64,000 nt of DNA from Candidatus Colwellbacteria bacterium CG10_big_fil_rev_8_21_14_0_10_41_28 (lineage in GTDB: Bacteria; Patescibacteriota; Minisyncoccia; UBA6257; Colwellbacteraceae). The stretch spans positions 6,634 to 70,633 of the forward strand of contig PFAG01000014.1 in assembly GCA_002773755.1 (NCBI GenBank). The letters are read 5' to 3'. The position numbers and the translations under genes are program-made. Of this stretch, positions 1 to 64,000 are shown one piece after another; positions within the stretch are counted from its first letter, which is position 1; the number at the start of each line of letters is the position of its first letter. Below the pieces are notes generated by a model, which worked only from the letters and a program-made list of their open reading frames with translations, was not told where the DNA came from and did no database searches.

Positions 1-1
1 T

Positions 2-448
2 GATGAATTCTTGGGAGAATACCTTTCCCAAAAGGAGGGTCAGATTATAAATATAAGGGGAGAAGTTGTTGGGACTCATAGGGGTGCTCACTTTTATACA
101 ATTGGTCAAAGACATGGTCTCGGAGTCGCACTTAGTGAGCCTTACTACGTTTCAAAAATAGATGTGAATAAGAACACCGTTATTCTCGCTCCAGAAGATG
201 ATCCCTCACTTTTTGAAAGAGAAATAAAGATATCGAAGGTTAACATGGTTCCCAATCAAGAAACTCCTCAGAAAGTTCTTGTCCAGATTAGATATAGGCA
301 AGAACCTGTTTCTGCAATCTTATCCCAGAAGAATGGATCTTTTCATATAGATTTTGATAAGCCAGTTAAGTTTGTTGCTCCTGGTCAATCAGCAGTTTTT
401 TATAATCCAAAGGGTCAGCTAATTGGCGGTGGCATAATCAACAGTTAA
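2..448 (+). CDS. mnmA: tRNA 2-thiouridine(34) synthase MnmA, C-terminal fragment (5' end outside window)
   Basis: Frame is open from window edge; C-terminal MnmA-like sequence (GTHRGAHFYTIGQRHGLG, C-terminal beta-barrel part). Confidence 0.7.
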   Translation, partial: DEFLGEYLSQKEGQIINIRGEVVGTHRGAHFYTIGQRHGLGVALSEPYYVSKIDVNKNTVILAPEDDPSLFEREIKISKVNMVPNQETPQKVLVQIRYRQEPVSAILSQKNGSFHIDFDKPVKFVAPGQSAVFYNPKGQLIGGGIINS

Positions 449-523
449 ATTGACACTCTCCCAATAATGATTAGTATGTAAAGTCCACTGGAAGGTCCAG
501 GGGGAGTACATTGGGAGGAAGCG

Positions 524-694
524 TTGAATGACTTCGAGGAGCAGGAGCTCCGCAAGGACAAAGGCAGAAGGCATCGCCCCGCCTCAAAGGTTCTGAACCC
601 AGATTTCTATCTGGGAGATGACACCCCAGATGATCAGGAGATGGCGCAGTCTCATTCCGAGAGCATCAGTTCTGATCTGGAATCCGCGGAGTAG
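524..694 (+). CDS. candidate small acidic protein (56 aa, TTG start) in GC-rich island
   Basis: GGGAGG 5 nt upstream of TTG; 56 codons, very acidic/hydrophilic product; no homology recognised; alternatively region is ncRNA/leader. Confidence 0.25.
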   Translation: MNDFEEQELRKDKGRRHRPASKVLNPDFYLGDDTPDDQEMAQSHSESISSDLESAE

Positions 695-708
695 TCGCTC
701 ACTTCGAA

Positions 709-751
709 GGGCCTCGTTTTGGAATTTCCAAAGCGAGGCCTTTCTTTTTTT
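709..751 (+). terminator. intrinsic terminator (long GC stem GGGCCTCG..CGAGGCC followed by T-run)
   Basis: Inverted repeat GGCCTCGTTTTGG / CCAAAGCGAGGCC then TTTCTTTTTTT. Confidence 0.55.
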
Positions 752-768
752 GATACTATTTATTTTAA

Positions 769-2043
769 GTGCTTATACACGAAAAAGTTTTTTATGGAGG
801 GGTATTCTTTATATTAGGAGTGTTCGGGGCAGCCTTTGATATAAGCTTTTTGATATCAGTATCCCTTATGACTATTGCAGTCTTCTTACTTAAGGCAGAT
901 TTTAGATTTCGCTTAATATTAATACTTTTGTTTATCTTAGGTTCTTTTTATCTAAACTTTTATGAAAGCCTGAATAAAGTCAGAGTTGATTCTAGAGCAG
1001 AAGAATTAACGGGGACTATAATCTCAAAACCAGAATATAGATTAGAATATTCTCTCATAGAGGTTGAACTGGAAGATCCAAACAGTGGAGTAGTTAGAGT
1101 ATATCTTGAGCCAGGAAAATCTTTCAGATATGGAGATAAAGTTTCTATAGAGGGAGAGCTTACAACAACCAGTAGGGGAAACACTATAATATCTTTTCCT
1201 AAAAACATAATAAAAATCGAACCAGCTCAAAGAACTGTTAGAGGAACCCTCTTTTATATTAGAGATAGTCTTGTTTATAACTTAGAAAAGGTTTTGCCTG
1301 CTTCTAAGTCATCTTTAGCTGCGGGGATTTTGATTGGAGAAAGAACGGGTTTTACAAAAGAGTTTGAGGAATCTATGAGCGGGAGTGGAACTACTCACAT
1401 AGTGGCTCTCTCTGGATATAATGTTGCTGTAATTGTAGTAATACTTTCTTCCATATTCGGATATCTTTTAAATAGAAGGTGGGCTTTCTATGCTAGCCTC
1501 ATGGCTGTTCCACTTTTTGTAATCATGACTGGAGCAGAGCCGTCCGTGGTCAGGGCTGCTATTATGGGTCTCGTGCTTGTGTCAGCAGAGTATCTAGGCA
1601 GACAATATAGCTTTAAGAATATCTTAGTGCTAACTGCCCTAGCTATGCTTATATACAACCCCACCTTAATTATCAGCCTTAGCTTCCAACTGTCCTTCGC
1701 TGCTCTACTGGGGATCGTATACATATATCCTTGGTTGAGCGAAAAGTTTAATATATCTCAAGAAGGCTTTCTCTCTTGGAGAAAGAATGCTCTTCAAACC
1801 TTTTCTGCTCAGCTTGCTGTTACTCCCGTAATTCTTTTAGGAGTCGGCAAGATATCCCTCACTTCTCTTTTCGCAAACACGTTAATTCTTGAATTTATCC
1901 CCCTAACCATGCTCTTGAGTTTCATGGTGGCTACTATCGGATTTATATCTTTTCCAGTTTCTCAAGTAATCGGTTGGGGACTTAATCTATTATTAAGCTA
2001 TGAAGTATTCATTATTAATTTTTTTGGTTCTCTTTGGACTTAA
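769..2043 (+). CDS. comEC: ComEC/Rec2 DNA internalisation channel, N-terminal part (DUF4131-like OB region + competence domain)
   Basis: Polytopic membrane protein with ComEC competence-domain motifs (GERTGF..SGTTHIVALSGYNV..GAEPSVVRAAIMG). Confidence 0.75.
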   Translation: MLIHEKVFYGGVFFILGVFGAAFDISFLISVSLMTIAVFLLKADFRFRLILILLFILGSFYLNFYESLNKVRVDSRAEELTGTIISKPEYRLEYSLIEVELEDPNSGVVRVYLEPGKSFRYGDKVSIEGELTTTSRGNTIISFPKNIIKIEPAQRTVRGTLFYIRDSLVYNLEKVLPASKSSLAAGILIGERTGFTKEFEESMSGSGTTHIVALSGYNVAVIVVILSSIFGYLLNRRWAFYASLMAVPLFVIMTGAEPSVVRAAIMGLVLVSAEYLGRQYSFKNILVLTALAMLIYNPTLIISLSFQLSFAALLGIVYIYPWLSEKFNISQEGFLSWRKNALQTFSAQLAVTPVILLGVGKISLTSLFANTLILEFIPLTMLLSFMVATIGFISFPVSQVIGWGLNLLLSYEVFIINFFGSLWT

Positions 2044-2839
2044 TCTATTTGCTTGGAATCAGATACTCTATCCAGAGAATACAGATAACTTGAGGATTCA
2101 CATACTTGATGTGGGACAAGGGGATAGTCAGCTGATAGAGCTTCCTGGAGGAGTTCAAATATTAAGTGATGCCGGTCCGGGAAAAGAAGTTCTATTTGAG
2201 CTAGATAAAATTATTCCTCCGACAGATAGGTATATTGACCTACTCTTCATTTCACATCCTCAGGTAGACCATTTTGGAGGATTTACAGACGTTATAGATT
2301 CATATGATATCGGTCTAATAGTCTATTCAGGCATTGAGGGGAATAGTGACGCTTGGCAAGAATTTTCAGACAAGGTTGCGCAAAAAGGAATTCCTGTTGC
2401 GCACCTTAGTGCTCGGGATAAGATTCAATACAAAGATTCGCGTATAGACATCCTTTCCCCTGAAGACGAGCCGTATGGTGGGTTGAATGATAACTCGTTA
2501 GTCTTCCTCTTGGATTCAGAAGGCGCTAAAGCACTTTTTACAGGAGACATCGGTTTTGATGTTGAAAATAGACTTATCGAGAATGATCTGGATATAGATA
2601 TCCTTAAAGTCGCTCATCACGGATCAAGATACTCTAGTGGGTTAGAGTTTCTGAGAAAGGTCACCCCAAGGATATCTTTGATTGGAGTTGGGGATAATAA
2701 TTTTGGTCACCCTCACGGGAATACTCTCGGCAGATTAGTCTCAGTCGGCTCAGAGATATATAGAACAGATATAAATGGTCTCATATCCCTAGACATAGAT
2801 GACGGTATGGTTAAGATCGAAACAGAGAAAATTGAGTAA
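2000..2839 (+). CDS. comEC: ComEC C-terminal metallo-beta-lactamase domain encoded as separate overlapping ORF
   Basis: N-terminal TM then MBL motifs (HILDVGQGDS..HPQVDHFGG..AHHGS); overlaps upstream ORF by 44 nt in another frame. Confidence 0.65.
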   Translation: MKYSLLIFLVLFGLNLFAWNQILYPENTDNLRIHILDVGQGDSQLIELPGGVQILSDAGPGKEVLFELDKIIPPTDRYIDLLFISHPQVDHFGGFTDVIDSYDIGLIVYSGIEGNSDAWQEFSDKVAQKGIPVAHLSARDKIQYKDSRIDILSPEDEPYGGLNDNSLVFLLDSEGAKALFTGDIGFDVENRLIENDLDIDILKVAHHGSRYSSGLEFLRKVTPRISLIGVGDNNFGHPHGNTLGRLVSVGSEIYRTDINGLISLDIDDGMVKIETEKIE

Positions 2840-2873
2840 TCCCAATATTTCTCATATACTTCCTATTACATAA

Positions 2874-4268
2874 ATGAGAGTCTTAATTAAAGAGACACCC
2901 GAGCATATCGGAGAGAAAATAGAGCTAAATGGCTGGGTTGATACTAGGAGAGATCATGGCAAGCTCATTTTTATTGACCTTAGAGACAGGAGTGGGTTGG
3001 TCCAGGTTGTCTTCAACGGAAAGAACCAAGAAGCGTATAAAATAGCAGACTCCTTAAGGCCAGAGTGGGTTATTAAATTAGTTGGTGAAGTAAAAGAAAG
3101 ACCGGATGGTATGAAAAACAATGATCTCCCAACAGGTGGAGTGGAGATCTCTGTTGAGAAAATAGAGGTATTAAATGAATCCGAAACCCCTCCTTTCGAC
3201 ATCCATTCAGATGGATTGGATATCAATGAAGCCCAAAGATTAAAGTATCGATACCTAGATCTCAGAAGGCCAAGATTACAAAGAAACATAAAGTTAAGGT
3301 CTGAGCTTATCCAAAAAGCTAGAGAGATTCTTTTTGAAATGGATTTTACTGAGATAGAGACTCCGCTATTGAGTAAGTCTACTCCAGAGGGTTCTCGAGA
3401 TTTTATAGTGCCATCAAGACTATATCCAGGTAAATTCTTTGCTTTACCACAAAGCCCTCAGCAATATAAGCAACTTTTAATGACAGCTGGTTTTGAAAGA
3501 TATTTCCAGATTGCCAGAGCTATCAGAGACGAAGATTTAAGAGCAGATAGGGGGTTTGAGCATACCCAAATAGATATGGAGTTGAGCTTTGTTGACAGGG
3601 ATCAGTTTATGGCTATCGACGAAGAGCTTATGACCAGGGTTTTTGAGGGTCTTGGGTATAAGATCAAAGAAAAGCCATTCCCTGTTGTTACATACGAAGA
3701 GGCTATGGAAAAGCACGGGGCAGATAAATTCGATCTTCGAGGAGATAAGGATAAAGAGGACGGTGTATTGGCCTTTGCATGGGTTGTGGATTTCCCATTC
3801 TTCGAAAAAGATGATGGTGGTGGTTGGACCTTTACACACAACCCTTTCTCAATGCCAAAAGAAGAGTTTTTGGACGATTTCCTTAAAGGAAAGAATATTG
3901 AGAATATATTAACCACCCAATACGATCTTGTCTGCAATGGACTTGAGGTTGGTGGTGGAAGTATTAGGGCTCATAAACCAGAGATCCTTGAGTCAACCTT
4001 CAAGATTATGGGTTATGACAAAGAGACAATAGACGAGCAATTTGGATACATGCTTGAGGCTTTCAAATATGGAGCGCCTCCACATGGAGGAACGGCTCAC
4101 GGAGTTGAGCGTCTTCTAATGGCAGCAACTGGAGAAGAGTACTTGAGAGAAGTGCAGGCTTTTCCACAGTCTGGCACTGGTCAAACATCCGTAATGAATG
4201 CACCATCAGAAATTAGCAAGAAACAGTTGGAAGAATTGGGAATAGAAATTAAAAAGAAAAAGAAATAA
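2874..4268 (+). CDS. aspS: aspartate--tRNA ligase (short form, apparently lacking GAD insertion)
   Basis: N-terminal OB anticodon-binding domain, class II motifs, FALPQSPQQYKQLLM signature; 464 aa. Confidence 0.85.
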   Translation: MRVLIKETPEHIGEKIELNGWVDTRRDHGKLIFIDLRDRSGLVQVVFNGKNQEAYKIADSLRPEWVIKLVGEVKERPDGMKNNDLPTGGVEISVEKIEVLNESETPPFDIHSDGLDINEAQRLKYRYLDLRRPRLQRNIKLRSELIQKAREILFEMDFTEIETPLLSKSTPEGSRDFIVPSRLYPGKFFALPQSPQQYKQLLMTAGFERYFQIARAIRDEDLRADRGFEHTQIDMELSFVDRDQFMAIDEELMTRVFEGLGYKIKEKPFPVVTYEEAMEKHGADKFDLRGDKDKEDGVLAFAWVVDFPFFEKDDGGGWTFTHNPFSMPKEEFLDDFLKGKNIENILTTQYDLVCNGLEVGGGSIRAHKPEILESTFKIMGYDKETIDEQFGYMLEAFKYGAPPHGGTAHGVERLLMAATGEEYLREVQAFPQSGTGQTSVMNAPSEISKKQLEELGIEIKKKKK

Positions 4269-4270
4269 AC

Positions 4271-4873
4271 ATGGCAGATAAAAAAGAAAGAACACTGGTT
4301 GTTATAAAACCAGACGGAGTACAGAGAAGCTTAATAGGGGAGATTGTAAAGCGTTTTGAAAGAACCGGTCTTAAATTAGTTGGAGTTAAGATGTTTGTTC
4401 CAAAGGAAGATTTTGTTGAGGCTCATTATACCCTAGACCCAAACTGGAAAATGAATAATGGCACCAAGGTTATCCAAGCCGCTAAAGATAAGGGAATTAA
4501 ACCAAGAACAGAAGATCCAATTGAACAGGCTGATTTTGTATTGGGAACACTCAAGAAGTATTTAACTTCCGGTCCAGTCATAGCAATGGTCTGGGAAGGA
4601 CTTCACGCAGTCAAGATTGTCAGGAAGATTGTTGGCGGCACAGAACCACTAACATCTGATGTCGGAACAATCAGAGGAGACTTTGTTCTTGATTCATACC
4701 AGAAAGGAGATGAAGACAATAGGTCTGTTAGAAATTTGATCCACGCCTCTGGCTCAACTGAAGAAGCAGATATGGAAATAAAACACTGGTTTGAAGATTT
4801 TGAGCTCGTGAACTACAGATTAGTCCAAGAGGCAATCCTCTACGATGTAAATCTAGATGGAATTTTGGAGTAG
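4271..4873 (+). CDS. ndk: nucleoside diphosphate kinase (with internal insertion)
   Basis: N-terminus ERTLVVIKPDGVQRSLIGEIV..; NLIHASGS active-site region; 200 aa is longer than typical. Confidence 0.8.
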   Translation: MADKKERTLVVIKPDGVQRSLIGEIVKRFERTGLKLVGVKMFVPKEDFVEAHYTLDPNWKMNNGTKVIQAAKDKGIKPRTEDPIEQADFVLGTLKKYLTSGPVIAMVWEGLHAVKIVRKIVGGTEPLTSDVGTIRGDFVLDSYQKGDEDNRSVRNLIHASGSTEEADMEIKHWFEDFELVNYRLVQEAILYDVNLDGILE

Positions 4874-5124
4874 TTTCCACAATCTATTGATAGAATAAAT
4901 AAACTACTATAGATATAAAAATATGGATTTAAGAATAAATGGTCTGTTTAATTTTGTGCTCTTTACCCATCTCTTTACTAGGAGGTTAGTTTTTATCAAT
5001 AGGCAAATCTAAGAAGATAAATCCAAACTAAAGCCGACCTCCGTTCAAAGAAGAGGCCAGTTTTAGTTTGGGGAAATGTCTTCCTCAAGGCAGTACATAT
5101 ACAACCGATAGGGAGGTGAATAAC

Positions 5125-5373
5125 TTGGCGGTCAGAGTCAAAATTAAAAAAGATGGTGTAATGGTTCCCTGTCCAGTAAACGGACAGAAGATGATTCCCT
5201 TCGATAAGAGATGGTCTTCTGGACCAGTCACCATGATCATTATTCAGGGGAAGAAGGGCCGTCTTACGCTCCGAGTGGAACACACCAACACAGGCACCCT
5301 TATGTGTTCTGAAAAAGTACAGATCAACGAAACATACATAATCGGTCTCTGGGCCATCAATAAGAGCAGTTAG
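5125..5373 (+). CDS. hypothetical small protein (GC-rich island, start uncertain TTG/ATG)
   Basis: GGGAGGTG 6 nt before TTG at 5125; stop TAG overlaps SD of next ORF (coupling); no homology recognised. Confidence 0.35.
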   Translation: MAVRVKIKKDGVMVPCPVNGQKMIPFDKRWSSGPVTMIIIQGKKGRLTLRVEHTNTGTLMCSEKVQINETYIIGLWAINKSS

Positions 5374-5383
5374 GAGGGGCAAC

Positions 5384-5653
5384 ATGAGTATCGATGAAAG
5401 GAGTAGTCGAGAGCAGCAACGGTTGTTTCTGCTCGCAACCCACTACCAAAATAGGTATGGATCAGCAGAAATCGCAAAGGCAATCAGAGCCGAACCGGGT
5501 AGCGAAGAATTCACCCATTTCATGCAGCAAGAATTGGGAGTTATCGCCCCAAGAGTGACGAAGGCGGATACTCTCGAGGTTCAGAGACAACTTCGCGAGT
5601 GGAATAATTTTGGTCAGAGATCATTTGAGAAAAAAGAAAAAGAAAGGGAGTGA
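5384..5653 (+). CDS. hypothetical protein, 89 aa
   Basis: Strong SD GGAGGGG 6 nt upstream of ATG; helical hydrophilic product; followed by terminator. Confidence 0.5.
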   Translation: MSIDERSSREQQRLFLLATHYQNRYGSAEIAKAIRAEPGSEEFTHFMQQELGVIAPRVTKADTLEVQRQLREWNNFGQRSFEKKEKERE

Positions 5654-5664
5654 TATCGCTCAAC

Positions 5665-5694
5665 AAGGGGCATCAAGATCTGGTGCCCCTTTTA
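5665..5694 (+). terminator. intrinsic terminator GGGGCA..TGCCCC + TTTT
   Basis: Hairpin AAGGGGCA-TCAAGATCTGG-TGCCCCTT followed by TTTT. Confidence 0.5.
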
Positions 5695-5821
5695 CATTTT
5701 CTGGTATAATAAAAATGTTCCGCTCTTGGTACCGGATCAAATACTTTTTACGGGGATTTCTATATCATTTGGTCCCTTGGGATTAAATTGCGATCTCCCA
5801 CCTGGTTATCGCCGGGTTGCT

Positions 5822-5875
5822 AATGCGCGGAACATAAGAGAACCGCCCTTCGGGGCGGTTTTCTTATGTTTCTAA
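5822..5875. terminator. long near-perfect hairpin (18-bp stem, TTCG loop) downstream of rpmB; likely bidirectional terminator
   Basis: AACATAAGAGAACCGCCC TTCG GGGCGGTTTTCTTATGTT; U-tracts on both sides. Confidence 0.55.
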
Positions 5876-5890
5876 TCCTACTTAACCTAT

Positions 5891-6082
5891 CTAATTAACA
5901 GCCTTTTTGGCTAAAGTCTTAATACACTGTGTGCAGGCAACAATCTTCTTGCCCTCTAGGTCAGTGGTCTTTTGTAGGTTTGGATATTTTCTTACTTGTG
6001 GGGTTGGGTTGTAGTTGCCTCTCAACTTATGCCTCTTTCCAGCCATCTTTGATCCCTTGCCACAAATTGAACATTGCTTCAT
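5891..6082 (-). CDS. rpmB: 50S ribosomal protein L28
   Basis: MKQCSICGKG..RGNYNPT..PNLQK..CTQC (L28 C4 zinc-ribbon pattern); start chosen at second Met (track ORF extends to 6115). Confidence 0.7.
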   Translation of the reverse strand: MKQCSICGKGSKMAGKRHKLRGNYNPTPQVRKYPNLQKTTDLEGKKIVACTQCIKTLAKKAVN

Positions 6083-6093
6083 AGTATCCACAT

Positions 6094-6744
6094 ATGGATA
6101 GCATAGTGATTGCAATATTTCAACTAGTGGTTTTGTTATTTTCGGTGATAGTTCACGAAGTTTCTCATGGGTTAGCCGCTCTAAAGTTGGGAGATGATAC
6201 GGCCAAGAGATTAGGGAGATTAACCCTTAATCCAATTCCTCATTTAGATCCATTCGGCTCTTTGATACTTCCAGCTCTACTCTTCTTAACCAGTTCTCCG
6301 TTTATGATCGGTTGGGCAAAACCAGTTCCATACAATCCGGGTAGGCTATATAAAGATTTTAAATATGGTCCGCTTAAGGTTGCCCTAGCTGGACCTGCTT
6401 CGAATCTTATCCTGGCTATCATCTTTGCTATCCCAGCGAGATTACTGGTTGGGGTTTTGGATCCAGTCCTAATTGGATTTATGGGAATAGTTGTATTTAT
6501 CAACGTTCTACTGGCTCTATTTAACCTAGTCCCAATCCCACCTCTAGACGGGTCAAATATATTGACCATTCTTTTACCAGAGAAATACTCGAATATGATT
6601 CAAAGTGTTGGTATCTGGGGAATATTTATAGTTATATTCCTCCTATCTATGTTCTCACGCGTGCTTTTCTCAGGAGTTCTTAACCTTTCGGCCATAATGG
6701 CGGGGGAGGATGTCATCATTCAAGCATTTAGAATCCTCAGTTAG
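6094..6744 (+). CDS. site-2 protease family (peptidase M50) membrane metalloprotease
   Basis: HEVSHG (HExxH) within first TM, multiple TM helices, LDG motif (PIPPLDGS). Confidence 0.6.
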   Translation: MDSIVIAIFQLVVLLFSVIVHEVSHGLAALKLGDDTAKRLGRLTLNPIPHLDPFGSLILPALLFLTSSPFMIGWAKPVPYNPGRLYKDFKYGPLKVALAGPASNLILAIIFAIPARLLVGVLDPVLIGFMGIVVFINVLLALFNLVPIPPLDGSNILTILLPEKYSNMIQSVGIWGIFIVIFLLSMFSRVLFSGVLNLSAIMAGEDVIIQAFRILS

Positions 6745-6745
6745 A

Positions 6746-6775
6746 TTGACACAAATAAAGCTTGTTTGTTATATT
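6746..6775 (+). promoter_or_regulatory. candidate promoter of rpsL operon (TTGACA-18-TATATT) followed by leader hairpin
   Basis: TTGACA at 6746, TATATT at 6770; leader contains CCCGCC..GCGGGGG stem. Confidence 0.4.
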
Positions 6776-6830
6776 TAGCCTCGCTAACGTTAAGTCCCGC
6801 CTATAAAAAGCGGGGGTTAGCTATGTTTAT

Positions 6831-7250
6831 ATGCCAACAATTAATCAACTAATTAAAAAGGGTAGAGATAAGGCTACTAAGAAGAATAAAACTCCTGGCC
6901 TTTCTTTGGGTTTCAATACAAATAAGAATAGACCCATGACATACAACTCTCCATTTAAGAGAGGAGTTTGTCTTAAGGTTTTTACAACCACACCTAAGAA
7001 ACCTAACTCAGCCCTTCGAAAGGTAGCCAGAGTTAGGCTAACAAACGGACAGGAGGTAACTGCATATATCCCAGGAGAGGGGCACAACCTACAGGAGCAC
7101 TCTGTAATTATGCTAAGGGGAGGAAGGGTAAAAGACCTTCCGGGTGTTAGATACACCATTGTAAGAGGTGTTCTTGACTCGTCGGGTGTTGAGGGCAGGA
7201 AACAGAAGAGATCGAGATATGGTGTTAAGAAGCCTAAAGGAGATAAATAA
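6831..7250 (+). CDS. rpsL: 30S ribosomal protein S12
   Basis: [12 protein letters not shown].., [11 protein letters not shown], conserved C-terminus; operon context. Confidence 0.9.
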
Positions 7251-7717
7251 TGAGAAAGAATAGAAATTATAAAAGAGATCATAAACCTGATGCTAAGTAT
7301 GGAAGTGTAACCGCTGCCAGATTTATCAACTACATCATGAAAGATGGGAAGAAAACTATAGCCGAAAAAGTCTTCTATGATGCCCTTGATGAGATAACCA
7401 AGAGAACCAAGCAAGATGGAATGGAAGTCTTTGAAAAGGCTTTAGAAAACGTAACTCCAAAACAGGAAGTTTTCTCAAAGAGAGTTGGTGGTGCAAACTA
7501 CCAAATTCCAAGAGATGTTCGCCCTGAGCGTCAATTCATATTGGCTAGTCGGTGGATATTAACAGCCGCTAGAAGCAAGAAGGGCAAAGCTCTTGCACAA
7601 ATCTTGGCTGACGAACTTCTTGCCGCATACAACAATGAGGGAGATGCAATCAAGAAGAAACAGGATGTTCATAGAATGGCCGAAGCCAACAGAGCTTTCG
7701 CTCACTTTGCAAGATAG
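7250..7717 (+). CDS. rpsG: 30S ribosomal protein S7
   Basis: S7 family sequence; follows rpsL. Confidence 0.9.
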
Positions 7718-7722
7718 AACAC

Positions 7723-9816
7723 ATGGAAAGAAAATATCCTCTAGAAAAAGTTAGAAATATTGGAATTATTGCTCACATCGATGCGGGCAAGACAACCGTT
7801 ACAGAACGCGTCCTTTTTTACACCGGTATCTCACACAAAATAGGTGAGGTTCACGAAGGAGCTGCGGTCATGGACTGGATGGAGCAAGAGAGAGAGCGTG
7901 GTATAACCATAACCTCTGCGGCAACCACAACTTTTTGGGTTCCAACCTATGAAGATGGAAATAAGGAGAAAGAGCACAGAATTAACATAATCGACACGCC
8001 TGGGCACATCGACTTCACAGTAGAAGTTAAAAGATCTCTAAGAGTCCTAGACGGCGCTGTGGTGGTCTTTGATGGTGTTGCGGGGGTAGAACCTCAATCA
8101 GAGACAAACTGGCACTACGCAGACGAATATAAGGTTCCTAGAATATGTTTCATTAACAAACTGGATAGAACAGGAGCAAGCTTTGAAAAAAGCCTTCAAT
8201 CAATTAAAGATCGGCTAACAAGCAAAGCATATGCAATTCAGCTTCCAATAGGTCTCGAGGCAGACTTTGAGGGTGTAATTAATCTTCTTGAAAGAAGAGC
8301 CTATAAATTTGCTGGAGATATGGGTGAATTTCTTGAGCCAATGGAAATCCCCGAAGGCATGAAGGAGGAGGTTGAGAAGAGAAGAGCAGAGCTAGTTGAA
8401 GCAATAGCTGAAACAGATGATGCTTTGACTGAAAAGTTTCTTGAGGGTAAGGATATGGAGTTAGCTGAAATTAAGGAAGCTCTTAGGAAAGCAGTGCTCA
8501 ATGTCTCAATCGTTCCCGTATACTGTGGATCAGCTCTTAAAAACAAGGGCGTTCAACTGGTGCTAGATGCAGTTGTTGAATACCTTCCTTCACCACTCGA
8601 TATTCCTCCAGCGCCTGGGATTGATCCAAAGACAGAGGAGCCAATAACAAGAGGACCAAATGATGAACAGTTCGCCGCTTTAGCTTTTAAGGTAGCAAGC
8701 GATCCATACGTTGGAACCCTTACATACTTTAGGGTCTATTCCGGAAGTCTTGAAAAAGGAAGTTATATATACAACGCAACCAAGGAAACCCAAGAAAGAG
8801 TTGGAAGAATCCTTAGAATGCACGCAAATCACCGCGAGGAGGTTGATAAGATATTCGCTGGTGAAATTGGGGCTCTAGTTGGTCTTAAGGACACAACCAC
8901 GGGAGATTCTCTAACTGACCCAGATAGCCCTGTAATTCTTGAGAAGATGACCTTCCCAGAACCAGTTATTGAGCAGAAGATCACTCCAGCTACCAAGGCA
9001 GATCAAGAAAAGATGGGTATTGCTCTCAGAAAGCTCTCTGAAGAAGATCCAACCTTTAAGGTTAGCTCAGATCAAGAAACAGGAGAAACTCTTGTTGCTG
9101 GAATGGGAGAGCTTCATCTTGAAGTTATTGTAGACAGACTAAAACGTGAATTTAATGTTGAGGCCACAGTTGGTAGGCCTAGAGTTTCATACAGAGAGAC
9201 CATCACCAAAGCCGCTGAGGGAGAGGGAAAATATATCAGACAATCTGGTGGTCGTGGTCAATATGGACATGCCAAGCTCAGGATTAACCCAAGAGAGCAG
9301 GGTGAAGGTTTTGAATTCGTTAACTCGATTAAGGGTGGATCTATTCCACAAGAATTTATCCCAGCCGTTGAGAAGGGTGTTAGAGAAGCTCTTAACAAGG
9401 GTGTAATAGCTGGATATCAGCTAGTTGATATTGGAGTTGAACTATACGATGGAAGTTTCCATGAAGTTGACTCTGCGGAGGGAGCCTTTAAAATTGCCGG
9501 ATCGATGGCAGTTCAAGAAGCAGTTAAGGCAGCAGACCCAATTGTACTTGAGCCAATCATGAAGGTGCAGATTCTTACCCCTATGGAATTCTTTGGTGAT
9601 GTAACCGGAGACGTATCGAGTAAGAGGGGAAGAATTGAATCTATGGAAGACAGAGATACTATTAAGGTTGTAAATGCTATGATTCCATTATCAGAGATGT
9701 TCGGATACGCAACCAACTTACGTTCCATGACTCAAGGAAGAGGATCCTTCAGTATGGAATTCGCTCACTATGAACCTTTACCTAAGAACCTTGTGCAAGA
9801 GATTGCAGAAGGCTAG
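7723..9816 (+). CDS. fusA: elongation factor G
   Basis: G domain [21 protein letters not shown]; 697 aa; str operon position. Confidence 0.95.
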
Positions 9817-9823
9817 GATAGGG

Positions 9824-9852
9824 TTGACCCAAGTTCAATGGGTCTATAGAAT
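9824..9852 (+). promoter_or_regulatory. candidate tuf promoter TTGACC-17-TAGAAT
   Basis: Hexamers with 17-nt spacer 40 nt upstream of tuf ATG. Confidence 0.45.
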
Positions 9853-9891
9853 TTTGAAGGTCGAAAAAACAACATTCGTACGAATAAACAA

Positions 9892-11082
9892 ATGGCAGAA
9901 AAGTTTAATAGAGAAAAACCACACGTTAACGTTGGTACCATTGGTCATGTAGACCACGGTAAAACAACTTTGACTGCAGCCATCACACATGTCCTTGCAA
10001 AGAAAGGATTGGCCAAGGAGTCTCTCGTAGACGCAATCGACAAAGCTCCTGAAGAGAGAGCTAGAGGAATTACTATTGCTCTAGCACACATGGAGTATGA
10101 GTCAGAAAAGCGCCACTACGCACACATTGATGCTCCTGGTCACGCTGACTACATTAAAAACATGATTACTGGTGCCGCCCAGATGGACGGTGCAATTCTT
10201 GTTGTATCAGCAGCGGATGGACCTATGCCACAGACAAGAGAACACATTATTCTCGCCCGTCAGATTGGAGTTCCATCAATAATCGTATTCCTTAACAAGA
10301 CTGATCAGGTTGATGATCCTGAGCTTATTGATCTAGTTGAGGCAGAAGTCAGAGAGCTTCTAAGCAAATACGAATACCCGGGTGATGATGTCCCTGTAGT
10401 TAGAGGTTCAGCTCTTAAGGCTTTGGAATCAGAATCAATAGATAGTGAAGAGGCTAAGCCAATCTTAGATCTCATCAACTACATGGATGAATACATTCCA
10501 GAACCAGTCAGAGAGACTGATAAGCCATTCCTTATGCCCGTCGAAGACGTATTTACTATCGAGGGTAGGGGAACCGTTGTTACCGGTAGAATTGAAAGAG
10601 GTAGAGTTAAGGTCGGCGAGGAAATTGAGATCGTCGGAATTAAAGATACCCAGAAAACAACTGTTACTGGTGTAGAAATGTTCAACAAACAGCTAGACGA
10701 AGGTATCGCAGGAGATAACGTCGGTGTTCTTCTACGTGGTCTTAAGAAAGAAGACGTAGAGCGCGGACAAGTTCTTGCAGCCTCCGGGTCTGTTACTCCT
10801 CACACCGAATTCGAGGCAGAAGTATATCTTCTATCCAAGGAGGAAGGTGGTAGGCACACTCCAGTATTTCCTGGATATAAGCCACAGTTCTACATCAGAA
10901 CAACTGACGTAACAGGTGAAGTTACCTTGCCAGAAGGCACAGAGATGTCTATGCCAGGTGACACCGTAAACTTTAGTGTAAAGCTAATCCAGCCGATTGC
11001 TCTTGAAGAGAAGCAGAGGTTTGCTATCCGTGAGGGTGGTAAGACTGTAGGAGCTGGTGTTGTAACTAAGGTAATCAAATAA
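9892..11082 (+). CDS. tuf: elongation factor Tu
   Basis: [22 protein letters not shown]; 396 aa. Confidence 0.95.
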
Positions 11083-11092
11083 CTTCAAAGCA

Positions 11093-11422
11093 ATGGCCAA
11101 AAACGATGAAAACCAGAACAAGTTGAGACTAAGAGTAAAATCTTACGATCATCGTTTGCTTGATAAGTCCTGCGCACAAATCATTGAGGTTCTTGAACGC
11201 CAGAATGTTAAGGCAGTGGGTCCAATCCCACTTCCAACAGGATTCAAACGATATACTGTTAATCGTTCAACCTTTGTTCACAAAGATGCACGAGAGCAGT
11301 TCGAACTTCGTGTTCATAAGCGTTTGATAGACATTCTTAAGCCATCACCAAAGATCATTGAATCTTTGAGTGACTTGAACCTCCCAGCAGGAGTAGAAGT
11401 TGAAATAAAAACAGCCGGCTAA
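11093..11422 (+). CDS. rpsJ: 30S ribosomal protein S10
   Basis: KLRLRVKSYDHRLLD.. S10 family. Confidence 0.9.
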   Translation: MAKNDENQNKLRLRVKSYDHRLLDKSCAQIIEVLERQNVKAVGPIPLPTGFKRYTVNRSTFVHKDAREQFELRVHKRLIDILKPSPKIIESLSDLNLPAGVEVEIKTAG

Positions 11423-11441
11423 CTCTGGTCGACTGTAGATG

Positions 11442-11482
11442 CACAAAGCCTCGCCTTTTACGGCGGGGCTTTGTGTTTCTGC
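11442..11482 (+). terminator. intrinsic terminator after rpsJ
   Basis: CACAAAGCCTCGCC TTTTAC GGCGGGGCTTTGTG then TTTCTGCT. Confidence 0.55.
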
Positions 11483-11600
11483 TCAACTTGAAGCCCAATT
11501 CTAGGGATGGGTAGAGCATCCTATAACTTCCAGTTTTGATGAATTGGAGATAGTCACAATTAATTAGGGTTTATGTCAATAAAACAGAGTAGGGAAGTAT

Positions 11601-11629
11601 TGGACAATACAATCGACCTATTGTAATAT
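11601..11629 (+). promoter_or_regulatory. candidate promoter for rplC operon (TGGACA-17-TGnTAATAT) with ~60-nt hairpin-containing leader
   Basis: Hexamers at 11601 and 11624; leader has two small stem-loops each followed by U-run. Confidence 0.4.
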
Positions 11630-11689
11630 AAGCATCGCCTGTATTTAGGCGGTTTTACTTATTAAGGCCAGGTAAATGGCCCGTTTAAT

Positions 11690-12112
11690 ATGACCCAATT
11701 AGAAGGTAAAAAAATAAAGATGGGACAGATTTTCCATGAGGAAAATGTTGTTCCAGTAACCTTTGTAAAGCTTGCAGAAAAGCCTGATTTTGATATCGAG
11801 ATTGGAGCTAAGGTAAAAGTATCTGGTCTAAGTAAAGGAAGAGGTTTTCAGGGTGTAGTTAAGAGATATAACTTCAGGGGTTCTCCTAAGTCACATGGAA
11901 CTAAACACACCTTAAGGACTGGTGGATCAATTGGAGCCACTGGCCCACAAAGAGTGCTTCCTGGACAGAAAATGCCCGGCAGGATGGGAAACACAAAAGT
12001 TAATCTTAAGAATCTTGAGATTGCAGGATACGAGAAGGATCAAGGCCTTCTACTTATAAAAGGAGCTCTTCCTGGGGCTAAAGGATCAAAGGTAAGTATA
12101 TTCATTAAATAA
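11690..12112 (+). CDS. rplC: 50S ribosomal protein L3 (short form)
   Basis: GRGFQGVVKRYNF..SHG..HR.GSIG..PQRV.PG.KMPGRMG L3 core; only 140 aa. Confidence 0.8.
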   Translation: MTQLEGKKIKMGQIFHEENVVPVTFVKLAEKPDFDIEIGAKVKVSGLSKGRGFQGVVKRYNFRGSPKSHGTKHTLRTGGSIGATGPQRVLPGQKMPGRMGNTKVNLKNLEIAGYEKDQGLLLIKGALPGAKGSKVSIFIK

Positions 12113-12114
12113 TC

Positions 12115-12747
12115 ATGAAAGCCGATCTATACAACATAAAAGGAGATAAGGCTGGCTCAGTAGAGTTAGTTGAGCGTATCTTCGCTGAGCGTTGGAGTCC
12201 GAACCTCGTTCATATGGCCCTAAGAACCCAGGAGACAAATAAGAGAGAGAATTTTGCTCATACTAAGGATAGAAGTGCTGTCAGCGGTGGAGGAAGAAAA
12301 CCTTGGAGACAGAAGGGTACTGGTAGGGCTCGTCATGGATCAACCAGATCTCCAATCTGGGTAGGAGGAGGAGTAACTCACGGACCTCTTTCTGATAAGA
12401 AGTATTCTCTAAAGATAAACAAGAAAGCTAGACAAAAAGCCTTCTTCTCAATTCTTGCAAGAAGATTTAAGGACGGGGAGATTAAGATAGTTGAAAAAGT
12501 TTCTATAGATGAGCCAAAAACAAGACTCTTACTGGAAGCGTTAGAGATTTTTTCAAAGGATCTTAATGTACTGGTAATCGTTTCGGGAGAGCATAAGGAT
12601 GTTCATGCTGCTAGCAGAAACCTTAATAGGGTGAAGATAATGGATGCTAGGGGCTTGAATGTATATGATCTTTTGAGATATAAGACGATCTTGATCGAAA
12701 AAGATGCCGTAGACGAAATTAATACTCACTACAATGCAATCAAGTGA
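12115..12747 (+). CDS. rplD: 50S ribosomal protein L4
   Basis: GGGRKPWRQKGTGRARHGS.. L4 motif. Confidence 0.85.
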   Translation: MKADLYNIKGDKAGSVELVERIFAERWSPNLVHMALRTQETNKRENFAHTKDRSAVSGGGRKPWRQKGTGRARHGSTRSPIWVGGGVTHGPLSDKKYSLKINKKARQKAFFSILARRFKDGEIKIVEKVSIDEPKTRLLLEALEIFSKDLNVLVIVSGEHKDVHAASRNLNRVKIMDARGLNVYDLLRYKTILIEKDAVDEINTHYNAIK

Positions 12748-12988
12748 TCTTATAATTAAAAACCCTTTCATCAGCGAAAAGGCCACTGATCTCGCAGGCC
12801 TTAACAAGTACGTCTTTGAGGTACACAAGGATGCTAATAAAAAGCAGGTTGAGGAGGTTATTGAAGGAATCTACAAAGTAGATGTTGTTAAGGTGAATAT
12901 CATTAGAAATCGAAACAGAAAGGATTCATTCAAGAAAGCAATTGTAACCCTTAAGGATGGGCAAACCATTGATGTAGTCCCACACTAA
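12734..12988 (+). CDS. rplW: 50S ribosomal protein L23
   Basis: L23 family; operon position between L4 and L2. Confidence 0.85.
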   Translation: MQSSDLIIKNPFISEKATDLAGLNKYVFEVHKDANKKQVEEVIEGIYKVDVVKVNIIRNRNRKDSFKKAIVTLKDGQTIDVVPH

Positions 12989-12990
12989 AC

Positions 12991-13833
12991 ATGAAAAAGT
13001 ATAAACCATATACAGCTAGTAGAAGGCATATGTCCGTAGTGGAATACGGCTCTTTAAGTAAGGATAAGCCAATGAAGTCTGCTCTTAAGAAAATCCACAA
13101 GAAAGCTGGACGAAATAATCTTGGACGAATAACAACCAGACATAAAGGAGGTGGAGTTAAAAGACGATACAGAGATATAGACTTTAAACGTGATAAACAT
13201 GGTGTTGAGGGGAGAATTGAAGGCTTAGAATACGATCCATACAGAAGTGCTTTTATAATGAAAGTTGTATACCTAGATGGTGAAAGGAGATATCATCTTG
13301 CGCACGCTGGAGCTAAAGTTGCTGAAAAGATAGTTTCTGGGCCAGAAGCTCCGCTAAAAGAAGGAAACAGGATGCCCCTATTAAAAGTTCCAGTTGGATA
13401 TGAAATTCATGATCTAGAGCTAAAACCGGGTGGAGGTGGAAAGATAATTAGAAGCGCAGGAAGTTCAGCTCAAGTATTGAGTCATGATGGTAAATATAGT
13501 CAAATTAAGTTACCCTCAACCGAGGTTAGAAAAGTTATATCAACCAGCTATGGTACAGTTGGCCAGGTTTCAAATCCAGACCATGGTCTAACGGTAATCG
13601 GAAAAGCTGGTAGAAAGCGTAAGATGGGCGTAAGGCCAACAGTTAGAGGAACTGCTATGAACGCAGTAGACCACCCATTTGGAGGTGGTGAGGGTCGTCA
13701 GCCAATGGGTCGAAAGAGACCTAAAGATGTATACGGCAATGTAATTAAGGGGCCAAAGACAAGAAAGAAGAAAAAGTGGTCCACAAAACTAATTGTTAAG
13801 CGTCGCGCCAAGAGAAAAAGAGGTAAGAAATAA
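12991..13833 (+). CDS. rplB: 50S ribosomal protein L2
   Basis: L2 family motifs; 280 aa. Confidence 0.95.
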
Positions 13834-13835
13834 AT

Positions 13836-14123
13836 ATGAGTAGAAGTGCAAAAAAAGGTCCATTCGTGGATGAAAAGTTAATGAAGAAGATCGAGAAGGG
13901 TACGCCCGACGGAAAGACGGTTATTAAAACATGGGCACGTGCATCTTCAATCTCACCCGAGATGGTTGGATACAAACTTGGCGTACACAATGGAAGAGAA
14001 TTCATAGAAGTTTTGATATCGGAAGATATGGTTGGACATAAAGTTGGAGAATTTGCTCCAACTAGAAAATTTGCTAGACATGGTGGAAAGATTCAGAAAG
14101 AGATTGAAAAACAAGCTGCTTAA
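13836..14123 (+). CDS. rpsS: 30S ribosomal protein S19
   Basis: [12 protein letters not shown].. S19. Confidence 0.9.
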
Positions 14124-14132
14124 TAAGTAAAC

Positions 14133-14675
14133 ATGGCAAAAGCAACAACACAATTAAAAGAGGAGAGATCAGCAAGGGCATCTTTGCGTAATCTGAACGT
14201 ATCTCCTAGAAAAACCAGACTAGTGGTTGATTTGGTACGTGGATTAAGTGTCCCTGAAGCTATTGTTCAACTCCAAGTAATTAATAAGAGGGCTTCTGAG
14301 CCGGTTGAGAAGCTAATAAGATCTGCTGTTGCGAATGCCAGAGAAATGGGCCTTAACCAAGGGAAATTAATGATTGACCACATCTCTGTAGACAAAGGGA
14401 GGTCATTAAGGAGAGCAAGATTCCATGGTCGAGGTAGGGTGGGTATTATCCAAAAAGAACAATCTCACATAAATCTTGTTATTAAGGAGTCAGACAAAGT
14501 TAAAGAGGTAGATTTTGTGCTCCCAGTTAAAGAGAAGAAGGTTATCTCTTCAGCTCCGGCTCCAGTCAAAGATGACAATAAGCCAAAATCAGAGAAGGAT
14601 GATACAGAGAAGAAGATCAAGAAGAACAAAGATAAAGGTTTTGTAGATAAATTCTTTAGAAGAAAAGCTATCTAA
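14133..14675 (+). CDS. rplV: 50S ribosomal protein L22 with ~70-aa Lys/Asp-rich C-terminal extension
   Basis: L22 core (VSPRKTRLVVDLVRG..) then low-complexity basic/acidic tail. Confidence 0.85.
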   Translation: MAKATTQLKEERSARASLRNLNVSPRKTRLVVDLVRGLSVPEAIVQLQVINKRASEPVEKLIRSAVANAREMGLNQGKLMIDHISVDKGRSLRRARFHGRGRVGIIQKEQSHINLVIKESDKVKEVDFVLPVKEKKVISSAPAPVKDDNKPKSEKDDTEKKIKKNKDKGFVDKFFRRKAI

Positions 14676-14676
14676 T

Positions 14677-15333
14677 ATGTCTAAGAAAGTAAATCCAATT
14701 TCATACAGATTAGGGATAAACAAAAACTGGTTGTCCCGATGGATGCCTCCAAAAGGAGAGTTTGGTAAGTATCTTAAAGAAGACCAAGCTATAAGGGAGG
14801 TTATTAAAGAGCGCCTCGTTAGAGCTGGCGTGGCTAATGTGCAGATAGAAAGAACTCCAGATAGCTACAAGATAACCATCAAGGCAGCTAGACCAGGTAT
14901 CATAATTGGTCGTGGTGGAAAGGGGATAGAAGATTTAATCAAAGATATCCAGAAGGCTATTAAATCAAAGCCTCAGATCAATCTTAATGTTGAAGAGGTA
15001 AGAAGAACTGAGGTATCAGCTCCAGTGATGGCTAAAAACATCGCTTGGGATCTTGAGAGAAGGATGAGATATAGAAGGGTGCTCAAGAGACATCTTGATA
15101 TTGCTATGCAAAACAGAGAGATACAAGGAGCTAAGATCATGCTCGCAGGAAGATTAAACGGTGCTGAGATTGCAAGAAAAGAGCACCTTATGAAGGGAAA
15201 ACTTCCTTTAACAACCATCAGGGCCAATATCGATTATGGAGAGACAACTGCTGCAACCACATACGGATCAATCGGTATAAAGGTGTGGCTATACAAAGGT
15301 CAGATATTCGACGATAAAGAAAAAATAGTTTAA
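14677..15333 (+). CDS. rpsC: 30S ribosomal protein S3
   Basis: KH domain S3 sequence. Confidence 0.9.
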   Translation: MSKKVNPISYRLGINKNWLSRWMPPKGEFGKYLKEDQAIREVIKERLVRAGVANVQIERTPDSYKITIKAARPGIIIGRGGKGIEDLIKDIQKAIKSKPQINLNVEEVRRTEVSAPVMAKNIAWDLERRMRYRRVLKRHLDIAMQNREIQGAKIMLAGRLNGAEIARKEHLMKGKLPLTTIRANIDYGETTAATTYGSIGIKVWLYKGQIFDDKEKIV

Positions 15334-15338
15334 CTACC

Positions 15339-15755
15339 ATGCTTTTAATGCCTAAAAAAGTAAAACACAGAAAGTGGCACAAGGGCCGCTCTCGAAAGCG
15401 TGAGGTTGAAACAAGAGGAACAGACCTTAGCTACGGTGATTTTGGTGTTAAATCTCTTGGATCAGCTTGGTTAAATTCTCGTCAGATAGAAGCCGGCAGA
15501 AGATCAATAACAAACCATCTTAAGCGTGAGGGTCGTGTTTGGATCAGAGTGTTTCCAGATAAACCAATAACAAGGAAGGCCGCCGAAGTAGGTATGGGTA
15601 AAGGAAAAGGATCAGTAGATCATTATGTTTTTCCAGTTAAACCAGGAAGGATAATCTATGAAGTTGGTGGTGTTCCTGAGGATAAGGCAAAAGAGGCCCT
15701 TAGAAAGGCTGGTCACAAGTTGCCGTTTAAGACAAGATTTGTTACAAAAGATTAG
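15339..15755 (+). CDS. rplP: 50S ribosomal protein L16
   Basis: [12 protein letters not shown].. L16. Confidence 0.9.
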
Positions 15756-15763
15756 TTTCGATC

Positions 15764-15976
15764 ATGAAAAAGACAGATGTCAAAAAATTAGCAAAGAAAA
15801 CTACAGCAGATCTCAAGAAGGATCTACTTAGTTCACAATCAGAACTTCGTCAGCTTCGATCAGACTTAGCTATGGGTAAAGTAAAGAATGCTGATAAAGC
15901 TAAAGAGGTTAGAAAAAAGATAGCTAGAATTATGACTTTCATGAATCAACAAAAGGAAATATCGAAAAATGGATAA
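15764..15976 (+). CDS. rpmC: 50S ribosomal protein L29
   Basis: 70-aa helical protein in L16-L29-S17 position. Confidence 0.8.
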
Positions 15977-16271
15977 GGAAAAGATAACAAGAAAACTGAA
16001 GGGTATTATTAAGTCTGACAAGATGGATAAAACTGTTGTTGTTACAGTAACCACCAGAAAGAAGCACCCTAAATATCATAAATACTTTAGCTCATCAAAG
16101 AATTTCAAAGCTCATGATGAGAACAACCAATACAAAGAGGGTGATAGTGTTGTAATAGCCGAAACGAGACCCCTATCAAAAGAAAAGAGATGGGAGGTTA
16201 TTGAAATGATTAAAGAGAGTGCTCAAGAGACACCAGAAGAAGAAACACCAGAAGAAGAAACAGAATCATGA
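15969..16271 (+). CDS. rpsQ: 30S ribosomal protein S17 with acidic PEEET repeat tail
   Basis: S17 core ([16 protein letters not shown]..), C-terminal [14 protein letters not shown]. Confidence 0.85.
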
Positions 16272-16639
16272 TACAAGAAGGAAGTTTATTAAAAATTGCA
16301 GATAACTCAGGCGCCAAACTAGTGCGTTGTTTCAGAGTTCTTGGGGGGAGCAGAAGAAGATATGCAAGAATAGGCGATCTTATAGTTGTTTCAGTAAGAA
16401 GTGCAGAGCCAAGAAAACAGATTAAGAAGAAGGATATTGTTACAGCAGTTGTGGTTAGAGTAAAAGCCCCAACCAGAAGGAAAGATGGCACATACATCAG
16501 ATTTGATGAGAATGCAGCTGTTATTATCGATAAAGAGAAAAAGGAGCCAAAGGGAACAAGAATCTTCGGTCCAATTCCAAGAGAGATTAAAGACAAGGGT
16601 TTTACAAAAATAGCCTCAATGGCTCAAGAAGTTGTATAA
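16268..16639 (+). CDS. rplN: 50S ribosomal protein L14
   Basis: [17 protein letters not shown].. L14. Confidence 0.9.
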
Positions 16640-16955
16640 ATCTATGAAAATGAAAGTCAAAAAAGGAGATAAGGTTCAGATGCTTTCCGGAAAGGATAGA
16701 GGTAAGGCTGGCAAGATTATTAAAGTATTCCCTAAAGAAGGTAGGGTTGTTGTTGAAGATCTCAATTTAATCAAAAAGACTGTTAGGCCCAAGAAGCAAG
16801 GAGAGAAGGGGCAGATCGTTTCAATTCCATCAGCAGTTAGAATAGATAACGTTGGTTTCGTTTGTCCTAAGTGTAGTAAGCCAACCAGACTAGGAAACAA
16901 AACAGACGGAAAAGTAAAAGAAAGATATTGTAAAAAATGCAAGGCAACCGTTTAG
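16632..16955 (+). CDS. rplX: 50S ribosomal protein L24 with C-terminal CxxC..CxxC zinc ribbon
   Basis: KOW motif [18 protein letters not shown]; C-terminal CPKC..CKKC. Confidence 0.8.
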
Positions 16956-17443
16956 AAAAAATTGTAGTAGCAACAGGGGTTGGAAGATTGCGTCAGCAAC
17001 AGCAATTTGATTCTTCAATATACCCTGAAATAATCGAGGGTCTTGAGACAATAACTGGTCAAAAACCCTCACCAAGACCAGCTCGTAAATCTATCGCTGC
17101 CTTCAAACTTAGAGAGGGAAATATTGTAGGACTTAAGGTAACCCTAAGAGGAAAAAGAATGCGAGACTTCTTTAATAAGGTTGTTAACGTGGCTTTGCCG
17201 CGTGTTAGAGACTTTAGGGGTATAGATCCTAAGCAAATCGATAGAGAAGGGAATTTGACAATAGGCTTCAGAGACAATACCGTTTTCCCAGAGGTTTCAC
17301 CCGAAGATACCAAAAGAGCTTTCGGTTTCCAAGTAACCCTAGTTTCAGATGCGAAGGATTGGGACGAGGCCTACGACTTCTATAAGAGTCTAGGAGTTCC
17401 ACTCCAAGAGAAACCAGAGAAGGCTACTAAGAAGAAAAAATAG
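16937..17443 (+). CDS. rplE: 50S ribosomal protein L5
   Basis: L5 family sequence. Confidence 0.9.
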
Positions 17444-17445
17444 AT

Positions 17446-17631
17446 ATGGCAAGGAAAGCATTAATCATAAAATCGAATAAGAAGCCAAAATTCTCCAGCA
17501 GAATAGTTAGAAGGTGTTTTAAGTGTGGCAGGAGAAGGGGCTATATGAGAGATTTTGATCTTTGCAGAATCTGTTTCAGAGAGCTTGCTAGCAAAGGAGA
17601 GATCCCTGGAGTAAAGAAAGCATCTTGGTAA
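17446..17631 (+). CDS. rpsZ: 30S ribosomal protein S14 type Z (zinc-binding)
   Basis: 61 aa, [23 protein letters not shown]. Confidence 0.9.
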
Positions 17632-17632
17632 T

Positions 17633-18022
17633 ATGTATCACGACACACTAACAAGAATTAAAAACAGTTTAGCTAGAGGCCAGAGAAGGCTTAAGGTTCC
17701 ATACACAAGGTTTGATATGGATGTATTAGAGACTCTAGTTAAGGCGGGATACATTGAATCAGTTGAGAGAAAGGGAAGGGGGCTTAAAAGGGTTATAGAT
17801 ATCAAGCTTAAATACAATGACAAAAATTCTAAAGAGCCTTCAATCCTTGGAGTTAAGTTTATTAGTAAGCCATCAAGAAGGATGTATGTAGGATATGATG
17901 ATATTAAGAAATCCCACGATGGTTATGGACACTTCATCGTTAGCACTCCAAAAGGAGTCATGAATGGATATGAGGCTAGGAAGAATAAAGTGGGCGGACA
18001 AATATTATTTGAAATTTGGTAA
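17633..18022 (+). CDS. rpsH: 30S ribosomal protein S8
   Basis: S8 family sequence. Confidence 0.9.
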   Translation: MYHDTLTRIKNSLARGQRRLKVPYTRFDMDVLETLVKAGYIESVERKGRGLKRVIDIKLKYNDKNSKEPSILGVKFISKPSRRMYVGYDDIKKSHDGYGHFIVSTPKGVMNGYEARKNKVGGQILFEIW

Positions 18023-18570
18023 TCATGAGTAAGATAGGAAAAAAACCAATCGATATTCCAGAGGGAGTTGAGATAAAGATAGAGAAAGACAAGGTCCAGA
18101 TAAAGGGGCCTAATGCTACATTAGAGGTTCCTACTCTTATAGGAATAGAAATAAAGGAGGAAGATAATCAGATTATCTTCACTCCAAGGAATTCAACAAA
18201 GCAAACAGTTAGTAACTGGGGGACCTTAAGAGCCTTAGTTCAGAATGCCGTAGATGGTTCTAAGCAGGACTTTAGTAAAAAACTATTAATCGAAGGAGTT
18301 GGATATAGGGCTACTATGGAGGGGAAAAACCTCTTACTTAATCTTGGTTTTTCACATCCAATTAAGTTTGAGTCACCAGAGAACGTAAAAGTTGAGGTAG
18401 ATGGGAATGCAATAACAATTTCTGGACCAGAGAAGGCCTTAGTTGGTGAGGTGGCAGCAAACATTAGAAAGTTCCGCAAGCCTGAACCATATAAAGGAAA
18501 GGGTATCAGATATGAAGGAGAGATTGTTCGCAGAAAGGCTGGTAAGAAAGCTGTAGGATCAGGATCATAA
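18016..18570 (+). CDS. rplF: 50S ribosomal protein L6
   Basis: L6 two-domain sequence. Confidence 0.85.
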   Translation: MVIMSKIGKKPIDIPEGVEIKIEKDKVQIKGPNATLEVPTLIGIEIKEEDNQIIFTPRNSTKQTVSNWGTLRALVQNAVDGSKQDFSKKLLIEGVGYRATMEGKNLLLNLGFSHPIKFESPENVKVEVDGNAITISGPEKALVGEVAANIRKFRKPEPYKGKGIRYEGEIVRRKAGKKAVGSGS

Positions 18571-18574
18571 AAAC

Positions 18575-18922
18575 ATGAATAGAGAACAGAAAAAAACACA
18601 ATTGAATAGATTCCTTAGGTCAAGAAGGACCAGAGCCAAAGTCATGGGCACTAAAGAGCGTCCAAGAATCTCTGTATATAAGAGCAATAGGTCTTTAGAG
18701 GTTCAATTAATTGATGACACGGAAGGGAAGACTTTAGTTCATGTTAAAAATGATGATAGCGGGACAAAGTCAGAGCAGGCCACCAAAGTTGGTCAGGAGC
18801 TAGCCAAAAAAGCTCTTGATGCTGGTGTAAAGAAGGCAATTTTCGACAAGAGAAGCTATAAATATCACGGTAGAGTAAAGGCTGTAGCCGAGGCAGCAAG
18901 AGAAGCAGGATTAGATTTCTAA
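18575..18922 (+). CDS. rplR: 50S ribosomal protein L18
   Basis: L18 family; position after L6. Confidence 0.85.
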   Translation: MNREQKKTQLNRFLRSRRTRAKVMGTKERPRISVYKSNRSLEVQLIDDTEGKTLVHVKNDDSGTKSEQATKVGQELAKKALDAGVKKAIFDKRSYKYHGRVKAVAEAAREAGLDF

Positions 18923-18923
18923 T

Positions 18924-19403
18924 ATGGTATATAAACCCCAAAAAAAATCAGATAGAAGAGAAAAGAAAGCTGTTAGTGAGTTTACAGAACAGGTTATTGA
19001 TCTTAGGCGTGTAACTCGTGTTATGGCTGGAGGTAAAAGATTTCGTTTCAGAGCAACGATAGTTCTTGGCGATCAGAAGGGAAGGGTTGGCGTTGGCATA
19101 GGAAAGGGTGTTGATGTTGAAGGAGCAATTAGCAAAGCAAAGACACAGGCCAAAAATGATATGATCAGGGTCCAAATTAAGGATGAAACAATTGCGCACA
19201 AGGTAGAGGCTAAATATTCAGCTGCCAAGGTGTTAGTTAAACCAGCTACTCAAGGACATGGTCTTTTAGCAGGAGGTTCTCCTCGAGTTGTGTTGAGACT
19301 TGCAGGTGTTCAGAATGCAACAGCAAAGTGTTTGAGTAATACAACAAATAAGTTAACCAATGCTCTTGCGACCATAGAGGCATTAAAGAAATTAAAAGCT
19401 TAA
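18924..19403 (+). CDS. rpsE: 30S ribosomal protein S5
   Basis: S5 dsRBD + C-terminal domain. Confidence 0.9.
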   Translation: MVYKPQKKSDRREKKAVSEFTEQVIDLRRVTRVMAGGKRFRFRATIVLGDQKGRVGVGIGKGVDVEGAISKAKTQAKNDMIRVQIKDETIAHKVEAKYSAAKVLVKPATQGHGLLAGGSPRVVLRLAGVQNATAKCLSNTTNKLTNALATIEALKKLKA

Positions 19404-19405
19404 TC

Positions 19406-19678
19406 ATGCAGTTACACGAACTTAATCCTGAACATAAGAATAAGACCAAGAAGAGAATTGGCAGAGGCGGAAAAAGAGGAACTTATTCTGGTAGAGGAAT
19501 GAAGGGACAGAACGCCAGAGCAGGAAGGAAGCTTAGACCAGCAATAAGGGATCTAATTCAGCAATTACCTAAACTTCGTGGTTCAAAGAACTTCGGACCT
19601 AGGCATAAAAAGAAAAAGAGGGTAAGCTCAGATAGTAGTCCAAAACAGGAGAAATCAGAGCAAAAGGATGTTCAATAA
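19406..19678 (+). CDS. rplO: 50S ribosomal protein L15 (truncated, 90 aa); follows S5 directly - no L30 gene
   Basis: N-terminal L15 motif KKRIGRGGKRGTYSGRGMKGQNARAG; C-terminal half replaced by basic tail. Confidence 0.7.
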   Translation: MQLHELNPEHKNKTKKRIGRGGKRGTYSGRGMKGQNARAGRKLRPAIRDLIQQLPKLRGSKNFGPRHKKKKRVSSDSSPKQEKSEQKDVQ

Positions 19679-20939
19679 ACTAGCGAAGCTATTCAAGTAC
19701 GAGGATCTAAGAAAAAGGGTTATGGTAATAGCCCTTATTCTTTTAATCTTCAGAGTTCTAGCCAATATCCCTATCCCAGGAGTAGATCAGACTGCTCTTA
19801 CTAATTTTTTCTCAGGAAACCAATTCTTTGGCTTCCTTAACATCTTCTCTGGAGGAGCCCTATCCAACCTATCTATAGCTATGCTTGGTCTTGGGCCATA
19901 CATCACGGCTATTATTATCATGCAGCTTCTAACCATGGTATTTCCAAAGCTAAAAACTCTTTACTACGAAGAGGGAGAGATAGGGAGAGCTAAGTTCAAT
20001 AGATATTCAAGGTATGCAACCGTTCCACTAGCTATATTGCAGGGATACGGGTTTCTGAAACTTCTTGCTGCCCAAGGAGTTGTTCCTAATTTAGATTTTG
20101 GATCTATGCTGCTTAACGTAATCGTTATAGTTGCTGGATCTATGGCTCTAGTTTGGTTGGGAGAACTGATTGATGAACAGGGATTGGGAAATGGTGTTTC
20201 TATTCTAATTATGGCCGGTATCGTTAGTGGGCTTCCGCTAGCAATCAGAAATGCCGTTATTAGTTACACTCCAAGCGCCATACCAACGTATATAGCTTTT
20301 GGGGTATTGGCATTGGTTGTTATTGCGGGAATAGTCTTATTGAATGAGGGAGAGAGGAAAGTTCCAATCTCATATGCAAGAAGGGTTAGGGGAAATAAAC
20401 TTTATGGAGGAGTTTCTAGTTATCTACCATTCAAGGTTGGTCAGGCTGGTGTTATCCCAATCATTTTCGCAATATCACTATTACTTTTCCCACAACTTTT
20501 TGGACAGATCATCGCAACTTTCTCGCCAGCAGCAGGAGGAGCAATTAACGAATTTACAGCATCATTTGCGGCTAATCAGATTGCCTATGGAAGCGCCTAC
20601 TTTATTCTGGTTTTCGTCTTCACCTATTTCTATATAGGGGTAACCTTTGATCCTGAAGAAATCTCAAAGAACCTTCAGAGAAATGGTGGATTTATCCCTG
20701 GGATTAGACCAGGACACCCAACAGCACAGTATCTAAAGAGTATTGTTTCTCGTATTACTCTTTTTGGAGCACTTGCTCTTGGCTTTATTGCAATCTTACC
20801 TATTATCACGCAGACAGTTACGGGAACCGCTGCCCTCACAATCGGAGGAACATCTATCTTGATTGTTGTTGCAGTTGCTCTAGATATGGCTAAGAAGATT
20901 GAGTCACAAGTAACCGTTAGGGAATACGAAGGCGTCTAA
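19668..20939 (+). CDS. secY: preprotein translocase SecY
   Basis: 10-TM SecY sequence; operon position. Confidence 0.9.
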   Translation: MFNKLAKLFKYEDLRKRVMVIALILLIFRVLANIPIPGVDQTALTNFFSGNQFFGFLNIFSGGALSNLSIAMLGLGPYITAIIIMQLLTMVFPKLKTLYYEEGEIGRAKFNRYSRYATVPLAILQGYGFLKLLAAQGVVPNLDFGSMLLNVIVIVAGSMALVWLGELIDEQGLGNGVSILIMAGIVSGLPLAIRNAVISYTPSAIPTYIAFGVLALVVIAGIVLLNEGERKVPISYARRVRGNKLYGGVSSYLPFKVGQAGVIPIIFAISLLLFPQLFGQIIATFSPAAGGAINEFTASFAANQIAYGSAYFILVFVFTYFYIGVTFDPEEISKNLQRNGGFIPGIRPGHPTAQYLKSIVSRITLFGALALGFIAILPIITQTVTGTAALTIGGTSILIVVAVALDMAKKIESQVTVREYEGV

Positions 20940-21502
20940 TGATGCAGGCAGTAATAGTTAGTGGTCCTCCCGGATCAGGTAAATCAACTCAAGCCAAGAG
21001 GTTGGCTGAAAAACACTCTCTGACTCATTTTGATACAGGCAGTTTTCTTCATGAAATTCCAGAGTTCGAAAAGACCATAGCGGAGGGGGATATAATCGAT
21101 TCCAGAAAAATCTTACCCTTAGTAAGAGAGAAAATTTTTGAGATATCTAAAGACAATGGAATTGTCTTAAGTGGTTCTCCGAGAACTACCCTGGAAGCTA
21201 TGGGAGATAGCGAAACAGAAGGTATCATGAAAATCCTTGAGGGTATATATGGGAAAGAAAACATTCATGTATTTAAAATAGAGATCCCAGAAGAGGTATC
21301 CATAGAAAGGAATAGTAAAAGAACCGATCACAGGGCTGACGATAAACTTGATGTTATAGTCCACAGGCTTAAAGAATATAGGGAAGACACTATGCCTATG
21401 TACGAAAAAATAGAAGAGTCTGGGTACAATCTATATAAAATAGATGGCACACCATCAAGAGAAGAAGTTTTTGATCAAATAGAGGCACAACTTAATGAGT
21501 AG
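20939..21502 (+). CDS. adk: adenylate kinase
   Basis: P-loop GPPGSGKSTQ, GSPRT (G[FY]PRT-like), LID-region RxxDD. Confidence 0.8.
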   Translation: MMQAVIVSGPPGSGKSTQAKRLAEKHSLTHFDTGSFLHEIPEFEKTIAEGDIIDSRKILPLVREKIFEISKDNGIVLSGSPRTTLEAMGDSETEGIMKILEGIYGKENIHVFKIEIPEEVSIERNSKRTDHRADDKLDVIVHRLKEYREDTMPMYEKIEESGYNLYKIDGTPSREEVFDQIEAQLNE

Positions 21503-22262
21503 TTCTTTTGTTAAATCGCCAGAGAAGATAGAAAAGATCAAACACTCTGGTCGTATTTTGGGCTTTGCTCTTAAGAAACTAAGAGAGCATGTTGCCCCTG
21601 GGGTTAGCCTTCTTGAGCTAGAAGATCTTGCGAGAGAAGTTATAGAAGAGCATGGTGGTAAGCCAGCCTTCCTCGGATATCAACCATACGGAGCTGAGGA
21701 ACCTTTCCCTTTTGCTCTCTGTACATCAGTTAACGATGTTATTGTGCACGGTAGGCCATATGACCTTGTTCTTAAAGATGGGGATATTGTCTCTTTAGAT
21801 TTGGGAGTTAACTGGAAGGGAGGCATTAGCGACGCTGCTATATCTATTGGTGTTGGAAAAGTTTCAAAGCAAGATCAGAAGTTAATACAGGTAACCAAAG
21901 AAGCCTTGGAGGAGGGGATTAAGGTAATTAAGGCGGGAAAGACAACTGGAGATATTGGACATGCAATAGAGAAGAAAATTCTCTCTGGTGGTGGAAAGAT
22001 TATCCATAGTCTTACTGGTCACGGTGTTGGTGATAAGGTTCATGAAGATCCACCTATATACAACTATGGAAGTCCTGGAAGTGGAGTTACCCTAGAAGAG
22101 GGAATGGTTATAGCGATTGAGCCTATGGTCTCTTTTACCAGTGGCTATATTAAACAGTTAGAGGATGATAGCTACGCCACCATGGATGGCAGTAGATCGG
22201 CCCATTTTGAGCATACAGTACTTGTTAGGAAGAACTCTGGAGAGATATTAACTAAAGGCTAG
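21495..22262 (+). CDS. map: type I methionine aminopeptidase
   Basis: Pita-bread fold motifs; ends the ribosomal superoperon. Confidence 0.85.
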   Translation: MSSSFVKSPEKIEKIKHSGRILGFALKKLREHVAPGVSLLELEDLAREVIEEHGGKPAFLGYQPYGAEEPFPFALCTSVNDVIVHGRPYDLVLKDGDIVSLDLGVNWKGGISDAAISIGVGKVSKQDQKLIQVTKEALEEGIKVIKAGKTTGDIGHAIEKKILSGGGKIIHSLTGHGVGDKVHEDPPIYNYGSPGSGVTLEEGMVIAIEPMVSFTSGYIKQLEDDSYATMDGSRSAHFEHTVLVRKNSGEILTKG

Positions 22263-23580
22263 GGGACATATCGAAGGTAGATAGGTTCTTGCTTGTCGCA
22301 ATATATATAAGATCAGCATCACCATCATAGTGGAATGTTCTGGCATCTTCTGAAATTAATTCTTTAGAGATTGGAGCCTCTTTGTCTATCTCCCAGAAAT
22401 ACAATTTATTGTCCGTTCTTACTAAAAGGTGGGCATAATCCCTATACCACTCCAGTTGAGAAAAGTTTCCCTCAAAACTTCCTATATCAATAATCTTTGT
22501 TTCATTTCGCTTCTTTCTATATATAGAAATACTAGAGTTACCTCGTATCATGGCAATTTGTTCTCCGCCTGGAGATAAATAGAAATCTACAATATCTTCA
22601 GCAATTTTTTCGAGGTTTGTCGAATATAGGTATAGTTCATTATTATCAGTCAAAAGAAAGGTTCCTGTGGCGGATAGTCTTATTTTTTTATACGAACCGA
22701 ATTCACTGGTCTCTTCGGAAAATTTTAGAGTTGTTGAATTATTAGTTTTGGGGTCATAGACCATAACAGTTCCTTCGTTATTAATATAAGTCACAAGATC
22801 ATCCTCCTGAATTGAGAATTCGTTTGTGTCAGAGGTAATTAGATCTATCCCTAGATCATCTGTATCTAAGTAGTAGATAGCTCTTTCAGTTGAGAGTATC
22901 ATTTCTCTCCCATCACCAATCAAAGCTGCTTTAGACAAATCAACTTCACCAGGGAGATCTAAGACAGACTCTTTGAGATTATTAAAGACTAGTGTCACGT
23001 TAAGCTGATTTTGTAGCGTAAAAGCGTTTACTAAGTAATAGTTATCCGTAGTAATACTTTTTGTTAGAGCAATTCCATTCCTTTTATTGTCAACAATTCT
23101 ATGTCCAAGTACCTGTTCGTCATTAATCCACACGCCATTATTATTTTGAAAAATAATCTGCTCATCTCCAAGAATAGAAAAGTCTGAGACAACTTGATCT
23201 ATAAATAGTTCCGGCGATATGTCTGGGACTAAAACCACTGAGTCAAATGTAGTTACTGTCTCTGGGAGGACAACGGGATTTTTCTTCCACTTCCTATACC
23301 CCTCTCTTGTAACCAAAAGTTCGTGAACATCTGGAACAAGGTTAGTAATCAAAGTTCCTCTCTGGAGAAGACCCGACTGATTCTTAACAGCAGCATCATT
23401 CAAGAGTATCTCTGCATCTGTCGGGATGCTTGAGATGTATATACCGCCAGTTTCATTAAAAGAGAAAGATGCAAAATCAAAATTGAATCCTCTAGAATTT
23501 TGGATTATAAGAACACTCGCCAAAAGAAAAAGGAGAGTAAATGAATAAAATATGAATCGTCTGGTCTTAATAGACATCAA
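22252..23580 (-). CDS. hypothetical membrane-anchored extracytoplasmic protein (PEGA-like N-domain + beta-rich region)
   Basis: N-terminal TM; GGIYISSIPTDAEILLND..LVTREGYRKWK resembles PEGA domain; no enzyme motif. Confidence 0.55.
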   Translation of the reverse strand: MMSIKTRRFIFYSFTLLFLLASVLIIQNSRGFNFDFASFSFNETGGIYISSIPTDAEILLNDAAVKNQSGLLQRGTLITNLVPDVHELLVTREGYRKWKKNPVVLPETVTTFDSVVLVPDISPELFIDQVVSDFSILGDEQIIFQNNNGVWINDEQVLGHRIVDNKRNGIALTKSITTDNYYLVNAFTLQNQLNVTLVFNNLKESVLDLPGEVDLSKAALIGDGREMILSTERAIYYLDTDDLGIDLITSDTNEFSIQEDDLVTYINNEGTVMVYDPKTNNSTTLKFSEETSEFGSYKKIRLSATGTFLLTDNNELYLYSTNLEKIAEDIVDFYLSPGGEQIAMIRGNSSISIYRKKRNETKIIDIGSFEGNFSQLEWYRDYAHLLVRTDNKLYFWEIDKEAPISKELISEDARTFHYDGDADLIYIATSKNLSTFDMSPSL

Positions 23581-23597
23581 AACATATAATAGAAGAC

Positions 23598-24863
23598 GTG
23601 AAATTCATTGTAAACGGCGGGAAACAGCTCAGCGGAGAAATTGATGTGAGGGGATCTAAGAACGCAGCTACTCCAATTCTTGCTGCAACCCTATTAACAG
23701 ACAGAACTTGTGTCATAAAAAACCTTCCACTAATAGGAGATGTTTTGATAGTTATCAATATTCTAGAGGAACTAGGTGCCGACATTGAGTGGATTGATGA
23801 AAGAAGCATCAGAATCAAGAACAATGAATTTGATCCTTTTGATCTTCCTCGTGATCTTGTCCGCAAGATTAGATCATCCATTCTTTTAATAGGTCCCATC
23901 TTAGCTAGATACGGCAAGATCAAGCTTAATACACCAGGAGGTTGCCACATTGGTGTCCGACCGATGGATGCACATTTTGATGCCTTCAAAGATCTTGGCT
24001 TTAATGTTGATTACGATGAAAAAGAAGATCTATACACGGTTCAAAAAGGCGGAGAATCTCTGAAGAAGATAACTCTTAAGGAGTTCTCTGTTACGGCTAC
24101 AGAAAACCTTTTGATGTATGGAGCAATGAACCCAGGTCTTCAGATTGAAATTGCCGCAACTGAACCGCATGTCGTTGATCTCGGTAAGTTCATCTCTAAA
24201 TTAGGGGCTGAGATAGAGGGCCTTGGAACTCATGACATAAAAGTAAACAAGGGGATTGATGCAGGAGGAGGTGATGTGGAACATAATATAACCAGCGACT
24301 ACATAGAAGCAGGGACATATATTGTTCTTGCAGCAGCCACAAAGAGTAATTTGAGAATTAAGAATGTTCCAGTAGGTGATTTGGTCATACCCCTTTTAAA
24401 GTTAAGAGAGTCTAACCTTATCTATGAAATAGATGGAAAGGATGTCATTGTAAAAGGAGCCGAATCCGAATTAGTTTCTCCTGGAAAGATAATGACTCAA
24501 CCTCACCCCGGATTTCCTTCAGATCTACAGGCTCCCTTCGGAGTATTAGCGACTCAAGCTAGGGGAACCACAAAAATCTTTGACACTCTTTATGAGGGAA
24601 GATTAAAATACCTTTACGAACTTGATAAGATGGGTGCGGCTGTTGAGATACTTGGCCCACACAGGGCGATCATAAAAGGCCCTAAACATTTACACGGTAA
24701 GAATGTCGAAAGCCTTGATTTAAGAGCAGGAGCAACATTAATAATTGCTGCCCTTGTTGCCGAGGGAGAAAGCACTCTCCATGGTGTGGAACAGATAGAT
24801 AGGGGATATGAGAAGATAGAAGAGCGTCTCAGTGCGATCGGAGCAGATATTAAAAGAATATAA
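23598..24863 (+). CDS. murA: UDP-N-acetylglucosamine 1-carboxyvinyltransferase
   Basis: MurA/EPSP-synthase fold sequence; GTG start likely. Confidence 0.9.
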   Translation: MKFIVNGGKQLSGEIDVRGSKNAATPILAATLLTDRTCVIKNLPLIGDVLIVINILEELGADIEWIDERSIRIKNNEFDPFDLPRDLVRKIRSSILLIGPILARYGKIKLNTPGGCHIGVRPMDAHFDAFKDLGFNVDYDEKEDLYTVQKGGESLKKITLKEFSVTATENLLMYGAMNPGLQIEIAATEPHVVDLGKFISKLGAEIEGLGTHDIKVNKGIDAGGGDVEHNITSDYIEAGTYIVLAAATKSNLRIKNVPVGDLVIPLLKLRESNLIYEIDGKDVIVKGAESELVSPGKIMTQPHPGFPSDLQAPFGVLATQARGTTKIFDTLYEGRLKYLYELDKMGAAVEILGPHRAIIKGPKHLHGKNVESLDLRAGATLIIAALVAEGESTLHGVEQIDRGYEKIEERLSAIGADIKRI

Positions 24864-24867
24864 ATAG

Positions 24868-25878
24868 ATGTTAACTAGAAAAATAGGAATTGATTTAGGA
24901 ACAACTAACACTGTTGTTTTTGTTCCCGGAAGGGGATTTATCATAAACGAACCAACAATCGTTGCTTTAAACGAACAAGACAATAGCGTTCTGGCTGTTG
25001 GAAGAGAGGCAAAAGACATGGTGGGTAAGACTCCTGGAGATATAAGGGCCTACAGACCTCTTAAAGATGGTGTTGTTGCAGACTACTACATAACAAGAGC
25101 TATGCTTAAATACTTTATAAGCAAGGCGGTTGGTAGCTTTAATCTAATTAGACCAGATGTGGTTATATCAGTCCCAGCAGGGATAACTGCAACTGAAAGA
25201 AGGGCAGTTAAAAACGCTGCAGTAGAGGCTGGGGCAAAGAATGCCCACCTAGTTAAAGAGCCTCTTCTTGCTGCACTAGGAGCTGGAATAACTATTAATT
25301 CATCTTCAGGCAACATGATTGTTAATATCGGCGGAGGGACAGCTGAGGTTGCTGTTATCTCTCTCGGAGGAATTGTTACCTTCTCAAGTTTAAGAGTTGC
25401 TGGTAATAAATTTGATACATCTATAATGGAGTATGTTAAGAAAAACTATTCCGTATCTATCGGAGAACAGACTGCAGAGGCAGCCAAGATTGCTATTGGA
25501 ACAGCTGTACCAACTAAATCAAAACTAGAATTTCGAATCAGAGGAAGAGATTTGGTTACTGGTCTACCAAAAGACCTTAACATAACATCAAATGAAATTG
25601 CAGAGGCCATTAATCCACTTCTAATGGATATAGCATCATCAGTTCAGGGAGTATTTAACGAAACTCCACCCGAGCTTGTTGCAGATGTTATGGAAAAAGG
25701 AATCATTCTCTCTGGAGGAAGTTCTGGGTTAAGGAACATAGACGAGTTCTTTAAGAGACTGTTAGGGGTTCCGGCGTACGTTGCCGAAGATGCGATTCTT
25801 TGTGTAGCAAAAGGAACAGGACTGATCTTAGACCACCTAGATGTATACAAAAAAACACTTCTAAGCAAGAACCGATAA
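24868..25878 (+). CDS. mreB: rod shape-determining protein MreB (copy 1)
   Basis: IGIDLGTTNT.. actin-like ATPase. Confidence 0.9.
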   Translation: MLTRKIGIDLGTTNTVVFVPGRGFIINEPTIVALNEQDNSVLAVGREAKDMVGKTPGDIRAYRPLKDGVVADYYITRAMLKYFISKAVGSFNLIRPDVVISVPAGITATERRAVKNAAVEAGAKNAHLVKEPLLAALGAGITINSSSGNMIVNIGGGTAEVAVISLGGIVTFSSLRVAGNKFDTSIMEYVKKNYSVSIGEQTAEAAKIAIGTAVPTKSKLEFRIRGRDLVTGLPKDLNITSNEIAEAINPLLMDIASSVQGVFNETPPELVADVMEKGIILSGGSSGLRNIDEFFKRLLGVPAYVAEDAILCVAKGTGLILDHLDVYKKTLLSKNR

Positions 25879-25879
25879 A

Positions 25880-26707
25880 GTGATTCTAGGTCATTCCGAA
25901 AAGATTAAGATATTCAAAGACCTTGCTGACAAGGATGGCCTTTCACACGCATATCTTTTCTATGGCCCAGAACAGGTTGGGAAAAATCATTTTGCCAAAG
26001 CTCTCTCAGCATATCTGGAACATGGTGAATTCGAAGAATCCAAAAGGCTTCTTTCAGAAACCTTGACTGTTCTTCCGGGAGAGGATAAGGATAGTATTGG
26101 TATAGATGAGGTTCGTGTGGCTAAAACTTTTTTGTATCGTAAGCCTGTTAACTCAGAAAAAAGATTAGTTATTATAGATAACTCTGATTTATTAACCTCG
26201 CAAGCTCAAAATGCTATTTTGAAGATTACCGAAGAACCTCCAAAAACAGGAATCATAATCCTGATTACAAAAAACCCCGATACACTGTTACCAACTTTGA
26301 GATCAAGAGTTCAGCAAGTATATTTTTCTCGCCTCAAATCAGATGATCTTAAAAACTTTCTTAAAAAAGAGAGGGGTCTAGCTGATGATGAAATCGAAAG
26401 AATTGTTAAGCTCTCTTTTGGTAGGCCAGGGAGAATGTTTGATTTGATTGACACAGATAAGTATAAGGATCTTCTGAAGATCTTTAATAATCTTAAAAAA
26501 GATTCTAAAGTTAAGAGGAGCACTATCGAAGAGATTTCAAAAGAGGGGGACTATAGAGAATTATTAGACTATCTAATAGCAGTTCTTTCCGAGAAGCCTT
26601 TAGAAAACTATAAACTGTTGGCTAAGATAATGGATGCCAAACAAAAGATGGGTGATTATTCCACAAACAAGAGACTTCAGTTAGAATCAGCATTATGGAA
26701 CATCTAG
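25880..26707 (+). CDS. holB: DNA polymerase III delta-prime subunit-like AAA+ clamp-loader protein
   Basis: HAYLFYGPEQVGK.. , SRVQ box, 275 aa. Confidence 0.6.
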   Translation: MILGHSEKIKIFKDLADKDGLSHAYLFYGPEQVGKNHFAKALSAYLEHGEFEESKRLLSETLTVLPGEDKDSIGIDEVRVAKTFLYRKPVNSEKRLVIIDNSDLLTSQAQNAILKITEEPPKTGIIILITKNPDTLLPTLRSRVQQVYFSRLKSDDLKNFLKKERGLADDEIERIVKLSFGRPGRMFDLIDTDKYKDLLKIFNNLKKDSKVKRSTIEEISKEGDYRELLDYLIAVLSEKPLENYKLLAKIMDAKQKMGDYSTNKRLQLESALWNI

Positions 26708-27228
26708 AAAAAGCTAAAGAACAATTTAAATCAGTTATAGAATCTCTTAAGGCAGAGTTTACAAACATAAGAACTAATAGACCTAATCCTAAGATGATCG
26801 AGGATATAGAGGTTGAATATATGGAGCGGCCCACCCCCATCAAGCACATTGGCTCAATTGGTGTTGAGCCACCACGAAGTCTTCTAGTTAATGTTTGGGA
26901 TGAGAGTGCCGCAAAGGGAGTTGCCAGTGGTATAGAAAAAGCTAGTCTGGGGTTTGGAGTGTCTGTCCAGGGGAAAACCATCAGGGTGAATCTTCCAGAG
27001 CTAACTCAAGAGAGAAAAGATGAATTAATGAAGATTGTTAAAAAGACTGCCGAAGAATTCAAGATAAGAATGAGAACCCAAAGAGAAGACATTAGGAAGG
27101 CTATTAAAGAAATCAAAGACGAAGATGATCGCTTTAAGGCAGAGGCAAAACTTCAAGACATCGTAGACGGGTTTAATAAAGAAGTTGATCAGCTTGTTGA
27201 TTCTAAGGAAAAGGAAATAATGGAATAG
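26695..27228 (+). CDS. frr: ribosome recycling factor
   Basis: RRF family sequence. Confidence 0.9.
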   Translation: MEHLEKAKEQFKSVIESLKAEFTNIRTNRPNPKMIEDIEVEYMERPTPIKHIGSIGVEPPRSLLVNVWDESAAKGVASGIEKASLGFGVSVQGKTIRVNLPELTQERKDELMKIVKKTAEEFKIRMRTQREDIRKAIKEIKDEDDRFKAEAKLQDIVDGFNKEVDQLVDSKEKEIME

Positions 27229-28224
27229 ATGATAACCCTAATAACAATTCTTTTAATTGTCATTTTAGTATTTGGCCATGAATTTGGTCATTTTATTGCA
27301 GCTAAAATATCTGGGATAAGAGTTGATGAGTTTGGAATAGGTTTTCCTCCAAAAATATTCTCAAAAAAATGGGGAGAGACTGAATATAGTATTAACGCAA
27401 TACCTTTTGGTGGCTTCGTTAGGATTCATGGAGAGAATTCAACTGATGTAGACGAGGATCACTCGAGAAGTTTTTCTATTCAACCATTCTACAAAAAAGC
27501 TTTTGTCATAATCTCGGGAGTGGCTATGAATTTCCTATTGGCTTGGGTCGCCTTCTCAATTTTCTTTAGTGTTGGGATATCAAATACTCTAATCATCCAA
27601 GATGTTGTCTCTGGTAGTCCTGCTGATGTTGCTGGTTTCGAGCCAGGGGAAAGAATTCAAGGATTCACGGATGGAGATGAATTCATCGCGTACATAGATT
27701 CCAACCTAGGCAAAGAAATCCTGCTTAACGAAAGGACAGTAACACCAAGAGAGAACCCTCCAGAAGATGAGGGAGCTCTGGGAATAGTTTTTGCTCCAAT
27801 TGAAGTGGAGGCCATTGGCCCACTCCAGAGTATTGGGGAAGGCTTTAAGATGACTATTGAGTTAACATGGCTCATAATCCTAGCCTTTGGATCTTTAATA
27901 GCGTCCATCTTTACAGGAAATACTGAAATAGTTGGGCAAGTTGCGGGTCCGATTGGCGTATTCAACTTAGTTAGAGAGGGCTCTGCTCTTGGATTAGGAC
28001 CACTTATGCAGATAATGGGGTTAATCTCTCTTCATCTAGCTGTGCTTAACCTAGTTCCTTTTCCGGCCCTTGATGGTGGAAGGCTTCTTTTTATAGCCAT
28101 AAGGGACTTCTCTAAAGGAAAAATCCTTACTGAAAAGACTGAGGCTATCGTTAACACCATTGGATTTGGTATATTAATTTTACTTATGGTTCTGGTGACT
28201 ATTAGAGATATAATAAATTTGTAA
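27229..28224 (+). CDS. rseP: RIP metalloprotease RseP (M50, PDZ-containing)
   Basis: HEFGHF in TM1, PDZ region, C-terminal LDGG. Confidence 0.75.
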   Translation: MITLITILLIVILVFGHEFGHFIAAKISGIRVDEFGIGFPPKIFSKKWGETEYSINAIPFGGFVRIHGENSTDVDEDHSRSFSIQPFYKKAFVIISGVAMNFLLAWVAFSIFFSVGISNTLIIQDVVSGSPADVAGFEPGERIQGFTDGDEFIAYIDSNLGKEILLNERTVTPRENPPEDEGALGIVFAPIEVEAIGPLQSIGEGFKMTIELTWLIILAFGSLIASIFTGNTEIVGQVAGPIGVFNLVREGSALGLGPLMQIMGLISLHLAVLNLVPFPALDGGRLLFIAIRDFSKGKILTEKTEAIVNTIGFGILILLMVLVTIRDIINL

Positions 28225-29441
28225 TGAAACAGTCTCATTTATACACAAAGACAAGAAAAACTCTTCCAAGTGGAGAGGTTGCTAAAAATGCACAACTTTT
28301 AATCAAAGCAGGATATATTCACAAAGAACTCGCTGGAGTGTATGCATTCTTACCACTTGGCATAAGGGTCATGAATAAAATAGAGGACCTTATTCGCAGC
28401 CATATGGATAAGATAGGAGGCCAAGAGATACTGCTCTCATCACTTCAAGATCCAGAGCTTTGGAAAAAGAATAATCGTTGGGATGATGATGATGTTGATA
28501 TCTGGTTTAAGGATAGAGATGAAAGAATTGGTTTTGCCTGGTCCCATGAAGAACCAATGATATCGATGATCGAGCACCATGTCTCTTCATACAAAGACCT
28601 TCCTGTATATGTGTATCAATTCCAGAACAAATTTAGGAATGAGCCAAGGGCCAAAAGTGGACTTCTAAGAGGAAGAGAATTCATTATGAAAGACCTATAC
28701 TCCTTCACTAAGAATCAGGATGAATTAGATGAATTCTACAGAAAGATCACAGATGCTTATAAAGAGATTTTTAATGTTGCTGGGATAGGGGATCAAACCT
28801 ACTACACTTTTGCTAGCGGTGGAGCCTTTACAGAGTTTAGTCATGAGTTCCAAACCCTAAGTGATGCTGGTGAAGATACTATATATATCGATAGGGATAA
28901 GAAAATTGCCATTAACGAAGAGGTGTACTCAAAAGAAATAGTGAAAGAGCTTGGACTAGATGAGAAAAAACTGGAGAAAGTTAAATCAATTGAGACGGGA
29001 AATATCTTCAAATTTGGAACTGGATATTCAGAGAAGCTTAACCTCAAATACAAAGATGCAGATGGAAAGGATCAGTTTGTATATCTTGGTAGCTATGGAA
29101 TCGGTCTCAGCAGATTAATGGCAACTGTGGTTGAGGTTCTTTCAGATGATGGTGGCATCGTTTGGCCAGAGAGCATCAGCCCATTCCAAGTTCACCTAAT
29201 CGAACTTACGGAAGGCTTAGGAGAGGATCTATACCAAAAATTACTGGATAATAATATTGAAGTTCTCTATGATGATCGACAGATTGGAGCTGGGGAGAAA
29301 TTTAATGATGCCGATTTGATTGGAATTCCATGGAGGTTAGTTGTTAGCGAAAAAACAGATGGCAAAGTTGAGATCAAAAACAGGTCAGAGAAATCAGCTC
29401 AATTAATTACTAAAGATGAAGCTATTAAAAAATTTATATAA
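28224..29441 (+). CDS. proS: proline--tRNA ligase (short form without editing insertion)
   Basis: N-terminal ProRS motif (AGYIHKELAGVYAFLPLGIRV), class II core, C-terminal anticodon-binding domain. Confidence 0.75.
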   Translation: MKQSHLYTKTRKTLPSGEVAKNAQLLIKAGYIHKELAGVYAFLPLGIRVMNKIEDLIRSHMDKIGGQEILLSSLQDPELWKKNNRWDDDDVDIWFKDRDERIGFAWSHEEPMISMIEHHVSSYKDLPVYVYQFQNKFRNEPRAKSGLLRGREFIMKDLYSFTKNQDELDEFYRKITDAYKEIFNVAGIGDQTYYTFASGGAFTEFSHEFQTLSDAGEDTIYIDRDKKIAINEEVYSKEIVKELGLDEKKLEKVKSIETGNIFKFGTGYSEKLNLKYKDADGKDQFVYLGSYGIGLSRLMATVVEVLSDDGGIVWPESISPFQVHLIELTEGLGEDLYQKLLDNNIEVLYDDRQIGAGEKFNDADLIGIPWRLVVSEKTDGKVEIKNRSEKSAQLITKDEAIKKFI

Positions 29442-30462
29442 AAGTGTTGGAATAGATTTAGGGACAACTAATTTTCTTGTATATCTCAAAAATAGAGGAA
29501 TTGTAGTAGACGAGCCTACTCTAGTAGCCATCAACAATAGAACCAACCAAGTATTAGCCATAGGAGAAGAGGCAAAGAAGATGCTCGACAGGACTCCTGC
29601 TCATGTAAGACTTGTAAAACCACTTAGTGGGGGAGTTATTTCAGACTTTGAAGTTACAGAAGAAATCATAAAATATTTCCTAAGAAAGATTAGTGAAAAA
29701 AGTCTTTTCTCAAGATTCCATGTTGCTGCTGTTAGTATTCCAACCAACCTAACAGAGGTAGAAAGAAAATCGGTTGAAGATGCAGTTCTTTCGGCTGGAG
29801 CTACCAAAGTCCTTTTGGTTGAAGAGCCAATAGCTAGCGCAGTTGGAACTAGGCTACCGATTGAGGAAGCAACGGCTAACATGATTGTCGATATTGGAGG
29901 GGGAACTACCGAGATATCAATCATATCTGTTGGAGGAGCGGTTGTTTCGAAGAGTATTAAAATCGCTGGAAACAAATTCAACGAAGATATAATTCGATTC
30001 ATTAAGAATGAGTACAAATTATTGATAGGGGAGCCAACTGCAGAGAATCTTAAAATTAATGTTGGTTCAGCTATCCCAATAGAAGATAAGCTTGAGATGA
30101 AAGTCCGTGGAAGAGATATGTCGACCGGCCTGCCCAAAGAGATAACCGTTAGAGACATCCAGATAAGATCTGCTATGCAAAAATCGATTAAGAGTATAGG
30201 AGAAACTGTAAAAAATATCTTAGAAGAGTCTCCTCCTGAACTAGTGGGAGATGTCTTGGAAAGAGGGATCTTTCTCTCTGGTGGAGGGGCACTATTAAGA
30301 GGGATGGATAAATTTCTAGAAAAGGAAACTCAAGTTGATGTAACAGTTGTAGATGATCCATTAACTTGTGTCGTGAGGGGACTGGGGATAATCATCGAAG
30401 ACATTCCTCGATACGAAACAATTCTTTCAAACCAAGAAAAGCCAAAACCAATTAATCTATGA
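29416..30462 (+). CDS. mreB: rod shape-determining protein MreB (copy 2), heads mreBCD-mrdA cluster
   Basis: VGIDLGTTN.. actin-like ATPase; second paralog. Confidence 0.85.
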   Translation: MKLLKNLYKSVGIDLGTTNFLVYLKNRGIVVDEPTLVAINNRTNQVLAIGEEAKKMLDRTPAHVRLVKPLSGGVISDFEVTEEIIKYFLRKISEKSLFSRFHVAAVSIPTNLTEVERKSVEDAVLSAGATKVLLVEEPIASAVGTRLPIEEATANMIVDIGGGTTEISIISVGGAVVSKSIKIAGNKFNEDIIRFIKNEYKLLIGEPTAENLKINVGSAIPIEDKLEMKVRGRDMSTGLPKEITVRDIQIRSAMQKSIKSIGETVKNILEESPPELVGDVLERGIFLSGGGALLRGMDKFLEKETQVDVTVVDDPLTCVVRGLGIIIEDIPRYETILSNQEKPKPINL

Positions 30463-31124
30463 TCAAACCAAGATCAGTAATATGGGGTCTAACTATCTTG
30501 GCAGTGGTCCTAATTGTTGTTTTTGGATACAGAACAAAGCTGAGTTTGAGTAATGGTCTTGCCTCTGTGACCTCTAATATAAATCCCTTCAGTAGTCTTG
30601 AAAATCAAATAAAAGATCTTGAAGCTGAGAATTTAAGCCTTAGGGCCAGACTCTTAGAACAAGAAGTTTCTTCTGAAGATCAGATAAAAGTTTTCTCGAC
30701 ATATCCATTTAATAACAGGAGTGAAATTGCTATAGACGGGGGAAGAAATATCGGAATAGAGGTTAAGGATGTGGTTATTACTAACGGCAATATCCTTGTT
30801 GGAATAGTAAAAAGTGTTTCTAAGAGCACTAGTATAGTAACAACTATTTTCGATCCAACATTTGAAACTCCTGTTAGACTTGGCTCCTCTCAAATAGATG
30901 CCTTAGCTGTAGGCGGAAATATTCTTAAAGTTGATCTAATTCCAAAAGATACAGAAGTCAAAGTCGGTGATCTTGTTGTTAGCGCAGATAAGGATCTACC
31001 ATATGGCCTTACATTAGGAACAATCAACTCAATCGATGAGGGTAAGGAAGATGTTTTCAAAAGCGCTGATATAAGTCCAGGATTTGAAATAAAATCTCTT
31101 AGGAATGTCAGTATTTATCGTTAG
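30459..31124 (+). CDS. mreC: rod shape-determining protein MreC
   Basis: N-terminal TM, coiled coil, beta-rich C-domain; position after mreB. Confidence 0.65.
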   Translation: MIKPRSVIWGLTILAVVLIVVFGYRTKLSLSNGLASVTSNINPFSSLENQIKDLEAENLSLRARLLEQEVSSEDQIKVFSTYPFNNRSEIAIDGGRNIGIEVKDVVITNGNILVGIVKSVSKSTSIVTTIFDPTFETPVRLGSSQIDALAVGGNILKVDLIPKDTEVKVGDLVVSADKDLPYGLTLGTINSIDEGKEDVFKSADISPGFEIKSLRNVSIYR

Positions 31125-31551
31125 TCTTTTAGCCTCATATCTATTTGGACTGATCCAGTTTCAAAATATATTAGTCTTCTTTGGAGTTAAGGCTAATCTG
31201 CTACTAGCATTAGGGATAGCCTATGGAATTCTAGAAGAAAATTGGCTTAGAAGAATTCTTCTAACCTTTTCTATAACCGGGATAATATCTTTCTATATCA
31301 TTCCAGATGGAACACTTTTCATATTCGCAGCCGGTATTCTTCTTGGTTTTGCCCTTATAGATTATCTCCCTTGGGCTAAAGAAATTAACGGAACGGTAGC
31401 TATTATCTTAATCACACTAGCTCTTAATCTAGATGCAGTAAGTATTATTAGAATATCTATTGCTTCAATAATAAATGTTGGTTCCTTCCTTGCTATATAT
31501 AAATTGATAAAATATATAGACGGGAAACTTAATCCCTATAGGTATCTATAA
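31105..31551 (+). CDS. mreD: MreD-like membrane protein
   Basis: Small polytopic membrane protein between mreC and PBP2. Confidence 0.4.
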   Translation: MSVFIVSLLASYLFGLIQFQNILVFFGVKANLLLALGIAYGILEENWLRRILLTFSITGIISFYIIPDGTLFIFAAGILLGFALIDYLPWAKEINGTVAIILITLALNLDAVSIIRISIASIINVGSFLAIYKLIKYIDGKLNPYRYL

Positions 31552-31554
31552 AAA

Positions 31555-33405
31555 ATGAAGAAAAGCTTTAAAAGAGAAATCCATTTTGAAGAAGTGGTGG
31601 CCGATACCATATCTGCTCCATACCTAAACAGGGTTGAGAAACCAATTAGCCAAAACGTCTTTTATATCTTTTTTCTTGCCTTCGTACTCCTTGGCTCAAT
31701 TTTTGCGATCAGAACAACTGTGCTCGCTGGTATCAATGGAGATTCATACAAGGAGCGAGCCAACAGCAACATTAATCAGAATATTCCCTTAATTGCTCCT
31801 CGGGGAATCATTACGGATAGAAATGGAGAACCGCTAGTAGAGAATCAGGCAGTTTTCAGCGTTTTCTTAAATGTTGATCAAATGGTTTTAAATAATGAGC
31901 GTGACGAGGTTCTAAGAGCTACTAAAGATATATTGGGAATTGAAAGCGCGGATGTTTTGAGACTGATTGAAGATACTAATCTTGAAGACTACAGCGATAT
32001 TATAATTGCTCGTGAGGCAACCAGAGAACACGTCTTGGAGGTTAAGGGGTTGAATCTAACCTCTCTTAATGTAGAAGAGAGTTTCAAGCGAGACTACAAA
32101 GAAGAGGCTTTCTCTCATGTTGTTGGGTATGTCAGTCTTGCATCAAAGGAGGATCTTCGAGACAACGAGAGTATTATTTTAAACGAGTTTGTTGGAAGAG
32201 ATGGGTTGGAGCTTACATACGACAATGTTTTAAGAGGGGAGAATGGTTCCGTTACTCTGGCTAGAAATTCCATAGGGGATATAGACGAAATCCTTAAAAC
32301 AAAAGATCCAGTTGTTGGAGAAACACTTCAGACAACCATAGATGCCGATCTCCAAAGATATTTTTATGAACGTATGGGTGAGGGCCTTAGGTTGTTAAAC
32401 AGGAAAAGAGGCCTGGGTATTGCTATAGACCCAAGAAATGGAGAAATCCTTTCTTTAATCAGCTATCCATCCTTCGATTCGAATGATGTTTCCCCATATC
32501 TTAACGATAAAGACCTCCCTCTCTTTAATAGAGCTGTCTCTGGTGTATATAATCCGGGCTCAACAATAAAGCCTTTTCACGCAACAGCTGCCTTGAATGA
32601 AGAGATTATCGACCCGAGTAAAGAGATCTACTCAGCTGGGTATATAGAAATTCCTAACCCATACTTCCCAGACCAACCGAGTATCTTTGTAGACTGGAAG
32701 GCACATGGGTGGGTTGATATATATTCCGCTCTAGCCAAATCAAGCAACATCTATTTCTATGCCATAGGGGGAGGATTTGAAGACCAAGAGGGGTTGGGAA
32801 TAGATCGGTTAAATAAATATTGGAGAACTTTTGGTTTTGATAAAAAAACTGGGATAGATCTACCGAATGAATCAAAAGGGTTCCTACCTAATCCGGATGA
32901 GAAGGAAAACAGGACCGATATAATCTGGAGATTAGGAGACACATATAACGTATCAATAGGCCAAGGAGATCTTTCCATAACGCCCCTAGAGCTCGTTGCT
33001 GGAATCTCAGCCCTAGTTAACGATGGAATCGGATATACCCCTCACCTGCACAAGAAAACAGTTCCAGAAATATTCATCAATATTTCAGAAATGAAAAACA
33101 AGCTCGAAATAATTGATAAGGGGATGCAAGACACAATATATAAGCCATATGGAACCGGGAATCTCCTCCAGAACATTCCAATGATAATTGGTGGTAAGAC
33201 TGGTAGTGCCCAGGTTTTTGGGAATACTCAAACCAATGCTCTCTTTGTGGCATATGCAGCAAAAGATGAAGAGAGTAAACCAGAGATACTCATTTTGGTT
33301 CTAGTCGAAGATGCAAAAGAGGGGAGTCTTAACACTGTTCCAATAGTGAAAGATGTTCTTGAATGGTATTATGACAACAGAATAAAAACCGATGCCCAAG
33401 AGTAA
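31555..33405 (+). CDS. mrdA: penicillin-binding protein 2 (class B transpeptidase)
   Basis: Dimerisation + transpeptidase domain, KTGS motif. Confidence 0.8.
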   Translation: MKKSFKREIHFEEVVADTISAPYLNRVEKPISQNVFYIFFLAFVLLGSIFAIRTTVLAGINGDSYKERANSNINQNIPLIAPRGIITDRNGEPLVENQAVFSVFLNVDQMVLNNERDEVLRATKDILGIESADVLRLIEDTNLEDYSDIIIAREATREHVLEVKGLNLTSLNVEESFKRDYKEEAFSHVVGYVSLASKEDLRDNESIILNEFVGRDGLELTYDNVLRGENGSVTLARNSIGDIDEILKTKDPVVGETLQTTIDADLQRYFYERMGEGLRLLNRKRGLGIAIDPRNGEILSLISYPSFDSNDVSPYLNDKDLPLFNRAVSGVYNPGSTIKPFHATAALNEEIIDPSKEIYSAGYIEIPNPYFPDQPSIFVDWKAHGWVDIYSALAKSSNIYFYAIGGGFEDQEGLGIDRLNKYWRTFGFDKKTGIDLPNESKGFLPNPDEKENRTDIIWRLGDTYNVSIGQGDLSITPLELVAGISALVNDGIGYTPHLHKKTVPEIFINISEMKNKLEIIDKGMQDTIYKPYGTGNLLQNIPMIIGGKTGSAQVFGNTQTNALFVAYAAKDEESKPEILILVLVEDAKEGSLNTVPIVKDVLEWYYDNRIKTDAQE

Positions 33406-34393
33406 TACTTCAGAGCTAAGACAAGATTTAACATCAGGAGACTGGGTAATATTTGCCGCTAGTAGGGGTAAAAAGCCTAACGATTTTGCTAAAAAAACTA
33501 ATATAAAGAGACAACCAAGGGCTTCTTGTGTTTTTGAAAATCCTAAAAAGGCTGGTGGGGGAGTTTTAATTTCTTCATATCCAGATGGCGAGAGAAAATG
33601 GAGGGTTCAAGTTGTTCCAAACAAATATCCTGCAGTTCAAGTAAGCTCCGGAAAAGCTACTCTTAAAAAAGATGGATTTTTTAACTCTATAAAGGGGTAT
33701 GGTCATCACGAGCTTGTAATAACGAAACATCACCATAAAAATTTCCCAAGACTTGATATCAATGATGCATATCTACTCTTCACCGTATTTAAAGAGAGAT
33801 ATCTAAATATCGCTAAAGACAAGAATAGTAGATACATTTCCATCTTTCATAACTGGGGGCCAAAGGCGGGTGCTTCGATCTATCATCCTCACTATCAAAT
33901 AATCTCTACTCCTGTAGTTCCTCCAATCTCAGCACACAGCCTTGATAATGCAAAAATCTTTCACGAAAAGATGGGTCTTTGTGCACACTGCACTCAAATA
34001 GACGAGGCAAAACGCTCCAAGAATAGAGTTATCCATGAAGACGAACTCTCCATTGCCTTTGCCCCATATGCGGTAAAAGAACCTTTTGAGTTTAGAGTCT
34101 CTCCAAAGGGTCATACTCCTTTTTTCGAACAATCCACAGAATATGAGATCCATTCAGTTGTCCAAAGTCTCTCTATGGCTCTCAATAAGCTTGAGAAAAC
34201 TCTTAAGGGTGTAAATTACAACTTCTATATCCACACCGCTCCAGTTAAAGACAGAAAGAAATATGGATATTATCACTGGCATCTTCAAGTTGTCCCAAGG
34301 GTTAATCTCTCAGCCGGATTTGAATTAACAACTGGCATAGAGGTTAACTCAGTGCTACCAGAAATAGCAGTCAAAGAGTTAAACAAAAACTAA
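33392..34393 (+). CDS. GalT-family (HIT superfamily) nucleotidyltransferase/phosphorylase
   Basis: Zn-site CxxC/HxH-like residues and HPHYQ (cf. HPHGQ of GalT). Confidence 0.55.
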   Translation: MPKSNTSELRQDLTSGDWVIFAASRGKKPNDFAKKTNIKRQPRASCVFENPKKAGGGVLISSYPDGERKWRVQVVPNKYPAVQVSSGKATLKKDGFFNSIKGYGHHELVITKHHHKNFPRLDINDAYLLFTVFKERYLNIAKDKNSRYISIFHNWGPKAGASIYHPHYQIISTPVVPPISAHSLDNAKIFHEKMGLCAHCTQIDEAKRSKNRVIHEDELSIAFAPYAVKEPFEFRVSPKGHTPFFEQSTEYEIHSVVQSLSMALNKLEKTLKGVNYNFYIHTAPVKDRKKYGYYHWHLQVVPRVNLSAGFELTTGIEVNSVLPEIAVKELNKN

Positions 34394-35025
34394 TGATAAG
34401 TAGCATCCTGGAAACACTTTCTCAGTTTATTTTAGCCACCATTGAAGCTTGGGGTTATTGGGGTGTTTTTTTTCTTATGTTCCTAGACAATGCAAACATC
34501 CCAATCCCTTCTGAAGTCATCATGCCCTTCTCTGGTTTTCTAGCCTTTACTGGAACATTCTCATTTTGGCCTGTTGTTTGGGTTGGTACTGCTGGAAGTC
34601 TTTTTGGTTCATGGCTTTCATACTATATGGCCATACATTTCCATAGATGGACTGAGAAATGGATGCAGGGAACAATTGCATACGAAACTAGTAAGAAGTG
34701 GTTTGAAAAATATGGGGTAGCAGCCGCTTTTTGGGGAAGATTAATTCCTGGAGTTAGGACCTTTATTTCATTCCCAGCCGGAATGTTCAAGGTTAACTTT
34801 GCGAAATTTTCTATATATACATTTATAGCCTCCTTCATTTGGGCACTTATTCTCACGTATCCTGGATACTATCTCGGAGAGAACTGGGAATCACTTGGAC
34901 CAATAGTTCATAAATACGATGTTCTAATACTTGGTATAATTGTTGCAGGAGGGGCTGCAGCTTTTTGGCTCCATCATGGAAAAAAGAAAAATGACAAAGC
35001 TAGTAGTAGCGAATTGGAAACTTAA
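34393..35025 (+). CDS. DedA family membrane protein
   Basis: DedA/SNARE-associated motif region (GRLIPGVRTFISFPAG). Confidence 0.7.
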   Translation: MISSILETLSQFILATIEAWGYWGVFFLMFLDNANIPIPSEVIMPFSGFLAFTGTFSFWPVVWVGTAGSLFGSWLSYYMAIHFHRWTEKWMQGTIAYETSKKWFEKYGVAAAFWGRLIPGVRTFISFPAGMFKVNFAKFSIYTFIASFIWALILTYPGYYLGENWESLGPIVHKYDVLILGIIVAGGAAAFWLHHGKKKNDKASSSELET

Positions 35026-35707
35026 TCCACTGGGCCTCAAAGAGGCTATCTCTTTGGCTAAAAGAACAGATCTTAAAAATGCCATAATTTGCCCCCCCTT
35101 TATCTTTATCGAAGAGGTGGGTAAAACCATTAAAAGGGCAAAGTTAGGCGCTCAGGACGCGTTTTGGGCCAATATTGGAGCATATACAGGCGAAGTCTCT
35201 ATAGATCAGTTAAAAAGACTCAAAGTTAAGTATATAATCGTCGGGCATAGCGAAAGAAGAAAAGAGCTAGAAGAAACTGACGCTATGATTAATCTCAAAA
35301 TTAAGACAGCAGTTCGCGAAAAGGTAACCCCAATTCTTTGTATCGGAGAAAGTAAATCTATTTACAAAAAAGGAATTAAGGCAACGGAGAATCATCTCAA
35401 GAAGCAGTTAACTAAGGACTTGAGTGGTGTAAAGAAGAGGTCTAAATTGATTGTGGCTTATGAGCCAATTTGGGAAATCGGGAGCAAAAGAGCTGATACT
35501 CCTCAGAGATCGATTAAGATGGTTGGGTTTATTAGAGAGACTTTAGATAAATTGGGACACCGGGGTGTTAAAATTCTATATGGAGGTTCTGTACATGGAG
35601 ACAATGCGAACATCTTCTTGGACGAAAAGAATATAGACGGAGTTTTAGTCGGTGGGGCAAGTCTCAAACCTCATGATTTTAGAAAAATAGTTGATGAAGC
35701 TAAATAA
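34991..35707 (+). CDS. tpiA: triosephosphate isomerase
   Basis: ANWKLN, GHSERR, AYEPIWEIGS, YGGSV; overlaps dedA 3' end. Confidence 0.85.
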   Translation: MTKLVVANWKLNPLGLKEAISLAKRTDLKNAIICPPFIFIEEVGKTIKRAKLGAQDAFWANIGAYTGEVSIDQLKRLKVKYIIVGHSERRKELEETDAMINLKIKTAVREKVTPILCIGESKSIYKKGIKATENHLKKQLTKDLSGVKKRSKLIVAYEPIWEIGSKRADTPQRSIKMVGFIRETLDKLGHRGVKILYGGSVHGDNANIFLDEKNIDGVLVGGASLKPHDFRKIVDEAK

Positions 35708-36296
35708 TATTCAAATAGCTCTTATTGCTTCACTTTTAGTAGGGCTACTTACGATACCAACCATTAACAACCTTCCTCTTCCTGAAGCCATTAAATCATT
35801 TGGAACTTTTAAGGTTGCTATCTCTTTAGGCCTCCTTACTCTCATTGGATATCTAGTTGCAGAGGTCCTATCCAAATGGGTCGCCATATTCAAGGAGCTT
35901 GGTAGGTTCGCAGTTGTTGGAGTATTGAACACCGTTTTAGATTTTGCCATCTTCAATCTTCTAATAAGTTCTTTTGCAATTTCAGAGGGACCTCTCGCTA
36001 GTCTATTTAAGGGAGTTTCTTTTATAGTAGCTGTCATAAACAGTTACTACTGGAATAAATATTGGACTTTTGATTCGCACAAAGTTGTTAAGGGTAAAGA
36101 GTTTATTCAATTCATAATAATCAGCCTCGTAGGATTTGGCATTAATGTTGGAACCTTCTCTCTAGTTGCTAACCTGATTGGAGCTCCAGAGAATATCGAC
36201 CCAACCACTTGGGCCAATATTGGAGCTCTTGTCGGAACTTTCGCTGGCCTTGCCTGGAACTTCATCGGATATAAACTTGTCGTTTTTAAGAAATAA
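35691..36296 (+). CDS. GtrA-family membrane protein
   Basis: RFAVVGVLNTVLDFAIFN..YYWNKYWTF GtrA-like. Confidence 0.55.
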   Translation: MMKLNNIQIALIASLLVGLLTIPTINNLPLPEAIKSFGTFKVAISLGLLTLIGYLVAEVLSKWVAIFKELGRFAVVGVLNTVLDFAIFNLLISSFAISEGPLASLFKGVSFIVAVINSYYWNKYWTFDSHKVVKGKEFIQFIIISLVGFGINVGTFSLVANLIGAPENIDPTTWANIGALVGTFAGLAWNFIGYKLVVFKK

Positions 36297-36370
36297 GTAT
36301 AGTATGTTCCGGAGTGAGTTAACTCTTTAACGATGATATCGGCTGAAGAGTTCTCCCGAGCCTACATTGA

Positions 36371-36407
36371 TTAGCCTCCGCCTCGCGCGGGGGCTAATCT
36401 TTTTTGT
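36371..36407 (+). terminator. intrinsic terminator (TTAGCCTCCGCC..GCGGGGGCTAA + T6)
   Basis: GC-rich hairpin followed by TCTTTTTT. Confidence 0.5.
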
Positions 36408-36412
36408 ATAAT
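36405..36412 (+). promoter_or_regulatory. extended -10 (TGTATAAT) only 8 nt upstream of pgk ATG (leaderless mRNA candidate)
   Basis: TGTATAAT at 36405-36412; ATG at 36421. Confidence 0.35.
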
Positions 36413-36420
36413 GAGTCCAT

Positions 36421-37491
36421 ATGAATTACCTCATCAGAGTCAATCTTGATATTGATCCAGACAAGACTAAAAATAACCCACGCTTCAAAGAGGTGGTCGA
36501 AGTAATCGATGGTTTTGTTAACCAATCCGATAAGGTTATTCTTCTAGCCCATAGGGGCAGGCCAAAAGGAGTTCAAAAGAAACTATCTCTCGAACCATTC
36601 ACTGATAAAATAAAAAATGCTACAGGTCAAAATATTAAGTTCTTCGGTGGTTTTGAGTTTAAAGAGATACGAAGGGAAATAGAGAAAGGTAGTGAAAGGG
36701 TGTATCTCCTCGAGAATTTAAGATTCTTAAATGGTGAAGTCAAAAACAGTAAAGGGTTAGCAAAGAAGCTTGCATCTCTAGGAGATGAATATATAAATGA
36801 TGATTTCGGAACAAGTCACAGAGCCCACGCCTCAATCTCAGCAATAACAAAATATCTTCCTAGTCAGATCGGTCCTCACTTCAAAGAAGAGATCAGCTTT
36901 CTTAAATCCTTTACAGAGAAACCGCTTAGACCACTCATTCTAGTTGTTGGTGGAGCAAAATCCGAGGACAAATTAGCTGTCGTTGAAAGTCTATTGGACA
37001 ATGTGGACAAAGTTATTCTAGGAGGTGGCCCAGCCAACACGCTTCTCAAAGCAAGCGGGGTTGATGTTGGAGGCTCTATATATGATCCAAAGTTAGCTAA
37101 AAATATGGGTTGGCTTATTAATCATCCTAAAGTATCTCTTCCAATAGACTGGAAAGAAAACAGAGGAAGAATTCTTGATGTCGGCCCAGATACAATAAAG
37201 ATGCACACCAAAATATTGGAAGAGGCTAACTCTGTAATCTGGAGTGGCCCAATCGGTTTTTTTGAAAAAGAAAAATTTAGTGCAGGCACAGAAAATATTA
37301 TCGACTCTCTTACAAAAATAAATCCACCGATTTCTTTAGTCGGAGGAGGGGATACTGTCGCAAGTCTCAATCTACTAAGCTCTAAGAAGCTCCCCGAAGA
37401 ACTTCACATTTCAACTGGAGGGAGTGCTATGCTAACCTACCTAGCAGGCAAAGAGCTTCCAGCTCTTACAGCTCTAGACCAAAATGTATAA
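36421..37491 (+). CDS. pgk: phosphoglycerate kinase
   Basis: PGK motifs incl. RAHAS and C-terminal GGGD..ST.GGA. Confidence 0.85.
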   Translation: MNYLIRVNLDIDPDKTKNNPRFKEVVEVIDGFVNQSDKVILLAHRGRPKGVQKKLSLEPFTDKIKNATGQNIKFFGGFEFKEIRREIEKGSERVYLLENLRFLNGEVKNSKGLAKKLASLGDEYINDDFGTSHRAHASISAITKYLPSQIGPHFKEEISFLKSFTEKPLRPLILVVGGAKSEDKLAVVESLLDNVDKVILGGGPANTLLKASGVDVGGSIYDPKLAKNMGWLINHPKVSLPIDWKENRGRILDVGPDTIKMHTKILEEANSVIWSGPIGFFEKEKFSAGTENIIDSLTKINPPISLVGGGDTVASLNLLSSKKLPEELHISTGGSAMLTYLAGKELPALTALDQNV

Positions 37492-38056
37492 CTTTAAAGA
37501 CTCAGGAAATAGAAATAGAGATCTCTGTTTTTTTGATCTCGAAGCAACAGGCTTAAGTGCTTATTCTGAGATATTAGAAATCGGAGCTATTAGAATAGAA
37601 ACAGACAGCCTTAATATTATGGAAGAGTTTTCTACTAAAACCCTACCTGAGAGGATTGAGACAGCTGATCCAGAAGCACTCGAAGTAGTTGGCTATGACG
37701 AAAAGGTTTGGAAAAAAGAAGCTATTCCAATTAAAGAAGCTTTGGAAAAATTCTTGGTATTCGCAGAAGACTGTGTTCTAGTGGCTCACAACCTTCCATT
37801 CGATTGGATGTGGCTCCAAAGGTCTCTTGAAGATAATGGACTTAATCCCACCTTCTTCTATCACGGGTTAGATACAATTTCCCTAGCATGGCTAAAGACT
37901 CAGCAGGATAAGATCAAAACTGGTTTGAGTCTAAAAAATCTTTCAAGACAGTTTGATATAGATATGGGTACCCATCACAATGCCCTAGAGGATGCTAAAA
38001 CGGCATACAATATTTTTGTTAAACTAATAGAGACAGATGAAGAAGCTGATAATTAA
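37484..38056 (+). CDS. DEDDh 3'-5' exonuclease (DnaQ/epsilon-like)
   Basis: FFDLEATGL (Exo I), HNLPFD, HNALEDA (Exo III). Confidence 0.7.
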   Translation: MYNFKDSGNRNRDLCFFDLEATGLSAYSEILEIGAIRIETDSLNIMEEFSTKTLPERIETADPEALEVVGYDEKVWKKEAIPIKEALEKFLVFAEDCVLVAHNLPFDWMWLQRSLEDNGLNPTFFYHGLDTISLAWLKTQQDKIKTGLSLKNLSRQFDIDMGTHHNALEDAKTAYNIFVKLIETDEEADN

Positions 38057-38444
38057 TACAGATGGAGGTTCCAGAGGAAACCCTGGTCCAGCAGCACTTG
38101 GCGCTGTAGTGGGGGATAAGGAATATTTTCAGAAGCTTGGGAACACAACTAATAATATTGCAGAATATTCTGCCGTAATTTTCGCTCTCAAAAAAGCTAA
38201 ACAGTTGATCGGTAAAGATAAGTGTAAAGAAACTGAAATAGATCTAAGAACTGATAGTGAGCTTTTGTGTAAACAACTTAATGCAGAGTATAAGATAAGA
38301 GACGAAGATCTTATTCCACTATTTATAGAAGTCTGGAACTTAAGACAAGACTTTGGAAAAGTTAATTTCATCCACGTTAGAAGAGAGAACAACAAAGAAG
38401 CTGATAGGTTAGTTAACAGAGCTCTAGACGATTTAGGTATATAA
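38037..38444 (+). CDS. rnhA: ribonuclease HI
   Basis: TDGGSRGNPGPAA..NN.AEY.A.. RNase H fold motifs. Confidence 0.8.
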   Translation: MKKLIINTDGGSRGNPGPAALGAVVGDKEYFQKLGNTTNNIAEYSAVIFALKKAKQLIGKDKCKETEIDLRTDSELLCKQLNAEYKIRDEDLIPLFIEVWNLRQDFGKVNFIHVRRENNKEADRLVNRALDDLGI

Positions 38445-38484
38445 AAGTTAAGAGTCCCCACAGCGATTTCTTGCTGTGGGGACT
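38441..38484 (-). terminator. hairpin AGTCCCCACAGC-GATTTCTT-GCTGTGGGGACT downstream of minus-strand small ORF
   Basis: 12-bp perfect stem; on minus strand followed by CTTAACTTTTAT. Confidence 0.45.
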
Positions 38485-38520
38485 CAGAATACAAGGAGAG
38501 ACGAACTCTCCGGCTTGAGG

Positions 38521-38652
38521 TTCAGGACTTTCTGATAACTCGCAGTGTGCGAGTGTTCCGATCTCGCTGGCACATGTACGCGAGCATCCACCCGATGCCA
38601 ATGAGGCACAGGACGGTTAGAACGATGACGTTGACGAGGCCGGGATCAATCA
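38521..38652 (-). CDS. 43-aa small membrane peptide (MIDPGLVNVIVLTVLCLIGIGWMLAYMCQRDRNTRTLRVIRKS)
   Basis: GGGAGG 6 nt upstream of ATG; single TM helix plus Arg-rich tail; below the 60-aa ORF-track cutoff; GC-rich island. Confidence 0.4.
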
Positions 38653-38852
38653 TGATCTACCTCCCTCTGAATCATTCCTGGTGACTGCCAGGTCGAGCCC
38701 ATTGTCTCGGTTGAGACGAGCTTTTCTACGCACCAAATTTGTTGATATGCAGGAAAGCTCATCTCAAATACTGAACCTCTATGGAGTCAAAGAACTTACT
38801 AGAAATAGTGCAACATTCCTGAGTAGATGTCAAAAATAGAGGCTAATTCTAT

Positions 38853-38880
38853 TTACATAAAAAGCCCGTTGTGGTATAAA
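38853..38880 (+). promoter_or_regulatory. rnpB promoter TTTACA-16-TGgTATAAA
   Basis: Near-consensus -35/-10 with extended TG, ~8 nt before predicted RNA 5' end. Confidence 0.5.
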
Positions 38881-38883
38881 TGG

Positions 38884-39290
38884 GGTGAGGTAATTCAGGC
38901 AATAGCCTTCTTTTTTTACCCGATATTGCTCTGTAACGATTGATCTTTACCTAAAGGGTAATAATAAAAGAGGGAGGAAAGTCCGGACACCTACTTGGTT
39001 TTCCAGGTTAAAAAGGTAGCGGGTAATACCCGTCGTGCGAAAGCATAGGGGTGCGAGCAGAGACGCTGCAATATCGAGAGATACGCAGGAGCCCGATCCC
39101 AACGTAGACGGCTCAACTCAGTTATAGGGATAAAAGACTGAGGTGAAACGGCTAAATCCCTACCCAGGTGCAAGGCCGAGCTCCGACATTCGGAGAGTGC
39201 CGCTAGAACTATTGAGCAATCATTAGTCCAGATAGATTATTGCCACCTTCTTCGGAAGGGACAGAATCCGGCTTATGAATTGCCTCCAAA
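38884..39290 (+). ncRNA. rnpB: RNase P RNA (bacterial type A), ends approximate
   Basis: Universal P4 motifs GAGGAAAGTCCGG.. and ..ACAGAATCCGGCTTAT; GNRA-type elements; GC-rich relative to surroundings. Confidence 0.85.
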
Positions 39291-39336
39291 GGGGGTTATC
39301 CCGGCTCCGGCTGAGATGGCCCCCTTTGGATTTTTA
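39286..39336 (+). terminator. intrinsic terminator after rnpB (CCAAAGGGGG..CCCCCTTTGG + T5)
   Basis: 10-bp stem followed by ATTTTT. Confidence 0.55.
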
Positions 39337-39362
39337 GGACTTTGCTTTTATACTTTTAAAGT

Positions 39363-40112
39363 ATGTCAAAATATTACACCCCAAAAAGAAGCAGAAATAT
39401 ATATGAGCCTGGCTCAGAAGAACCATTTAAGTTAAGTAGGTCTAAGGTAGACATGTACCTAGAGTGTCCTAAATGTTTTTATATAGATAGACGTCTTGGA
39501 GTCGGCAGACCACCAGGATATCCTTTTAGTCTGAACTCAGCAGTCGATACACTCTTAAAGAAAGAGTTCGATACTCACAGAGCAGAGAAGAGCGCTCATC
39601 CACTAATGGAACAATATGGAGTTAACGCCATTCCATATCAGCACAAAGATATAGATGTTTGGAGAGAGAACTTTACTGGTGTCCAATATTACGATCCTGA
39701 TCTTAATTTAACCCTTACTGGAGCCGTCGATGATGTGTGGGTTAACCCAAAGGGAGAGTTAATCGTTGTTGATTACAAGGCAACCTCAAAAGATGGAAAG
39801 GTATCCCTAGATGCAGAGTGGCAAATTGGCTATAAGAGGCAAATGGAGTTTTACCAATGGCTTCTTAGAAAGAACGGTTTTGATGTTTCAGACACGGGAT
39901 ACTTCGTATATGTAAATGGAAGAACCGATCTTGAAGCTTTTGATGGAAAACTAGAATTCGAAGTTGATCTAATCCCATACACAGGGAATGATTCTTGGAT
40001 TGAACCAACTCTGAAAGAGATTAAAGAATGTCTGGATGGTGATGCCATCCCTAAATCCCACGAAGATTGTGACTACTGCGGATACAGAGAAGCAGTAAAT
40101 GACGTAACCTAG
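39363..40112 (+). CDS. PD-(D/E)XK nuclease family protein with Cas4-like Cys cluster
   Basis: IVVDYKATSK (D..D/ExK), N-terminal C..CxxC and C-terminal CxxC (ECPKCF, CDYCGY). Confidence 0.6.
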   Translation: MSKYYTPKRSRNIYEPGSEEPFKLSRSKVDMYLECPKCFYIDRRLGVGRPPGYPFSLNSAVDTLLKKEFDTHRAEKSAHPLMEQYGVNAIPYQHKDIDVWRENFTGVQYYDPDLNLTLTGAVDDVWVNPKGELIVVDYKATSKDGKVSLDAEWQIGYKRQMEFYQWLLRKNGFDVSDTGYFVYVNGRTDLEAFDGKLEFEVDLIPYTGNDSWIEPTLKEIKECLDGDAIPKSHEDCDYCGYREAVNDVT

Positions 40113-41098
40113 TTTTCTAGAAGGTTACTTAGAACCTCTATCAGCTCCTCTTTAACCTCTGCTAAACTTTTATCCTCTACCACAAATGCGGCTGCTCTTT
40201 CGTGACCTCCGCCTCCAAAATGTTTCGCTGCTTTTTGAGCTACCGGAACATGTGCACGCATAGAACACCTTATTAGCTCTCCCGTATCACTTAAGGTTGC
40301 AGCTACCTCAACTCCTTTAAGCCACTGAATGTCATAAACAATTAGGTCAGAGGGTCTTAGCCTGCTCTCATATTTATCCATCTCCTCCTTAGTTATCTGA
40401 ACTATCCCTATAGTTCCATTTCTATACAACTCGATTCTATTAATCAGTTTTGCTTTATATTTGATTAGATCTAGGTCATATCCAGCAGCTCTATCATGAT
40501 TTCTCTTTATCTCATAGATACTGCTTCCTAGGGCCACTAACTCAGATACACTTCTTAAGTCTTTTTCTTTAACTCTTGGAATCGTCAAAAAGAGAGTGTC
40601 TAGCATAATGGAAGTCATTAACATATCTGCTATCTCTTTATCTATCTTCCAGCCCAGCTCTTTTGCTATATCAAAAACCATCTGTCCCGTTGCTGGAGCA
40701 TCTGGGTCAATTATTTCTAAATCAGAGAAGGGGATTTTATTATCCTCTTCAGGAATATGGTGATCTATTATTACAAAAGGTCTCTCTTCAAATAGCTCTC
40801 TATATTCGTTAAGTGATATGTCTGCCTCTTTTAGTCCTCCTGCATCTACTAAGATGGCTAAATCGAAGTCTGTAGGGAATTGATCCGTAACCTTTTCTAT
40901 ATTAGGAACAAAAGACAGGTTCTCTTTAATCTTTTGAGAAGTGTAAACGATTGCCTCTTTTCCCATATCCTCAAAAATCCTCTTTAAAGCTAAAGCTGAT
41001 GCAAGAGAGTCGGCATCAAGTTTATTAGGCTGAGGGAATACTATTTTTTTAGAATCTCTAAGTATCGTCTCTAACTTCTTCGATTTCTCGGTATACAT
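40109..41098 (-). CDS. nrnA: DHH/DHHA1 phosphoesterase (NrnA-like oligoribonuclease/pAp phosphatase)
   Basis: DHH motif (VIIDHH), DHHA1 GGGH at C-terminus. Confidence 0.7.
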   Translation of the reverse strand: MYTEKSKKLETILRDSKKIVFPQPNKLDADSLASALALKRIFEDMGKEAIVYTSQKIKENLSFVPNIEKVTDQFPTDFDLAILVDAGGLKEADISLNEYRELFEERPFVIIDHHIPEEDNKIPFSDLEIIDPDAPATGQMVFDIAKELGWKIDKEIADMLMTSIMLDTLFLTIPRVKEKDLRSVSELVALGSSIYEIKRNHDRAAGYDLDLIKYKAKLINRIELYRNGTIGIVQITKEEMDKYESRLRPSDLIVYDIQWLKGVEVAATLSDTGELIRCSMRAHVPVAQKAAKHFGGGGHERAAAFVVEDKSLAEVKEELIEVLSNLLEN

Positions 41099-41610
41099 TA
41101 CTTCTTAATCTTGTTAAGAATTTTGTAGGCGGATTCCTTAATCAGTTTTATCCCTTTGAACTTCTTAGACTCATCTATCTTCTCAATTAACTTAAATGGG
41201 TGAAGGTTGTGATAGTTTCCAGTAATTGTACTCTCTACCTTTTTATCTAAAGGACTTGGGATAGCTTTCTTAATATGATTCTTTATATGAGATGGAGTAA
41301 ATAGATATACAGAAGCTATATCATTCTTTCCACTAATTTCGTTAAGATGCTTTTGAAGGATTTTAATGAAATCATCTTCCAGCTTCTTCTTATTTTTTTC
41401 TAAAACAAAACCGGCGCCAATAGTTCTACCAAACATTCCTTTTTGCATAAAGCCCTCTTTATCTGAATAGCTTTTCTCTTCAAGTTTGAAGTGGTCAATC
41501 TCATCAATATCTCCATCATGAGCTAGAAAAAATTTTGACTCTCTAGTCCCAGAAACGATCAATAGAGCTTTCTGATTTTTAAATTGAGATAAATCTTGAG
41601 ATATATTCAT
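41098..41610 (-). CDS. hypothetical protein, translationally coupled upstream of nrnA
   Basis: Stop/start overlap ATGA with nrnA; Lys-rich 170 aa; no motif recognised. Confidence 0.5.
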   Translation of the reverse strand: MNISQDLSQFKNQKALLIVSGTRESKFFLAHDGDIDEIDHFKLEEKSYSDKEGFMQKGMFGRTIGAGFVLEKNKKKLEDDFIKILQKHLNEISGKNDIASVYLFTPSHIKNHIKKAIPSPLDKKVESTITGNYHNLHPFKLIEKIDESKKFKGIKLIKESAYKILNKIKK

Positions 41611-41716
41611 ACTTTTATATTAATAATTCCTTCTCTCAAAAGCAAAGTATCCCGGGTGACTTTATGCCAAAATTACTCTTTGTTCTCCATAAGATCTTGG
41701 TGTAATATGTGTATAT

Positions 41717-42079
41717 ATGGTAAATCAAAATCATTCTCCGCTAACAGATATTCTAATCACGTGGTTAGTCTCAAGTTTAGTCATCTTGGCTGCAGCATAT
41801 ATCCTACCCGGAGTAACGGTAGATACATTTTTGGCTGCGCTAGTAACAGCTATTGCCTTAGGAGTGGTTAACGCATTCTTAAAACCAGTTCTAATCCTCT
41901 TAACCCTACCTATAAACCTCCTCTCATTGGGACTATTTACCTTAGTTATAAATGCGGGATTAATTATGCTAACTGCCATTATCGTCCCTGGATTTCAAGT
42001 AGATGGATTCCTTTGGGCACTACTTTTCGGAATAGTACTTTCGCTAACATCTGCTCTTCTACCAAGTAGTAGGGGATAG
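41717..42079 (+). CDS. small 4-TM membrane protein (DUF360 / phage holin-4-like)
   Basis: 120 aa, four hydrophobic helices, pattern reminiscent of DUF360 family. Confidence 0.45.
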   Translation: MVNQNHSPLTDILITWLVSSLVILAAAYILPGVTVDTFLAALVTAIALGVVNAFLKPVLILLTLPINLLSLGLFTLVINAGLIMLTAIIVPGFQVDGFLWALLFGIVLSLTSALLPSSRG

Positions 42080-42146
42080 AGACTTTTTCTTTTGAGGTTG
42101 ATGGGGTTGCTTATACCCCATTTTTCGTCTTAAATGGTTAAGGAAT

Positions 42147-42217
42147 TGCCGGATGGTGTAATGGTAGCACGCCAGGTTCTGGCCCTGGAAATTGGGGTTC
42201 GACTCCCTGTCCGGCAG
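42147..42217 (+). tRNA. tRNA-Gln (anticodon CTG)
   Basis: Cloverleaf: acceptor TGCCGGA/TCCGGCA (U1-A72), anticodon loop TTCTGGC, T-loop TTCGACT, discriminator G; CCA not encoded. Confidence 0.8.
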
Positions 42218-42294
42218 CAAAATAGGGATTCCAAAGTAACAAAAGAGGCCCTATGAGAGAAGAGTGCACTGCACCCTTTTTTATTTTAAATATT

Positions 42295-43788
42295 ATGTCA
42301 GAGAAAGGAGAAGTAATAGCAAGATTCAATAATGTATCTTTCGAGTATAGCGCTAATAAGCCCATACTAAATGAGGTTAGCTTTAGTGTACGTTTGGGAT
42401 CAAAGATGACACTTATGGGGCAAAATGGTGCTGGAAAGAGCACCTTATTCCAGCTTATTACAGGAGAACTTGTCCCCGCTGAAGGAAATGTGACCCTAGT
42501 GCCAAGGCTCTCTATAGCAATCTCTCGTCAAGCTATTCTCCCTGGGGAACTTAATCTGACAGTACGAGATTTCTTTCAAAAATGTTTTGTTGAAAAGGTG
42601 TATGACATTGATCCACGTATAGATAAAATTTTAGATGTAGTAAATCTACACGCACCCAAAGAAAAACTTATTAAAGATTTTTCTGGAGGGCAACAGGCAC
42701 GACTTCTTTTAGCATCTGCTCTAATTCAAGATCCCGACTTGCTACTTCTTGATGAGCCAACAAATAATTTGGATAAAGATGGTATTGCCCATCTGACACA
42801 GTTTCTGATTGACTATAAGAAAACAATCATCGTAATTTCTCACGATGCAGATTTTTTGAATGCATTTACTGAAGGGGTGTTATATCTTGATGTTTTCACT
42901 AAGAAAATAGAGCGATATGCAGGTAACTATATAGACGTGGTAGATCAGATTTCAGCACGCGTAGAAAAAGAACGCAGAAAGAATGCGGCGCTTGAAAGAC
43001 ATATTCAAGAGAAGAAGGATAAGGCCAACTTCTTTGCGAATAAGGGGGGTCGCATGAGGATCTTAGCTAAACGTATGCGTGAAAGTGCAGCAGAGGCAGA
43101 GGCTGAAAAAGTAGATGTGTGGCGTGAAGATAAGGCCATTCGAAACTTTAATATAGATGTTGGACAGAGCCACATTGGTGAAGTCTTGAACATAAAATCA
43201 ATTTCCATTATTAAAGATCATAAACCAGTTAGATGTGTGGCTAACATCTCTTTAGTTAAGAAGAGGCATCTACTTCTTGTTGGGCCAAATGGAATCGGTA
43301 AAAGCACGCTACTCGAGCACCTAGCAAATGACACGGAGGAGGGAGCAAAAATCGCAAAGGGAGTAAGGGTTGGTTACTATCGACAAGACTTCTCAATGCT
43401 TAATCCCGAAGAGACTGTATATATGACCCTGAAGTCGGCAGGAGACGAATCGGACGAACAGAAACTGCGTAGTACTGCAGCGGGATTTCTTATCACAGAC
43501 GACATTATGCGCACAAAGATAGGAAGCTTATCTGAGGGACAAAAAGGTCTCGTTGCATTTGCGCGGCTCGTATTGATTAAACCCAACTTACTTATATTGG
43601 ATGAGCCTACAAATCATATAAACTTCCGTCATTTACCCGTTATCGCAAGAGCACTTGATCAATATGAGGGGGCGATGATTCTTGTCTCTCATGTACCAGA
43701 ATTTGTTAAACAAATCCGCATTGATGAGACCCTTGATCTTGAACAACTGAAGCCAGCTAAGGAGCCTAAGAATAGTTTAAAAAACTAA
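42295..43788 (+). CDS. ABC-F family ATPase (two tandem ABC domains, no TMD)
   Basis: Two Walker A (GQNGAGKST, GPNGIGKST) and two LSGGQ-like signatures with linker. Confidence 0.8.
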   Translation: MSEKGEVIARFNNVSFEYSANKPILNEVSFSVRLGSKMTLMGQNGAGKSTLFQLITGELVPAEGNVTLVPRLSIAISRQAILPGELNLTVRDFFQKCFVEKVYDIDPRIDKILDVVNLHAPKEKLIKDFSGGQQARLLLASALIQDPDLLLLDEPTNNLDKDGIAHLTQFLIDYKKTIIVISHDADFLNAFTEGVLYLDVFTKKIERYAGNYIDVVDQISARVEKERRKNAALERHIQEKKDKANFFANKGGRMRILAKRMRESAAEAEAEKVDVWREDKAIRNFNIDVGQSHIGEVLNIKSISIIKDHKPVRCVANISLVKKRHLLLVGPNGIGKSTLLEHLANDTEEGAKIAKGVRVGYYRQDFSMLNPEETVYMTLKSAGDESDEQKLRSTAAGFLITDDIMRTKIGSLSEGQKGLVAFARLVLIKPNLLILDEPTNHINFRHLPVIARALDQYEGAMILVSHVPEFVKQIRIDETLDLEQLKPAKEPKNSLKN

Positions 43789-43848
43789 AGAATACACTAA
43801 GAGTGATGGTACGCTCGAGGAACCCAGCAATCTGATATACTTTGATTA

Positions 43849-45096
43849 ATGGACACTAAGTCTATCACTCACGATATTACCTATCACCCCAATAAAAGGA
43901 TGGATCTTTTTCGGGCCCTTGCCGTAGCTGAACAGGAAGCCATCTTCGAACACCTCTCTCCCCATGTACGTCAGAGCATTTTAGTTAACCTCAAGGACGG
44001 TGAGATGATTGATCTATTGGACCAAATGGATCTACAGCAAGCAGAGAATACTCTGGCTGTTCTAAAAGATGAGCGACGCAGGAAGAAGTTGATTAATAGG
44101 GTCAAAAGTGAGCTAAAAGAAAAGGCAGAGTATTTTTTACGATTCCACCCCAAAGCAGCAATTTCACTTCTAAATTTCAACTACCTCCTTCTTGATGGTG
44201 GCACTAACATTAGCCATGCAGCAGATGCTATAGAAGAGCACTATAAGGAGATCGGCAAACTCCCCGAAGTCTTAGTCCACGAGGACGGCAAGCTAGTTGG
44301 AGAGATTCCACCATCAGCTCTTATTCGTGAAAGCAACAACAAACTCGTTAAAAACTTTGTGAATCCAGTAAAGACCATCTCTTATCAGGCAGAGATTCAA
44401 GAGATTGCCGATCTTTTCAATAAAACCAAGCACAGCAAGCTGGCCGTCCTAGACAGAGATGGAAGTGTCATCGGAATTATATACTCAGATGATGCCCTCG
44501 CTTTAATAGGGGATAGGTCAGCCAGATTTTTATACGACTTTGCTGGTGTTGCTGATGTGGAGCGTTCTTTTGATAGTGTGGGAAGTAAGGTAAAGAATCG
44601 CTACAAGTGGCTGATTATAAACCTAGGGACTGCTTTTTTGGCAGCATCTGTAGTGGGACTATTCGAAAATACCCTTAGTCAGTTGGTAGTGCTCGCTATA
44701 TATATGCCTGTTGTAGCGGGTATGGGAGGTAACGCGGCAACTCAAACATTGGCCATCATCGTGCGAGGCATAACAATTGGAGAGATAAGCCTAAAAAACA
44801 GCCTACCCGCTATATCAAGAGAGGTTGGAGCTGGATTAATAAATGGTGCTATCAATGGTTTAATAGTGGCCTTGGTCGCCACCTTCTGGAACGGGAGCGT
44901 CCTTTTGGGGCTTGTCCTAGGAGTTGCAATGATTGTGAATCTTGTTATCGCAGGCTTTTTCGGTGCTCTCATCCCTCTTGCCATGAAGGCTTTAGGAAAA
45001 GATCCAGCAACCTCAGCCACCATCTTCATAACTACAGCTACTGATGTTTTTGGATTTCTAGCTTTCCTAGGGTTAGCAACCATAGTTTTATTGTAA
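43849..45096 (+). CDS. mgtE: magnesium transporter MgtE
   Basis: MgtE N-domain, CBS pair, C-terminal TM domain with GGNAATQ motif. Confidence 0.85.
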   Translation: MDTKSITHDITYHPNKRMDLFRALAVAEQEAIFEHLSPHVRQSILVNLKDGEMIDLLDQMDLQQAENTLAVLKDERRRKKLINRVKSELKEKAEYFLRFHPKAAISLLNFNYLLLDGGTNISHAADAIEEHYKEIGKLPEVLVHEDGKLVGEIPPSALIRESNNKLVKNFVNPVKTISYQAEIQEIADLFNKTKHSKLAVLDRDGSVIGIIYSDDALALIGDRSARFLYDFAGVADVERSFDSVGSKVKNRYKWLIINLGTAFLAASVVGLFENTLSQLVVLAIYMPVVAGMGGNAATQTLAIIVRGITIGEISLKNSLPAISREVGAGLINGAINGLIVALVATFWNGSVLLGLVLGVAMIVNLVIAGFFGALIPLAMKALGKDPATSATIFITTATDVFGFLAFLGLATIVLL

Positions 45097-45182
45097 TTTC
45101 ATCAAAGAATATAGCTAAATAAGAGAACTCCTGATATAGTTTATTGCTCATGCCTCTAGTGCATGACTTTTTTTATAAAAAC

Positions 45183-46946
45183 ATGGGAATAAGAAACATA
45201 GCCATAATCGCCCACGTTGATCATGGGAAAACAACCATAACAGACGCTCTCATGCGCCAAACTGGTGCAACCTCTGGTGAGTCAGTCAGCATGGATAGTA
45301 ATGCGCTTGAAAAAGAGCGTGGGATCACCATATATGCCAAAAATGCATCTATGTTCTATAAAGACACAAAAATCAATATCGTTGACACTCCAGGGCACGC
45401 TGATTTTGGTTCTGAGGTTGAAAGAGTTCTCAGATCAATAGATTCAGTATTGTTAGTAGTTGATGCTAGTGAGGGACCAATGCCGCAAACTAAGTTTGTT
45501 CTAAAGAAATCTCTAGATATAGGGCTAAAACCACTTGTAGTTATTAATAAGATAGACAATCCCGCAGCAAGACCTGAAGAAGTTCACGAAGAGGTGCTCG
45601 AACTCTTTATGGATCTTGGTGCGAGCGATGATCAGCTTAATTTTGAGACCGTATACACAATTGGTAAAGATGGTATAGCTAAGAAAAAGCTTGATCAGGA
45701 CTCTAAAGATATGACGCCTCTTCTTGATGCTATATTAGAAAATATCGAACCAGCTCCATCAGAATCGGGTAAAACCCTCTTAATGCAATCATTCAACCTA
45801 GATTATGATGACTATCTAGGTCGCCTTGCTATAGCTCGAATATACGAAGGAACCGTAAGAAGTAAGGATCAGCTATTTATTAAAAGAATAGATGGATCTG
45901 TCCAAAAAGGTACTGTTACTAAAATATTCACCTTCGAAGGCTTCACTAGAAGAGAGGTTGATTCGGCTGCGGCAGGGGATATCGTGGTAATAGCAGGTTT
46001 CCCAGGTGTATATATTGGAGACACCATGACAACGGATGAATCCGCAGAGCTTCTCCCACACATTGCCGTTGATGAACCAACCATCTCCCTAGCCTTCATG
46101 GTTAACAACTCTCCTTTCTCGGGCAGAGAAGGAAAGTTCGTCACAACCTCTCAGATAAAAGAAAGATTAGAAAAAGAGTTAGAAGTTAATGTTGGTATCA
46201 AAATAGATTTTTCTCAATCAGATCAATATACGGTATATGGTCGTGGAGAAATGCATATAGCCATTCTCCTTGAGAATATGCGTAGAGAAGGATATGAGCT
46301 TCAAGTCTCTCAACCGCACGTAATTCTAAAAGAAGAAGATGGAAAAACTCTTGAGCCATTTGAGGAGTTGATAGTAGATGTCCCCGAAGAACTCACAGGA
46401 ACTGTAATTAAAAAGGTTTCTCAAAGAAAAGGTGTGCTAGCAGAAATAAAGAAGCTTCAAGTCGAATCTAGACTAATATTTGAAATCCCAACCAGAGGTC
46501 TTTTAGGTTTCCGCTCAGAACTATTAATAGATACACGCGGTGAAGGAGTAGCCTCATCAAGAGTAATGGGCTTCAAACCGCACGTGGGTGAAATCAACCG
46601 TCACGAAGTCGGTTCAATGGTATCGATGGCAACCGGCAAATCTTTGGGGTATTCGTTATTTAATCTTCAAAACAGAGGAATTTTATACATAGGACCAAAC
46701 ACAGAGGTCTATGAGGGTATGGTTATAGGAAATGTTAGTAAGGGAATAGATATGGCTGTTAATCCAACCAAAGGAAAACAGTTAACCAACATGAGGGCTT
46801 CTGGAAGTGATGATGCATTAATCCTGACACCACCATTAAAGTTAACCCTAGAAAGAGGATTAGAGATAATTGCAGACGATGAGCTCCTAGAAATAACTCC
46901 TCAGGCAATAAGATTGAGAAAAAAGGTACTAAAACAAAGGGTTTAG
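45183..46946 (+). CDS. typA: translational GTPase TypA/BipA
   Basis: [24 protein letters not shown]; EF-G-like domains. Confidence 0.9.
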
Positions 46947-46952
46947 AAACCC

Positions 46953-47060
46953 TTGACATATATATAGCAGTTGCTATAATACACTCGTTCATTAAAGACT
47001 CCGGTCTTTGATGGACATATGAAGAAATCGCCTCCGGGCGATTTTTTCACGTCTATAGAT
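46953..47060 (+). repeat. 108-bp module copy 1: consensus promoter (TTGACA-16-TATAAT) + ~60-nt hairpin RNA + intrinsic terminator
   Basis: 103/108 identical to 48715..48822; -35 46953-58, -10 46975-80, terminator AATCGCC-TCCGG-GCGATT + T6 ending 47047. Confidence 0.75.
46987..47048 (+). ncRNA. candidate small RNA (copy 1) with two stem-loops exposing CUCCGG / CCUCCGGG
   Basis: Predicted from promoter and terminator; hairpin 1 AAAGAC-UCCG-GUCUUU, hairpin 2 is the terminator. Confidence 0.45.
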
Positions 47061-47068
47061 CTCAGTTT

Positions 47069-47965
47069 CTAATCGAAGATACTAATTAGGTATTCATCTA
47101 TACCCCTTTGGCTCATATCATAAAACCCGATCCCTTGTTTGTGTAATTCCTTAGCAAGCTCTACTCCGACAAACCTCCAATGCCAGGGTTCGAATATGTA
47201 ATAGCTGTTGTCCTCTGAGTAGGATAGGACAAAGCCGTATTTATAAGCATTCTCTTGTAGCCATTGGTAGGCTTCTGTATCTCCAAATCCATTTAGACCT
47301 CCTCCCAAATTCTTAGTTGTGAAATCAATAGTTGTTCCAAGTTGGTGCTCTGAATATCCCTGATCAGCAGAGAAGGCATTGGCGCCACTGCCATATGTAA
47401 TTGAGTAACCCGACTTAAGTGCTCCTTGAGTGCCATATGATCTATATGCAGAAACTATCCACAAAGTAACCCCATCGTCAGCAGCATCTTTTATCACATC
47501 CTCTAAATAGGGAAGCACCTTAGCATGAACCTCTTTGGGCTTACTTTCATCATATAAATAGGTGAGGGGAATATTATCTAAATCTTCTGGTACGTAATGT
47601 TCATTCAAGAAATAAATCTTAGAATATTTCTGAAGAAGTTCTTCGTCTGTTTTGCTAAGCTTATCTAATATAAAAACTTGACCTGCGATATCTTCGAACT
47701 GGTTCCTAAGTTGGCCAACATATTCCTCCTTATCATTCAACTCTGCAGAAAGGTTTTCTTTCTCTTCTTTGGTTGTCTCTAGATTCTCAGTAGTTATACC
47801 AAGTTCGTCCTCTAGTTTAGCAACCCTGCTTCTTAAAGAGTCATTTTGAGTATCTAAATCAACATATTGGTAATATCCAAAACCAATAAAACCAAGCAAT
47901 ATGACTATCACTCCAATTAAGATTCCCATAGGAATAAACCTCTTTAGATTCTTAATATCTTTCAT
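47069..47965 (-). CDS. M15B (VanY-like) D-Ala-D-Ala carboxypeptidase, membrane-anchored
   Basis: SAYRSY..SEHQLGTTIDF VanY-type motifs; N-terminal TM + coiled coil; start placed at internal Met (track ORF extends to 48076). Confidence 0.65.
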   Translation of the reverse strand: MKDIKNLKRFIPMGILIGVIVILLGFIGFGYYQYVDLDTQNDSLRSRVAKLEDELGITTENLETTKEEKENLSAELNDKEEYVGQLRNQFEDIAGQVFILDKLSKTDEELLQKYSKIYFLNEHYVPEDLDNIPLTYLYDESKPKEVHAKVLPYLEDVIKDAADDGVTLWIVSAYRSYGTQGALKSGYSITYGSGANAFSADQGYSEHQLGTTIDFTTKNLGGGLNGFGDTEAYQWLQENAYKYGFVLSYSEDNSYYIFEPWHWRFVGVELAKELHKQGIGFYDMSQRGIDEYLISIFD

Positions 47966-48041
47966 CAACCAAATTCTATCACAAACAGTTGTATAGATAA
48001 TATTTTGTATAAGAACACGCACTCCCTTATAATAAAGACAG

Positions 48042-48431
48042 ATGAAGGGATATATAGACAATATAGAAAAAGTCACTAAGGAAAATAACGCGTATAGAAA
48101 AGTTCTATATACGGGTAGATACAGTCAGCTAGTTGTAATGAGTCTTAAGCCAGGAGAAGAAATTGGTAATGAGGTTCATGGCCTAGACCAATTTATACGA
48201 ATAGAGCAGGGGACTGCTAAAGTAATTTTTAACAATAAAGATGAGCATGAAGTATCGGATGACTGGGCGATAGTTATTCCAGCCACAACCTGGCATAACG
48301 TAATTAATATTGGTGATAATGATTTAAAGCTCTATTCAATCTACTCACCCCCAGAGCATAAAGAAGGGACTGTTCACGAGAACAAAGAAGATGAACAAGA
48401 GGAGCACTTCGACGGAGAAACTACAGAATAG
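48042..48431 (+). CDS. cupin domain protein
   Basis: Cupin motifs G(X)5HXH-like (GNEVHGLDQFIRIEQG..), acidic tail. Confidence 0.55.
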   Translation: MKGYIDNIEKVTKENNAYRKVLYTGRYSQLVVMSLKPGEEIGNEVHGLDQFIRIEQGTAKVIFNNKDEHEVSDDWAIVIPATTWHNVINIGDNDLKLYSIYSPPEHKEGTVHENKEDEQEEHFDGETTE

Positions 48432-48436
48432 CTAAA

Positions 48437-48718
48437 ATGATGAAATTCTTATGGGTTTTAGTTGGATCGCTAATGCTCATCGTCATGGGCCTATATCTCA
48501 TGCCCTCAAAAACATCCGCTCCAGTAACTCCATATATGGACTTTGATTTTGGAAGTAAGATTGTATATACAACCGATCTCCAAACACCAAAAGAAGCTCT
48601 TATAGAACATTGCGACTTGAGAGGAGGAGTATTTAATGAGTGTGGCAGTATATGTGAGCCGGATGTATTTACTTGCGCCTCAGTATGCGCCTATACATGC
48701 GAGGGAATAGGGGGTTGA
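48437..48718 (+). CDS. small secreted/membrane-anchored Cys-rich protein (93 aa, 6 Cys in last 40 aa)
   Basis: N-terminal hydrophobic segment, C-terminal CxxxC-rich region; stop codon TGA lies inside the -35 of repeat copy 2. Confidence 0.45.
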   Translation: MMKFLWVLVGSLMLIVMGLYLMPSKTSAPVTPYMDFDFGSKIVYTTDLQTPKEALIEHCDLRGGVFNECGSICEPDVFTCASVCAYTCEGIGG

Positions 48719-48822
48719 CATATATATAATAATTGCTATAATATACTCGTTCATTAAAGACTCCGGTTTTTGATGGACATATGAAGAAATCGCCTCCGGG
48801 CGATTTTTTCACGTCTATAGAT
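48715..48822 (+). repeat. 108-bp module copy 2 (promoter + small RNA + terminator)
   Basis: Same architecture as 46953..47060; differences confined to promoter spacer, TSS region and one stem position (C->U keeps G-U pair). Confidence 0.75.
48749..48810 (+). ncRNA. candidate small RNA (copy 2)
   Basis: As copy 1. Confidence 0.45.
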
Positions 48823-48849
48823 TTATAAAACACATAGCCAAACGTGATT

Positions 48850-48885
48850 CAGCCCTGCTAATAGATTTCTCTAGAAGCAGGGCTG
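48850..48885. other. 10-bp perfect hairpin CAGCCCTGCT..AGCAGGGCTG with GATTTCT in loop, 24 nt downstream of minus-strand small ORF
   Basis: Inverted repeat seen directly; loop shares GATTTCT with hairpin at 38453..38484. Confidence 0.4.
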
Positions 48886-48911
48886 TTAGGTTGATGGCTC
48901 ATTCTCTTTGG

Positions 48912-49022
48912 TCACCTGCTACTGATCCTCTCGTAGAGGTATGCGATGGCAACTACTGCCAAGAGCAGAGTCAGCCCAGTCGCATACGAGGCCGGTGGTC
49001 TGGTCGCCAGAGTGAAGAACAT
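48912..49022 (-). CDS. 36-aa small membrane peptide (MFFTLATRPPASYATGLTLLLAVVAIAYLYERISSR)
   Basis: GGAGGAG 4-6 nt upstream of ATG; TM helix + charged tail; antisense to a weaker plus-strand ORF from the track. Confidence 0.35.
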   Translation of the reverse strand: MFFTLATRPPASYATGLTLLLAVVAIAYLYERISSR

Positions 49023-49167
49023 CAGACTCCTCCGATTGTACTGGACATGGGGCTTCCTACTCCCCATCTTAATTTGAAAATACAATTAATTAATACGTTA
49101 GTCAAAAAGAAAAAGTGGATGATATAATTTTCATATGGATGAAGTAGATTTTAAGAATAAGAAATAG

Positions 49168-50280
49168 ATGGATAGAAAGGACTTAATTCAAATAGCAGTA
49201 ATAGTTGGTGTAGCCATACTAGTTACAGTAGGTGTGGTTTCGTTCGTAGCTCTTAGTCAAAAAGAATCAACACCAATCAATCCTATTAATATTGGCTCGC
49301 AATCGAAAGCTGACCTATACACCCCAGCGATAGATATATCTTCACCGGATGGATTCATTAATACTGATCCAATTAACATAAGTGATCTAGTAGCCGACAG
49401 CAAAGTTGTTCTACTCGATATATGGACATACTCCTGCATCAACTGCCAGAGAACTCTTCCATATCTTAATGCTTGGCATGAAGAATATGCTGATGACGGA
49501 TTGGTAATAATAGGTCTTCACACACCTGAATTTGAATTTGAAAAAGATATAGCGAATGTTAGAAGGGCTGTAGAAAAATATGGTATAGAATATCCAGTTG
49601 TCCTAGACAACGACTATTCAACATGGAATGCATATGGAAATAGATATTGGCCACGTAAATATCTAATCGATATAGATGGATACGTTGTATATGATCACAT
49701 AGGAGAAGGGGGTTACGAAGAAACAGAAAAGGCCATCCAAGCTGCTCTAGCAGAAAGAGCCAAGAGATTAGGAGAGGAACTGGATGAAATGAGTGGAGCT
49801 AAGGTAGAAAATGCAGAAACAGTTGATCCAAGAACAGTTAAGACTCCAGAAACATATATTGGATACTTAAGAGTAAGTAACATGGCTAATCTTCCATCAG
49901 AAGAGTGCTTTGATTCAAGCTGTCAGCTCGATGCTCCAGATAGACTATCTCTCAATGATTTTGCTCTGGATGGTGTTTGGAAAATAGGTTCGGAGGGAGC
50001 AACCCTAGAAAGCACTACGGGTTCAATATTTATTAAGTTCTCGGCCAATAAGGCAAATCTAGTACTAACATCAGAAACATCTGTTCTGGGCCAAATCTAT
50101 TTAGATGGAGAATTAGTGGGCGAAGCTAGTAGTGGTTCAGACGTAGTGTCTGGAACAATTAAGGTAATGGATAATGATCTATATAATCTCATAGACCTAA
50201 GAGGGGAGCCTGGAGAACATCTTCTTGAGATCAGATTTCTTGAACCTGGAGTCTCAGCCTTTGCCTTTACTTTCGGATAA
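49168..50280 (+). CDS. membrane-anchored thioredoxin-fold (TlpA/redoxin family) protein with extra C-terminal domain
   Basis: N-terminal TM; redoxin region with CxxC (SCINCQ); ~170-aa C-terminal beta-rich domain of unknown function. Confidence 0.7.
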   Translation: MDRKDLIQIAVIVGVAILVTVGVVSFVALSQKESTPINPINIGSQSKADLYTPAIDISSPDGFINTDPINISDLVADSKVVLLDIWTYSCINCQRTLPYLNAWHEEYADDGLVIIGLHTPEFEFEKDIANVRRAVEKYGIEYPVVLDNDYSTWNAYGNRYWPRKYLIDIDGYVVYDHIGEGGYEETEKAIQAALAERAKRLGEELDEMSGAKVENAETVDPRTVKTPETYIGYLRVSNMANLPSEECFDSSCQLDAPDRLSLNDFALDGVWKIGSEGATLESTTGSIFIKFSANKANLVLTSETSVLGQIYLDGELVGEASSGSDVVSGTIKVMDNDLYNLIDLRGEPGEHLLEIRFLEPGVSAFAFTFG

Positions 50281-50282
50281 AG

Positions 50283-51128
50283 CTAGTTTAGAGAAATAGG
50301 TTTTTTCCCTTCAACTTGTATCTCTTCTAATACGAGCTTGATACCGTCTTTCTTGGCATCTAATATTTTTGTTCTCTTGCCATCCATAAATGTATAAACT
50401 CCTGGCTCAGGATTTAGTGCCCTTATTTTCCTTAATATGCTTTCAGTCAACCTGTCATCTCCTATAAGAGCATTCTCTAAATCTTTCTCTTTAATAAAGG
50501 CATCATCTGTTTTAAAAAAACCAGAATACGTTGCTTCTGTGTGGTTTTGACTAACTGGATGCAAGGAACCATCTATATATTTAGGTATCTCTTCTAGACA
50601 AAGCTCTATGGCTACATCGATTATCTTATCCGTAAGTTTTTTTAAATTATCTTTGCCTATAAGCACCTTTTTGGAGGCAATAATTGGACCGTTATCCATC
50701 TTTTCGTCTAGAAGATAAAGGGTAACTCCAGTATGAGCTTTCCCATCCAGTATAGCTGTTCTAATAGGGGATGGGCCTCTCAGCTCAGGTAAGAGTGATG
50801 GGTGAATCCCAATAATACCCTTGGGGAAGATATCAATAACCTCTTTTGGGATTATCTTGTTATAGGCTAGAACTAATCCAAACTCATAATCTCCAAATTC
50901 TTCTTTCGCTAAGCTCGATAATTCTTTCTTATCTTTTGGTTGATAGACCTTTGTGTCAAACTTATTGTCGAGAATGAACTTCTTAGTAGACGGAGGAGCA
51001 ATAACTCTATCTCTACCAACTGGCCTATCTGGATTACAAACCAAAGCCCCAGGAACTATATCTTTTTCAACAAGTCCTCTTAAAACAGCACTGGCTATAT
51101 CGGGGGTTCCAAAGAATACGAATTTCAT
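50283..51128 (-). CDS. fmt: methionyl-tRNA formyltransferase
   Basis: Formyltransferase N-domain (HPSLLP..RG) + C-terminal domain. Confidence 0.8.
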   Translation of the reverse strand: MKFVFFGTPDIASAVLRGLVEKDIVPGALVCNPDRPVGRDRVIAPPSTKKFILDNKFDTKVYQPKDKKELSSLAKEEFGDYEFGLVLAYNKIIPKEVIDIFPKGIIGIHPSLLPELRGPSPIRTAILDGKAHTGVTLYLLDEKMDNGPIIASKKVLIGKDNLKKLTDKIIDVAIELCLEEIPKYIDGSLHPVSQNHTEATYSGFFKTDDAFIKEKDLENALIGDDRLTESILRKIRALNPEPGVYTFMDGKRTKILDAKKDGIKLVLEEIQVEGKKPISLN

Positions 51129-51129
51129 T

Positions 51130-51615
51130 TTAAGAATTATGTAGTTCAGCTCCCTTAGCTAGTCTGTCTATAAACAGATGTCCATTGAGATGGTCAACCT
51201 CATGCTGAAAGATAACAGCCAGCATTCCCCAAGCCTTCACCTTAACTTGTTTTCCACTCTTATTTTGAGCAATCAAAGTTATTTTGGCTAATCTCTCTGT
51301 TAATCCAAAATTTCCAGGGATACTAAGACAACCTTCTGCTGTTTCTTCAACCTCATCGCTAGAAGATTTCTCTATCTTGGGATTAAAAAACACATAGAAC
51401 TTTCCCTCCCATTGGGCTACAAAAACACTAGCGTCTAACCCGACCTGGTTTGCGGCAAGGCCAATACCATCTGCATCATTCATCGTCTTTCTCATCTGTT
51501 TTATCAGATCATCTATCTCTTTCTTGGATAGACTATCAAAATCAAAAGGTTTAACCTTCTTTCTTAAAAACTTTTCTTCTTCTTTATTTTTTACCTTTAG
51601 AATCTTCTTCATCAC
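51130..51615 (-). CDS. def: peptide deformylase
   Basis: GCLSIPG, QHEVDHLNG motifs. Confidence 0.85.
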   Translation of the reverse strand: MMKKILKVKNKEEEKFLRKKVKPFDFDSLSKKEIDDLIKQMRKTMNDADGIGLAANQVGLDASVFVAQWEGKFYVFFNPKIEKSSSDEVEETAEGCLSIPGNFGLTERLAKITLIAQNKSGKQVKVKAWGMLAVIFQHEVDHLNGHLFIDRLAKGAELHNS

Positions 51616-51871
51616 TGTATAGAACCTTCATAAAGTATGCTCCTTTATTTTCTACATTCTCTCTTTCGGCTATCGATTTAGCTAGTCTAAGCAGTTTATC
51701 TTTTGAATACTCTTTGGCAAGTTTCATATATAAAGATTTATGAGAGTCGTCTTGGAGTATCTCGGCAAGCTCAAGGCCTACCAACTGATGCTCTGAATAA
51801 ACCTTAGAATCTTTAGAGCGTTTCTTAAGTTCTGCTATGTAATCTGGGACTGCATTCATATCAATTGCCAT
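51584..51871 (-). CDS. hypothetical protein (95 aa)
   Basis: ORF overlapping def start by 32 nt; no motifs. Confidence 0.35.
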   Translation of the reverse strand: MAIDMNAVPDYIAELKKRSKDSKVYSEHQLVGLELAEILQDDSHKSLYMKLAKEYSKDKLLRLAKSIAERENVENKGAYFMKVLYSDEEDSKGKK

Positions 51872-51906
51872 TATATCAGATGACGTTTACAATTTAGCAG
51901 TAATAG

Positions 51907-53154
51907 ATGCTTGATAGAAAAGATCATAAGAATATCAAAAACGCTTTTTTTGTTTCAGCCATTATAGTTTCTCTAATCTTGAGTTGGAGTGGCTTCTACT
52001 TTCTCGGTTTAAATACTGGCCTGCAAGAGCCCAAGAATATAAGAATAAACAACGTCTCTGACACAAATCCAGAGGCCAATGTCGGCTCTGTTAGCTTTAA
52101 CACATTCTGGGAAGCTTGGGATAGATTAAAGAGTACCCATCCCGATGCAAATGAGATTGAAGATATAGATCTTCTATATGGAGCTATTAGCGGATTAGCT
52201 GGGACTTTTAATGATCCAAACACTGTCTATTTCAACCCAGGGGACTCGCAAAAGTTCAATGAGGATATAAATGGATCTTTTAGTGGAATAGGCGCTGAAA
52301 TTGGAATGAGAGACGATGTGCTGACGGTTATAGCCCCTCTTAAAAATAGTCCCGCAGAGAGAGCAGGCCTTAGGGCAGGAGATGTAATCGCTGAAATAGA
52401 TGAAAAGGATACATCAGATATGACTGTAGACGATGCGGTTAAATACATCAGGGGTCCATTCGGCACAAAAGTTGTTTTGAAGATATTCAGAGAAGGAGAA
52501 CCTGATCCAATTGATATAACAATCACCAGGGATACTATAAATATCCCAACCATAGAAACTCAAATTCTTGAAGGAGACATTCTTTATATACAACTATATA
52601 ACTTCACAAGTTCATCTCCGCAGCTATTCAGACAGGCACTTCTCGCAAACTCTCTAACTAATTCAAAGGGTTTGATATTAGACTTCAGGAACAATCCAGG
52701 AGGATTTCTTTCAGCAGCCGTTAATATATCCGGTTGGTTTATAGAAAAAGGAGAAACCGTTGTTTCAGAGAAGTTCGGCTCAGGAAGCGAAAGGATCTTA
52801 ACCTCATATGGGAATGCTGCGCTTAAAGAGTTTCCTGTCGTTGTTTTAGTTAACGAAGGATCTGCTTCTGCATCAGAAATTGTTGCGGGAGCTCTTCAGA
52901 CACAAAATGGCACTAAACTAATTGGTCAAACCACCTTTGGAAAAGGAACTGTTCAAGAGCTTCAGGACTTGAGTGATGGCTCTACGCTCAAAATAACCGT
53001 TGCCAACTGGCTTCTTCCAGATGGAACCCTAATTGAGAAGAATGGTATCAAGCCCGACTATGAAGTTGAAATAACAGAAGAAGACTTTTTGGATGGAAAA
53101 GATCCTCAGCTAGAAAAAGCGATAGAGGTATTAAGAGAAGAGATAAACAAATGA
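51907..53154 (+). CDS. ctpA: C-terminal processing protease (S41, PDZ-containing)
   Basis: PDZ domain + S41 catalytic region (GSASASEI.., K in TFGKGT). Confidence 0.8.
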   Translation: MLDRKDHKNIKNAFFVSAIIVSLILSWSGFYFLGLNTGLQEPKNIRINNVSDTNPEANVGSVSFNTFWEAWDRLKSTHPDANEIEDIDLLYGAISGLAGTFNDPNTVYFNPGDSQKFNEDINGSFSGIGAEIGMRDDVLTVIAPLKNSPAERAGLRAGDVIAEIDEKDTSDMTVDDAVKYIRGPFGTKVVLKIFREGEPDPIDITITRDTINIPTIETQILEGDILYIQLYNFTSSSPQLFRQALLANSLTNSKGLILDFRNNPGGFLSAAVNISGWFIEKGETVVSEKFGSGSERILTSYGNAALKEFPVVVLVNEGSASASEIVAGALQTQNGTKLIGQTTFGKGTVQELQDLSDGSTLKITVANWLLPDGTLIEKNGIKPDYEVEITEEDFLDGKDPQLEKAIEVLREEINK

Positions 53155-53603
53155 AAGTAGTCTTACTCGAAAATATAAAACACCTAGGTCAGAAGAATGA
53201 GATTAAAGATGTCTCCATCGGTTATGCTAGAAACTTCTTAATCAAAAGGGGACTAGCCAAACCAGCTGACAAATCTGCAATCAATGAAGTTGAGGAAATC
53301 AATAAGACTTCGTCTGAACAAAAAGAAGTTGTAAAAGGAGCCCTGAAAACTCTCCAAGATGAGACCAAAGAAAATCCAATAAAGATTTCTGTTAAGGCTG
53401 GTAAAAGGGGAGAGGTCTTTGGCTCAGTCAAAGATGTGGATATATTGAATACCATATACAAAAAATTCCCAAAGATAAAAGCTGAAAAGATTAAAGTAGA
53501 TATGAATAAACCCCTAAAAGAGCTAGGGGTTCATGAAATTCAACTTATGAGTGGGGGGAAGACCCTATCAACCGTTAAGATTGAAATAGTCCCCGAGGCT
53601 TAA
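53151..53603 (+). CDS. rplI: 50S ribosomal protein L9
   Basis: [31 protein letters not shown].. L9. Confidence 0.85.
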
Positions 53604-53878
53604 GCAGCTAGCACCTCTACCATCTTGGCGGTACGTTTCTTACCGTCAAACTTAGTCTTGGTCTTATTTTTAAAATTAACCACGCCATCAACAGCGGCGT
53701 ATAAAGTGTCATCGCTACCCTTATTAACATTCTGACCTGGTAGGTACTTTGTTCCTCTTTGTCTAACGATGATTTCACCAGCACCAACTTTTTGACCATC
53801 AAAAAGTTTAACGCCTAAACGTTTTGAAGCTGATTCTCTTAAGTTTTTTGCTGATCCTCCTGCCTTTGTATGTGCCAT
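53600..53878 (-). CDS. rpmA: 50S ribosomal protein L27
   Basis: [38 protein letters not shown]. Confidence 0.9.
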
Positions 53879-53944
53879 AATTCAATACTTCTTATCGGGA
53901 AAAGTATGTATTAAAATATACTTAATGTCAATTTAGATCTACAG

Positions 53945-54073
53945 ATGAAACCCAAACTAAAAATAGCCATATTTATAGTGCTCACAACTCTTTTATCCTT
54001 TGCTATTGGATATATCTTGGGCAACGAAGATAGTAGGGCGCCTATTCTAATAGATGTAGAAAAAACAGAATAA
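53945..54073 (+). CDS. possible 42-aa small membrane protein
   Basis: ATG ORF with one TM helix; no SD; weak. Confidence 0.2.
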   Translation: MKPKLKIAIFIVLTTLLSFAIGYILGNEDSRAPILIDVEKTE

Positions 54074-54112
54074 AACCCTTATCATATTCACGGCACATCA
54101 AGAGGAGGAACT

Positions 54113-54487
54113 TTGCAGAGAGAACTAAAGATCCAATACGACAAGAGTCGGGAAATCCTCTCTTACGAGGTTTTCAATTCAAAAAATGGAAGGATCGTCC
54201 GCAAAGAGTCGATCCCAGCCAAACCTCGACAGGCTCTTCGTTTCATCTCGGGACTTCTCTCCAGTGGAGTGATGAACGTAGATGAGAAGATTTCCTTTTA
54301 CGAGAGGGTCATCAGCCTTTCTCGTGGAGAGAAAATCGACGAAGGGGCCAGGGGAGATGTGGAATACTTCTTTCTTGGAGCCCTAACAAGGATCTCTGAG
54401 TCTGGAGGAGTCTTCTCAAACTGCGACATGTCGATGGCTTTGACCTTGAGGAATAAGCTTGAAGCATTGACCACACCTGCTCGGTAA
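54113..54487 (+). CDS. hypothetical protein (124 aa, TTG start) in GC-rich island
   Basis: GAGGAGG immediately upstream of TTG; stop codon lies in stem of 12-bp perfect hairpin. Confidence 0.45.
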   Translation: MQRELKIQYDKSREILSYEVFNSKNGRIVRKESIPAKPRQALRFISGLLSSGVMNVDEKISFYERVISLSRGEKIDEGARGDVEYFFLGALTRISESGGVFSNCDMSMALTLRNKLEALTTPAR

Positions 54488-54523
54488 TCGGTATCACCAA
54501 TTTGGTATCCCTTACCGAGCAGG
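54476..54523 (+). terminator. 12-bp perfect hairpin CCTGCTCGGTAA..TTACCGAGCAGG overlapping stop codon
   Basis: Inverted repeat seen directly; no strong U-tract, so terminator vs RNA-stability element uncertain. Confidence 0.4.
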
Positions 54524-54561
54524 GCTACCAATTAGTAGGAAGCGTTATAATATTTCTATAT

Positions 54562-55728
54562 ATGAAAAAAGTTGTTTTTCTTACTCTATCTACACTAGTT
54601 CTGACCAGTTTTTTTATACCAATAATTGTTGCTCAAGAGAGTAGGGCTGAAATAAATTTCTTCTACAGTGAAACCTGCCCACACTGTCACGAAGAGAGTA
54701 AATTCCTAGATACTCTAGAAGAAGATTATGGTGATCAGATACAGGTAAATAGATATACGGTAAGTGATCCGATAAGAGATTCTGGAAATCTTGCTCTGGT
54801 TAGAAATTTTGCAGAGGAAGCCGGAATAGGGGAGAGTGTTGGATTAGTTCCAATAACCTTCATTAGCGATGATGCATATGTGGGATATACAGATAAGGCT
54901 GTGCCACCAGGAATCTATCCTGCTATAGCAACACCCGAATCAATCATGGCCTCTATAGAGGAGATTGTTGGCCCACTTGAAAGGAAAGAGGGGAAATCCG
55001 GATTATTCGCCAATATAGATTATGAAAATTATTCTCTCCCAGTCCTAGCCGCCCTAATGGGATTCCTGGATGGTTTTAATGTCTGTTCATTGGGAGCTCT
55101 CATAATCATCCTTGGATTAGTTCTCCAGCTCCAATCAAGACGTAAGATTATGCTTTATGGTGGAATATTCATATTTACCACAGCTCTTATATATGGGTTT
55201 CTTATAAATCTTTGGTATCAATTTTTCACAGTTGCAGAAGGTTATCTTGGAATATTAAGACCACTTATAGGTATCCTTGGTGTTGTTGGAGGAGCATATT
55301 TTATAAAAGAGTTCTTCCGTCTAAGAAATGTCGGCCTGGTTTGTAAAACAACTGGAGCCTCTTTCATAGACAAGATGACAAAGAGAACTGAGAAGATATT
55401 TAACAACCCACACAATATTTTATATATAGCAGGAGGGGTGCTGTTGTTTGCAGCCATTATTACATTAGTTGAGTTTCCATGCTCGGCCGCAGTTCCAGTC
55501 GCTTTTGCTGGACTACTTGCAGAACAGGGGATTGGAAATGCCGCTAGTCTTGGATTAATGGCAATTTTCATCTTTTTCTATCTCTTAGATGAAATAATTG
55601 TCTTTGCCCTAGCTGTCTGGAAAATGAGAATAGTCTCAAGTTCACCAGAGCTCACAACTTGGGCAACTCTTTTAGAAGGACTATTCCTTTTGGCTCTAGG
55701 CATTTATTACATCTCTTCAATCTTATAA
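54562..55728 (+). CDS. thioredoxin-like (CPHC) domain fused to CcdA/DsbD-type membrane thiol-disulfide transporter
   Basis: Signal/TM, CPHC motif, then multi-TM region with Cys in TM helices (FNVCSLGAL, EFPCSAAVP). Confidence 0.6.
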   Translation: MKKVVFLTLSTLVLTSFFIPIIVAQESRAEINFFYSETCPHCHEESKFLDTLEEDYGDQIQVNRYTVSDPIRDSGNLALVRNFAEEAGIGESVGLVPITFISDDAYVGYTDKAVPPGIYPAIATPESIMASIEEIVGPLERKEGKSGLFANIDYENYSLPVLAALMGFLDGFNVCSLGALIIILGLVLQLQSRRKIMLYGGIFIFTTALIYGFLINLWYQFFTVAEGYLGILRPLIGILGVVGGAYFIKEFFRLRNVGLVCKTTGASFIDKMTKRTEKIFNNPHNILYIAGGVLLFAAIITLVEFPCSAAVPVAFAGLLAEQGIGNAASLGLMAIFIFFYLLDEIIVFALAVWKMRIVSSSPELTTWATLLEGLFLLALGIYYISSIL

Positions 55729-55875
55729 ATCCGCTGTGCAAAGAATGTGAACCGCACTAAGAGAAAGAGAAAAAAGCTTTTATAGAGGCCCTTCGGCCAT
55801 AACAGGACCCCCCCACAGACAACTTGAGAAGAGACCTGTGCTGGGTCCTTCTCATATATGGAATATGCAAAAAGC

Positions 55876-57120
55876 TTATTCGTACCTTAGGGCCTCTATA
55901 GGATCTTTCTCAGCAGCTTTTTTGGCTGGATAGAGTCCGAAAACTAATCCTACAAGACTGGTTACACCAAGACCCAAGAATACGGCTGAGATAGGGAAGG
56001 TAAAAGTCCAAGCCGGAGCAACGGTTTGAGCGAGCACAAGCGATATTAAAAAGGCTAAAGTACCTCCAAGGATTATCCCAATCACACCACCTATGCTAGT
56101 AAGAAGCACAGCCTCGAATAGGAATTGATTCATAATATTTTTCTTTGTAGCCCCAACTGCTTTTCTCAAACCAATTTCTCTAGTTCTTTCAGTTATTGAG
56201 ACAAGCATGATATTCATGACCCCAACTCCACCCACAACCAAAGCAATAGCAACAACGGAAGAGAGGAATGCTGTAAGGCTTCCAATGATAATCTGTATCT
56301 GATCGGCTAAACCCTGCTGACTGACAGCAAAAAAGTCATCTTTATCTGGATCAGTTATCCCATGAGCTTCCCTCAAGGTTCTCGTAACATCTTCTATTAC
56401 ATATTCAACCATATCAGCACTTTTTGCAGTTAGAATAATCTCATGGTAATAATCTATCCCTAAGATATAAGTCATAGCAGTGGTGTGGGGGACTATAACC
56501 AAATCATCTATATCAAAAAAGGCGACTTGTCCTCTTGGCGCAAGAGAGCCAACAACCTTAAAACTCTGGTTTTTGATTCTAATACTTTCTCCAATAGGAC
56601 TCTTATCTCCAAAAAGCTCTTCCTTAACCTTGCTCCCGATAACAGCAACATTTGCCTTTTGCCTTGTATCGCTCTCATCAAAAAGAACTCCTTCCTCTGG
56701 ATATGCATCGAATGAATCGATGAAGAAATCTGCTGCACCTCCGATGACCATAGGTCTGTATGTATCACCTCCATAAGAAACACTTCCGGGAACGATGACA
56801 AAAGGGGACACCTCAATAACATCTGGAACATTACTCTTTTTTCTTAGTAGATCTACATCTCTATCTTTCAAAGAATCTCCCAAAAGAGTTTCGGCCACAT
56901 CGGTTGGCCCAGTAGGCTCTTGGCCAGGTCTTACCACAACAGTCTCTGCACCAAGTCCTCCAATTTCGCCCAAAATTAGGTTCTCAGCACCCTTTCCTAT
57001 CGACATCATCATTATTATCGAAGCAATGCCAATGAGCACTCCTAGGACGGTTAAGAAAGATCTCGATTTATTAACCCACAAAGCCCTATACGAAGTTCTT
57101 GCTATGTGTTTAATAGACAT
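55876..57120 (-). CDS. ABC transporter permease, MacB/FtsX family
   Basis: N-terminal TM, large periplasmic domain, C-terminal FtsX 3-TM bundle. Confidence 0.75.
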   Translation of the reverse strand: MSIKHIARTSYRALWVNKSRSFLTVLGVLIGIASIIMMMSIGKGAENLILGEIGGLGAETVVVRPGQEPTGPTDVAETLLGDSLKDRDVDLLRKKSNVPDVIEVSPFVIVPGSVSYGGDTYRPMVIGGAADFFIDSFDAYPEEGVLFDESDTRQKANVAVIGSKVKEELFGDKSPIGESIRIKNQSFKVVGSLAPRGQVAFFDIDDLVIVPHTTAMTYILGIDYYHEIILTAKSADMVEYVIEDVTRTLREAHGITDPDKDDFFAVSQQGLADQIQIIIGSLTAFLSSVVAIALVVGGVGVMNIMLVSITERTREIGLRKAVGATKKNIMNQFLFEAVLLTSIGGVIGIILGGTLAFLISLVLAQTVAPAWTFTFPISAVFLGLGVTSLVGLVFGLYPAKKAAEKDPIEALRYE

Positions 57121-57810
57121 CTATTTACTAATCTTCTTATCTTCTTCAATTAAACCATCTCGAAGTTTGATCATTCTTCTTGAATAAGCCGCTATTTCTT
57201 CTTCGTGGGTTACTATAACAATCGTCTTACCCTCTTTGTTTAGATCAGTGATGATGCTCATAAGATCTATACCTGCCTTTGTATCCAAATTACCAGTTGG
57301 CTCATCTGCAAAAATAACGTCTGGATCATTAACCAAAGCTCTCGCTATAGCCACCCTCTGTCTTTCTCCTCCAGAAAGTTGACCAGTCTCATGTTCCAAG
57401 CGATGCTCGAGATTAACTGCCTTGATGGCTTTAACAGCCATATCACTCCATTCAGACTCCTTAACATCTGAATATATGAGAGGAAGCTGAACATTCTCCA
57501 AGACGGTCGTCCTTGGAAGAAGATTGAAGGTCTGAAAAACGAATCCAAGACTCTCGTTTCTTAAGTTAGCTAGCTGAGTTTCATCGTATTCATCGATAGT
57601 TTTTCCATCAAACTCATAAGTTCCTTCTGTCTGCCTATCAAGCATACCCAAGATGTGAAGTAGGGTAGACTTCCCAGACCCGGAGGGACCCATGATAGAT
57701 ACGAACTCTCCTTTTTCTATCTCCAAAGAAGCATCTTTTAAGGCAACGGTCTCTACCTCGCCACTGCCGTACACTCTCTTTAGATTAGTCGCTTTGATCA
57801 GTTTAGACAC
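57121..57810 (-). CDS. ABC transporter ATP-binding protein (MacB/LolD type)
   Basis: GPSGSGKST, LSGGERQR, DEPTGNLD. Confidence 0.85.
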   Translation of the reverse strand: MSKLIKATNLKRVYGSGEVETVALKDASLEIEKGEFVSIMGPSGSGKSTLLHILGMLDRQTEGTYEFDGKTIDEYDETQLANLRNESLGFVFQTFNLLPRTTVLENVQLPLIYSDVKESEWSDMAVKAIKAVNLEHRLEHETGQLSGGERQRVAIARALVNDPDVIFADEPTGNLDTKAGIDLMSIITDLNKEGKTIVIVTHEEEIAAYSRRMIKLRDGLIEEDKKISK

Positions 57811-57821
57811 AGAGATATAGA

Positions 57822-59369
57822 TTAATTTCTAGAGAAGATAACAATTGTCTCTCCCTCAGAAAGACCCGATTTAATCTCAACATCTCCACTAACCCCCTCG
57901 ATTCCAACTTCGACCTCAACCTCTTCAATATTCTCTCCAACAATCTTCCTAACTATCATTTTCCCATCCTTTTCTATAACAGATCTAGTTGGAACTATTA
58001 ACACATCCTCTGCGCTATCGATTATTATATCCACATTAGCTGTCATACCAGACTTGATTCGATCATCCGGATCAACGAACCCTAAAAGGGTTTTATATGT
58101 TGAAACTCCTTCAATGAGGGTTTCTGCTGGATCAATAAATATTACCGTTGCCTCAAAGATATCCTCGCTGGTATATGCGTCTAGGGTAACTTCAGCAACA
58201 TTATCCAGGCCAATCATAGATATGTCAGCTTCGGTAACAAAAGTTTCAATCTCAAAATCAGACACCGACATCATAGAGAGTAGGGGAGTATTAGAGCTAA
58301 CCGTTTCTCCAACCTTAGGATCTATCTTAGTTACAATTCCACTAAATGGTGCTCTTATTCTAGTCTTCTCGATCTCAGCTAATATTGCATTAACCCTAGC
58401 TTGAGCACTATTAACCCTCTGCTGTTGGAGAAGTACGTCCTGATAGTCATTTCCCTGAGAAAGACTTTCTGTTTCTGCTTGACGATATGTTCTCTCAACA
58501 GATCTTAGACTATTTAGAGAAGTGGTTAAGCTATTCCTAGCAGTTGATACACTAGACTTAATTGAAGTTAGGAGGTGCTGTTCATTATATTCAGAAAGAA
58601 CAGTATCAATCGAAACTAATAGATTGATCGATTGGTTAAGAGCCGTCTTTGCTTCAGATATCACTTGGTCCAAGTTGTCTTGATCTATTCCAGAAGAGAT
58701 ATAGCTATCTAAACTGTCTATAGACTCCCTTAGGTCTATGAACATCCACTTGAGATCAAGTCTAGTTTCTATATCAACCGTTATGTTATATGACTGACCA
58801 CCAGAAATAACTGCATGCCTGAAAGTGGGATACTTACTGTCCAGATCATCAAAGAATTGATCGATAGTCGAGCTAACCTCGCTATCTACAGAGGTATATA
58901 CCTCCTCAATTTCATCAATTAAGTCATTAAGAGAATTTTCCAGATCAGCCTCACTAGTAGATGGAGCTTCTAAAAGTTTAAGCTTTTCAATCTCTAGGTT
59001 TGCTAAGGCCTCATTATAGTCCGCAGAGAGATCTCCATTACTAAGAGATAATAGAGTCTCACCTCTACCAACCTCTTCCCCAACAGATACGTAAATATTA
59101 TTAACTCTTCCTCCACGCTCAACTGAAAGATCAACTTGCTCAGTTGGTTTAATTTTTCCTGTCACATCAACCAGGCTAACCACGTCGCCGCGCTCAACAT
59201 AACCAGTTGTATATCCCATTAAGGGATTCTTACTGAAGTAGTTGAAGGCCACTATCCCCAAAATTGCGACACCAACTAAAGTTAAGACACCCTTTGATGT
59301 CTTAAAGAAATTAATCTTCTTTGCACTTGAATTGATAAGCTTCTTCAGCCCCTTAGAACTAAGCTTCAT
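57822..59369 (-). CDS. HlyD-family periplasmic adaptor (membrane fusion protein) with long coiled coil
   Basis: N-terminal TM, biotinyl/lipoyl-like halves, extended helical hairpin, C-terminal beta-barrel. Confidence 0.7.
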   Translation of the reverse strand: MKLSSKGLKKLINSSAKKINFFKTSKGVLTLVGVAILGIVAFNYFSKNPLMGYTTGYVERGDVVSLVDVTGKIKPTEQVDLSVERGGRVNNIYVSVGEEVGRGETLLSLSNGDLSADYNEALANLEIEKLKLLEAPSTSEADLENSLNDLIDEIEEVYTSVDSEVSSTIDQFFDDLDSKYPTFRHAVISGGQSYNITVDIETRLDLKWMFIDLRESIDSLDSYISSGIDQDNLDQVISEAKTALNQSINLLVSIDTVLSEYNEQHLLTSIKSSVSTARNSLTTSLNSLRSVERTYRQAETESLSQGNDYQDVLLQQQRVNSAQARVNAILAEIEKTRIRAPFSGIVTKIDPKVGETVSSNTPLLSMMSVSDFEIETFVTEADISMIGLDNVAEVTLDAYTSEDIFEATVIFIDPAETLIEGVSTYKTLLGFVDPDDRIKSGMTANVDIIIDSAEDVLIVPTRSVIEKDGKMIVRKIVGENIEEVEVEVGIEGVSGDVEIKSGLSEGETIVIFSRN

Positions 59370-59416
59370 ATAACCTAATATTACTCTAATTGCCCGATTT
59401 TTCTAGACCATATATC

Positions 59417-59441
59417 AAAAGATCCTCTTAGTAAGAGGATC
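59417..59441 (-). terminator. intrinsic terminator (GATCCTCTTA..TAAGAGGATC + T-run on minus strand)
   Basis: 9-bp perfect stem then TCTTTTGATAT on minus strand. Confidence 0.5.
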
Positions 59442-59448
59442 AAAATCC

Positions 59449-59542
59449 TGGAGTCGAACTCCGTCTATATGGTAACTCCCAACGAGGGAAACGTGATTGC
59501 AAGCAATCCAATACTACACATACAGACGGAGCTCAACTCCCG
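59449..59542 (-). other. ~94-nt structured element between tRNA-Glu and terminator (22-bp imperfect inverted repeat enclosing 47 nt)
   Basis: GGAGTCGAACTCCGTCTATATG vs CATACAGACGGAGCTCAACTCC (19/22 complementary); does not fold as tRNA. Confidence 0.3.
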
Positions 59543-59617
59543 TGGGGATGACAGGATTTGAACCTGCGACCTCTGGCTTGAGAGGCCAGCGTGCACTCCA
59601 AACTGCACTACACCCCC
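59543..59617 (-). tRNA. tRNA-Glu (anticodon CTC)
   Basis: Minus-strand cloverleaf GGGGGTG..CATCCCC acceptor, anticodon loop CTCTCAA, T-loop TTCAAAT, discriminator A. Confidence 0.75.
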
Positions 59618-59673
59618 GAATTAGAAGAAAGAACAGCCCGGACCTCTTTTATACTAAAAAATAGCTACCCTTG

Positions 59674-60447
59674 TCAATCAGAATAACCCAACTTTTTTAG
59701 AATACTGGAATGTTCCCACTCCCAAAGCTTTTTGGCCCCCAAGAAAGCTTCGTAATCTTCTCTCCAGTGGGGGAACTCTCTCAACTGAACAATTCCTTCA
59801 ACATCAGACCATTCATGATCGCAATTTTTATAGTCAAAACCATTAGAAGGGTAGGGGGCACGCACCTTTTCTCTACCACCCTTAGTTCTTCTTCTCGCCC
59901 CACAAATTAAGCATCTTTCATTTTGATCAATTCTTAAAATCCATCTCGTTTGCAATGTCTTATATTCTTCCTGTAGGGGAGGGTAGTATGCGCCAGTTTG
60001 TAAATTGTAGTCTCTATATATCCCTTGAGAAGTTTTTATATCCATAACCCCAAACTTTCCATCAATTAGAGCTAGGGCGTCTGAGGTTCCAGCATACCTA
60101 TCTTTATAGTTAACCACCCTTCGCTCAACCCATTCCGGATCAACTTCAATCTTTCTCTCTTCTAGAAATCTTTGGAAGGCTTCTATAGACGGACGTATAT
60201 CATCACCGAAAGTAGGGGACTGCCCTGTTAGAATAGCCTCACAAGCTTCGTGAACTCGAGTACCCTCATCTGCAGATCTATTTTTTATTTCCTCAGCCTC
60301 TTCAAAGTTATTTAATTCTGCATAATATCGATACAAAGCCGGCTTCGCTTTTATATTTAAAATAGAAGTAACCCGGGGATACCAAACTCCATTGATATCA
60401 TATCCGTTTTTTTCTCTAAACTTATCTGAGCTAAGGTTATTCCACAT
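59674..60447 (-). CDS. PD-(D/E)XK nuclease family protein with CxxC..CxH insertion
   Basis: ALIDGKFGVMDIKTS (D..D-x-K), upstream acidic Glu (HEACEAIL), Zn-ribbon-like CLICG..CDHEW; start at internal Met. Confidence 0.5.
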   Translation of the reverse strand: MWNNLSSDKFREKNGYDINGVWYPRVTSILNIKAKPALYRYYAELNNFEEAEEIKNRSADEGTRVHEACEAILTGQSPTFGDDIRPSIEAFQRFLEERKIEVDPEWVERRVVNYKDRYAGTSDALALIDGKFGVMDIKTSQGIYRDYNLQTGAYYPPLQEEYKTLQTRWILRIDQNERCLICGARRRTKGGREKVRAPYPSNGFDYKNCDHEWSDVEGIVQLREFPHWREDYEAFLGAKKLWEWEHSSILKKLGYSD

Positions 60448-60592
60448 CTTTACATACAAAAAGCCCCCAGAGGTCAATTTTAGACCTCATTTTAACCACA
60501 TTATTATTAGAGGGGAGTACACTCTAGACCTTAGAGAATACATTATGTCGCAAAACCATTGTTATACGACAGTTATCAATACATCCCCCGTA

Positions 60593-60919
60593 CTACTCCC
60601 TTTCCTTTAAGAGTTGCTCTAACTTTCTAAAAGTTAGGTAGGCAAAAGGTGCAGCTACTAGAAGATATGATAACCCTCCAGCTACATCTCTCTTTGCTTG
60701 GTTATAGTCAACTTCACATTGCTGATCGACTGACTTAGAATCCTCCCCTTCTCCCAAGGGGACTGTCTCATATCTTGGACCATAACAGTTGTCTACCTTA
60801 AAGACATATGTTTCGAGTCCTGCATTAACCATTCTTCCGCTTGAGAAGATTACGGTTACGGTGCTGATCACGAAGATAGCAGCAATCGCAATCGAAAAAA
60901 CTATTTTGAATATTTTCAT
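60593..60919 (-). CDS. hypothetical membrane protein (108 aa)
   Basis: N- and C-terminal hydrophobic helices; no motifs. Confidence 0.4.
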   Translation of the reverse strand: MKIFKIVFSIAIAAIFVISTVTVIFSSGRMVNAGLETYVFKVDNCYGPRYETVPLGEGEDSKSVDQQCEVDYNQAKRDVAGGLSYLLVAAPFAYLTFRKLEQLLKERE

Positions 60920-60934
60920 AGTACAAAGATTATA

Positions 60935-62242
60935 CTACATATAATTCTCTGGGTTAATGGTTGGGCCAATTGGCACTAAACCAGTTGCAGGAGGAATCGA
61001 GAAAAGTCCGCCCTGTTCCCTATTGCTAGATAGCATCCATCCACCGGGAGGGGTTGCATACAGGCCAAAGTGAAGATGTGCTCCTGTTGAAAATCCAGTA
61101 TTACCCACATACCCTATCACCTCTCCCCTCTTAACTCCTTGTCCAGCAGAAACTTTACTAGCTGAAAGGTGGGCATATATCGTGGTTAAACCATTACCAT
61201 GATCTATCAGAATATATCTTCCATATTGGTAGTAAAGACCGTTGTAATCCACTCTAGCCACCACACCATCTCGAGCAGCGATCACTGGGGTTCCAGCAGG
61301 AGCCCCAATATCTGTTGCGTTATGAGGTCTTCCTCTATAGTAGGCCGTAGAATAGGCTGTCTCTCCATAATGTTGAGTTAGAACACCCGTTCTTAATCCA
61401 GCTGAATTAACTACAGGCCAACTAAGAAAACCTGGTTGCCTTGATGGCAAGTTGGAAGCATCAAATCTGTCGCCCAAAGCCTTCTCAATATCAGCAATCT
61501 CGCTCATCAAATCCTGTTGCTCCCTATCAAGTTTTGTTAAATGCTGTTGATAGAGACTCTCTTGTTGCTCCGTAACAGAAAGCAAATCATTCTTTTGGCC
61601 CTTCTGATCATCTAAAACTATTTTCTTCTGTTCTAGTGTCTGACTTTCGATCTTAAGTTCGTCTTTCTTAGAAGAGCTAACAACAATAGTGCTAGTCAAC
61701 TTATTTTGGAGTTTTACCAACTCCCCTACCTCATCGGCTAAATCTTTTTGGATATTTCTCAGTGCATTAAACTCAAAGACGCTATCAGCCAAAGTATCTT
61801 GACTCAACATCGTACTCAAAAGATCTATGTCTCCATCCCTAGTCTGGAGATTTCGGAGCACCTCCCCTACTGCTTCAGATTTTCTATTGGCCTCGGCCCG
61901 GACATCTGCAACAGTCATGTTTAGTGAGGAGATTTCATAAGTTAACTTTTCTATTGTTGTTTTACTATATTCAATTCCAAGTTCTGCCTGTTCGATAGAT
62001 GCATCAATCTGTCCAATAGCATTTTGAAGTGTTTGCTGCTGGCCATCCAAAACTTCTATACGAGCCTGTGTTTTTTGGATTTCTTGATTGATCTTTTCAA
62101 CCTCTTTTCTCTTCTCCTCAATTATGTCTTGGATCTCATTAGCCTCTTGGGCTATACCAGGGACTGGAAATAAAAATAGGCCCGCCATAAGTGCAGCAGT
62201 TAAAACAACCCTTACCCTCATGTTTCGTCTAATAAGTTTCAT
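60935..62242 (-). CDS. M23 family peptidoglycan DD-metalloendopeptidase with N-terminal coiled coil
   Basis: Signal peptide, long coiled coil, HxxxD (HNATD) and HxH (HLHFG) M23 motifs. Confidence 0.8.
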   Translation of the reverse strand: MKLIRRNMRVRVVLTAALMAGLFLFPVPGIAQEANEIQDIIEEKRKEVEKINQEIQKTQARIEVLDGQQQTLQNAIGQIDASIEQAELGIEYSKTTIEKLTYEISSLNMTVADVRAEANRKSEAVGEVLRNLQTRDGDIDLLSTMLSQDTLADSVFEFNALRNIQKDLADEVGELVKLQNKLTSTIVVSSSKKDELKIESQTLEQKKIVLDDQKGQKNDLLSVTEQQESLYQQHLTKLDREQQDLMSEIADIEKALGDRFDASNLPSRQPGFLSWPVVNSAGLRTGVLTQHYGETAYSTAYYRGRPHNATDIGAPAGTPVIAARDGVVARVDYNGLYYQYGRYILIDHGNGLTTIYAHLSASKVSAGQGVKRGEVIGYVGNTGFSTGAHLHFGLYATPPGGWMLSSNREQGGLFSIPPATGLVPIGPTINPENYM

Positions 62243-63653
62243 TTGGAACAGATATCTTTCTAAGAGCTATATCTATCCTCGAAAGACTTTGCTCTTTTCC
62301 TAACGCCTCCATTATCTCAAAAGGTCCTGGAGACCTGTCATTCCCAGAAAGAGAAACTCTTAGCGGCCACAGCCACTCCCCTTTTTCATTCTCAGGAATC
62401 AAATCCATAATTTTTCCTTCAAGAACATCTCTCTTAAAATCTTTATCAGGAACCTTCTCTAGTACTTCTTTTGTTTTATTAAGATTAATTTCAACCTCCC
62501 CGAAATTCATCTCTTTCCATTTTAATAGATCTGCCCCATATGTTGGAATATCAAAATAAAATCTTAACTCATCTTCTGCCTCACTGCCCTTACTAATTCT
62601 TCCCTTCAAAGGATTCATCATTGCCTCCTTGAGTTCCCAATCAGAGGAAACAGTACCCCTAACTATCTCTATTATCTCTTTAGGAGAGGCCTCTTTCATA
62701 TAGTGTTTACCTAACCAATTAAGCTTATCTATATCAAAAACAGCTCCCCCTTTCTGTACCCTATCTAGAGTAAACTCATTTATAACTTCCTCCCGTGTCA
62801 TAACCTCCCTATCCTCCTTCGGATGCCAACCCAAGAAGGCAAGAAAGTTGAACATTGCATCTGGAAGATATCCTTGCCTCATATAGTCAGACAAAGCAAC
62901 GTCGGAGAACCTCTTACTCATTTTGCTCTTGTCTGGATTAAGAATCATTGGTAGGTGAGCAAATTCAGGAAGATCAAATCCCATAGATTCCATTAAAAAG
63001 ATCTGCAATGGAGTATTTGAGATATGGTCCTCTCCCCTGATTACATGTGTCACTTCGTTTAATGAATCGTCAATCACAACAACAAAGTTATACAGAGGGT
63101 TGTCCAAGTCTCTTGCCACAACAGTATCTCCAATTAAAGTCCCATCGAAAGTAATCTTGCCCCTTATCAAATCGTCAAAAGATACCTCTCTATCTGGTAT
63201 CTTAACTCTAATCACATAACCCTCTCCACCGTCAACTCTTTCTTTTGCCTCTTCCGGCTTAATGGACCTGCACCGACCAGAATATTTCGATGCTAATCCC
63301 TGCGAAAGATGTGCCTCCTTCTCTGCTTCAAGCTCTTCTTTTGAACAGAAACAATAATAAGCTTTATTCTCTTCTAAAAGTTTCTCTAAATATTCTCTAT
63401 ATATCTTTTTCCTATCACTCTGCCTAAAGAAATCATCCCACTCCAGACCAAGCCAGGTTAAGCCTTCTTTTATGTCTACCTCATACTCTTCTTTTGATCT
63501 TTCTGAATCTGTATCCTCAATTCTTAAGACAAATTCTCCTCCGTTAGCCTTAGCGAACAACCAATTAAAAAGTGCTGTTCTAGCGCCACCAATATGAAGT
63601 GGTCCAGTTGGAGATGGAGCAAATCTTACTCTTATCTTTTTATCTTTAGACAT
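62229..63653 (-). CDS. gltX: glutamate--tRNA ligase
   Basis: HIGGARTALFNW (HIGH), KMSKR motif. Confidence 0.9.
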   Translation of the reverse strand: MSKDKKIRVRFAPSPTGPLHIGGARTALFNWLFAKANGGEFVLRIEDTDSERSKEEYEVDIKEGLTWLGLEWDDFFRQSDRKKIYREYLEKLLEENKAYYCFCSKEELEAEKEAHLSQGLASKYSGRCRSIKPEEAKERVDGGEGYVIRVKIPDREVSFDDLIRGKITFDGTLIGDTVVARDLDNPLYNFVVVIDDSLNEVTHVIRGEDHISNTPLQIFLMESMGFDLPEFAHLPMILNPDKSKMSKRFSDVALSDYMRQGYLPDAMFNFLAFLGWHPKEDREVMTREEVINEFTLDRVQKGGAVFDIDKLNWLGKHYMKEASPKEIIEIVRGTVSSDWELKEAMMNPLKGRISKGSEAEDELRFYFDIPTYGADLLKWKEMNFGEVEINLNKTKEVLEKVPDKDFKRDVLEGKIMDLIPENEKGEWLWPLRVSLSGNDRSPGPFEIMEALGKEQSLSRIDIALRKISVPNETY

Positions 63654-64000
63654 TACTTATATTTTAGTAATATCTGAGCCAAATTTGAAGCTGCATCTGG
63701 TATGTGTAAGCTATTGGCCGCGAGACCCACCTCTAATAGCCTATCAGGATCGTTAAGTAATTCTGTAACTGTATTAATCAGACTTCTTTTAGAAAGATTA
63801 GTCTCCTCCATCATTATGGCGGCATGAGCACTTACAAAAACCTCAGCATTTACCTTCTGATGATCATTGGCAGAAGTTGAAAGAGGGATAAGTATTGATG
63901 GCTTTGAAAAAGCTGCTATCTCAAATACTCCTGAGCCAGACCTACTAATAACAATGTCTGCCGCTTGGAGTGCAATCCTAATGTCTTTCTGAAAGTAATC
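63653..64000 (-). CDS. murG: MurG glycosyltransferase, C-terminal fragment (5' end outside window)
   Basis: C-terminal MurG motif region ..ADIVISRSGSGVFEIAAFSKPSILIPL..NDHQKVNA..; stop overlaps gltX start (TAATG). Confidence 0.7.
   Translation of the reverse strand, partial: DYFQKDIRIALQAADIVISRSGSGVFEIAAFSKPSILIPLSTSANDHQKVNAEVFVSAHAAIMMEETNLSKRSLINTVTELLNDPDRLLEVGLAANSLHIPDAASNLAQILLKYK

Follow-up and report, generated by a model that had tools for sequence, protein, structure and literature searches.

Phage genomes carry so-called morons, which are separately transcribed units that move by horizontal transfer (Cumby et al. 2012, PMC3594210). Like the islands described in this work, a phage moron pairs a small ORF with a promoter-like site of its own and a factor-independent terminator, lies between unrelated genes and differs from its neighbours in nucleotide composition. 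The original description of morons is reportedly that of Juhala and Hendrix. The present islands depart from the phage case in their setting, given that the chromosome carrying them is that of a CPR cell, and that neither a prophage context nor phage homologues were found. ORFan genes and genomic islets offer a second comparison, sharing with the islands an atypical GC3 and codon adaptation index, the lack of homologues, a short length and an intergenic position. Horizontally acquired bacterial DNA is, however, usually more AT-rich than its host, whereas these islands are more GC-rich than theirs and additionally differ from it in the initiation signal (a Shine-Dalgarno sequence, SD, versus none).

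Three further types of system resemble the islands in part. Some lineages poor in SD sequences, such as Bacteroidota, retain an anti-SD that they seldom use, together with rare SD-led genes (rpsU, for example), and a few strong SDs amid SD-less bulk genes are also what is seen here; nevertheless, genes of the rpsU type are conserved ribosomal or regulatory genes of native composition, unlike the islands, with their foreign-looking composition and orphan products (for the two that were searched). Type I toxins (Hok, Fst, TxpA, BsrG) are, like the products of islands 3 and 4, single-pass hydrophobic peptides (here of 36-43 residues), made from an SD-led mRNA with a strong end hairpin, but the islands have no family match, demonstrated antisense RNA or multiple copies, and the other four ORFs encode soluble products. 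Finally, GC-rich islands of AT-rich genomes are often structured RNA genes, a heuristic that is said to go back to Klein, Misulovin and Eddy in 2002. The present islands share with these the local GC peaks in a 40% GC genome, as seen at true RNA genes in the same DNA, and differ from them in having thermodynamically ordinary bodies, no RNA family match and a coding-type periodicity.

The islands were found in a 64,000-nt stretch (hereafter, the window; GC content of 39.9%) of a contig from Candidatus Colwellbacteria (Parcubacteria/CPR), where they occupy the five longest gene-free intervals that separate housekeeping genes. The original prediction held that the core genes of this DNA lack a recognisable SD, and that six strong SD-plus-start sites lie in at least five GC-rich patches. 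The first part is borne out by 72 non-overlapping ORFs of at least 90 aa, whose -18 to -3 region contains no SD-like 3-mer or longer motif in 56 cases, a 3-mer in eight, a 4-mer in seven and GGAGG in only one, which is the ORF of island 5; within the window, SD motifs are thus not common on core genes. Of 31 native genes that come first in their operons, about 10 have a -10 box located 5-11 nt before the start codon. This implies leaderless native mRNAs, a mode that makes the leadered, SD-bearing layout of the islands exceptional in the window. As for the six sites, all were verified by direct reading. GGAGG itself is frequent (83 occurrences on the plus strand and 57 on the minus strand, mostly within genes), but only 14 occurrences fall in the intergenic DNA (5,516 nt in total), and eight of these have a start codon 3-9 nt further on. 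ORFs of 36-124 codons follow in six of the eight cases; these are exactly the six predicted ones and the only intergenic SD-led ORFs of at least 36 aa in the window, the other two cases giving ORFs of 1 and 6 codons.

In island 1 (plus strand), a promoter-like site, TTGACA-16-TAGTAT (450-477), lies directly 3' of the mnmA stop codon (448); it is a match to the consensus only, at 10 of 12 positions. The SD GGGAGG (513-518) precedes a TTG-started ORF of 56 codons (524-694), encoding an acidic product (net charge -8), and an intrinsic terminator with an 18-pair stem and a T-run (706-752) follows 12 nt past the stop codon. Island 2 (plus strand) contains two genes. Upstream of the first SD there is a leader hairpin with 19-nt arms (5023-5071); gene 1 has the SD GGGAGGTG (5111-5118) and a TTG-started ORF for a basic product of 82 aa (5125-5373), although an alternative SD-less start at 5068 would give 101 aa, and gene callers are split between the two. 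The SD of gene 2, GGAGGGG (5373-5379), overlaps the stop codon of gene 1 and leads an ATG-started ORF of 89 codons (5384-5653; PIR98436.1), with an intrinsic terminator of 11 pairs and a T-run (5665-5700; z=-5.5) located 12 nt past its stop codon.

Islands 3 and 4 lie on the minus strand. In island 3, the SD GGGAGG (38660-38665) and an ATG-started ORF of 43 codons (38653 down to 38522) are followed by a hairpin of 6 pairs (38495-38511) and then by one of 13 perfect pairs (38452-38485) with a T-rich tail. The 43-aa sequence has no entry in the protein collection. Island 4 is composed of a promoter-like site, TTGACT-17-TATTTT (49077-49105; a match to the consensus only, at 9/12 positions), the SD GGAGGAG (49027-49033), an ATG-started ORF of 36 codons (49022 down to 48912) and, on its 3' side, a hairpin made of a perfect 10-bp stem and an inner stem (48850-48885), with no immediate T-run. 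Island 5 (plus strand) has the promoter-like site TAGAAA-17-TATCAT (54057-54085), again a match to the consensus only, at 9/12 positions, the SD GAGGAGG (54102-54108), a TTG-started ORF of 124 codons (54113-54487; PIR98501.1) and a hairpin with a 12-bp outer and a 7-bp inner stem (54476-54523; z=-6.6) that overlaps the stop codon. The regions of the islands are not enriched in promoter-like sites relative to shuffled sequence.

Each ORF stops 0-25 nt short of a hairpin that ranks among the strongest in the window. The long, near-perfect stems of 10-18 bp that had been noted in every patch are all present, and they are the 3'-end terminator hairpins of the units, not a separate peculiarity.

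That these ORFs are coding is suggested, to different degrees, by their length and periodicity. Compared with dinucleotide shuffles, the lengths are unusual for island 5 (p=0.006) and for gene 2 (p=0.022) and gene 1 (p=0.03) of island 2, while chance could account for each of the three shortest ORFs taken singly (p=0.21, 0.26 and 0.12, for 56, 43 and 36 aa, respectively); by our own calculation, a Fisher combination of the six values, with p=1 entered for the two short ORFs outside the islands, yields approximately 0.004. A period-3 signal in GC content is seen even in the 56-aa (chi2 p=0.003) and 43-aa (p=0.0097) ORFs. For island 4, where neither length nor period-3 (p=0.14) is significant, coding is not proven.

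The composition of the islands is atypical at several levels. In 150-nt windows, the GC content of islands 1, 3 and 4 peaks at 0.51-0.53 (window mean 0.399, sd 0.045), as predicted for GC-rich patches, but islands 2 and 5 reach only 0.45-0.49. The anticipated contrast in codon usage with the housekeeping genes was found. GC3 is 0.46-0.70 in the six island ORFs (0.63-0.65 in island 1, 0.52-0.53 in gene 1 of island 2, 0.70 in island 3, 0.68 in island 4 and 0.54 in island 5), versus 0.331±0.037 in 75 native genes; all six have a codon adaptation index below the native minimum; CGN codons make up 45% of Arg codons, versus 19%; and Arg/(Arg+Lys) is 0.59, versus 0.36. The lowest GC3 (0.46, in the 89-aa ORF) is unexceptional, since the native small gene rpmB reaches 0.47.

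Homology searches were carried out for the 124-aa and 89-aa proteins, and both are orphans, with no homologue among the billions of proteins searched. Pfam, PHROG, NCBIfam, PADLOC and PDB gave no matches. A HMMER search with the 124-aa protein recovered only itself and one spurious summed-repeat hit from 1.84 billion representatives; the 89-aa protein recovered only its own cluster among 5.8 billion clusters. AF2 modelled the 124-aa protein poorly (pLDDT 54), and the single-sequence model of the 89-aa protein is a moderately confident three-helix fold (pLDDT 79) for which a fold search gave no match. Phage, plasmid and viral-contig collections contained no match to the islands, no donor was found, and the closest genome found (65% MgtE identity) does not have the local synteny. 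Contigs assembled independently from other samples contain islands 1, 2 and 5 together with the flanking DNA at 99.7-100% identity, which rules out an assembly artefact.

We consider it about an even chance that the five patches are independent, moron-like small-gene cassettes, probably acquired horizontally and piecemeal from GC-richer, SD-using donors. The differences in GC3, codon choice and Arg/Lys usage relative to the native genes, together with the lack of relatives for the searched products, make horizontal acquisition the most likely origin. The proposal of laterally acquired small-gene units is compatible with the small-protein-gene appearance, the atypical composition and the two orphans, but given that neither donor nor homologue was found, it is only by composition that the islands may be called foreign.

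A less probable reading, though one that we take seriously, is that these are native, lineage-specific small genes, forming a leadered, SD-dependent regulon in an SD-independent genome, and that selection for mRNA stability or regulated initiation would have raised their GC and GC3. The absence of both a donor and a mobility signature is in its favour, as is the absence of between-strain variation in the islands, aside from one SNP (A to G at 732) in the terminator of island 1, which keeps its pair as G-U. Orphan small proteins are also common in CPR genomes, the GC3 of rpmB is likewise raised, and minimum-free-energy folding places the SD and the start codon within local hairpins, suggesting regulated initiation. 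However, amino-acid usage is shifted as well (Arg/Lys, in addition to the CGN codons for Arg), which selection on mRNA structure explains poorly, and the transcript bodies are no more structured than shuffles. Moreover, the highly expressed tuf and fusA are outside the eight highest native GC3 values and must thus have a GC3 below 0.372.

For islands 3 and 4, an unlikely alternative is a type I toxin-antitoxin-like system, in which an SD-led structured mRNA would encode a membrane peptide (43 and 36 aa) under the control of a small RNA, either antisense or located nearby. Both peptides are predicted to be single-pass, having a strong transmembrane segment (Kyte-Doolittle 19-residue maxima of 2.52, at residues 6-24, and 1.88, at residues 11-29, respectively) followed by a basic C-terminal tail, and in both minimum-free-energy folds the SD is paired within a local hairpin. 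Additionally, a candidate small RNA of 62 nt, with a perfect promoter, is convergent to the island-4 gene, approximately 40 nt from its 3' hairpin. Its overlap with the mRNA is nevertheless not demonstrated, its CUCCGG motifs are closed UNCG tetraloops, and the predicted duplex energies are not clearly above what is expected from the GC content of the target. No candidate antisense promoter accompanies island 3, known toxin families gave no match and, as described above, each ORF taken singly is of a length that chance could produce.

It is very improbable that the patches are structured non-coding RNA genes with coincidental SD-led ORFs, even though the only other GC peaks of at least 0.51 in the window correspond to RNase P RNA and the tRNA-Glu region, and complete units have folding z values of -2.9 to -5.1. 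Just beyond the window there is also a GC-rich structured RNA candidate of 350 nt (z -5.2). The excess stability of the islands resides almost wholly in the terminator hairpins; without these, the transcripts have z values of -1.65, -1.31, -0.81, -0.14 (gene 1 of island 2) and -0.94 (island 5), similar to shuffles, versus -4.2 for RNase P RNA, and so the islands do not look like structured-RNA genes. An Rfam search of the islands returned nothing at E<1, the GC content has period-3 structure, and of the eight SD-led starts in intergenic DNA, six lead into ORFs that reach the terminator.

The suggestion of a family of small selfish (MITE-like) elements is effectively refuted, for the common architecture and composition, the intergenic sites and the AT-rich direct repeats flanking island 1 (10 nt) and island 5 (12/13 nt) are outweighed by the lack of similarity among the islands at both DNA and protein level, of further copies in the approximately 81 kb surveyed and of terminal inverted repeats, mobility genes or convincing target-site duplications at the islands, each flanking repeat having a chance expectation of about 0.3 occurrences in the region searched for it (our own rough estimate).

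Each island comprises a leader with a consensus SD, one or two small ORFs and a strong 3' terminator hairpin, and if the islands are indeed moron-like cassettes, the donors may have been unsampled, moderately GC-rich, SD-using phages, plasmids or hosts. Transcribed from their predicted promoters and translated, the cassettes would yield two single-pass membrane peptides (43 and 36 aa) and four soluble products (acidic, 56 aa; basic, 82 aa; helical, 89 aa; and 124 aa). Native genes are probably translated from leaderless or A-rich, SD-less mRNAs, while the leadered, GC-rich mRNAs of the cassettes would depend on SD/anti-SD pairing for ribosome recruitment. The 16S anti-SD motif has been reported missing in about half of Parcubacteria (PMC9297842), and if it were also missing in the Colwellbacteria lineage, the island SDs would be unable to act in this manner. 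With their own terminators, the cassettes would be insulated from the adjoining operons.

Shine-Dalgarno (SD) signals are, as predicted, scarce among the core genes of the window (39.9% GC), which carries the S12-S7-EF-G-EF-Tu-S10 ribosomal cluster, the RNase P RNA and two tRNAs. Among 72 non-overlapping ORFs of at least 90 aa, in which the region from -18 to -3 was inspected, 56 carry no SD-like motif, and GGAGG precedes the start in a single case, the 124-aa ORF of the last of five GC-rich islands (449-768, 4990-5700, 38441-38720, 48840-49060 and 54100-54523, hereafter islands 1 to 5). The islands hold six short ORFs: 56 aa in island 1, 82 aa (101 with an alternative start) and 89 aa in island 2, and 124 aa in island 5, all on the plus strand, and 43 and 36 aa in islands 3 and 4, on the minus strand. 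GGAGG itself is frequent in the window, where the two strands together have 140 copies, most of them intragenic. Intergenic DNA (5,516 nt) contains 14, of which eight lie 3-9 nt upstream of a start codon; six of these eight sites open ORFs of 36-124 codons and are exactly the six island starts (524, 5125, 5384 and 54113 on the plus strand, 38653 and 49022 on the minus strand), the remaining two opening ORFs of 1 and 6 codons. All six predicted sites are present, each with a GGAGG-type motif lying 4-8 nt ahead of its start codon, the gap between the predicted motif and the start codon being 4-6 nt.

The native genes (those of the window outside the islands) show other upstream signals. In about 10 of the 31 operon-first genes a TATAAT-like box ends 5-11 nt before the start codon (for example at 36421, 39363, 43849, 48042, 60593 and, on the minus strand, 62229-63653), a spacing which, judged from the sequence, would imply that leaderless mRNAs are widespread in this Colwellbacteria (CPR) genome. 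Internal genes, which are not the first of an operon, have A-rich sequence upstream.

The codon-usage contrast also holds up, when 75 native genes are taken as the reference. GC3 is 0.46-0.70 in the island ORFs, compared with 0.331±0.037 in the native genes, where it reaches its ceiling among the long genes at 0.42, in the MgtE gene (43849-45096), and its highest value overall at 0.47, in rpmB (ribosomal protein L28, CxxC type; 5891-6082, minus strand), which falls below the 90-aa ORF filter. The codon adaptation index of all six island ORFs lies under the native minimum, and third-position G+C (57% versus 33%), the CGN share of arginine codons (45% versus 19%) and Arg/(Arg+Lys) (0.59 versus 0.36) are all shifted in the islands with respect to the native genes. 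The MgtE transporter gene has its best relatives outside the CPR, among species-representative genomes, in DPANN and halophilic archaea (43-52% identity), which suggests an inter-domain transfer of this gene.

The five islands occupy the five widest stretches of the window that hold neither a long ORF nor an RNA gene (320, 1017, 442, 449 and 488 nt). The gene pairs around them are mnmA/comEC, ndk/rpmB, rnhA/rnpB, the 93-aa gene and a thioredoxin-like gene, and rpmA with the gene of a CPHC-motif membrane protein (54562-55728). Their description as GC-rich patches is apt for islands 1, 3 and 4, whose GC rises to 0.51-0.53 in 150-nt windows, a height reached elsewhere in the window only by the RNase P RNA and the tRNA-Glu region, and less so for islands 2 and 5, where the enrichment is modest. 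The long stems noticed in every patch are real, and rank among the strongest hairpins in the 64 kb, but they are not a separate feature: all five units terminate in a hairpin of 10-18 pairs, and, given that these hairpins lie 0-25 nt past the stop codon and that three of the five are followed by a T-run or a T-rich tail, we regard them as 3'-end terminators. Each patch is a compact unit formed by an SD-bearing leader, one or two ORFs and a terminator. Upstream of islands 1, 4 and 5, sigma-70-like sequences match the consensus at 10, 9 and 9 of 12 positions, respectively, and no clear site was found upstream of islands 2 and 3; since the scan shows no excess over shuffled sequences, these promoters are predictions.

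The best-supported reading of the islands is that they are unrelated, self-contained orphan small-gene cassettes, with a composition and an initiation signal unlike those of the host genome. The cassettes closely resemble phage morons, horizontally spread units with transcription of their own (PMC3594210), in being self-contained, with their own terminator and a composition unlike that of their neighbours, although the cassettes reside in a cellular chromosome. The 89-aa and 124-aa ORFs correspond to PIR98436.1 and PIR98501.1, both annotated as hypothetical proteins; two of the six exact ORF sequences have no entry in the public protein collection, and for another the sole record is an ENA metagenome assembly. 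In large-database homology searches, which covered the 89-aa and 124-aa products, the former had no relative among 5.8 billion clusters, and the latter had none there or among 1.84 billion HMMER-scanned representatives, bar one spurious match (a 5,180-aa repeat protein whose score is the sum of ten matches of at most 5.7 bits each). None of the six products matches Pfam, PHROGs, NCBIfam or PADLOC, and the 82/101-, 89- and 124-aa products have no match among PDB sequences.

Lateral acquisition of the cassettes is probable, given their atypical composition, and to this extent the original prediction of acquired small-gene units stands. Its donor side fared less well: tblastn searches of the six products against phage and plasmid collections found no donor, and the 101-, 89- and 124-aa products have no match in viral contigs. 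This negative result is where the main rival finds room, namely that the islands are native, lineage-specific genes with a leadered, SD-dependent mode of expression, a reading against which the atypical composition weighs. As for related genomes, the closest one in an MgtE scan of genome contigs (65% identity) shows no synteny at any island, an AsnRS scan of metagenomes gave a single match (44%), and exact look-ups with proteins such as S12 and L27 led back to the same population only (99.7-100% identity), among whose contigs there are no SNPs within any island ORF.

A more specific reading concerns the 43-aa and 36-aa products of islands 3 and 4, which are predicted single-pass membrane peptides with basic C-terminal tails (Kyte-Doolittle 19-residue maxima of 2.52 and 1.88, respectively) and could be type I-toxin-like, both being hydrophobic, single-pass and shorter than 60 aa. 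However, neither has a Pfam, NCBIfam or PADLOC match below E=0.01, the candidate 62-nt small RNA adjoining island 4 neither overlaps the ORF nor shows specific complementarity, and no antitoxin small-RNA candidate was found at island 3.

Structured non-coding RNA genes, conserved or otherwise, are an alternative that the folding of the islands does not favour. Whole island units do have low folding z-scores (-2.9 to -5.1), but these are due to the terminators: the bodies, that is, the transcripts without the terminator hairpin, fold near shuffled sequences (z of -1.65, -1.31, -0.81, -0.14 and -0.94 for the five bodies, against -4.21 for the RNase P RNA of the window). Rfam 15 (E up to 1) has no match in the islands, its matches in the window being the RNase P RNA, the two tRNAs and two weak, unrelated ones outside the islands. 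The evidence for coding varies among the ORFs. When compared with dinucleotide shuffles, ORF length is significant for the 124-aa (p 0.006), 89-aa (p 0.022) and 82-aa (p 0.03) ORFs, which are very probably genes, and not significant for the 56-aa (0.21), 43-aa (0.26) and 36-aa (0.12) ORFs. The 56-aa and 43-aa ORFs, with significant period-3 GC (p 0.003 and 0.0097, respectively), are probably genes, and the 36-aa ORF, which passes no single coding test, may plausibly be one, by analogy only. The single-sequence AF2 model of the 89-aa protein is a moderately confident three-helix structure (pLDDT 79), for which PDB and BFVD gave no fold match at E<1; the model of the 124-aa protein is poor (pLDDT 54).

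The suggestion of a family of small selfish (MITE-like) elements finds no support, since the islands are dissimilar to each other in DNA and protein, have no extra copies in the window or its extensions, contain internal terminator hairpins only, with no terminal inverted repeats found, and are flanked by direct repeats (10-13 nt, at islands 1 and 5) that are at chance level by our own estimate. An assembly artefact is ruled out, because other samples, assembled separately, yielded contigs in which islands 1, 2 and 5 and their flanks recur near-identically (99.7-100%).

Several other elements stand out in the window and its extensions. A 108-nt direct repeat (46953-47060 and 48715-48822, 95% identity between copies), found directly past the stop codons of BipA and of a 93-aa gene and bracketing a VanY/cupin/93-aa segment, is a candidate duplicated small-RNA gene: both copies have a perfect extended sigma-70 promoter (TTGACA-16-TG-TATAAT, 12/12), followed by a predicted transcript of about 62 nt with two hairpins, each with a C(UCCG)G tetraloop, the second being a T-run terminator. 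This RNA has no Rfam match, and its possible role as an anti-SD mimic targeting the island SDs was rejected, the CUCCGG motifs being closed UNCG tetraloops and the duplex energies not being clearly above GC-content effects. Between island 2 and rpmB (5703-5864, plus strand) there is a candidate unannotated small RNA, where an extended -10 box (TGGTATAAT) precedes an RNA of some 120 nt with strong folding (closing stem AUGUUCCGC/GCGGAACAU; MFE -62 kcal/mol, z -5.7), with no Rfam match, and a bidirectional terminator common to rpmB. A GC-rich element, about 75 nt long and with a long-range stem of some 13 bp (CUCCGUCUGUAUG / CAUAUAGACGGAG), directly adjoins tRNA-Glu on its downstream side (59430-59541, minus strand) and has a terminator hairpin behind it. 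About 3.5-4.4 kb beyond the right end of the window, on the same contig (5221-6175 of the extension L084), a GC-rich patch includes a non-coding stretch of about 350 nt (z -5.2, MFE -135 kcal/mol) with its own terminator at the end, a candidate large structured RNA whose type no Rfam, tRNA or tmRNA match assigns; downstream of it is a GC-rich 150-aa ORF, which matches no family and lacks a strong SD. About 1.3-4 kb to the left of the window (3453-6199 of the extension L087), DUF8128 and VirD4/TraG-like coupling-protein (T4SS-DNA_transf, TrwB_AAD_bind) genes adjoin efp; they represent conjugation or DNA-uptake machinery, in a chromosome neighbourhood shared with comEC.

Whether the island SDs are functional or vestigial will be decided by whether this Colwellbacteria bacterium has kept or lost the anti-SD of its 16S rRNA, whose gene is absent from the window and from 17 kb of extensions. 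According to Tsurumaki et al. 2022 (PMC9297842), the 16S rRNAs of about half of Parcubacteria show no detectable anti-SD motif. A bolder and, in our judgement, rather improbable reading is that the SD serves as a tag: the native genes of this Parcubacterium have given up SD-dependent initiation, and the 16S anti-SD may even be missing from its lineage. One possibility within it is that the cassettes would be the only mRNAs recruiting ribosomes by SD/anti-SD pairing, forming a tiny specialised small-protein regulon that would include the two toxin-like membrane peptides. The other possibility, with the anti-SD absent, is that the cassettes would have arrived lately from a host or phage that uses SDs, and would show directly which way, and how recently, genes have flowed into a CPR symbiont.

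What has emerged so far is a well-documented group of small orphan genes, in cassettes that were probably acquired, and it reveals no new mechanism; the twist lies in the SD contrast within an SD-independent CPR genome. CPR bacteria are uncultured and have an unusual translation machinery. SD-less native genes set against a few foreign-looking orphan cassettes with a perfect SD amount to a simple sequence-level marker, which would flag DNA of recent import or else a special class of small proteins whose translation depends on an SD. Should the pattern be general, it could aid the annotation of small proteins overlooked by gene callers, and it could help to follow genes as they pass between CPR symbionts and their hosts or phages.

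Follow-up and report, generated by a model that had tools for sequence, protein, structure and literature searches.

A two-gene ComEC with overlapping reading frames and a predicted membrane-anchored nuclease subunit in a Colwellbacteria genome

The window (the whole 64,000-nucleotide stretch of Candidatus Colwellbacteria DNA that was analysed) encodes ComEC as two overlapping open reading frames, ORF1 and ORF2. These very probably represent a genuine two-gene ComEC of the CPR type, made up of a channel protein and a separate, membrane-anchored metallo-β-lactamase (MBL) nuclease that would dock onto it. Natural transformation universally relies on ComEC as its DNA-import channel, and the MBL domain of the protein removes the strand that is not imported. 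The original prediction had recognised the overlapping pair, correctly, and had offered three explanations without choosing between them. Only a genuine split is supported; an error or recent pseudogene is excluded, as is a programmed frameshift as a conserved mechanism, because junctions are conserved among relatives and the T-run at which a shift might occur is not. Judged by sequence comparison, the two-gene ComEC is an old and long-conserved norm in Patescibacteria/CPR, and the split in the window is ordinary for its lineage.

The two ORFs share 44 nt, and ORF2 lies in the +1 frame with respect to ORF1 (Table 1). Read in the ORF1 frame, the overlap specifies the C-terminal tail (Y)EVFIINFFGSLWT*; the +1 reading yields MKYSLLIFLVLFGL, the N-terminal half of the membrane anchor of ORF2. 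The ORF2 frame is closed upstream by a TAA at 1994-1996 and is open only from 1997, so that any change of frame is confined to 1997-2043. Removal of one T from the T7 run in silico produces a single ORF of 689 amino acids. There is no Shine-Dalgarno motif upstream of ORF2, which is normal and uninformative since the organism seldom uses one (SD-like motifs precede only five of the 48 ORFs in the window). UGA recoding, known from the CPR group SR1 (PMC3812714), was considered as a source of the apparent split and ruled out, as the ORF1 stop is TAA and not TGA.

Table 1. Features of the comEC locus, in window coordinates.
Feature	Position	Strand	Basis or remark
ORF1, comEC channel subunit	769..2043	+	GTG start, TAA stop, 424 aa
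OB-fold domain of ORF1 (aa 80-151)	1006..1221	+	AF2 strands, Foldseek, DUF4131
Competence (channel) domain of ORF1 (aa 188-418)	1330..2022	+	PF03772, E 2e-45
TAT GAA, ORF1 Tyr411-Glu412 codons	1999..2004	+	contain the ORF2 ATG (2000-2002)
ORF2, ComEC-type MBL nuclease subunit with membrane anchor	2000..2839	+	ATG start, 279 aa
Dual-coding overlap	2000..2043	+	44 nt, both frames
Signal-anchor helix of ORF2 (aa 2-23; counterpart of TM11 in fused ComEC)	2003..2068	+	AF2 helix
T7 homopolymer	2019..2025	+	no other obvious slippery or error-prone site within 1997-2043
ORF1 TAA stop	2041..2043	+	within ORF2 codons CTT AAT (Leu14-Asn15)
MBL catalytic domain of ORF2 (aa 29-268)	2084..2803	+	alignment to 9ic4
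H86, Q88, D90, H91	2255-2272	+	predicted metal/DNA-binding residues of ORF2
D183	2546-2548	+	predicted metal/DNA-binding residue of ORF2
H206-S209	2615-2626	+	predicted metal/DNA-binding residues of ORF2
H237	2708-2710	+	predicted metal/DNA-binding residue of ORF2

ORF1 has the features of a ComEC channel. Besides its Pfam match to the Competence family, it matches DUF4131/OB at 31.6 bits, which is exactly the cut-off, and scores 73.9 bits against TIGR00360 (cut-off 36.5). Alignment to the solved full-length ComEC 30bt (E 3.4e-22) pairs ORF1 residues 170-410 with residues 214-455, and on the full-length ComEC model TIGR00361 ORF1 occupies profile positions 112-371. In the AF2 model (pLDDT 83.4), helices at residues 3-22, 27-39 and 45-68 are followed by the beta strands of the OB fold. 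A Foldseek search with this model against the PDB, using a fold library that ends in April 2026 and predates the full-length ComEC entries, returned OB folds only, including the ComEC OB domain 9iew. Alignment and model together divide the protein into TM1-3, the OB fold, non-spanning helices NS1-4, TM4-9 and NS6/NS7; the OB-like region and competence domain proposed for it originally are thus both recovered (DUF4131, AF2 strands and PF03772). ORF1 stops past the NS7-like helix and is without TM10, the cytoplasmic helix CH1, TM11 and the MBL domain. In the model its terminus lies directly after two long helices that come behind TM9 and appear to be NS6 and NS7, an assignment made by sequence alignment and the AF2 model rather than by superposition.

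The end of ORF1 is strongly conserved. Y411 is invariant across 38 homologs, the tail conforms to the motif YE(I/V)F(I/V)I(N/K/E)(L/F)F..NW(L/F)*, and in 91 of the best 120 homologs the distance from the Tyr to the C-terminus is exactly 14 aa. As tail length is fixed in these proteins, it follows that translation in the ORF1 frame continues as far as its own stop. The best 120 homologs range from 250 to 486 aa, and Lactamase_B is found in none of them.

ORF2 matches Lactamase_B in Pfam (E 1e-12). Against the MBL domain of Moorella glycerini ComEC (PDB 9ic4), phmmer gave an E of 3.1e-29 at 30% identity and Foldseek an E of 3.7e-24 (TM 0.81/0.85, rmsd 2.4 Å; runner-up 7.5e-15). Residues 22-274 correspond to residues 525-794 of 30bt, and on TIGR00361 ORF2 covers positions 418-663, the alignment beginning at aa 9. 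ORF1 and ORF2 are collinear on both TIGR00361 and 30bt, with TIGR00361 positions 372-417 matched by neither; their scores on that profile, 78.3 and 99.6 bits respectively, are both below the 190-bit cut-off for the whole protein. The hydrophobic N-terminal segment that had been noted in ORF2 appears as a helix at residues 2-23 of its AF2 model (pLDDT 92). In ORF2 itself the helix has Lys/Arg before it and acidic residues behind it. Each of 25 homologs carries at least one Lys or Arg ahead of the helix; beyond it, the sequence is net acidic in 21 of them and balanced or net basic in four, and W19 is invariant across 25 homologs.

Functional residues of ORF2 were assigned by residue-level alignment to 9ic4 together with published data on that domain (PMC12455585), in which the ligands of the M. 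glycerini MBL are H598/D600/D602/H603/D700 and the DNA-binding residues H725/S728. H86, D90, H91, D183, H206 and S209 are invariant in 25 homologs and H237 is also retained. Q88 sits where 9ic4 has the Asp D600, the second position of H-x-D-x-D-H; an M. glycerini D600A mutant keeps about one fifth of the initial rate (PMC12455585). Sequence and predicted fold thus support the identification of ORF2 as a ComEC-type MBL nuclease domain, as first proposed, with its predicted active site intact. Its best 120 homologs are stand-alone proteins of 249-292 aa from CPR lineages, at 45-56% identity.

An identical 44-nt overlap is kept by seven lineages at 45-56% protein identity; together with a shared mnmA-comEC_N-MBL-aspS synteny it is present in L001, L002-4, L005 and L091-L094, the last four located by exact-protein look-ups. 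TATGA is invariant in all seven, and invariant nucleotides number 22/48 at the overlap as against 13/48 upstream and 5/48 downstream. The original prediction had suggested a search for slippery heptamers. A T-run is present in the window as T7 (UUU-UUU-U) but is unconserved in relatives: across the seven lineages it reads T7, T5, T4, T5, T5 and T6, and is missing from L094, which has CTGCTTG at this position.

These data bear on whether the two ORFs are fragments of a broken gene. Homopolymers are classic error sites, and since deletion of one T restores a continuous ORF, an extra T introduced during sequencing or assembly might have interrupted a 689-aa comEC. The chance of this is negligible: L001, a contig from a separate record that is 99.81% identical to the window with 11 mismatches, shares both the T7 and the junction, six more lineages keep the overlap with different T-runs or none, and the top homologs are unfused in 240 of 240 cases (120 per ORF). 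A virtual fusion would, moreover, be one TM helix short of placing the MBL domain outside. Just as little probability attaches to a fresh inactivating frameshift that has left comEC a pseudogene. CPR genomes are reduced, and overlapping fragments in different frames do resemble a new frameshift; against this, each ORF is full length relative to its 120 nearest homologs, both keep their invariant functional residues and give confident AF2 models, and the junction is conserved over deep divergence, more so than its flanks. Sequencing error and recent pseudogenisation can thus be excluded, because the overlap is common to seven lineages of such divergence and the junction is the same in L001.

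A programmed +1 frameshift, or transcriptional slippage, at UUU-UUU-U would produce a fused ComEC, either alone or beside the separate products. This is very improbable, although slippage by +1 on UUU UUU U, at 2020-2026, does lead into the ORF2 frame and the length of the overlap is strikingly conserved within the subclade. The slippery run itself varies, being replaced in L094 by the codons CTG CTT GCT, and other CPR relatives show in-frame stops, -1 relations, gaps (some of more than 1 kb) or a gene on the opposite strand between the two ORFs. No unusual RNA structure was detected at the junction (fold z = -0.34), and no frameshift stimulator was found there. The ORF1 tail beyond the T-run (..NW[LF]*) and the position of its stop are kept in 91 homologs, which is unexpected if the frame is abandoned, and the TM helices of a frameshift product would be wrong in number. 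The T7 run could permit some incidental slippage in this particular organism.

The genuine split is matched by the organisation of ComEC among relatives, a comparison that had been recommended at the outset and that finds the gene split throughout the close relatives. A sample of 80 GTDB species-representative loci yielded 42 informative split loci and 23 fused ones. Separate ORFs are present in all 42, nearly all of which carry CPR lineage labels, while all 23 fused loci are non-CPR (Chloroflexota, Bacillota, Myxococcota, Deltaproteobacteria, Nitrospirota or Gemmatimonadota). The channel and MBL genes are adjacent in 22 of the 42 split loci, with junctions ranging from a +44 overlap to a 40-nt gap and with all three frame relations (0, +1, +2); they lie 0.3-2.5 kb apart in 10, and in another 10 there is no competence gene within about 3 kb of the MBL gene. 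In five loci an opposite-strand Fe/Mn SOD gene lies between the two; other intervening genes code for RNase III and an ArsR-like regulator, and all of these are unrelated. Of the 22 adjacent loci, 20 have an MBL gene that begins at its own start codon, ATG except in L073 (GTG), and continues into a hydrophobic helix. Among fused proteins, the nearest relatives of ORF2 are the C-terminal domains of ComEC, and TM-anchored stand-alone homologs are also found in Clostridia and archaea without a neighbouring comEC. A metagenome scan with ORF2 alone returned six loci.

That the ComEC-MBL fusion is essentially absent from the CPR, where the channel protein forms family fam000603, is already published (Méheust et al. 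2019). Searches of the open-access literature brought up no description of the two-gene arrangement, nor of an anchored MBL partner next door, a fixed dual-coding overlap or a loss of TM10.

ORF1 differs in length among CPR lineages. A long class of ORF1 proteins has 465-486 aa and a short class, which includes the window's subclade, about 427-440. In alignments with fused and long-class proteins, a YY-containing TM10 and a Lys/Arg-rich loop are missing from ORF1; no hydrophobic helix follows its NS7-like motif, and the protein ends 14 aa into that motif. The ancestral CPR cut would have lain in the cytoplasmic TM10-TM11 loop, as in the long class, with the short class going on to lose a beta-strand, TM10 and CH1, a loss that would have drawn the genes into their fixed 44-nt overlap. 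As a single TM helix would lie between the NS7 equivalent, in the outer leaflet, and the MBL domain, the nuclease of a fused product would be expected in the cytoplasm. From alignment and model, the nuclease of a fusion would thus probably end up on the wrong face of the membrane, and the split would be topologically locked in.

A more specific scenario, which is plausible but falls a little short of an even chance, is that a single deletion in an already split comEC, combined with overprinting of the anchor, made the split irreversible, the CPR nuclease acting in trans. The deletion would have removed TM10 and the cytoplasmic loop in the Colwellbacteria-like subclade. The T-rich NS7 codons (YEIFIINLFS), read in the +1 frame, may then have furnished the first half of the anchor (MK.LSLIFLVLIGF), with the conserved TAT GAA codons supplying a new ATG for ORF2 and the 44-nt segment becoming frozen in both frames. 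The irreversibility would follow from topology, because re-fusion would send the nuclease to the cytoplasm.

The two products can be pictured as parts of one machine. With three N-terminal TM helices, an extracytoplasmic OB fold, TM4-9 and buried NS6/NS7, the ORF1 product would be the DNA channel. ORF2, translated from its own ATG inside the Tyr-Glu codons of ORF1, would give a type-II anchored protein with a cytoplasmic N-terminus, one TM helix, a short linker and an MBL domain outside the membrane. In solved ComEC, TM10 and TM11 are peripheral and TM11 is mobile, the channel is formed by TM4-9 with NS6, and the MBL domain is held through a small OB-MBL interface and a flexible linker (PMC13539106). 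By analogy with that fused domain, the ORF2 nuclease may dock non-covalently at the OB/channel entrance, so that the ORF1 and ORF2 products would assemble physically. It would there degrade the non-transported strand while the other strand enters the channel, and uptake would serve transformation and/or nucleotide salvage.

It has also to be considered that the split is real and that ORF2 is an independent, membrane-anchored surface nuclease, undocked from the ComEC channel and engaged, for example, in nucleotide scavenging. The 10 sampled CPR loci with an unlinked MBL gene agree with this, as do the stand-alone anchored homologs of Clostridia and archaea, the nuclease activity of the isolated ComEC MBL domain by itself (PMC12455585) and the absence of nucleotide synthesis in the CPR. 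The Saccharibacterium S. epibionticum is transformed with an MBL-less ComEC (SEML1_0777, 482 aa) that has no ComEC-type MBL annotated alongside, its flanks being YebC and a tRNA; the lone protein annotated as 'MBL fold' in this organism is a 211-aa PF13483 protein. Thus, a nuclease partner is not universally required or linked. An undocked ORF2 is nevertheless unlikely, given that the MBL gene adjoins or overlaps comEC_N in over half of the informative split loci and that the overlap is fixed in the window's clade. The isolated MBL domain is, furthermore, a poor enzyme whose DNA affinity was unmeasurable and which performs better in the full-length context beside the OB fold, and the closest fused relatives of ORF2 are parts of ComEC.

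A two-gene ComEC has several implications. In recent structural papers, the competence of 'MBL-less' ComEC orthologues is still given as unknown. Many such proteins in Patescibacteria appear not to be nuclease-deficient, an anchored MBL protein with a predicted intact active site being encoded next door, and this affects how competence potential is scored in domain-architecture surveys. Annotators and pseudogene callers should not 'repair' the junction. The TM10/TM11 region is suggested as a natural permissive split site, a possible aid to the expression and engineering of ComEC. If the nuclease does act in trans, the CPR would constitute a natural experiment in which covalent linkage of nuclease and channel is dispensable over a large share of bacterial diversity.

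Canonical ComEC/Rec2, as in B. subtilis and in the structures 30bt (Neomoorella carbonis), 9vc6, 9vc9, 9vcb and 9vcf, has the OB fold, channel and MBL domain in the same order as the window. Its Mn ligands and DNA-binding residues are, by alignment, conserved in ORF2, and in both cases the MBL domain comes after a TM helix and is hence predicted to lie outside the membrane. In the window, however, the modules are on two polypeptides, cut at the TM10-CH1-TM11 region, the 11 TM helices of the canonical protein are replaced by 9+1, without TM10 and CH1, and Q88 takes the place of the second-position Asp of H-x-D-x-D-H. The 9ic4 domain of M. glycerini, which shares the HHGS, GHP and H..DH motifs with ORF2, is its best match in sequence and fold, but is an engineered fragment of a fused protein, whereas ORF2 stands alone naturally and carries a membrane anchor of its own. 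The programmed frameshift genes prfB (+1) and dnaX (-1) likewise combine two overlapping frames with a homopolymer at the place where the frames overlap; unlike them, the window locus has no conserved slippery site, frame relation or stimulatory structure, and its downstream ORF has a conserved start codon of its own.

The unfused ComEC proteins of other CPR (fam000603; SEML1_0777) are, as far as the accessible parts of the two reports describe them, like ORF1 in having Competence and DUF4131 but no MBL domain, and SEML1_0777 is required for natural transformation (Méheust et al. 2019; Wang et al. 2023). The S. epibionticum protein is of long-class length, whereas ORF1 belongs to the shorter class without TM10. 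What those parts of the reports describe is the missing fusion; the window adds a separately encoded, anchored MBL partner. A channel polypeptide that does not itself include the strand-degrading nuclease is also a feature of Helicobacter pylori, whose ComEC is without an MBL domain, and of Streptococcus pneumoniae, whose ComEC has a degenerate MBL domain and is accompanied by the membrane nuclease EndA. Unlike EndA, which is an unrelated enzyme, the candidate trans nuclease of the window is the orthologous ComEC MBL domain.

The comEC locus of the window consists of two overlapping reading frames (see table), ORF1 (comEC_N), which is predicted to encode the channel subunit, and ORF2, a separate gene for a metallo-beta-lactamase (MBL) protein. 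The original prediction described both accurately. The two overlap by 44 nt, with ORF2 shifted by +1 against the frame of ORF1. Because a TAA at 1994-1996 closes the ORF2 frame, a change of frame is possible solely within 1997-2043. A run of seven T residues (T7, 2019-2025) sits inside this interval and loss of one T would create a continuous 689-aa ORF, so that it was reasonable to ask whether the split reflects a frameshift.

The comparative evidence is one-sided, and indicates a genuine, long-standing split of ComEC that is usual in this lineage. The best 120 homologs of ORF2 (45-56% identity), from Colwellbacteria, Wolfebacteria, Curtissbacteria, Magasanikbacteria, Harrisonbacteria and other lineages, are all stand-alone MBL proteins of 249-292 aa; some of 280 aa are already named ComEC or MBL-fold hydrolase in databases. 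None of the best 120 homologs of ORF1 (250-486 aa) contains Lactamase_B. A separate contig, L001, matches the window with 99.81% identity over 6.8 kb (11 mismatches and 2 gaps) and has an identical junction, T7 run included. Differences between the two cluster only at 732-763, as a small indel or shift in the intergenic region immediately upstream of the ORF1 GTG (769); their coding regions differ by single substitutions only. Comparison with sister genomes, as had been proposed, revealed the same split in six further lineages (L002-4, L005, L091, L092, L093 and L094), where ORF1 ends exactly 44 nt past the ORF2 ATG within a common gene order, mnmA-(cob adenosyltransferase)-comEC_N-MBL-aspS-ndk/adk. 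The unfused homologs, the L001 junction and the overlap in these six lineages all argue against a sequencing error or a pseudogene.

The seven lineages all have the ORF2 ATG nested in Tyr-Glu/Asp codons of ORF1 (TAT GAN) and the ORF1 TAA in (Phe/Leu)-Asn codons of ORF2. Invariant nucleotides number 22 of 48 in the overlap, compared with 13 of 48 upstream and 5 of 48 downstream; the overlap is thus conserved above both flanks, as expected from dual coding. Programmed frameshifting had also been considered, and a slippery sequence at the junction suggested as its mark. The T-run varies across the seven lineages (T7, T5, T4, T5, T5, T6) and is missing from L094 (CTGCTTG); there is therefore no conserved slippery site. 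RNA folding at the junction is no better than in shuffled controls (z = -0.34). Furthermore, 91 of the best 120 ORF1 homologs terminate exactly 14 residues from a conserved Tyr, sharing the tail YE(I/V)F(I/V)I(N/K/E)(L/F)F..NW(L/F)*, and this fixed length implies that the ORF1 frame is read through to its own stop. These three observations speak against a programmed frameshift and, of the explanations originally offered, the genuine split is the one that stands. UGA recoding is known in some Patescibacteria (CPR; PMC3812714), but is irrelevant here because the ORF1 stop is TAA.

The two genes are separately initiated. A GGAG/GAGG/AGGA motif is found 4-20 nt upstream of just five of 48 large ORFs in the window, where upstream regions are A/T-rich, and translation initiation in the source organism appears to proceed largely without Shine-Dalgarno pairing. 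The missing Shine-Dalgarno sequence before ORF2 is consequently uninformative.

Sequence and model comparisons show that ORF1 encodes an intact channel subunit that includes an OB fold. Pfam Competence matches aa 188-418 (E 2e-45), while the DUF4131/OB match scores 31.6 bits, equal to the cut-off. In the AlphaFold2 model (pLDDT 83.4, pTM 0.76), three N-terminal helices are followed by a beta-barrel (aa 80-151), short helices, six long helices and two more long helices (aa 366-393 and 395-421) before the terminus. The barrel matches OB folds in Foldseek, among them the ComEC OB domain 9iew.

By sequence and fold, ORF2 likewise encodes an intact ComEC-type nuclease. It matches Lactamase_B (Pfam, E 1e-12) and is collinear with ORF1 both on TIGR00361, the full-length ComEC model (ORF1 aa 164-413 to positions 112-371, ORF2 aa 9-260 to 418-663; neither reaches the 190-bit cut-off), and on 30bt, the solved ComEC of Neomoorella carbonis (ORF1 aa 170-410 to residues 214-455, ORF2 aa 22-274 to 525-794). 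Its AlphaFold2 model (pLDDT 92) comprises a helix (2-23), corresponding to the hydrophobic segment noticed originally, a linker modelled with lower confidence, and an MBL fold. The best solved match by far is 9ic4, the ComEC MBL domain of Moorella glycerini (Foldseek E 3.7e-24, TM 0.81/0.85, rmsd 2.4 A; runner-up 7.5e-15). Together, collinearity and fold support the earlier reading of ORF2 as the ComEC MBL domain. Residues H598, D600, D602, H603, D700, H725 and S728 have been shown to be important in M. glycerini (PMC12455585); their counterparts are H86, Q88, D90, H91, D183, H206 and S209, all invariant in 25 ORF2 homologs except Q88. D600 is the least critical ligand, D600A reducing the initial rate only about five-fold (PMC12455585). 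At least one Lys/Arg precedes the N-terminal helix in all 25 homologs; the net charge of the stretch beyond it is negative in 21 and neutral or positive in the other four. This is mostly a signal-anchor pattern, predicting an N-in/C-out orientation.

In N. carbonis ComEC, cryo-EM shows TM9 followed by buried NS6/NS7, TM10, CH1, TM11, a flexible linker and the periplasmic MBL; TM4-9 and NS6 form the channel, and TM10 and TM11 are peripheral, TM11 being mobile and invisible in one protomer (PMC13539106). Alignment of concatenated split pairs with fused proteins, together with inspection of ORF1 C-termini, distinguishes two CPR classes of ORF1. In the long class (465-486 aa, e.g. loci L012, L046 and L058), a YE...F helix is followed by a YY-containing hydrophobic helix aligning with TM10 and by a Lys/Asn-rich tail, and the MBL gene opens with Lys/Arg and a TM11-like helix; the cut is thus predicted to lie in the cytoplasmic TM10-TM11 loop. 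The short class (about 427-440 aa; the 91 homologs, the window included) terminates, by alignment, 14 residues into an NS7-like helix, without TM10 or CH1. In agreement, TIGR00361 positions 372-417 are unmatched and roughly 34 residues are absent compared with 30bt (residues 456-524). If the two proteins were re-fused, for instance by dropping one T, a single TM helix would separate an outer-leaflet helix from the MBL domain, and the nuclease would therefore be expected to end up in the cytoplasm. Encoded separately, the two proteins would not constrain each other's topology. Hydrophobic T-rich codons remain hydrophobic when frame-shifted, and the opening 14 codons of the ORF2 anchor probably correspond to those of NS7 shifted into the +1 frame. 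The region of the invariant W19 of ORF2 aligns with TM11 of long-class proteins; one deletion would account for this pattern.

It may be envisaged that the ORF2 nuclease is anchored outside the membrane and docks at the OB/channel entrance via the small conserved OB-MBL interface known from the fused protein, degrading one strand as its complement passes inward through TM4-9; the overlap would ensure co-expression. Docking is plausible because, according to published work, the ComEC MBL domain shows weak activity and no measurable DNA affinity when isolated, and is more active in the full-length context. The main uncertainty is that ORF2 may act as a lone surface nuclease, which seems unlikely. 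In favour of this, a scan of GTDB species representatives with an ORF2 homolog alignment, yielding 80 loci, includes ten CPR split loci where the MBL gene has no competence gene in its vicinity (about 3 kb). Stand-alone relatives (32-38% identical) also occur in Bacillota, including Clostridia (Paraclostridium bifermentans L030, Clostridium psychrophilum L070, and MAGs L022, L025 and L036), and in archaea (Methanosarcina L074, Methanoculleus L080 and Hadesarchaea L032), and both strands are free of competence-domain genes for about 3 kb around them. These are candidates for surface nucleases, or for transfer from or to CPR; as several are MAGs, mis-binning is possible. Finally, the Saccharibacterium S. 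epibionticum ML1, which is experimentally transformable, has a 482-aa MBL-less ComEC (SEML1_0777) whose only domains are Competence and DUF4131. Its neighbours are YebC and tRNA-Lys, a ComEC-type MBL is not annotated next to it, and the sole 'MBL fold' annotation of this strain is a 211-aa PF13483 protein elsewhere (supplementary entries SEML1_0777 and SEML1_0132; PMC10633639).

All informative split loci in the scan have separate ORFs and nearly all are labelled as CPR lineages. The genes are adjacent in 22; all three frame relations occur among these, and the junctions measure +44, 41, 31, 26, 17, 14, 8, 4, 0, -4, -12, -36 and -40 nt. Base-by-base examination found an independent start codon for the MBL gene, with a hydrophobic helix after it, in 20 of the 22. 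The MBL forms the C-terminus of a long ORF in 23 loci, all from Chloroflexota, Bacillota, Myxococcota, Deltaproteobacteria, Nitrospirota or Gemmatimonadota. In a further ten split loci the genes lie 0.3-2.5 kb apart, and the intervening genes are unrelated: Fe/Mn superoxide dismutase (five loci), an ArsR-like regulator (one) and RNase III (one). The dismutase gene, on the opposite strand, recurs in one Patescibacteria group (L024, L027, L042, L049 and L067), which suggests a clade-specific insertion; its presence is notable, as the hosts are usually described as anaerobes.

The window itself is a Patescibacteria segment (GC 39.9%, Shine-Dalgarno-poor) whose nearest named relatives are Candidatus Colwellbacteria. 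It is rich in housekeeping genes (mnmA, aspS, ndk, secY, two mreB paralogs, PBP2, pgk, bipA, mgtE, gltX and RNase P RNA), with only two tRNA genes in 64 kb, and no further competence genes were found among 20 large ORFs scanned. As aspS follows the MBL gene in all close relatives, mnmA-comEC_N-MBL-aspS constitutes a stable synteny block of the clade. The mreB pair encloses genes for an M50 site-2 protease and a class II tRNA synthetase and, together with the PBP2 region, makes up a rod-shape module that is elaborate given the reduced genome.

Features of the window and their positions
Feature	Position	Strand	Remarks
ORF1 (comEC_N)	769-2043	+	GTG start, TAA stop, 424 aa
ORF2 (MBL)	2000-2839	+	ATG start, 279 aa
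Aspartyl-tRNA synthetase (aspS)	2874-4268	+	464 aa, short; directly downstream of MBL gene
442-aa ORF	22252-23580	-	Sub-threshold beta-propeller match only (Pfam)
MreB paralog, full-length	24868-25878		Pfam E about 1e-127
MreB paralog, full-length	29416-30462		Pfam E about 1e-127; 3.5 kb from the other
PBP2	31555-33405		
Class A bacterial RNase P RNA	38887-39290	+	120.6 bits, full-length model match
tRNA-Gln-CTG	42147		
408-aa ORF	54502-55728	+	No Pfam match at E <= 1e-5
tRNA-Glu-CTC	59542	-	

According to Méheust et al. (2019), CPR essentially lack the ComEC-MBL fusion. In recent structural papers, MBL-less ComECs are still regarded as functionally uncertain. No description of a separate anchored MBL partner, of its conserved adjacency, of the 44-nt dual-coding overlap or of the loss of TM10 was found in the open-access papers searched. 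The split in the window is itself of an already known kind, to which the features of this subclade add modest new detail.

Follow-up and report, generated by a model that had tools for sequence, protein, structure and literature searches.

A probably foreign two-gene cassette between ndk and a divergent gene for 6S RNA in a Colwellbacteria genome

Introduction

Two small genes in a tiny groundwater bacterium of the Colwellbacteria (CPR/Parcubacteria) are, in our judgment, probably real and probably of foreign origin. They form a bicistronic cassette of ~610 nt that appears to have been acquired horizontally, to be specific to one lineage and found in a single population of it, and to occupy a replaceable slot between the terminator of ndk and the gene for 6S RNA. 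The stretch of DNA analysed here, 64,000 nt in length, is referred to as ‘the window’. Within it, the first gene, ORF1, runs from a TTG start at 5125 to 5373 on the plus strand (82 amino acids; aa), and the second, ORF2, from an ATG start at 5384 to 5653 on the same strand (89 aa; GenBank PIR98436.1, COT88_01260). Both are present as the original prediction described them. Concerning their role, we can offer a low-confidence guess, based on layout, charge and location: the pair may be an accessory or selfish module that came from a phage or other mobile DNA (a toxin-first addiction module, or a phage-derived accessory pair), rather than a housekeeping one.

The neighbours of the pair are aspS, ndk, the 6S RNA gene, rpmB, a gene for an M50-like peptidase, and the ribosomal cluster rpsL–fusA–tuf; no recognised defence genes occur among them, and the locus is not a defence island. 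The slot is anchored on the left by the conserved ndk gene for nucleoside diphosphate kinase (4271–4873, plus strand; a match to PF00334), and on the right by the equally conserved 6S RNA gene, ssrS (5711–5868, plus strand). Next comes rpmB, for ribosomal protein L28 (5891–6115), the true start of which is likely the ATG at 6082. The pair had been placed upstream of rpmB, but that gene lies on the minus strand, convergent with the cassette, and the 6S RNA gene stands in between.

The two genes and their signals

Each ORF is preceded by a strong Shine–Dalgarno (SD) site. That of ORF1, GGGAGGTGA (5111–5119, plus strand), matches the SD consensus (AAGGAGGTGAT) over 8 nt; an alternative in-frame TTG at 5068 would give a protein of 101 aa. 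The site of ORF2, TAGGAGGGG (5371–5379, plus strand), overlaps the end of ORF1, as had been predicted: the TAG stop codon occupies 5371–5373, and AGGAGG, a 6-nt SD match lying 6 nt 5′ of the ORF2 ATG, occupies 5372–5377. Only 10 nt separate the two ORFs, and a single intrinsic terminator, also foreseen, follows 12 nt past the ORF2 stop. Its 11 pairs were found at 5665–5691, and with the T-rich tail the element spans 5665–5701 (plus strand). A pair of ORFs of 80 aa or more on the same strand turns up in 2.4% of dinucleotide shuffles, and SD matches of at least 6 nt occur at <2% of random positions (at least 7 nt, ~0.3%), and so the arrangement of ORFs and SD sites is not due to chance; the joint chance occurrence of two strong SD sites, an overlap of SD and stop, and a terminator is unlikely.

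ORF1 is found in the ORF list and is predicted by the JGI, ENA and Logan gene callers. Codon likelihoods favour the plus strand in both genes, by +5 to +8 bits for ORF1 and +26 to +50 bits for ORF2; the frame of ORF2 is clearly the best of the six, and has the pattern GC1 > GC2. By host-trained coding scores, the pair ranks low, at the 2nd–3rd percentile of chunks of host genes. All seven contigs that carry the pair are 99.9–100% identical, and among the variants within the population, one SNP falls in the terminator (at 5669) and both ORFs are free of them.

The pair had been described as a translationally coupled, two-gene operon, and this description holds: the ORF1 stop is inside the ORF2 SD, the terminator is shared, and the SD and start codon of ORF2 are predicted to be partly paired with the last codons of ORF1 (5349–5361). 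Because of this overlap and pairing, we infer that translation of ORF2 is coupled to that of ORF1; the two are probably co-transcribed.

Foreign composition

The genes lie in a G+C-rich island, as first noted from the sequence. The G+C content of positions 5050–5699 is 0.457, which puts them at the 99.6th percentile among segments of 650 nt in the window, and the only stretch with a higher value than the pair is the RNase P RNA region. GC3 is 0.52 in ORF1 and 0.46 in ORF2, versus 0.33 ± 0.03 in host genes. The host is also poor in SD sites, with 17 of 18 core genes lacking any. By these features of the sequence—G+C, GC3, and strong SD sites where the host has few—and by its absence from relatives, the pair looks foreign. 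It is a clean example of such DNA in a genome of the kind usually called streamlined.

The slot and the boundaries of the insert

We fetched ~160 related loci by means of ndk. The 6S RNA begins no more than 250 nt past ndk in 74 of 88 loci, and is usually ~68 nt past it across Parcubacteria (median gap 68 nt); the window has 837 nt between the two. In the closest relative (L089; NDK 81% identical), the 6S RNA follows ndk after 19 nt, and there is no pair. That the ORFs are not shared by related genomes, which had been named as a refuting result, is what we found: they are absent from this relative and from all of the other loci fetched, and none of these contains a homologue. Two sister lineages (L014 and L010) harbor other cargo in the same slot, and the flanks of the insert are all that is common to both. 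The cargo ORFs of other lineages are unrelated to ORF1 and ORF2, and no Pfam families were recognised among them.

The left flank is homologous to that of ndk in L014 and L010. Immediately 3′ of ndk, positions 4874–5012 (plus strand) align with both and lie outside the insert; they contain ORFs of 30 aa at most. An AGGAGG at 4981–4987 forms part of a small hairpin motif that is kept in relatives, and no start codon comes after it. Next is a larger hairpin (5013–5082, plus strand; folding z = –2.9), which had been described as a perfect 11-bp structure in the 5′ leader of the pair. Such a hairpin does exist (arms at 5023–5041 and 5053–5071), although it is perfectly paired over 10 bp rather than 11, and it belongs to the conserved ndk flank outside the insert. 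Its sequence, AAAGCCGAyCTCC...GAGGyCrGTTTT, aligns with the intrinsic terminator found after ndk in the sister Colwellbacteria and identifies it, on this alignment, as a degenerate, homologous ndk terminator. A cassette-specific regulator and an att site were considered for the hairpin, and rejected on the same alignment. A third copy of the 10-mer arm occurs at 53952, inside an unrelated small ORF, probably by chance.

The true insert thus delimited extends from ~5085 to ~5695 (~610 nt). No convincing direct repeats or target duplications flank it, and no mobility gene, integrase or att repeat was recognised that would mark it. It resembles phage ‘morons’ and the replacement-type flexible genomic islets in being compact, deviant in composition, equipped with a terminator of its own, and set between two conserved neighbours, at a site that carries different cargo in sister lineages within conserved flanks. 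It differs in that it is not inside a prophage and has no recognised integrase, att repeat or promoter of its own.

The T tract of the ndk terminator is interrupted in this genome, and read-through from ndk is therefore plausible. Transcripts of the pair might arise in this way, past a hairpin without a T tract, or from a weak promoter that escaped recognition (none was recognised upstream of the pair), and would end at the cassette’s own terminator. Coupling through the stop-in-SD overlap and the partly paired SD would then yield roughly equimolar amounts of two proteins, one basic, β-rich and 9 kDa in size, the other a hydrophilic, three-helix protein of 10.5 kDa, which may act as one complex in the cytoplasm.

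The proteins and the search for relatives

The ORF1 product is basic (pI 10.0) and β-rich, and has neither a signal peptide nor a membrane segment; that of ORF2 is hydrophilic (pI 6.75). Both are predicted to be cytoplasmic. The original prediction recognised no known family, and indeed Pfam, NCBIfam, PADLOC and PHROGs produced nothing beyond noise at E-values up to 10, the defence models of PADLOC-DB included. Outside one Colwellbacteria population, no homologues were found in 5.8 billion protein clusters or in 1.8 billion representatives, a search that for ORF1 included full-sensitivity HMMER. No match for the pair came up in phages or plasmids, searched by tblastn, or in viral contigs, and a sequence search of the PDB with the two proteins came back empty. 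Neither protein matched the toxin or antitoxin superfamilies RelE/ParE, MazF/CcdB, VapC, HicA, HipA and Doc, or the antitoxin folds HTH, RHH, AbrB and Phd, and neither is related to the other high-GC3 ORF of the window, at 54113. Structure prediction had been suggested at the outset as a check. Modelled from sequence alone, ORF2 is confidently predicted as a three-helix bundle (pLDDT 79), in keeping with the helical protein that had been expected, but searches with this fold returned generic helical matches and none that was informative, and the model of ORF1 is poor (pLDDT 52).

For ORF1, there are 20 matches, and all are to SprB-type repeats of surface proteins of the type IX secretion system (T9SS), with the common motif P[FY]xxxWSxGxT...G.Y.V.V. 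Residues 24–65 follow the pattern PYxYxWSxGxT..I....G.Y.V.V.D..GC....V of the SprB repeat (PF13573), an Ig-like β-sandwich of Bacteroidota T9SS. A profile built from 313 repeat units gives ORF1 a score of 13.0 bits (P ~3e-6), which none of 20,000 shuffles reaches; the signal is borderline once the number of families implicitly tested is allowed for, and E-values for whole SprB proteins are inflated by the summing of repeat matches. The Pfam model PF13573 itself does not match ORF1. Unlike SprB surface proteins, ORF1 would be a single unit in a different phylum, without a T9SS sorting domain, and we regard the similarity of sequence as a hint only. ORF1 also weakly matches the N-terminal β-sandwich of the ATP synthase epsilon subunit (E 0.04–0.09), and the C-terminal helical hairpin of that protein is reminiscent of the helical ORF2. 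A split epsilon subunit was nonetheless rejected: the scores, at 13–14 bits, fall far short of the cut-offs (27 and 67), a fusion of the two proteins scores no better, and no atp genes are nearby.

Alternative interpretations

Two alternatives concern whether the pair is coding at all, or coding in this way. It is very unlikely that the region is a G+C-rich spacer or structured RNA, and its ORFs fortuitous. In this A+T-rich genome, the sole other stretch of comparable G+C is that of RNase P RNA, a structured RNA adjoins the pair, the ORFs score poorly as coding sequence in comparison with host genes, and there is no conservation to prove coding; against this, positions 5125–5655 lack excess folding energy (z = –1.4, a value also seen among host mRNAs, versus –3.5 for RNase P RNA) and match nothing in Rfam, on which grounds a large structured RNA in place of the genes was rejected. 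The conjunction of SD sites, overlap and terminator also speaks for genes, as do the GC1 > GC2 pattern of ORF2 and its strong sense-strand codon signal. The NCBI annotation calls, in place of ORF1, a 129-aa ORF on the opposite strand (COT88_01255; 4996–5385, minus strand). Were this model right, ORF1 would be a shadow, and the locus would comprise two divergent genes and not an operon. We consider this highly improbable, although the antisense ORF is the longest of the region and scores equally well with a host-trained Markov model (–0.014 bits/nt versus –0.021 for ORF1). It has no SD, nor is the sequence upstream of its start A/T-rich, as it is in host genes; it would begin 2 nt inside ORF2 and cross the ndk terminator hairpin; and it has no homologue. 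It occupies the codon-aligned antisense frame, a typical place for shadow ORFs, and its richness in Leu, Phe, Arg, Cys and His looks like antisense translation. Codon likelihoods prefer the plus strand over it in four of four training sets. GenBank’s choice is probably wrong, then, and the antisense ORF is probably the shadow of ORF1.

Two others accept the ORFs and differ about what they are. The original prediction saw a resemblance to toxin–antitoxin or phage-defence pairs; this proved to be one of layout, no family in Pfam, NCBIfam, PADLOC or PHROGs having matched. A toxin-first Type II module, with ORF1 as the toxin and ORF2 as both its antidote and the repressor of the operon, would fit two small, adjacent and tightly coupled genes that have their own terminator, encode a basic and a more acidic cytoplasmic protein in that order, and sit as an accessory in a variable slot, as in operons of the HigBA, HicAB and MqsRA type. 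Unlike these, the pair has no similarity to them in sequence or fold, and no recognisable DNA-binding domain. Mobile toxin–antitoxin and defence families are expected to be distributed patchily but widely, and known ones are; the searches returned self-matches from one population. We consider such a module unlikely. Similarly doubtful is that the pair is left over from a larger mobile element, prophage or gene, is decaying and now serves no function, with ORF1, for example, a stranded SprB-type unit. The resemblance to one such unit accords with this, as does the lack of a recognised promoter and of any remaining mobility genes, but debris would not be expected to keep both ORFs intact, their SD sites near ideal and the terminator clean, and ORF1, besides the borderline signal, has no signal peptide, which surface proteins of this type require.

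A horizontally acquired, lineage-specific cassette, the reading that we prefer, is ordinary in kind. CPR genomes hold many lineage-specific orphan cassettes, and this would be one more. That the ndk|6S slot is a replacement hot spot at which Colwellbacteria collect conflict cassettes, and the pair the first CPR-specific two-protein toxin–antitoxin or anti-phage system with new folds, expressed by ndk read-through and SD-dependent translation, strikes us as quite unlikely; no description of ndk|ssrS as a hot spot was found in the literature. Should the pair prove to be a toxin–antitoxin or defence module, both proteins would represent new families; the pointers to this so far are those of layout. 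The analysis also amends the gene models published for this locus, and, in fixing the boundaries of the insert, it exposed both the small replaceable slot and the gene beside it.

A divergent 6S RNA

This gene is a more interesting by-product than the pair. The RNA encoded at 5711–5868 is a divergent and previously unrecognised 6S RNA, which follows ndk in many Parcubacteria and is missed by the Rfam threshold. Its scores with RF00013 are 28.7 bits in L098, 23.6 in L114 (E 0.0033) and 12.9 in the window, none of which reaches the gathering score of 46.4; the match covers the central part of the model (positions 39–148). No papers on 6S RNA in CPR bacteria were found in the literature searched. 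Its binding to sigma-70 RNA polymerase holoenzyme and its use as a template for product RNA (pRNA) are putative.

Like 6S RNA (SsrS, RF00013), the molecule has a closing stem, a large central bubble that has an A/U-rich 5′ strand and conserved G–C pairs at its edges, an internal stem bordered by GGGAG...CACCCACCU, and a small 3′ hairpin. It has a promoter of its own, with the extended –10 element TGGTATAAT (5702–5710, plus strand; kept in L014), and a bidirectional terminator hairpin at 5831–5870. Unlike the 6S RNAs of RF00013, it is short, ~125–135 nt without the terminator, and scores 13–29 bits. When 50 sequences are aligned, the paired cells amount to 93%, versus ~45% in slid controls; the alignment was fitted to the model, and this biases the outcome somewhat in its favour. 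Both partners vary in 44 of the 48 pairs. GGG/CCC shows no variation, and ACCCACCU is kept as in the Rfam consensus.

Anatomy of the gene pair

The two-gene pair is a lineage-specific orphan cassette, of a familiar kind, in a variable slot between ndk (4271–4873, plus strand) and a 6S RNA gene (5711–5868, plus strand). It comes from a genome bin of Candidatus Colwellbacteria (CPR/Parcubacteria), whose record name, ‘CG10_big_fil_rev’, denotes the Crystal Geyser groundwater series. ORF1 (5125–5373, plus strand) starts with TTG and encodes 82 aa, or 101 aa from an alternative in-frame TTG at 5068. ORF2 (5384–5653, plus strand) starts with ATG, encodes 89 aa and is identical to the GenBank protein PIR98436.1 (COT88_01260). 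The Shine–Dalgarno (SD) site of ORF1, SD1, is GGGAGGTGA (5111–5119, plus strand); that of ORF2, SD2 (AGGAGG, 5372–5377, plus strand), overlaps the TAG of ORF1 and lies 6 nt ahead of the ORF2 ATG. The cassette terminator (5665–5701, plus strand) is an 11-pair stem followed by a T-rich tail. The originally predicted pair, with its SD–stop overlap and terminator, is borne out; its description as lying upstream of rpmB is not, that gene being convergent, on the minus strand. G+C in 5050–5699 is 0.457, the 99.6th percentile among the window's 650-nt windows, and is exceeded solely around RNase P RNA.

The SD/start region of ORF2 (AGGGGCAACATGA, 5375–5387) is similar to the 5′ arm (5666–5678) of the terminator of the cassette and is, for that reason, complementary at 9 of 10 positions to the 3′ arm (5681–5690). 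The complementarity may be fortuitous, or it may allow an alternative pairing over a long range.

Coding potential

Two same-strand ORFs of at least 80 aa arise in 2.4% of dinucleotide shuffles of 4990–5700. The SD matches, 8 nt for ORF1 and 6 nt for ORF2, are properly spaced, and matches of at least 6 nt occur at fewer than 2% of random positions. By a periodic Markov model fitted to 52 host ORFs, the ORF2 frame is clearly the best of six, and the ORF1 frame is level with the codon-aligned antisense frame. Both ORFs score in the 2nd–3rd percentile of real host gene chunks because their composition deviates (GC3 is 0.52 in ORF1 and 0.46 in ORF2, versus 0.333 ± 0.031 in host genes). A codon sense-versus-antisense likelihood, for which 445 long ORFs of related loci served as the training set and which called 95–100% of held-out chunks correctly, favors the plus strand in both: by 26 to 50 bits in ORF2, and by 5 to 8 bits in ORF1. 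We regard ORF2 as very probably a real gene and ORF1 as a likely one.

The plus-strand result matters because GenBank annotates, in place of ORF1, an antisense ORF of 129 aa, COT88_01255 (4996–5385, minus strand). Its frame matches that of ORF1 in the Markov model, but it is the classic shadow frame, codon-aligned antisense to ORF1; it has no SD, no homologue of it was found, and the gene calls of JGI, ENA and Logan contain ORF1. We consider COT88_01255 a shadow of ORF1 and, with codon statistics and translation signals preferring the plus strand, a probable mis-annotation; that the GenBank gene model is correct seems most improbable. A locus devoid of coding is very unlikely, too. The low Markov percentiles might suggest it, but the coding stretch matches nothing in Rfam, and its folding energy is unremarkable (z = −1.4, compared with +1.5 for ndk, −1.5 for fusA, −2.9 for tuf and −3.5 for RNase P RNA).

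Relatives and structure of the proteins

Neither protein has a match beyond noise level in Pfam, PHROGs, NCBIfam or PADLOC, and searches of PDB sequences, phages, plasmids and viral contigs returned nothing for the pair. ORF1 has a noise-level match, of 13–14 bits, to the ATP synthase epsilon beta-sandwich; a split epsilon subunit was rejected, an ORF1–ORF2 fusion giving no better epsilon match. In a search of 5.8 billion protein clusters, ORF1 and ORF2 found only themselves. Seven contigs carry ORF2, all from one population (99.9–100% nucleotide identity); across them the ORFs are free of SNPs and the terminator has one.

A full HMMER search with ORF1 (1.84 billion representatives) gave 20 weak matches, every one to a giant surface protein with SprB repeats from the type IX secretion system (T9SS); several matches per protein inflate their E-values. 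The matching units have in common the motif P[FY]xxxWSxGxT..I....G.Y.V.V. A profile built from 313 of these units gives ORF1 13 bits (P about 3e-6), a score reached by none of 20,000 shuffles. As many families were implicitly tried, we take this as a hint that ORF1 may be a beta-sandwich, and nothing further. Its single-sequence structure model is poor (pLDDT 52, four strands); that of ORF2 is confident (three helices, pLDDT 79). ORF1 is basic (pI 10.0) and ORF2 near neutral and very hydrophilic, and both lack signal peptides and membrane segments.

A replaceable slot between ndk and 6S RNA

No relative of either ORF is encoded in the 160 loci fetched around NDK homologues. The pair is thus absent from relatives, a lack of conservation that the original prediction had named as grounds for refuting it. 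Between the ndk stop and the 6S RNA lies a median of 68 nt; of 88 loci, 74 have a spacing of 250 nt or less, as against 837 nt in the window. The left flank, 4871–5085, can be aligned to the sequence on the 3′ side of ndk in two sister Colwellbacteria loci, L014 and L010. It includes the hairpin at 5023–5071, which was originally read as an 11-bp leader hairpin of the pair. The hairpin is present, with a perfect run of 10 bp rather than 11, but it is no leader: in L014 and L010 it is a canonical intrinsic terminator (AAAGCCGAyCTCC...GGAGGTCGGTTTTTT), the T tract of which is interrupted in the window. Because the left flank is conserved to 5085 and the 6S promoter, at 5702, forms the right border, we place the variable insert at about 5085–5695. 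It holds SD, ORF1, SD, ORF2 and terminator, and nothing else.

The slot is enlarged in 14 of the 88 loci. Examples are the window (4873–5711), L014, L010, L012, L075, L037, L032, L036, L066, L078 and L096. The fillings of L014 (800 nt, 6607–7406) and L010 (1064 nt, 4261–5324) have flanks in common and differ in their centers, and cargo elsewhere is different again and includes a histidine kinase with a transporter-like membrane protein, small SD-led ORFs, and one ORF that, on our reading of its sequence, looks like a 3′–5′ exonuclease (it has no Pfam match). None of the cargo ORFs tested belongs to a Pfam family. The cassette has no DNA similarity to the other fetched loci or the rest of the window, and no flanking repeats were found around it. 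Since expansions carry unrelated cargo, and L014 and L010 are alike in their flanks only, the spacer makes a small replacement hot spot, with the pattern of a replacement-type islet whose contents would be exchanged via conserved flanks.

The window contains the competence gene comEC (769–2043). Farther upstream in the same genome, before the window start (587–3333 in L001/L002), genes beside efp encode a DUF8128 protein and a coupling ATPase of TraG/VirD4-like type (T4SS-DNA_transf, TrwB). Their distance to ORF2 (10001 in L001/L002) runs from about 9.4 kb at the gene start (587) to 6.7 kb at the gene end (3333), and these two proteins may be related to DNA uptake or transfer.

Foreign signals

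Host core genes are essentially SD-less, and so the cassette's two SDs stand out. Among 18 core genes with secure starts (including aspS, ndk, rpsL, rpsG, fusA, tuf, rpsJ and rplC), 17 have A/T-rich upstream regions without an SD (starts at 2874, 4271, 6831, 7723, 9892 and 11093 are examples of SD-less host starts); rpsG (AAGGAG) is the sole exception. Over 67 host ORFs, the distribution of SD matches is near that of random positions, and the strong SDs in the window occur at high-GC3 ORFs. Strong SDs and GC3 together point to an unsampled donor that uses SDs and has higher G+C, which could be a phage or another bacterium.

A second orphan-looking ORF (54113–54487, plus strand; 124 aa) has a TTG start, the strong SD GAGGAGG and the window's highest GC3, 0.54. 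It belongs to no Pfam family, is unrelated to ORF1 and ORF2, and may have been acquired as well. Just upstream of it lies a small ORF (about 53946–54074) for a membrane protein.

Possible workings and function

Transcription would enter from ndk by passing the weakened terminator hairpin, or would start at a promoter missed by the consensus scan, which detected none upstream of the pair, and would stop at 5665–5701. Ribosomes would load at SD1. Partial pairing of SD2 and the ORF2 start with 5349–5361, within the last codons of ORF1, is predicted; because of this pairing, and because the ORF1 stop lies inside SD2, ORF2 synthesis would be tied to ORF1 translation. The proteins, both small and cytoplasmic, one basic and beta-rich and the other helical, probably act as a complex.

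Our best guess, a tentative one, is that the pair came from a phage or mobile DNA and has an accessory or selfish function. The most concrete version of this guess is a toxin-first addiction pair, in line with the toxin–antitoxin or phage-defence role originally suggested; two small, coupled genes would suit it, but nothing tested placed either protein in such a family, and we think it unlikely. That the pair is debris of a lost element is also unlikely: both ORFs are intact, and the SDs and terminator are in place. Apart from the pair itself, the ndk-linked divergent 6S RNA across Parcubacteria and the replaceable slot merit study of their own, as do the SD-poor host and the annotation of COT88_01255.

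The neighboring 6S RNA gene

In the closest relative, L089 (NDK 81% identical), ndk, a short RNA-like element, tRNA-Pro(GGG) (minus strand) and rpmB (minus strand) follow within 500 nt. The element (1050–1232) aligns with window 5711–5868 and L014 7407–7566, an alignment that takes in an extended −10 box (TGGTATAAT) and a covarying closing stem. A covariance model of these three sequences, run on the 160 loci, detects the element in about 90, closely following ndk and in the same orientation. Across an alignment of 50 members the paired share of cells is 93%, versus about 45% in slid controls, and 44 of 48 pairs have changes on both sides. Two members have 6S as their best Rfam family (L114, 23.6 bits, E 0.0033; L098, 28.7 bits), although scores of 13–29 bits all fall below the gathering score of 46.4. 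Hallmarks held in common with the Rfam 6S alignment are an A/U-rich 5′ bubble strand, then GGGAG...CACCCACCU around an internal stem. Covariation is strong, and from these hallmarks and the sub-threshold Rfam scores we conclude that the element (window 5702–5870, with its own extended −10 box and terminator) is a short, divergent 6S RNA gene that neighbors ndk across Parcubacteria and is missed by the Rfam cut-off. The literature searched contained no paper on 6S RNA in CPR bacteria.

A single 18-bp hairpin at 5831–5870, flanked on either side by T-rich runs, appears to serve as terminator for 6S RNA (plus strand) as well as rpmB (minus strand). The outermost 5 nt of this hairpin are in competition with the 3′ strand of the 6S closing stem. 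In L089 (1232–1303), L023 (8120–8191), L097 (6182–6254) and L149 (5817–5889), rpmB is closely followed by the tRNA-Pro(GGG) gene, on the minus strand; in the window, which lacks it there, 22 nt (5869–5890) separate the 6S terminator from rpmB.

Follow-up and report, generated by a model that had tools for sequence, protein, structure and literature searches.

Phage morons are autonomous units of promoter, gene and terminator that are located between genes and are often of deviant composition. A compact unit of similar design occurs on the minus strand of a 64-kb window (the whole stretch of DNA that was analysed) from Candidatus Colwellbacteria (Parcubacteria/CPR), where a small open reading frame (sORF) of deviant GC content and codon usage is accompanied by a promoter-like site, a Shine-Dalgarno (SD) sequence and a terminator. 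As in the case of morons, the unit is placed between two genes, rnhA and rnpB, that are otherwise adjacent, and relatives possess either no such unit or other cargo at this position. In contrast to phage morons, the cassette is found between chromosomal housekeeping genes and not in a prophage, and no similarity to phages or plasmids was found.

With regard to the product, two groups of small membrane peptides are the closest comparison. Membrane-associated type I toxins are hydrophobic, shorter than about 60 aa and characterized by a predicted alpha-helical transmembrane domain and cationic C-terminal residues (PMC8309996). Like Fst/Ldr, Hok, TisB, PepA1/SprA1 and BsrG/TxpA, the peptide encoded here has less than 60 aa, one hydrophobic helix and a cationic C-terminal tail, and its gene is intergenic, has structured mRNA flanks and is convergent with a neighbour. 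Unlike in these systems, however, neither an antitoxin RNA nor a family match was found here, only one copy is present in the window, and the host belongs to the CPR, for which we found no report of a type I system. The second group comprises eukaryotic FXYD/phospholemman and bacterial AcrZ, KdpF and MgtS, which the peptide resembles in its size and in having a basic tail after the transmembrane helix; it differs from them in that the similarities observed (E 0.05-0.2) are far below curated cut-offs, that there is no nearby partner gene, and that it is not conserved across relatives. With a probability slightly better than even, we regard the locus as a small gene that is self-contained, was acquired horizontally, encodes an orphan membrane peptide with a single pass, and is situated at a variable rnhA-rnpB junction.

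The open reading frame and its coding signal

The sORF extends on the minus strand from an ATG at 38653-38651 to a TGA at 38524-38522 and encodes a peptide of 43 aa, MIDPGLVNVIVLTVLCLIGIGWMLAYMCQRDRNTRTLRVIRKS (for an overview of all features see Table 1). An in-frame TAG two codons 5' of the ATG makes a longer ORF impossible, so that the start is fixed. The sequence-only reading had placed this ORF at 38652..38521; the ORF itself was correctly recognized, but its coordinates were one base off (true 38653..38522). The GGGAGG-N6-ATG start that it claimed is present at 38665-38660, and of the 12-bp perfect hairpin that it located at 38453..38484, the hairpin as such and the U-run on the minus strand were confirmed, the size having to be corrected to 13 bp (38452-38485).

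Table 1. Positions of the sORF, its associated signals and the neighbouring genes, numbered from the first letter of the window.
Feature	Position	Strand	Basis or remark
sORF, 43 aa + TGA	38522..38653	-	composition, period-3, shuffles, AF2
SD GGGAGG	38660..38665	-	6 nt 5' of sORF ATG; sequence inspection
Best sORF promoter candidate, TTGACA (38833-38828)-17 nt-CACTAT (38810-38805)	38805..38833	-	consensus match
Long imperfect hairpin, putative 5' UTR	38711..38767	-	24 bp on minus, 21 bp on plus
Small hairpin CCUGG-CAGUCA-CCAGG	38677..38692	-	fold; just 5' of SD
9-bp long-range pairing, 5' arm GAGGUUCAG, 3' arm CUGAACCUC	38771..38779 / 38526-38518	-	fold
Second 6-bp hairpin GGAGAG-UUCGU-CUCUCC, tail UUGUAUUCUG	38495..38511	-	10 nt past sORF stop
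Intrinsic terminator, 13-bp perfect stem (38452-38464 / 38473-38485), 8-nt loop	38438..38485	-	fold, scan
Terminator-like hairpin UUGUCUC-GGUU-GAGACGA, then GCUUUUCUAC	38702..38719	+	just beyond sORF SD
Species-specific insertion, ~400 bp, rnhA stop to rnpB promoter	38445..38851		spacer comparison, GC profile
RNase H family gene (rnhA)	38037-38444	+	Pfam PF00075/PF13456 (RNase_H/RVT_3)
rnpB promoter, TTTACA, 17 nt, TGG-TATAAA	38852-38857 / 38872-38880	+	by inspection
RNase P RNA (rnpB)	38887-39290	+	Rfam RF00010, 120.6 bits

Exact look-ups in protein records indicated that the sORF has not been called by any gene caller. A 93-aa gene of the JGI annotation, which has no Pfam match, occupies another frame of the same region (38484-38762) and runs through an in-frame TGA. 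Read with table 11, the genes of the host are uninterrupted and as long as their homologs; both this call and an alternative genetic code were therefore rejected, and the 93-aa gene was regarded as a gene-calling artefact.

The composition of the sORF differs between codon positions (GC1/GC2/GC3 = 0.52/0.39-0.41/0.70), GC3 rising to 0.80-0.85 in the interior, and this pattern is limited to the ORF and absent from its flanks. A permutation test for period 3 yielded p = 0.016, a modest signal for 44 codons. In addition, the segment 38486-38780 was shuffled 20,000 times and scored for an ATG-initiated ORF with a minimum length of 35 aa, for a Kyte-Doolittle value of 2.3 or more over a window of 19 residues, and for a 5-mer SD. 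An ORF of this length appeared in 52% of the shuffles and one that also contained a transmembrane-grade hydrophobic window in 0.045%, and a transmembrane-grade ORF preceded by a 5-mer SD was obtained in none of the 20,000. The coding signal of the sORF is hence well beyond the chance level. The shuffles, the GC3 values, the AF2 model and the hairpins together bore out the earlier proposal that the ORF specifies a membrane peptide with one transmembrane pass and has minus-strand signals of its own, and the sORF has the appearance of a sequence that codes, or did so until recently, for such a peptide. We consider it probable that it is a real expressed gene.

The rnhA-rnpB junction and the origin of the cassette

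The sORF is convergent with rnhA. The spacer between rnhA and rnpB comprises 442 nt here, as opposed to 37-102 nt in eight related species (L007, L009-L012, L086, L089 and L090). The RNase H protein is identical to one of Candidatus Colwellbacteria bacterium CG10_big_fil_rev, and those of the nearest other relatives are at most 78% identical. Within the additional DNA, the GC content is 0.51-0.58 over 38450-38720, compared to about 0.40 for the window, and the GC-rich core occupies 38450-38780. GC profile, Pfam and Rfam thus agree with the GC-rich insert between rnhA and rnpB that had been suggested from the letters alone; that it is a species-specific insertion at a site of variable cargo had escaped that reading.

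Two further relatives carry different cargo at this junction. In L008 it is a gene for an MFS transporter, and in L091 a minus-strand ORF of 183 aa with a GC content of 59% and a GGAGG-N6-ATG start, the product of which is an ORFan. The latter insert has its own minus-strand terminator adjoining the rnhA stop as well as a TTGACA-17-TATATA promoter, which stands back-to-back with that of rnpB. The insert described here showed similarity to neither of them, so that kinship with the 183-aa insert and an origin as a remnant of the MFS gene were both rejected. The presence of unrelated cargo in L008, in L091 and at the present locus strongly indicates that the rnhA-rnpB junction is a hot spot with repeated uptake of foreign genes that are self-contained and oriented on the minus strand.

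Contigs of Logan, of two JGI samples and of one ENA sample, all assembled independently of one another, share identical junctions, which excludes an assembly artefact. The sampled copies differ by a single SNP, at 38758 within the leader hairpin of L004 and outside the ORF; they are clonal, and the population accordingly provides no selection signal. No second copy of the sORF or the insert was detected in the 64-kb window or among 91 loci. Several types of mobile DNA were considered and rejected. A repeated element (MITE, REP or IS-derived) does not agree with the single copy, and no clear flanking duplication was seen; a 14-nt inverted repeat of 86% identity (38517-38530 / 38766-38779) lies within the GC-rich core. 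The long hairpin does not represent an integron attC site, as its GTT/AAC boxes are at the outer and not the inner ends and no integrase is nearby, and the two end hairpins are too dissimilar for an IS200/IS605-type element.

The translation signals of the sORF differ from those of the host genes. Only 8 of the 63 long host ORFs have an upstream 4-mer SD match, the leaders of the ribosomal-protein genes are A-rich and lack an SD, and only 6 of the 63 long ORFs end in TGA. Also the GC3 of host genes is 0.32-0.37, compared to 0.70 for the sORF. As SD sequences and TGA stops are rare and GC3 is low in host genes, the cassette looks foreign, and the sORF appears to have been imported from a GC-richer, SD-using donor. 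If the host makes little use of SD sequences, that of the sORF may be an indication of its origin more than of current translation. That this strong SD is atypical of the host genome is a further point the sequence-only reading had missed.

The sORF is not the only small ORF of this kind in the window. A second one of 36 aa, MFFTLATRPPASYATGLTLLLAVVAIAYLYERISSR, is located on the minus strand at 49022-48912 and, although of the same design, had previously gone unnoticed. It starts with CGGAGGAG-N5-ATG, ends in TGA and has a GC3 of 0.68 at a local GC content of 0.55-0.56; it is accompanied by a promoter match, TTGACT-17-TATTTT, and by a 10-bp hairpin downstream. Beside it, on the plus strand, is a promoter with 12/12 consensus positions and a TG extension (48715-48742), followed by a 64-nt RNA (z = -8.3) in which two 13-bp hairpins each carry a UCCG loop. 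An action of this candidate sRNA in trans on the sORF at 38522-38653 was rejected, as complementarities extend over only 8-11 nt, G-U pairs included. Furthermore, an acidic 56-aa ORF with a GGGAGG-N5-TTG start, a GC3 of 0.65 and a strong terminator is present at 524-694, and two more SD-led orphan ORFs were found within 5068-5653. Such siblings within the window make it more likely that SD-led, GC-rich small ORFs are real imported genes than that they are accidents.

Transcription signals and RNA folding

The best promoter candidate of the sORF matches the consensus at 9 of 12 positions, with a perfect -35 and a weak -10 region, and was not picked up by a stricter promoter scan; it is oriented divergently from the rnpB promoter. 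Transcription from this site would start near 38798, so that the 5' UTR would measure about 145 nt. At the opposite end, the 13-bp hairpin is the top-ranked terminator-like site across 30-50 kb, and its tail is UUAACUUUUAUAUA (38451-38438, minus strand), the plus strand having no U-run. Both downstream hairpins possess their U-rich tails on the minus strand only. Canonical intrinsic terminators are also used elsewhere in the host genome. An exact scan of metagenome and viral contigs for the terminator hairpin returned no match.

The putative leader contains a long imperfect hairpin, in which two mismatches of the plus strand are G-U pairs on the minus strand, making the hairpin more stable on the latter. 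It also holds a small CGAG/CUCG hairpin in addition to the one just upstream of the SD. The 9-bp long-range pairing, whose 3' arm overlaps the stop codon, would enclose the ORF within the mRNA, and on its own it is not significant (by our estimate, about 0.2 such pairings would arise here by chance). Compared to shuffles, the whole region folds with z = -8.2 on the minus and -6.7 on the plus strand. Taken separately, the leader has z = -3.8 on the minus and -2.2 on the plus strand; the values are -6.4 for the 3' region and -1.3 for the body of the ORF. As the excess of structure is restricted to the flanks and the ORF body is ordinary, the pattern indicates an mRNA with structured UTRs and not one large structured RNA. 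Codons 4-6 pair with the SD and the AUG in the minimum-free-energy fold; this local fold is no better than that of shuffles (z = -0.15).

The strong folding of both strands would also be compatible with an untranslated ORF, in which case the region might have a role as RNA or DNA, e.g., as a 3' UTR or insulator that blocks rnhA read-through into rnpB or as a minus-strand sRNA, or might be a decaying foreign relic. The scarce use of SD sequences by the host, the lack of conservation evidence for the ORF, and a junction that gathers unrelated cargo in relatives in the manner of a neutral dumping ground point in the same direction. However, the excess of structure lies outside the ORF, the periodicity in GC3 is limited to it, and the combination of a transmembrane-grade ORF and an SD was never reached in the 20,000 shuffles. 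No Rfam family was matched either, also with the cut-off relaxed to E <= 10: the hairpins gave only chance-level microRNA-type matches (E >= 1.6), a search of the whole window at E <= 1 returned nothing within 38445-38886, and ARAGORN identified no tmRNA or tRNA at the locus. In addition, the cassette is complete and compact, consisting of a promoter-like site, SD, ORF and two terminators with no decayed coding remnants downstream, and an insulator of rnhA should bear U-tracts on the plus strand, whereas both hairpins bear them on the minus strand. We therefore consider an untranslated ORF unlikely.

We favour instead the acquired small gene, according to which a moron-like cassette in minus-strand orientation would have entered the genome of Candidatus Colwellbacteria between rnhA and rnpB. 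Its transcript of about 355 nt would begin at TTGACA-17-CACTAT, carry the structured leader, and end at the two minus-oriented hairpin terminators abutting the rnhA stop. Translation from GGGAGG-N6-ATG would then yield the 43-aa peptide with a single membrane helix, its N-terminus being outside and the Arg/Lys-rich tail inside.

On the plus strand, a standard scan identified no antisense promoter over the sORF, and the best match under relaxed conditions, ATGACG-17-AATCAT at 38625-38653, is weak (8/12). The hairpins near rnhA have no U-tract on the plus strand, and a plus-strand terminator-like site is present at 38702-38719, so that read-through from rnhA could yield an antisense RNA of about 280 nt. 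It is possible that such read-through acts as an antisense RNA across the whole sORF. The hairpin at 38702-38719 is a candidate for the end of this read-through, or of a short antisense RNA that covers the sORF and its SD.

The peptide and its possible function

Residues 6-27 of the peptide are hydrophobic, the N-terminus reads MIDPG, and the 16 C-terminal residues have a net charge of +5. The 19-residue Kyte-Doolittle maximum is 2.52, and a single-sequence AF2 model consists of one helix from residue 4 to 42 (pLDDT 88). By these values and its length of 43 aa, the peptide has the shape described for membrane-associated type I toxins. According to the positive-inside rule, the predicted topology would be N-out/C-in.

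Homologous peptides, for which a search had been proposed, were not found in protein, phage, plasmid, viral or metagenome sets. A word-indexed search of 5.8 billion proteins produced no candidate and an exhaustive HMMER search of 1.84 billion representatives no true homolog; two HMMER matches, to long proteins with many transmembrane segments in which 7-8 stretches were matched, were discarded as compositional. The peptide is not on record in exact look-ups, and scans of viral and metagenome contigs with back-translated patterns gave no match. Against phages and plasmids, tblastn of the peptide resulted in nothing or in E = 4, and blastn of the insert only in chance AT-rich matches. Searches of 91 Parcubacteria loci by tblastn, blastn and nhmmer retrieved the same species only; a marginal match in L053 is situated at a different position, inside an 88-aa ORF with two transmembrane segments, and was rejected as compositional. 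In the collections searched, the peptide is an ORFan that belongs to no family, and as it has no homolog there, comparative evidence (dN/dS, conservation) of selection on the ORF is not available.

Below the thresholds, the peptide matched BcsF (E = 0.05-0.07) and FXYD/phospholemman, the latter both in Pfam (E = 0.12) and in the PDB (E = 0.18). AftA_N was also among the Pfam/NCBIfam/PADLOC matches (E = 0.05-0.12), all well under the cut-offs, and PHROGs yielded two sub-threshold families whose function is unknown, with E = 0.018 as the best value. All of the sub-threshold profile and PDB matches are peptides that consist of a transmembrane helix and a basic tail. This raises the question of whether the product is a harmless, horizontally acquired small membrane protein that binds and tunes a membrane complex of the host, in the way of AcrZ, KdpF, MgtS and FXYD/phospholemman. 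Its single transmembrane helix with a basic juxtamembrane tail would suit such a function, peptides of exactly that shape (FXYD/phospholemman, BcsF) are its only similarities, and small membrane proteins are described as common and under-annotated (PMC12648545). However, neither the FXYD nor the BcsF similarity comes near its family threshold, and both are compositional. With rnhA and rnpB on either side, the gene has neither a neighbouring partner nor an operon, and a conserved subunit is excluded by the lack of the peptide in every relative. A harmless tuning protein thus appears rather improbable to us.

The label of a type I toxin-like peptide, which the sequence-only reading had attached to the product, found no support beyond the shape, and many harmless small membrane proteins have the same shape (<60 aa, hydrophobic helix, basic tail). 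If the locus were a genuine type I toxin-antitoxin module, the toxin would be the 43-aa peptide, acting by depolarisation of the membrane. Its mRNA would be silenced both by its own folding (5'-3' closure and a partly paired SD) and by an antisense RNA, the latter arising either by rnhA read-through as far as 38702-38719 or as a short transcript of the weak promoter candidate at 38625-38653. The highly structured UTRs, the 9-bp pairing that spans the ORF and the intergenic position of a cassette of foreign origin are in line with such a module. So are the convergence with rnhA, the plus strand without a U-tract after either hairpin, and the plus-strand terminator-like site just beyond the SD. 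On the other hand, the best antitoxin promoter, with 8/12, is at chance level, and the local hairpin at the SD and AUG is no stabler than in shuffles. No match to Hok/Gef, Ldr, Fst, TisB, Ibs or any other toxin family was obtained in Pfam, NCBIfam or PADLOC at E <= 10, the window contains a single copy, and no paper in the full-text collection searched links type I toxins with the Candidate Phyla Radiation. A complete module of this kind is therefore distinctly unlikely.

For the product of the acquired small gene, we lean towards a membrane-active, selfish or toxin-like function, which is the weakest step of the argument. A membrane-active accessory peptide of this sort is favoured over a housekeeping subunit because the gene is foreign and solitary, has no partner gene, is flanked by structured UTRs and is convergent with rnhA. 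Given a real gene, a toxin-like nature is a possibility that we place well below even.

A more far-reaching reading, which we consider very doubtful, would combine the cassettes of the window. The SD-poor CPR genome would then have received several autonomous, GC3-rich and SD-led cassettes from a GC-richer donor, of which at least two would be type I-toxin-like and restrained by RNA. The toxin-like pair would consist of the ORFs at 38522-38653 and 48912-49022, both held by convergent or antisense transcription, the first being restrained by rnhA read-through and the second by the adjacent 64-nt RNA with its two hairpins. If this were true, the Candidate Phyla Radiation would have its first described RNA-controlled toxin modules, and they would make visible a route by which new small genes enter minimal symbiont genomes.

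Small membrane proteins are routinely overlooked by annotation, and the genomes of CPR/Patescibacteria are minimal and poorly understood. As an orphan peptide gene of a single species, the cassette is a well-defined candidate rather than a discovery, and it would appear to be a family-less example of an already known kind of gene. If the peptide is toxic and RNA-controlled, the biology of type I toxin-antitoxin systems would extend to the CPR. If the gene is real, a CPR genome takes up and retains very small genes of foreign origin at intergenic hot spots, each as an entire transcription unit whose translation signals differ from those of the host.

Host expression signals and other small ORFs in the window

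Shine-Dalgarno motifs were largely absent from the host genes, and only 8 of the 63 long ORFs in the whole window had a matching 4-mer in the 20 nt preceding the start; the leaders of ribosomal-protein genes were A-rich. TGA was likewise rare as a stop codon and terminated 6 of these 63 ORFs. Besides the 43-aa membrane-peptide sORF between rnhA and rnpB, several further small ORFs were led by a Shine-Dalgarno motif (see the table). The 56-aa ORF occupies a GC-rich gap (449-768, GC 0.52-0.55), which folds on the plus strand with z = -5.4, and has a terminator hairpin of 18 bp plus a U-run on its 3' side. No match in Pfam was obtained for this ORF or for either of the two orphan ORFs at 5068-5653. 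In the protein collection, the 56-aa protein formed a singleton cluster, and the clusters of the 82/101-aa and 89-aa ORFs had only 4 and 1 members, respectively.

Features of the window and of loci from other contigs
Feature	Position	Strand or orientation	Remarks
Acidic 56-aa ORF	524-694	plus	GGGAGG-N5-TTG; GC3 0.65
Two neighbouring orphan ORFs	5068-5653	plus	strong Shine-Dalgarno motifs; locally GC-richer stretch
Orphan ORF, 82/101 aa	within 5068-5653	plus	start GGGAGGTGAATAAC-TTG
Orphan ORF, 89 aa	within 5068-5653	plus	start AGGAGGGGCAAC-ATG
93-aa gene, JGI call	38484-38762; same-species contigs L002 601-879 and L003 818-1096	minus (window)	frame different from that of the 43-aa sORF
Sigma-70 consensus promoter	within 48715-48812	plus	TTGACA-16-TATAAT with TG extension; perfect consensus match, 12/12
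Small membrane-peptide ORF, 36 aa	48912-49022 (flanks 48835-49105)	minus	MFFTLATRPPASYATGLTLLLAVVAIAYLYERISSR; unannotated
GC-rich (59%) 183-aa ORFan	L091 420-1290	as window insert	rnhA-rnpB site of a Colwellbacteria-like contig
MFS-type transporter gene, 408 aa	L008 2301-3527		inserted between rnhA and rnpB

A second membrane-peptide ORF and a candidate small RNA

The 36-aa ORF is the second in the window to share the design of the 43-aa sORF. It is led by CGGAGGAG-N5-ATG, ends in TGA, has a GC3 of 0.68 and lies in a stretch with a local GC content of 0.55-0.56, compared with 26-40% in the flanks. A promoter match (TTGACT-17-TATTTT) and a downstream 10-bp hairpin accompany the ORF, for which no gene record was found. 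The sigma-70 consensus promoter is located directly 3' of a gene's stop codon and is followed by a 64-nt unit folding as two 13-bp hairpins, each with a UCCG loop (z = -8.3), and with a U-run at the end of the second. We regard this unit as a small-RNA candidate that converges on the 36-aa ORF. Complementarity between the unit and the mRNA of either sORF (43 aa or 36 aa) was limited to 8-11 nt.

The rnhA-rnpB locus in other contigs

The JGI-called 93-aa gene contains an in-frame TGA (38648-38646), which the call treats as a sense codon. The call is probably artefactual, produced by a gene caller for metagenomes that used a TGA-sense code. In the same-species ENA contig L005, the match to the window starts only at 37996, and at 1-388, upstream of rnhA, a different minus-strand gene replaces the exonuclease gene. 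This points to either a rearranged strain or a chimera produced during assembly.

Among the related species, RNase H identity is highest for L007 (80%, across a fragment of 61 residues). The RNase P RNA of L007 (226-855) is enlarged, with a length of about 630 nt, and its score against RF00010 is only 46 bits, suggesting that large lineage-specific insertions are present inside rnpB. The 183-aa ORFan of L091 differs from the window insert and occupies the same site; it is equipped with GGAGG-N6-ATG, a promoter (TTGACA-17-TATATA) and its own terminator, and its only database match was the protein itself. The transporter gene of L008 has a GC content near the average of that locus (0.46 vs 0.48). 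Insertions appear to have recurred at the rnhA-rnpB junction.
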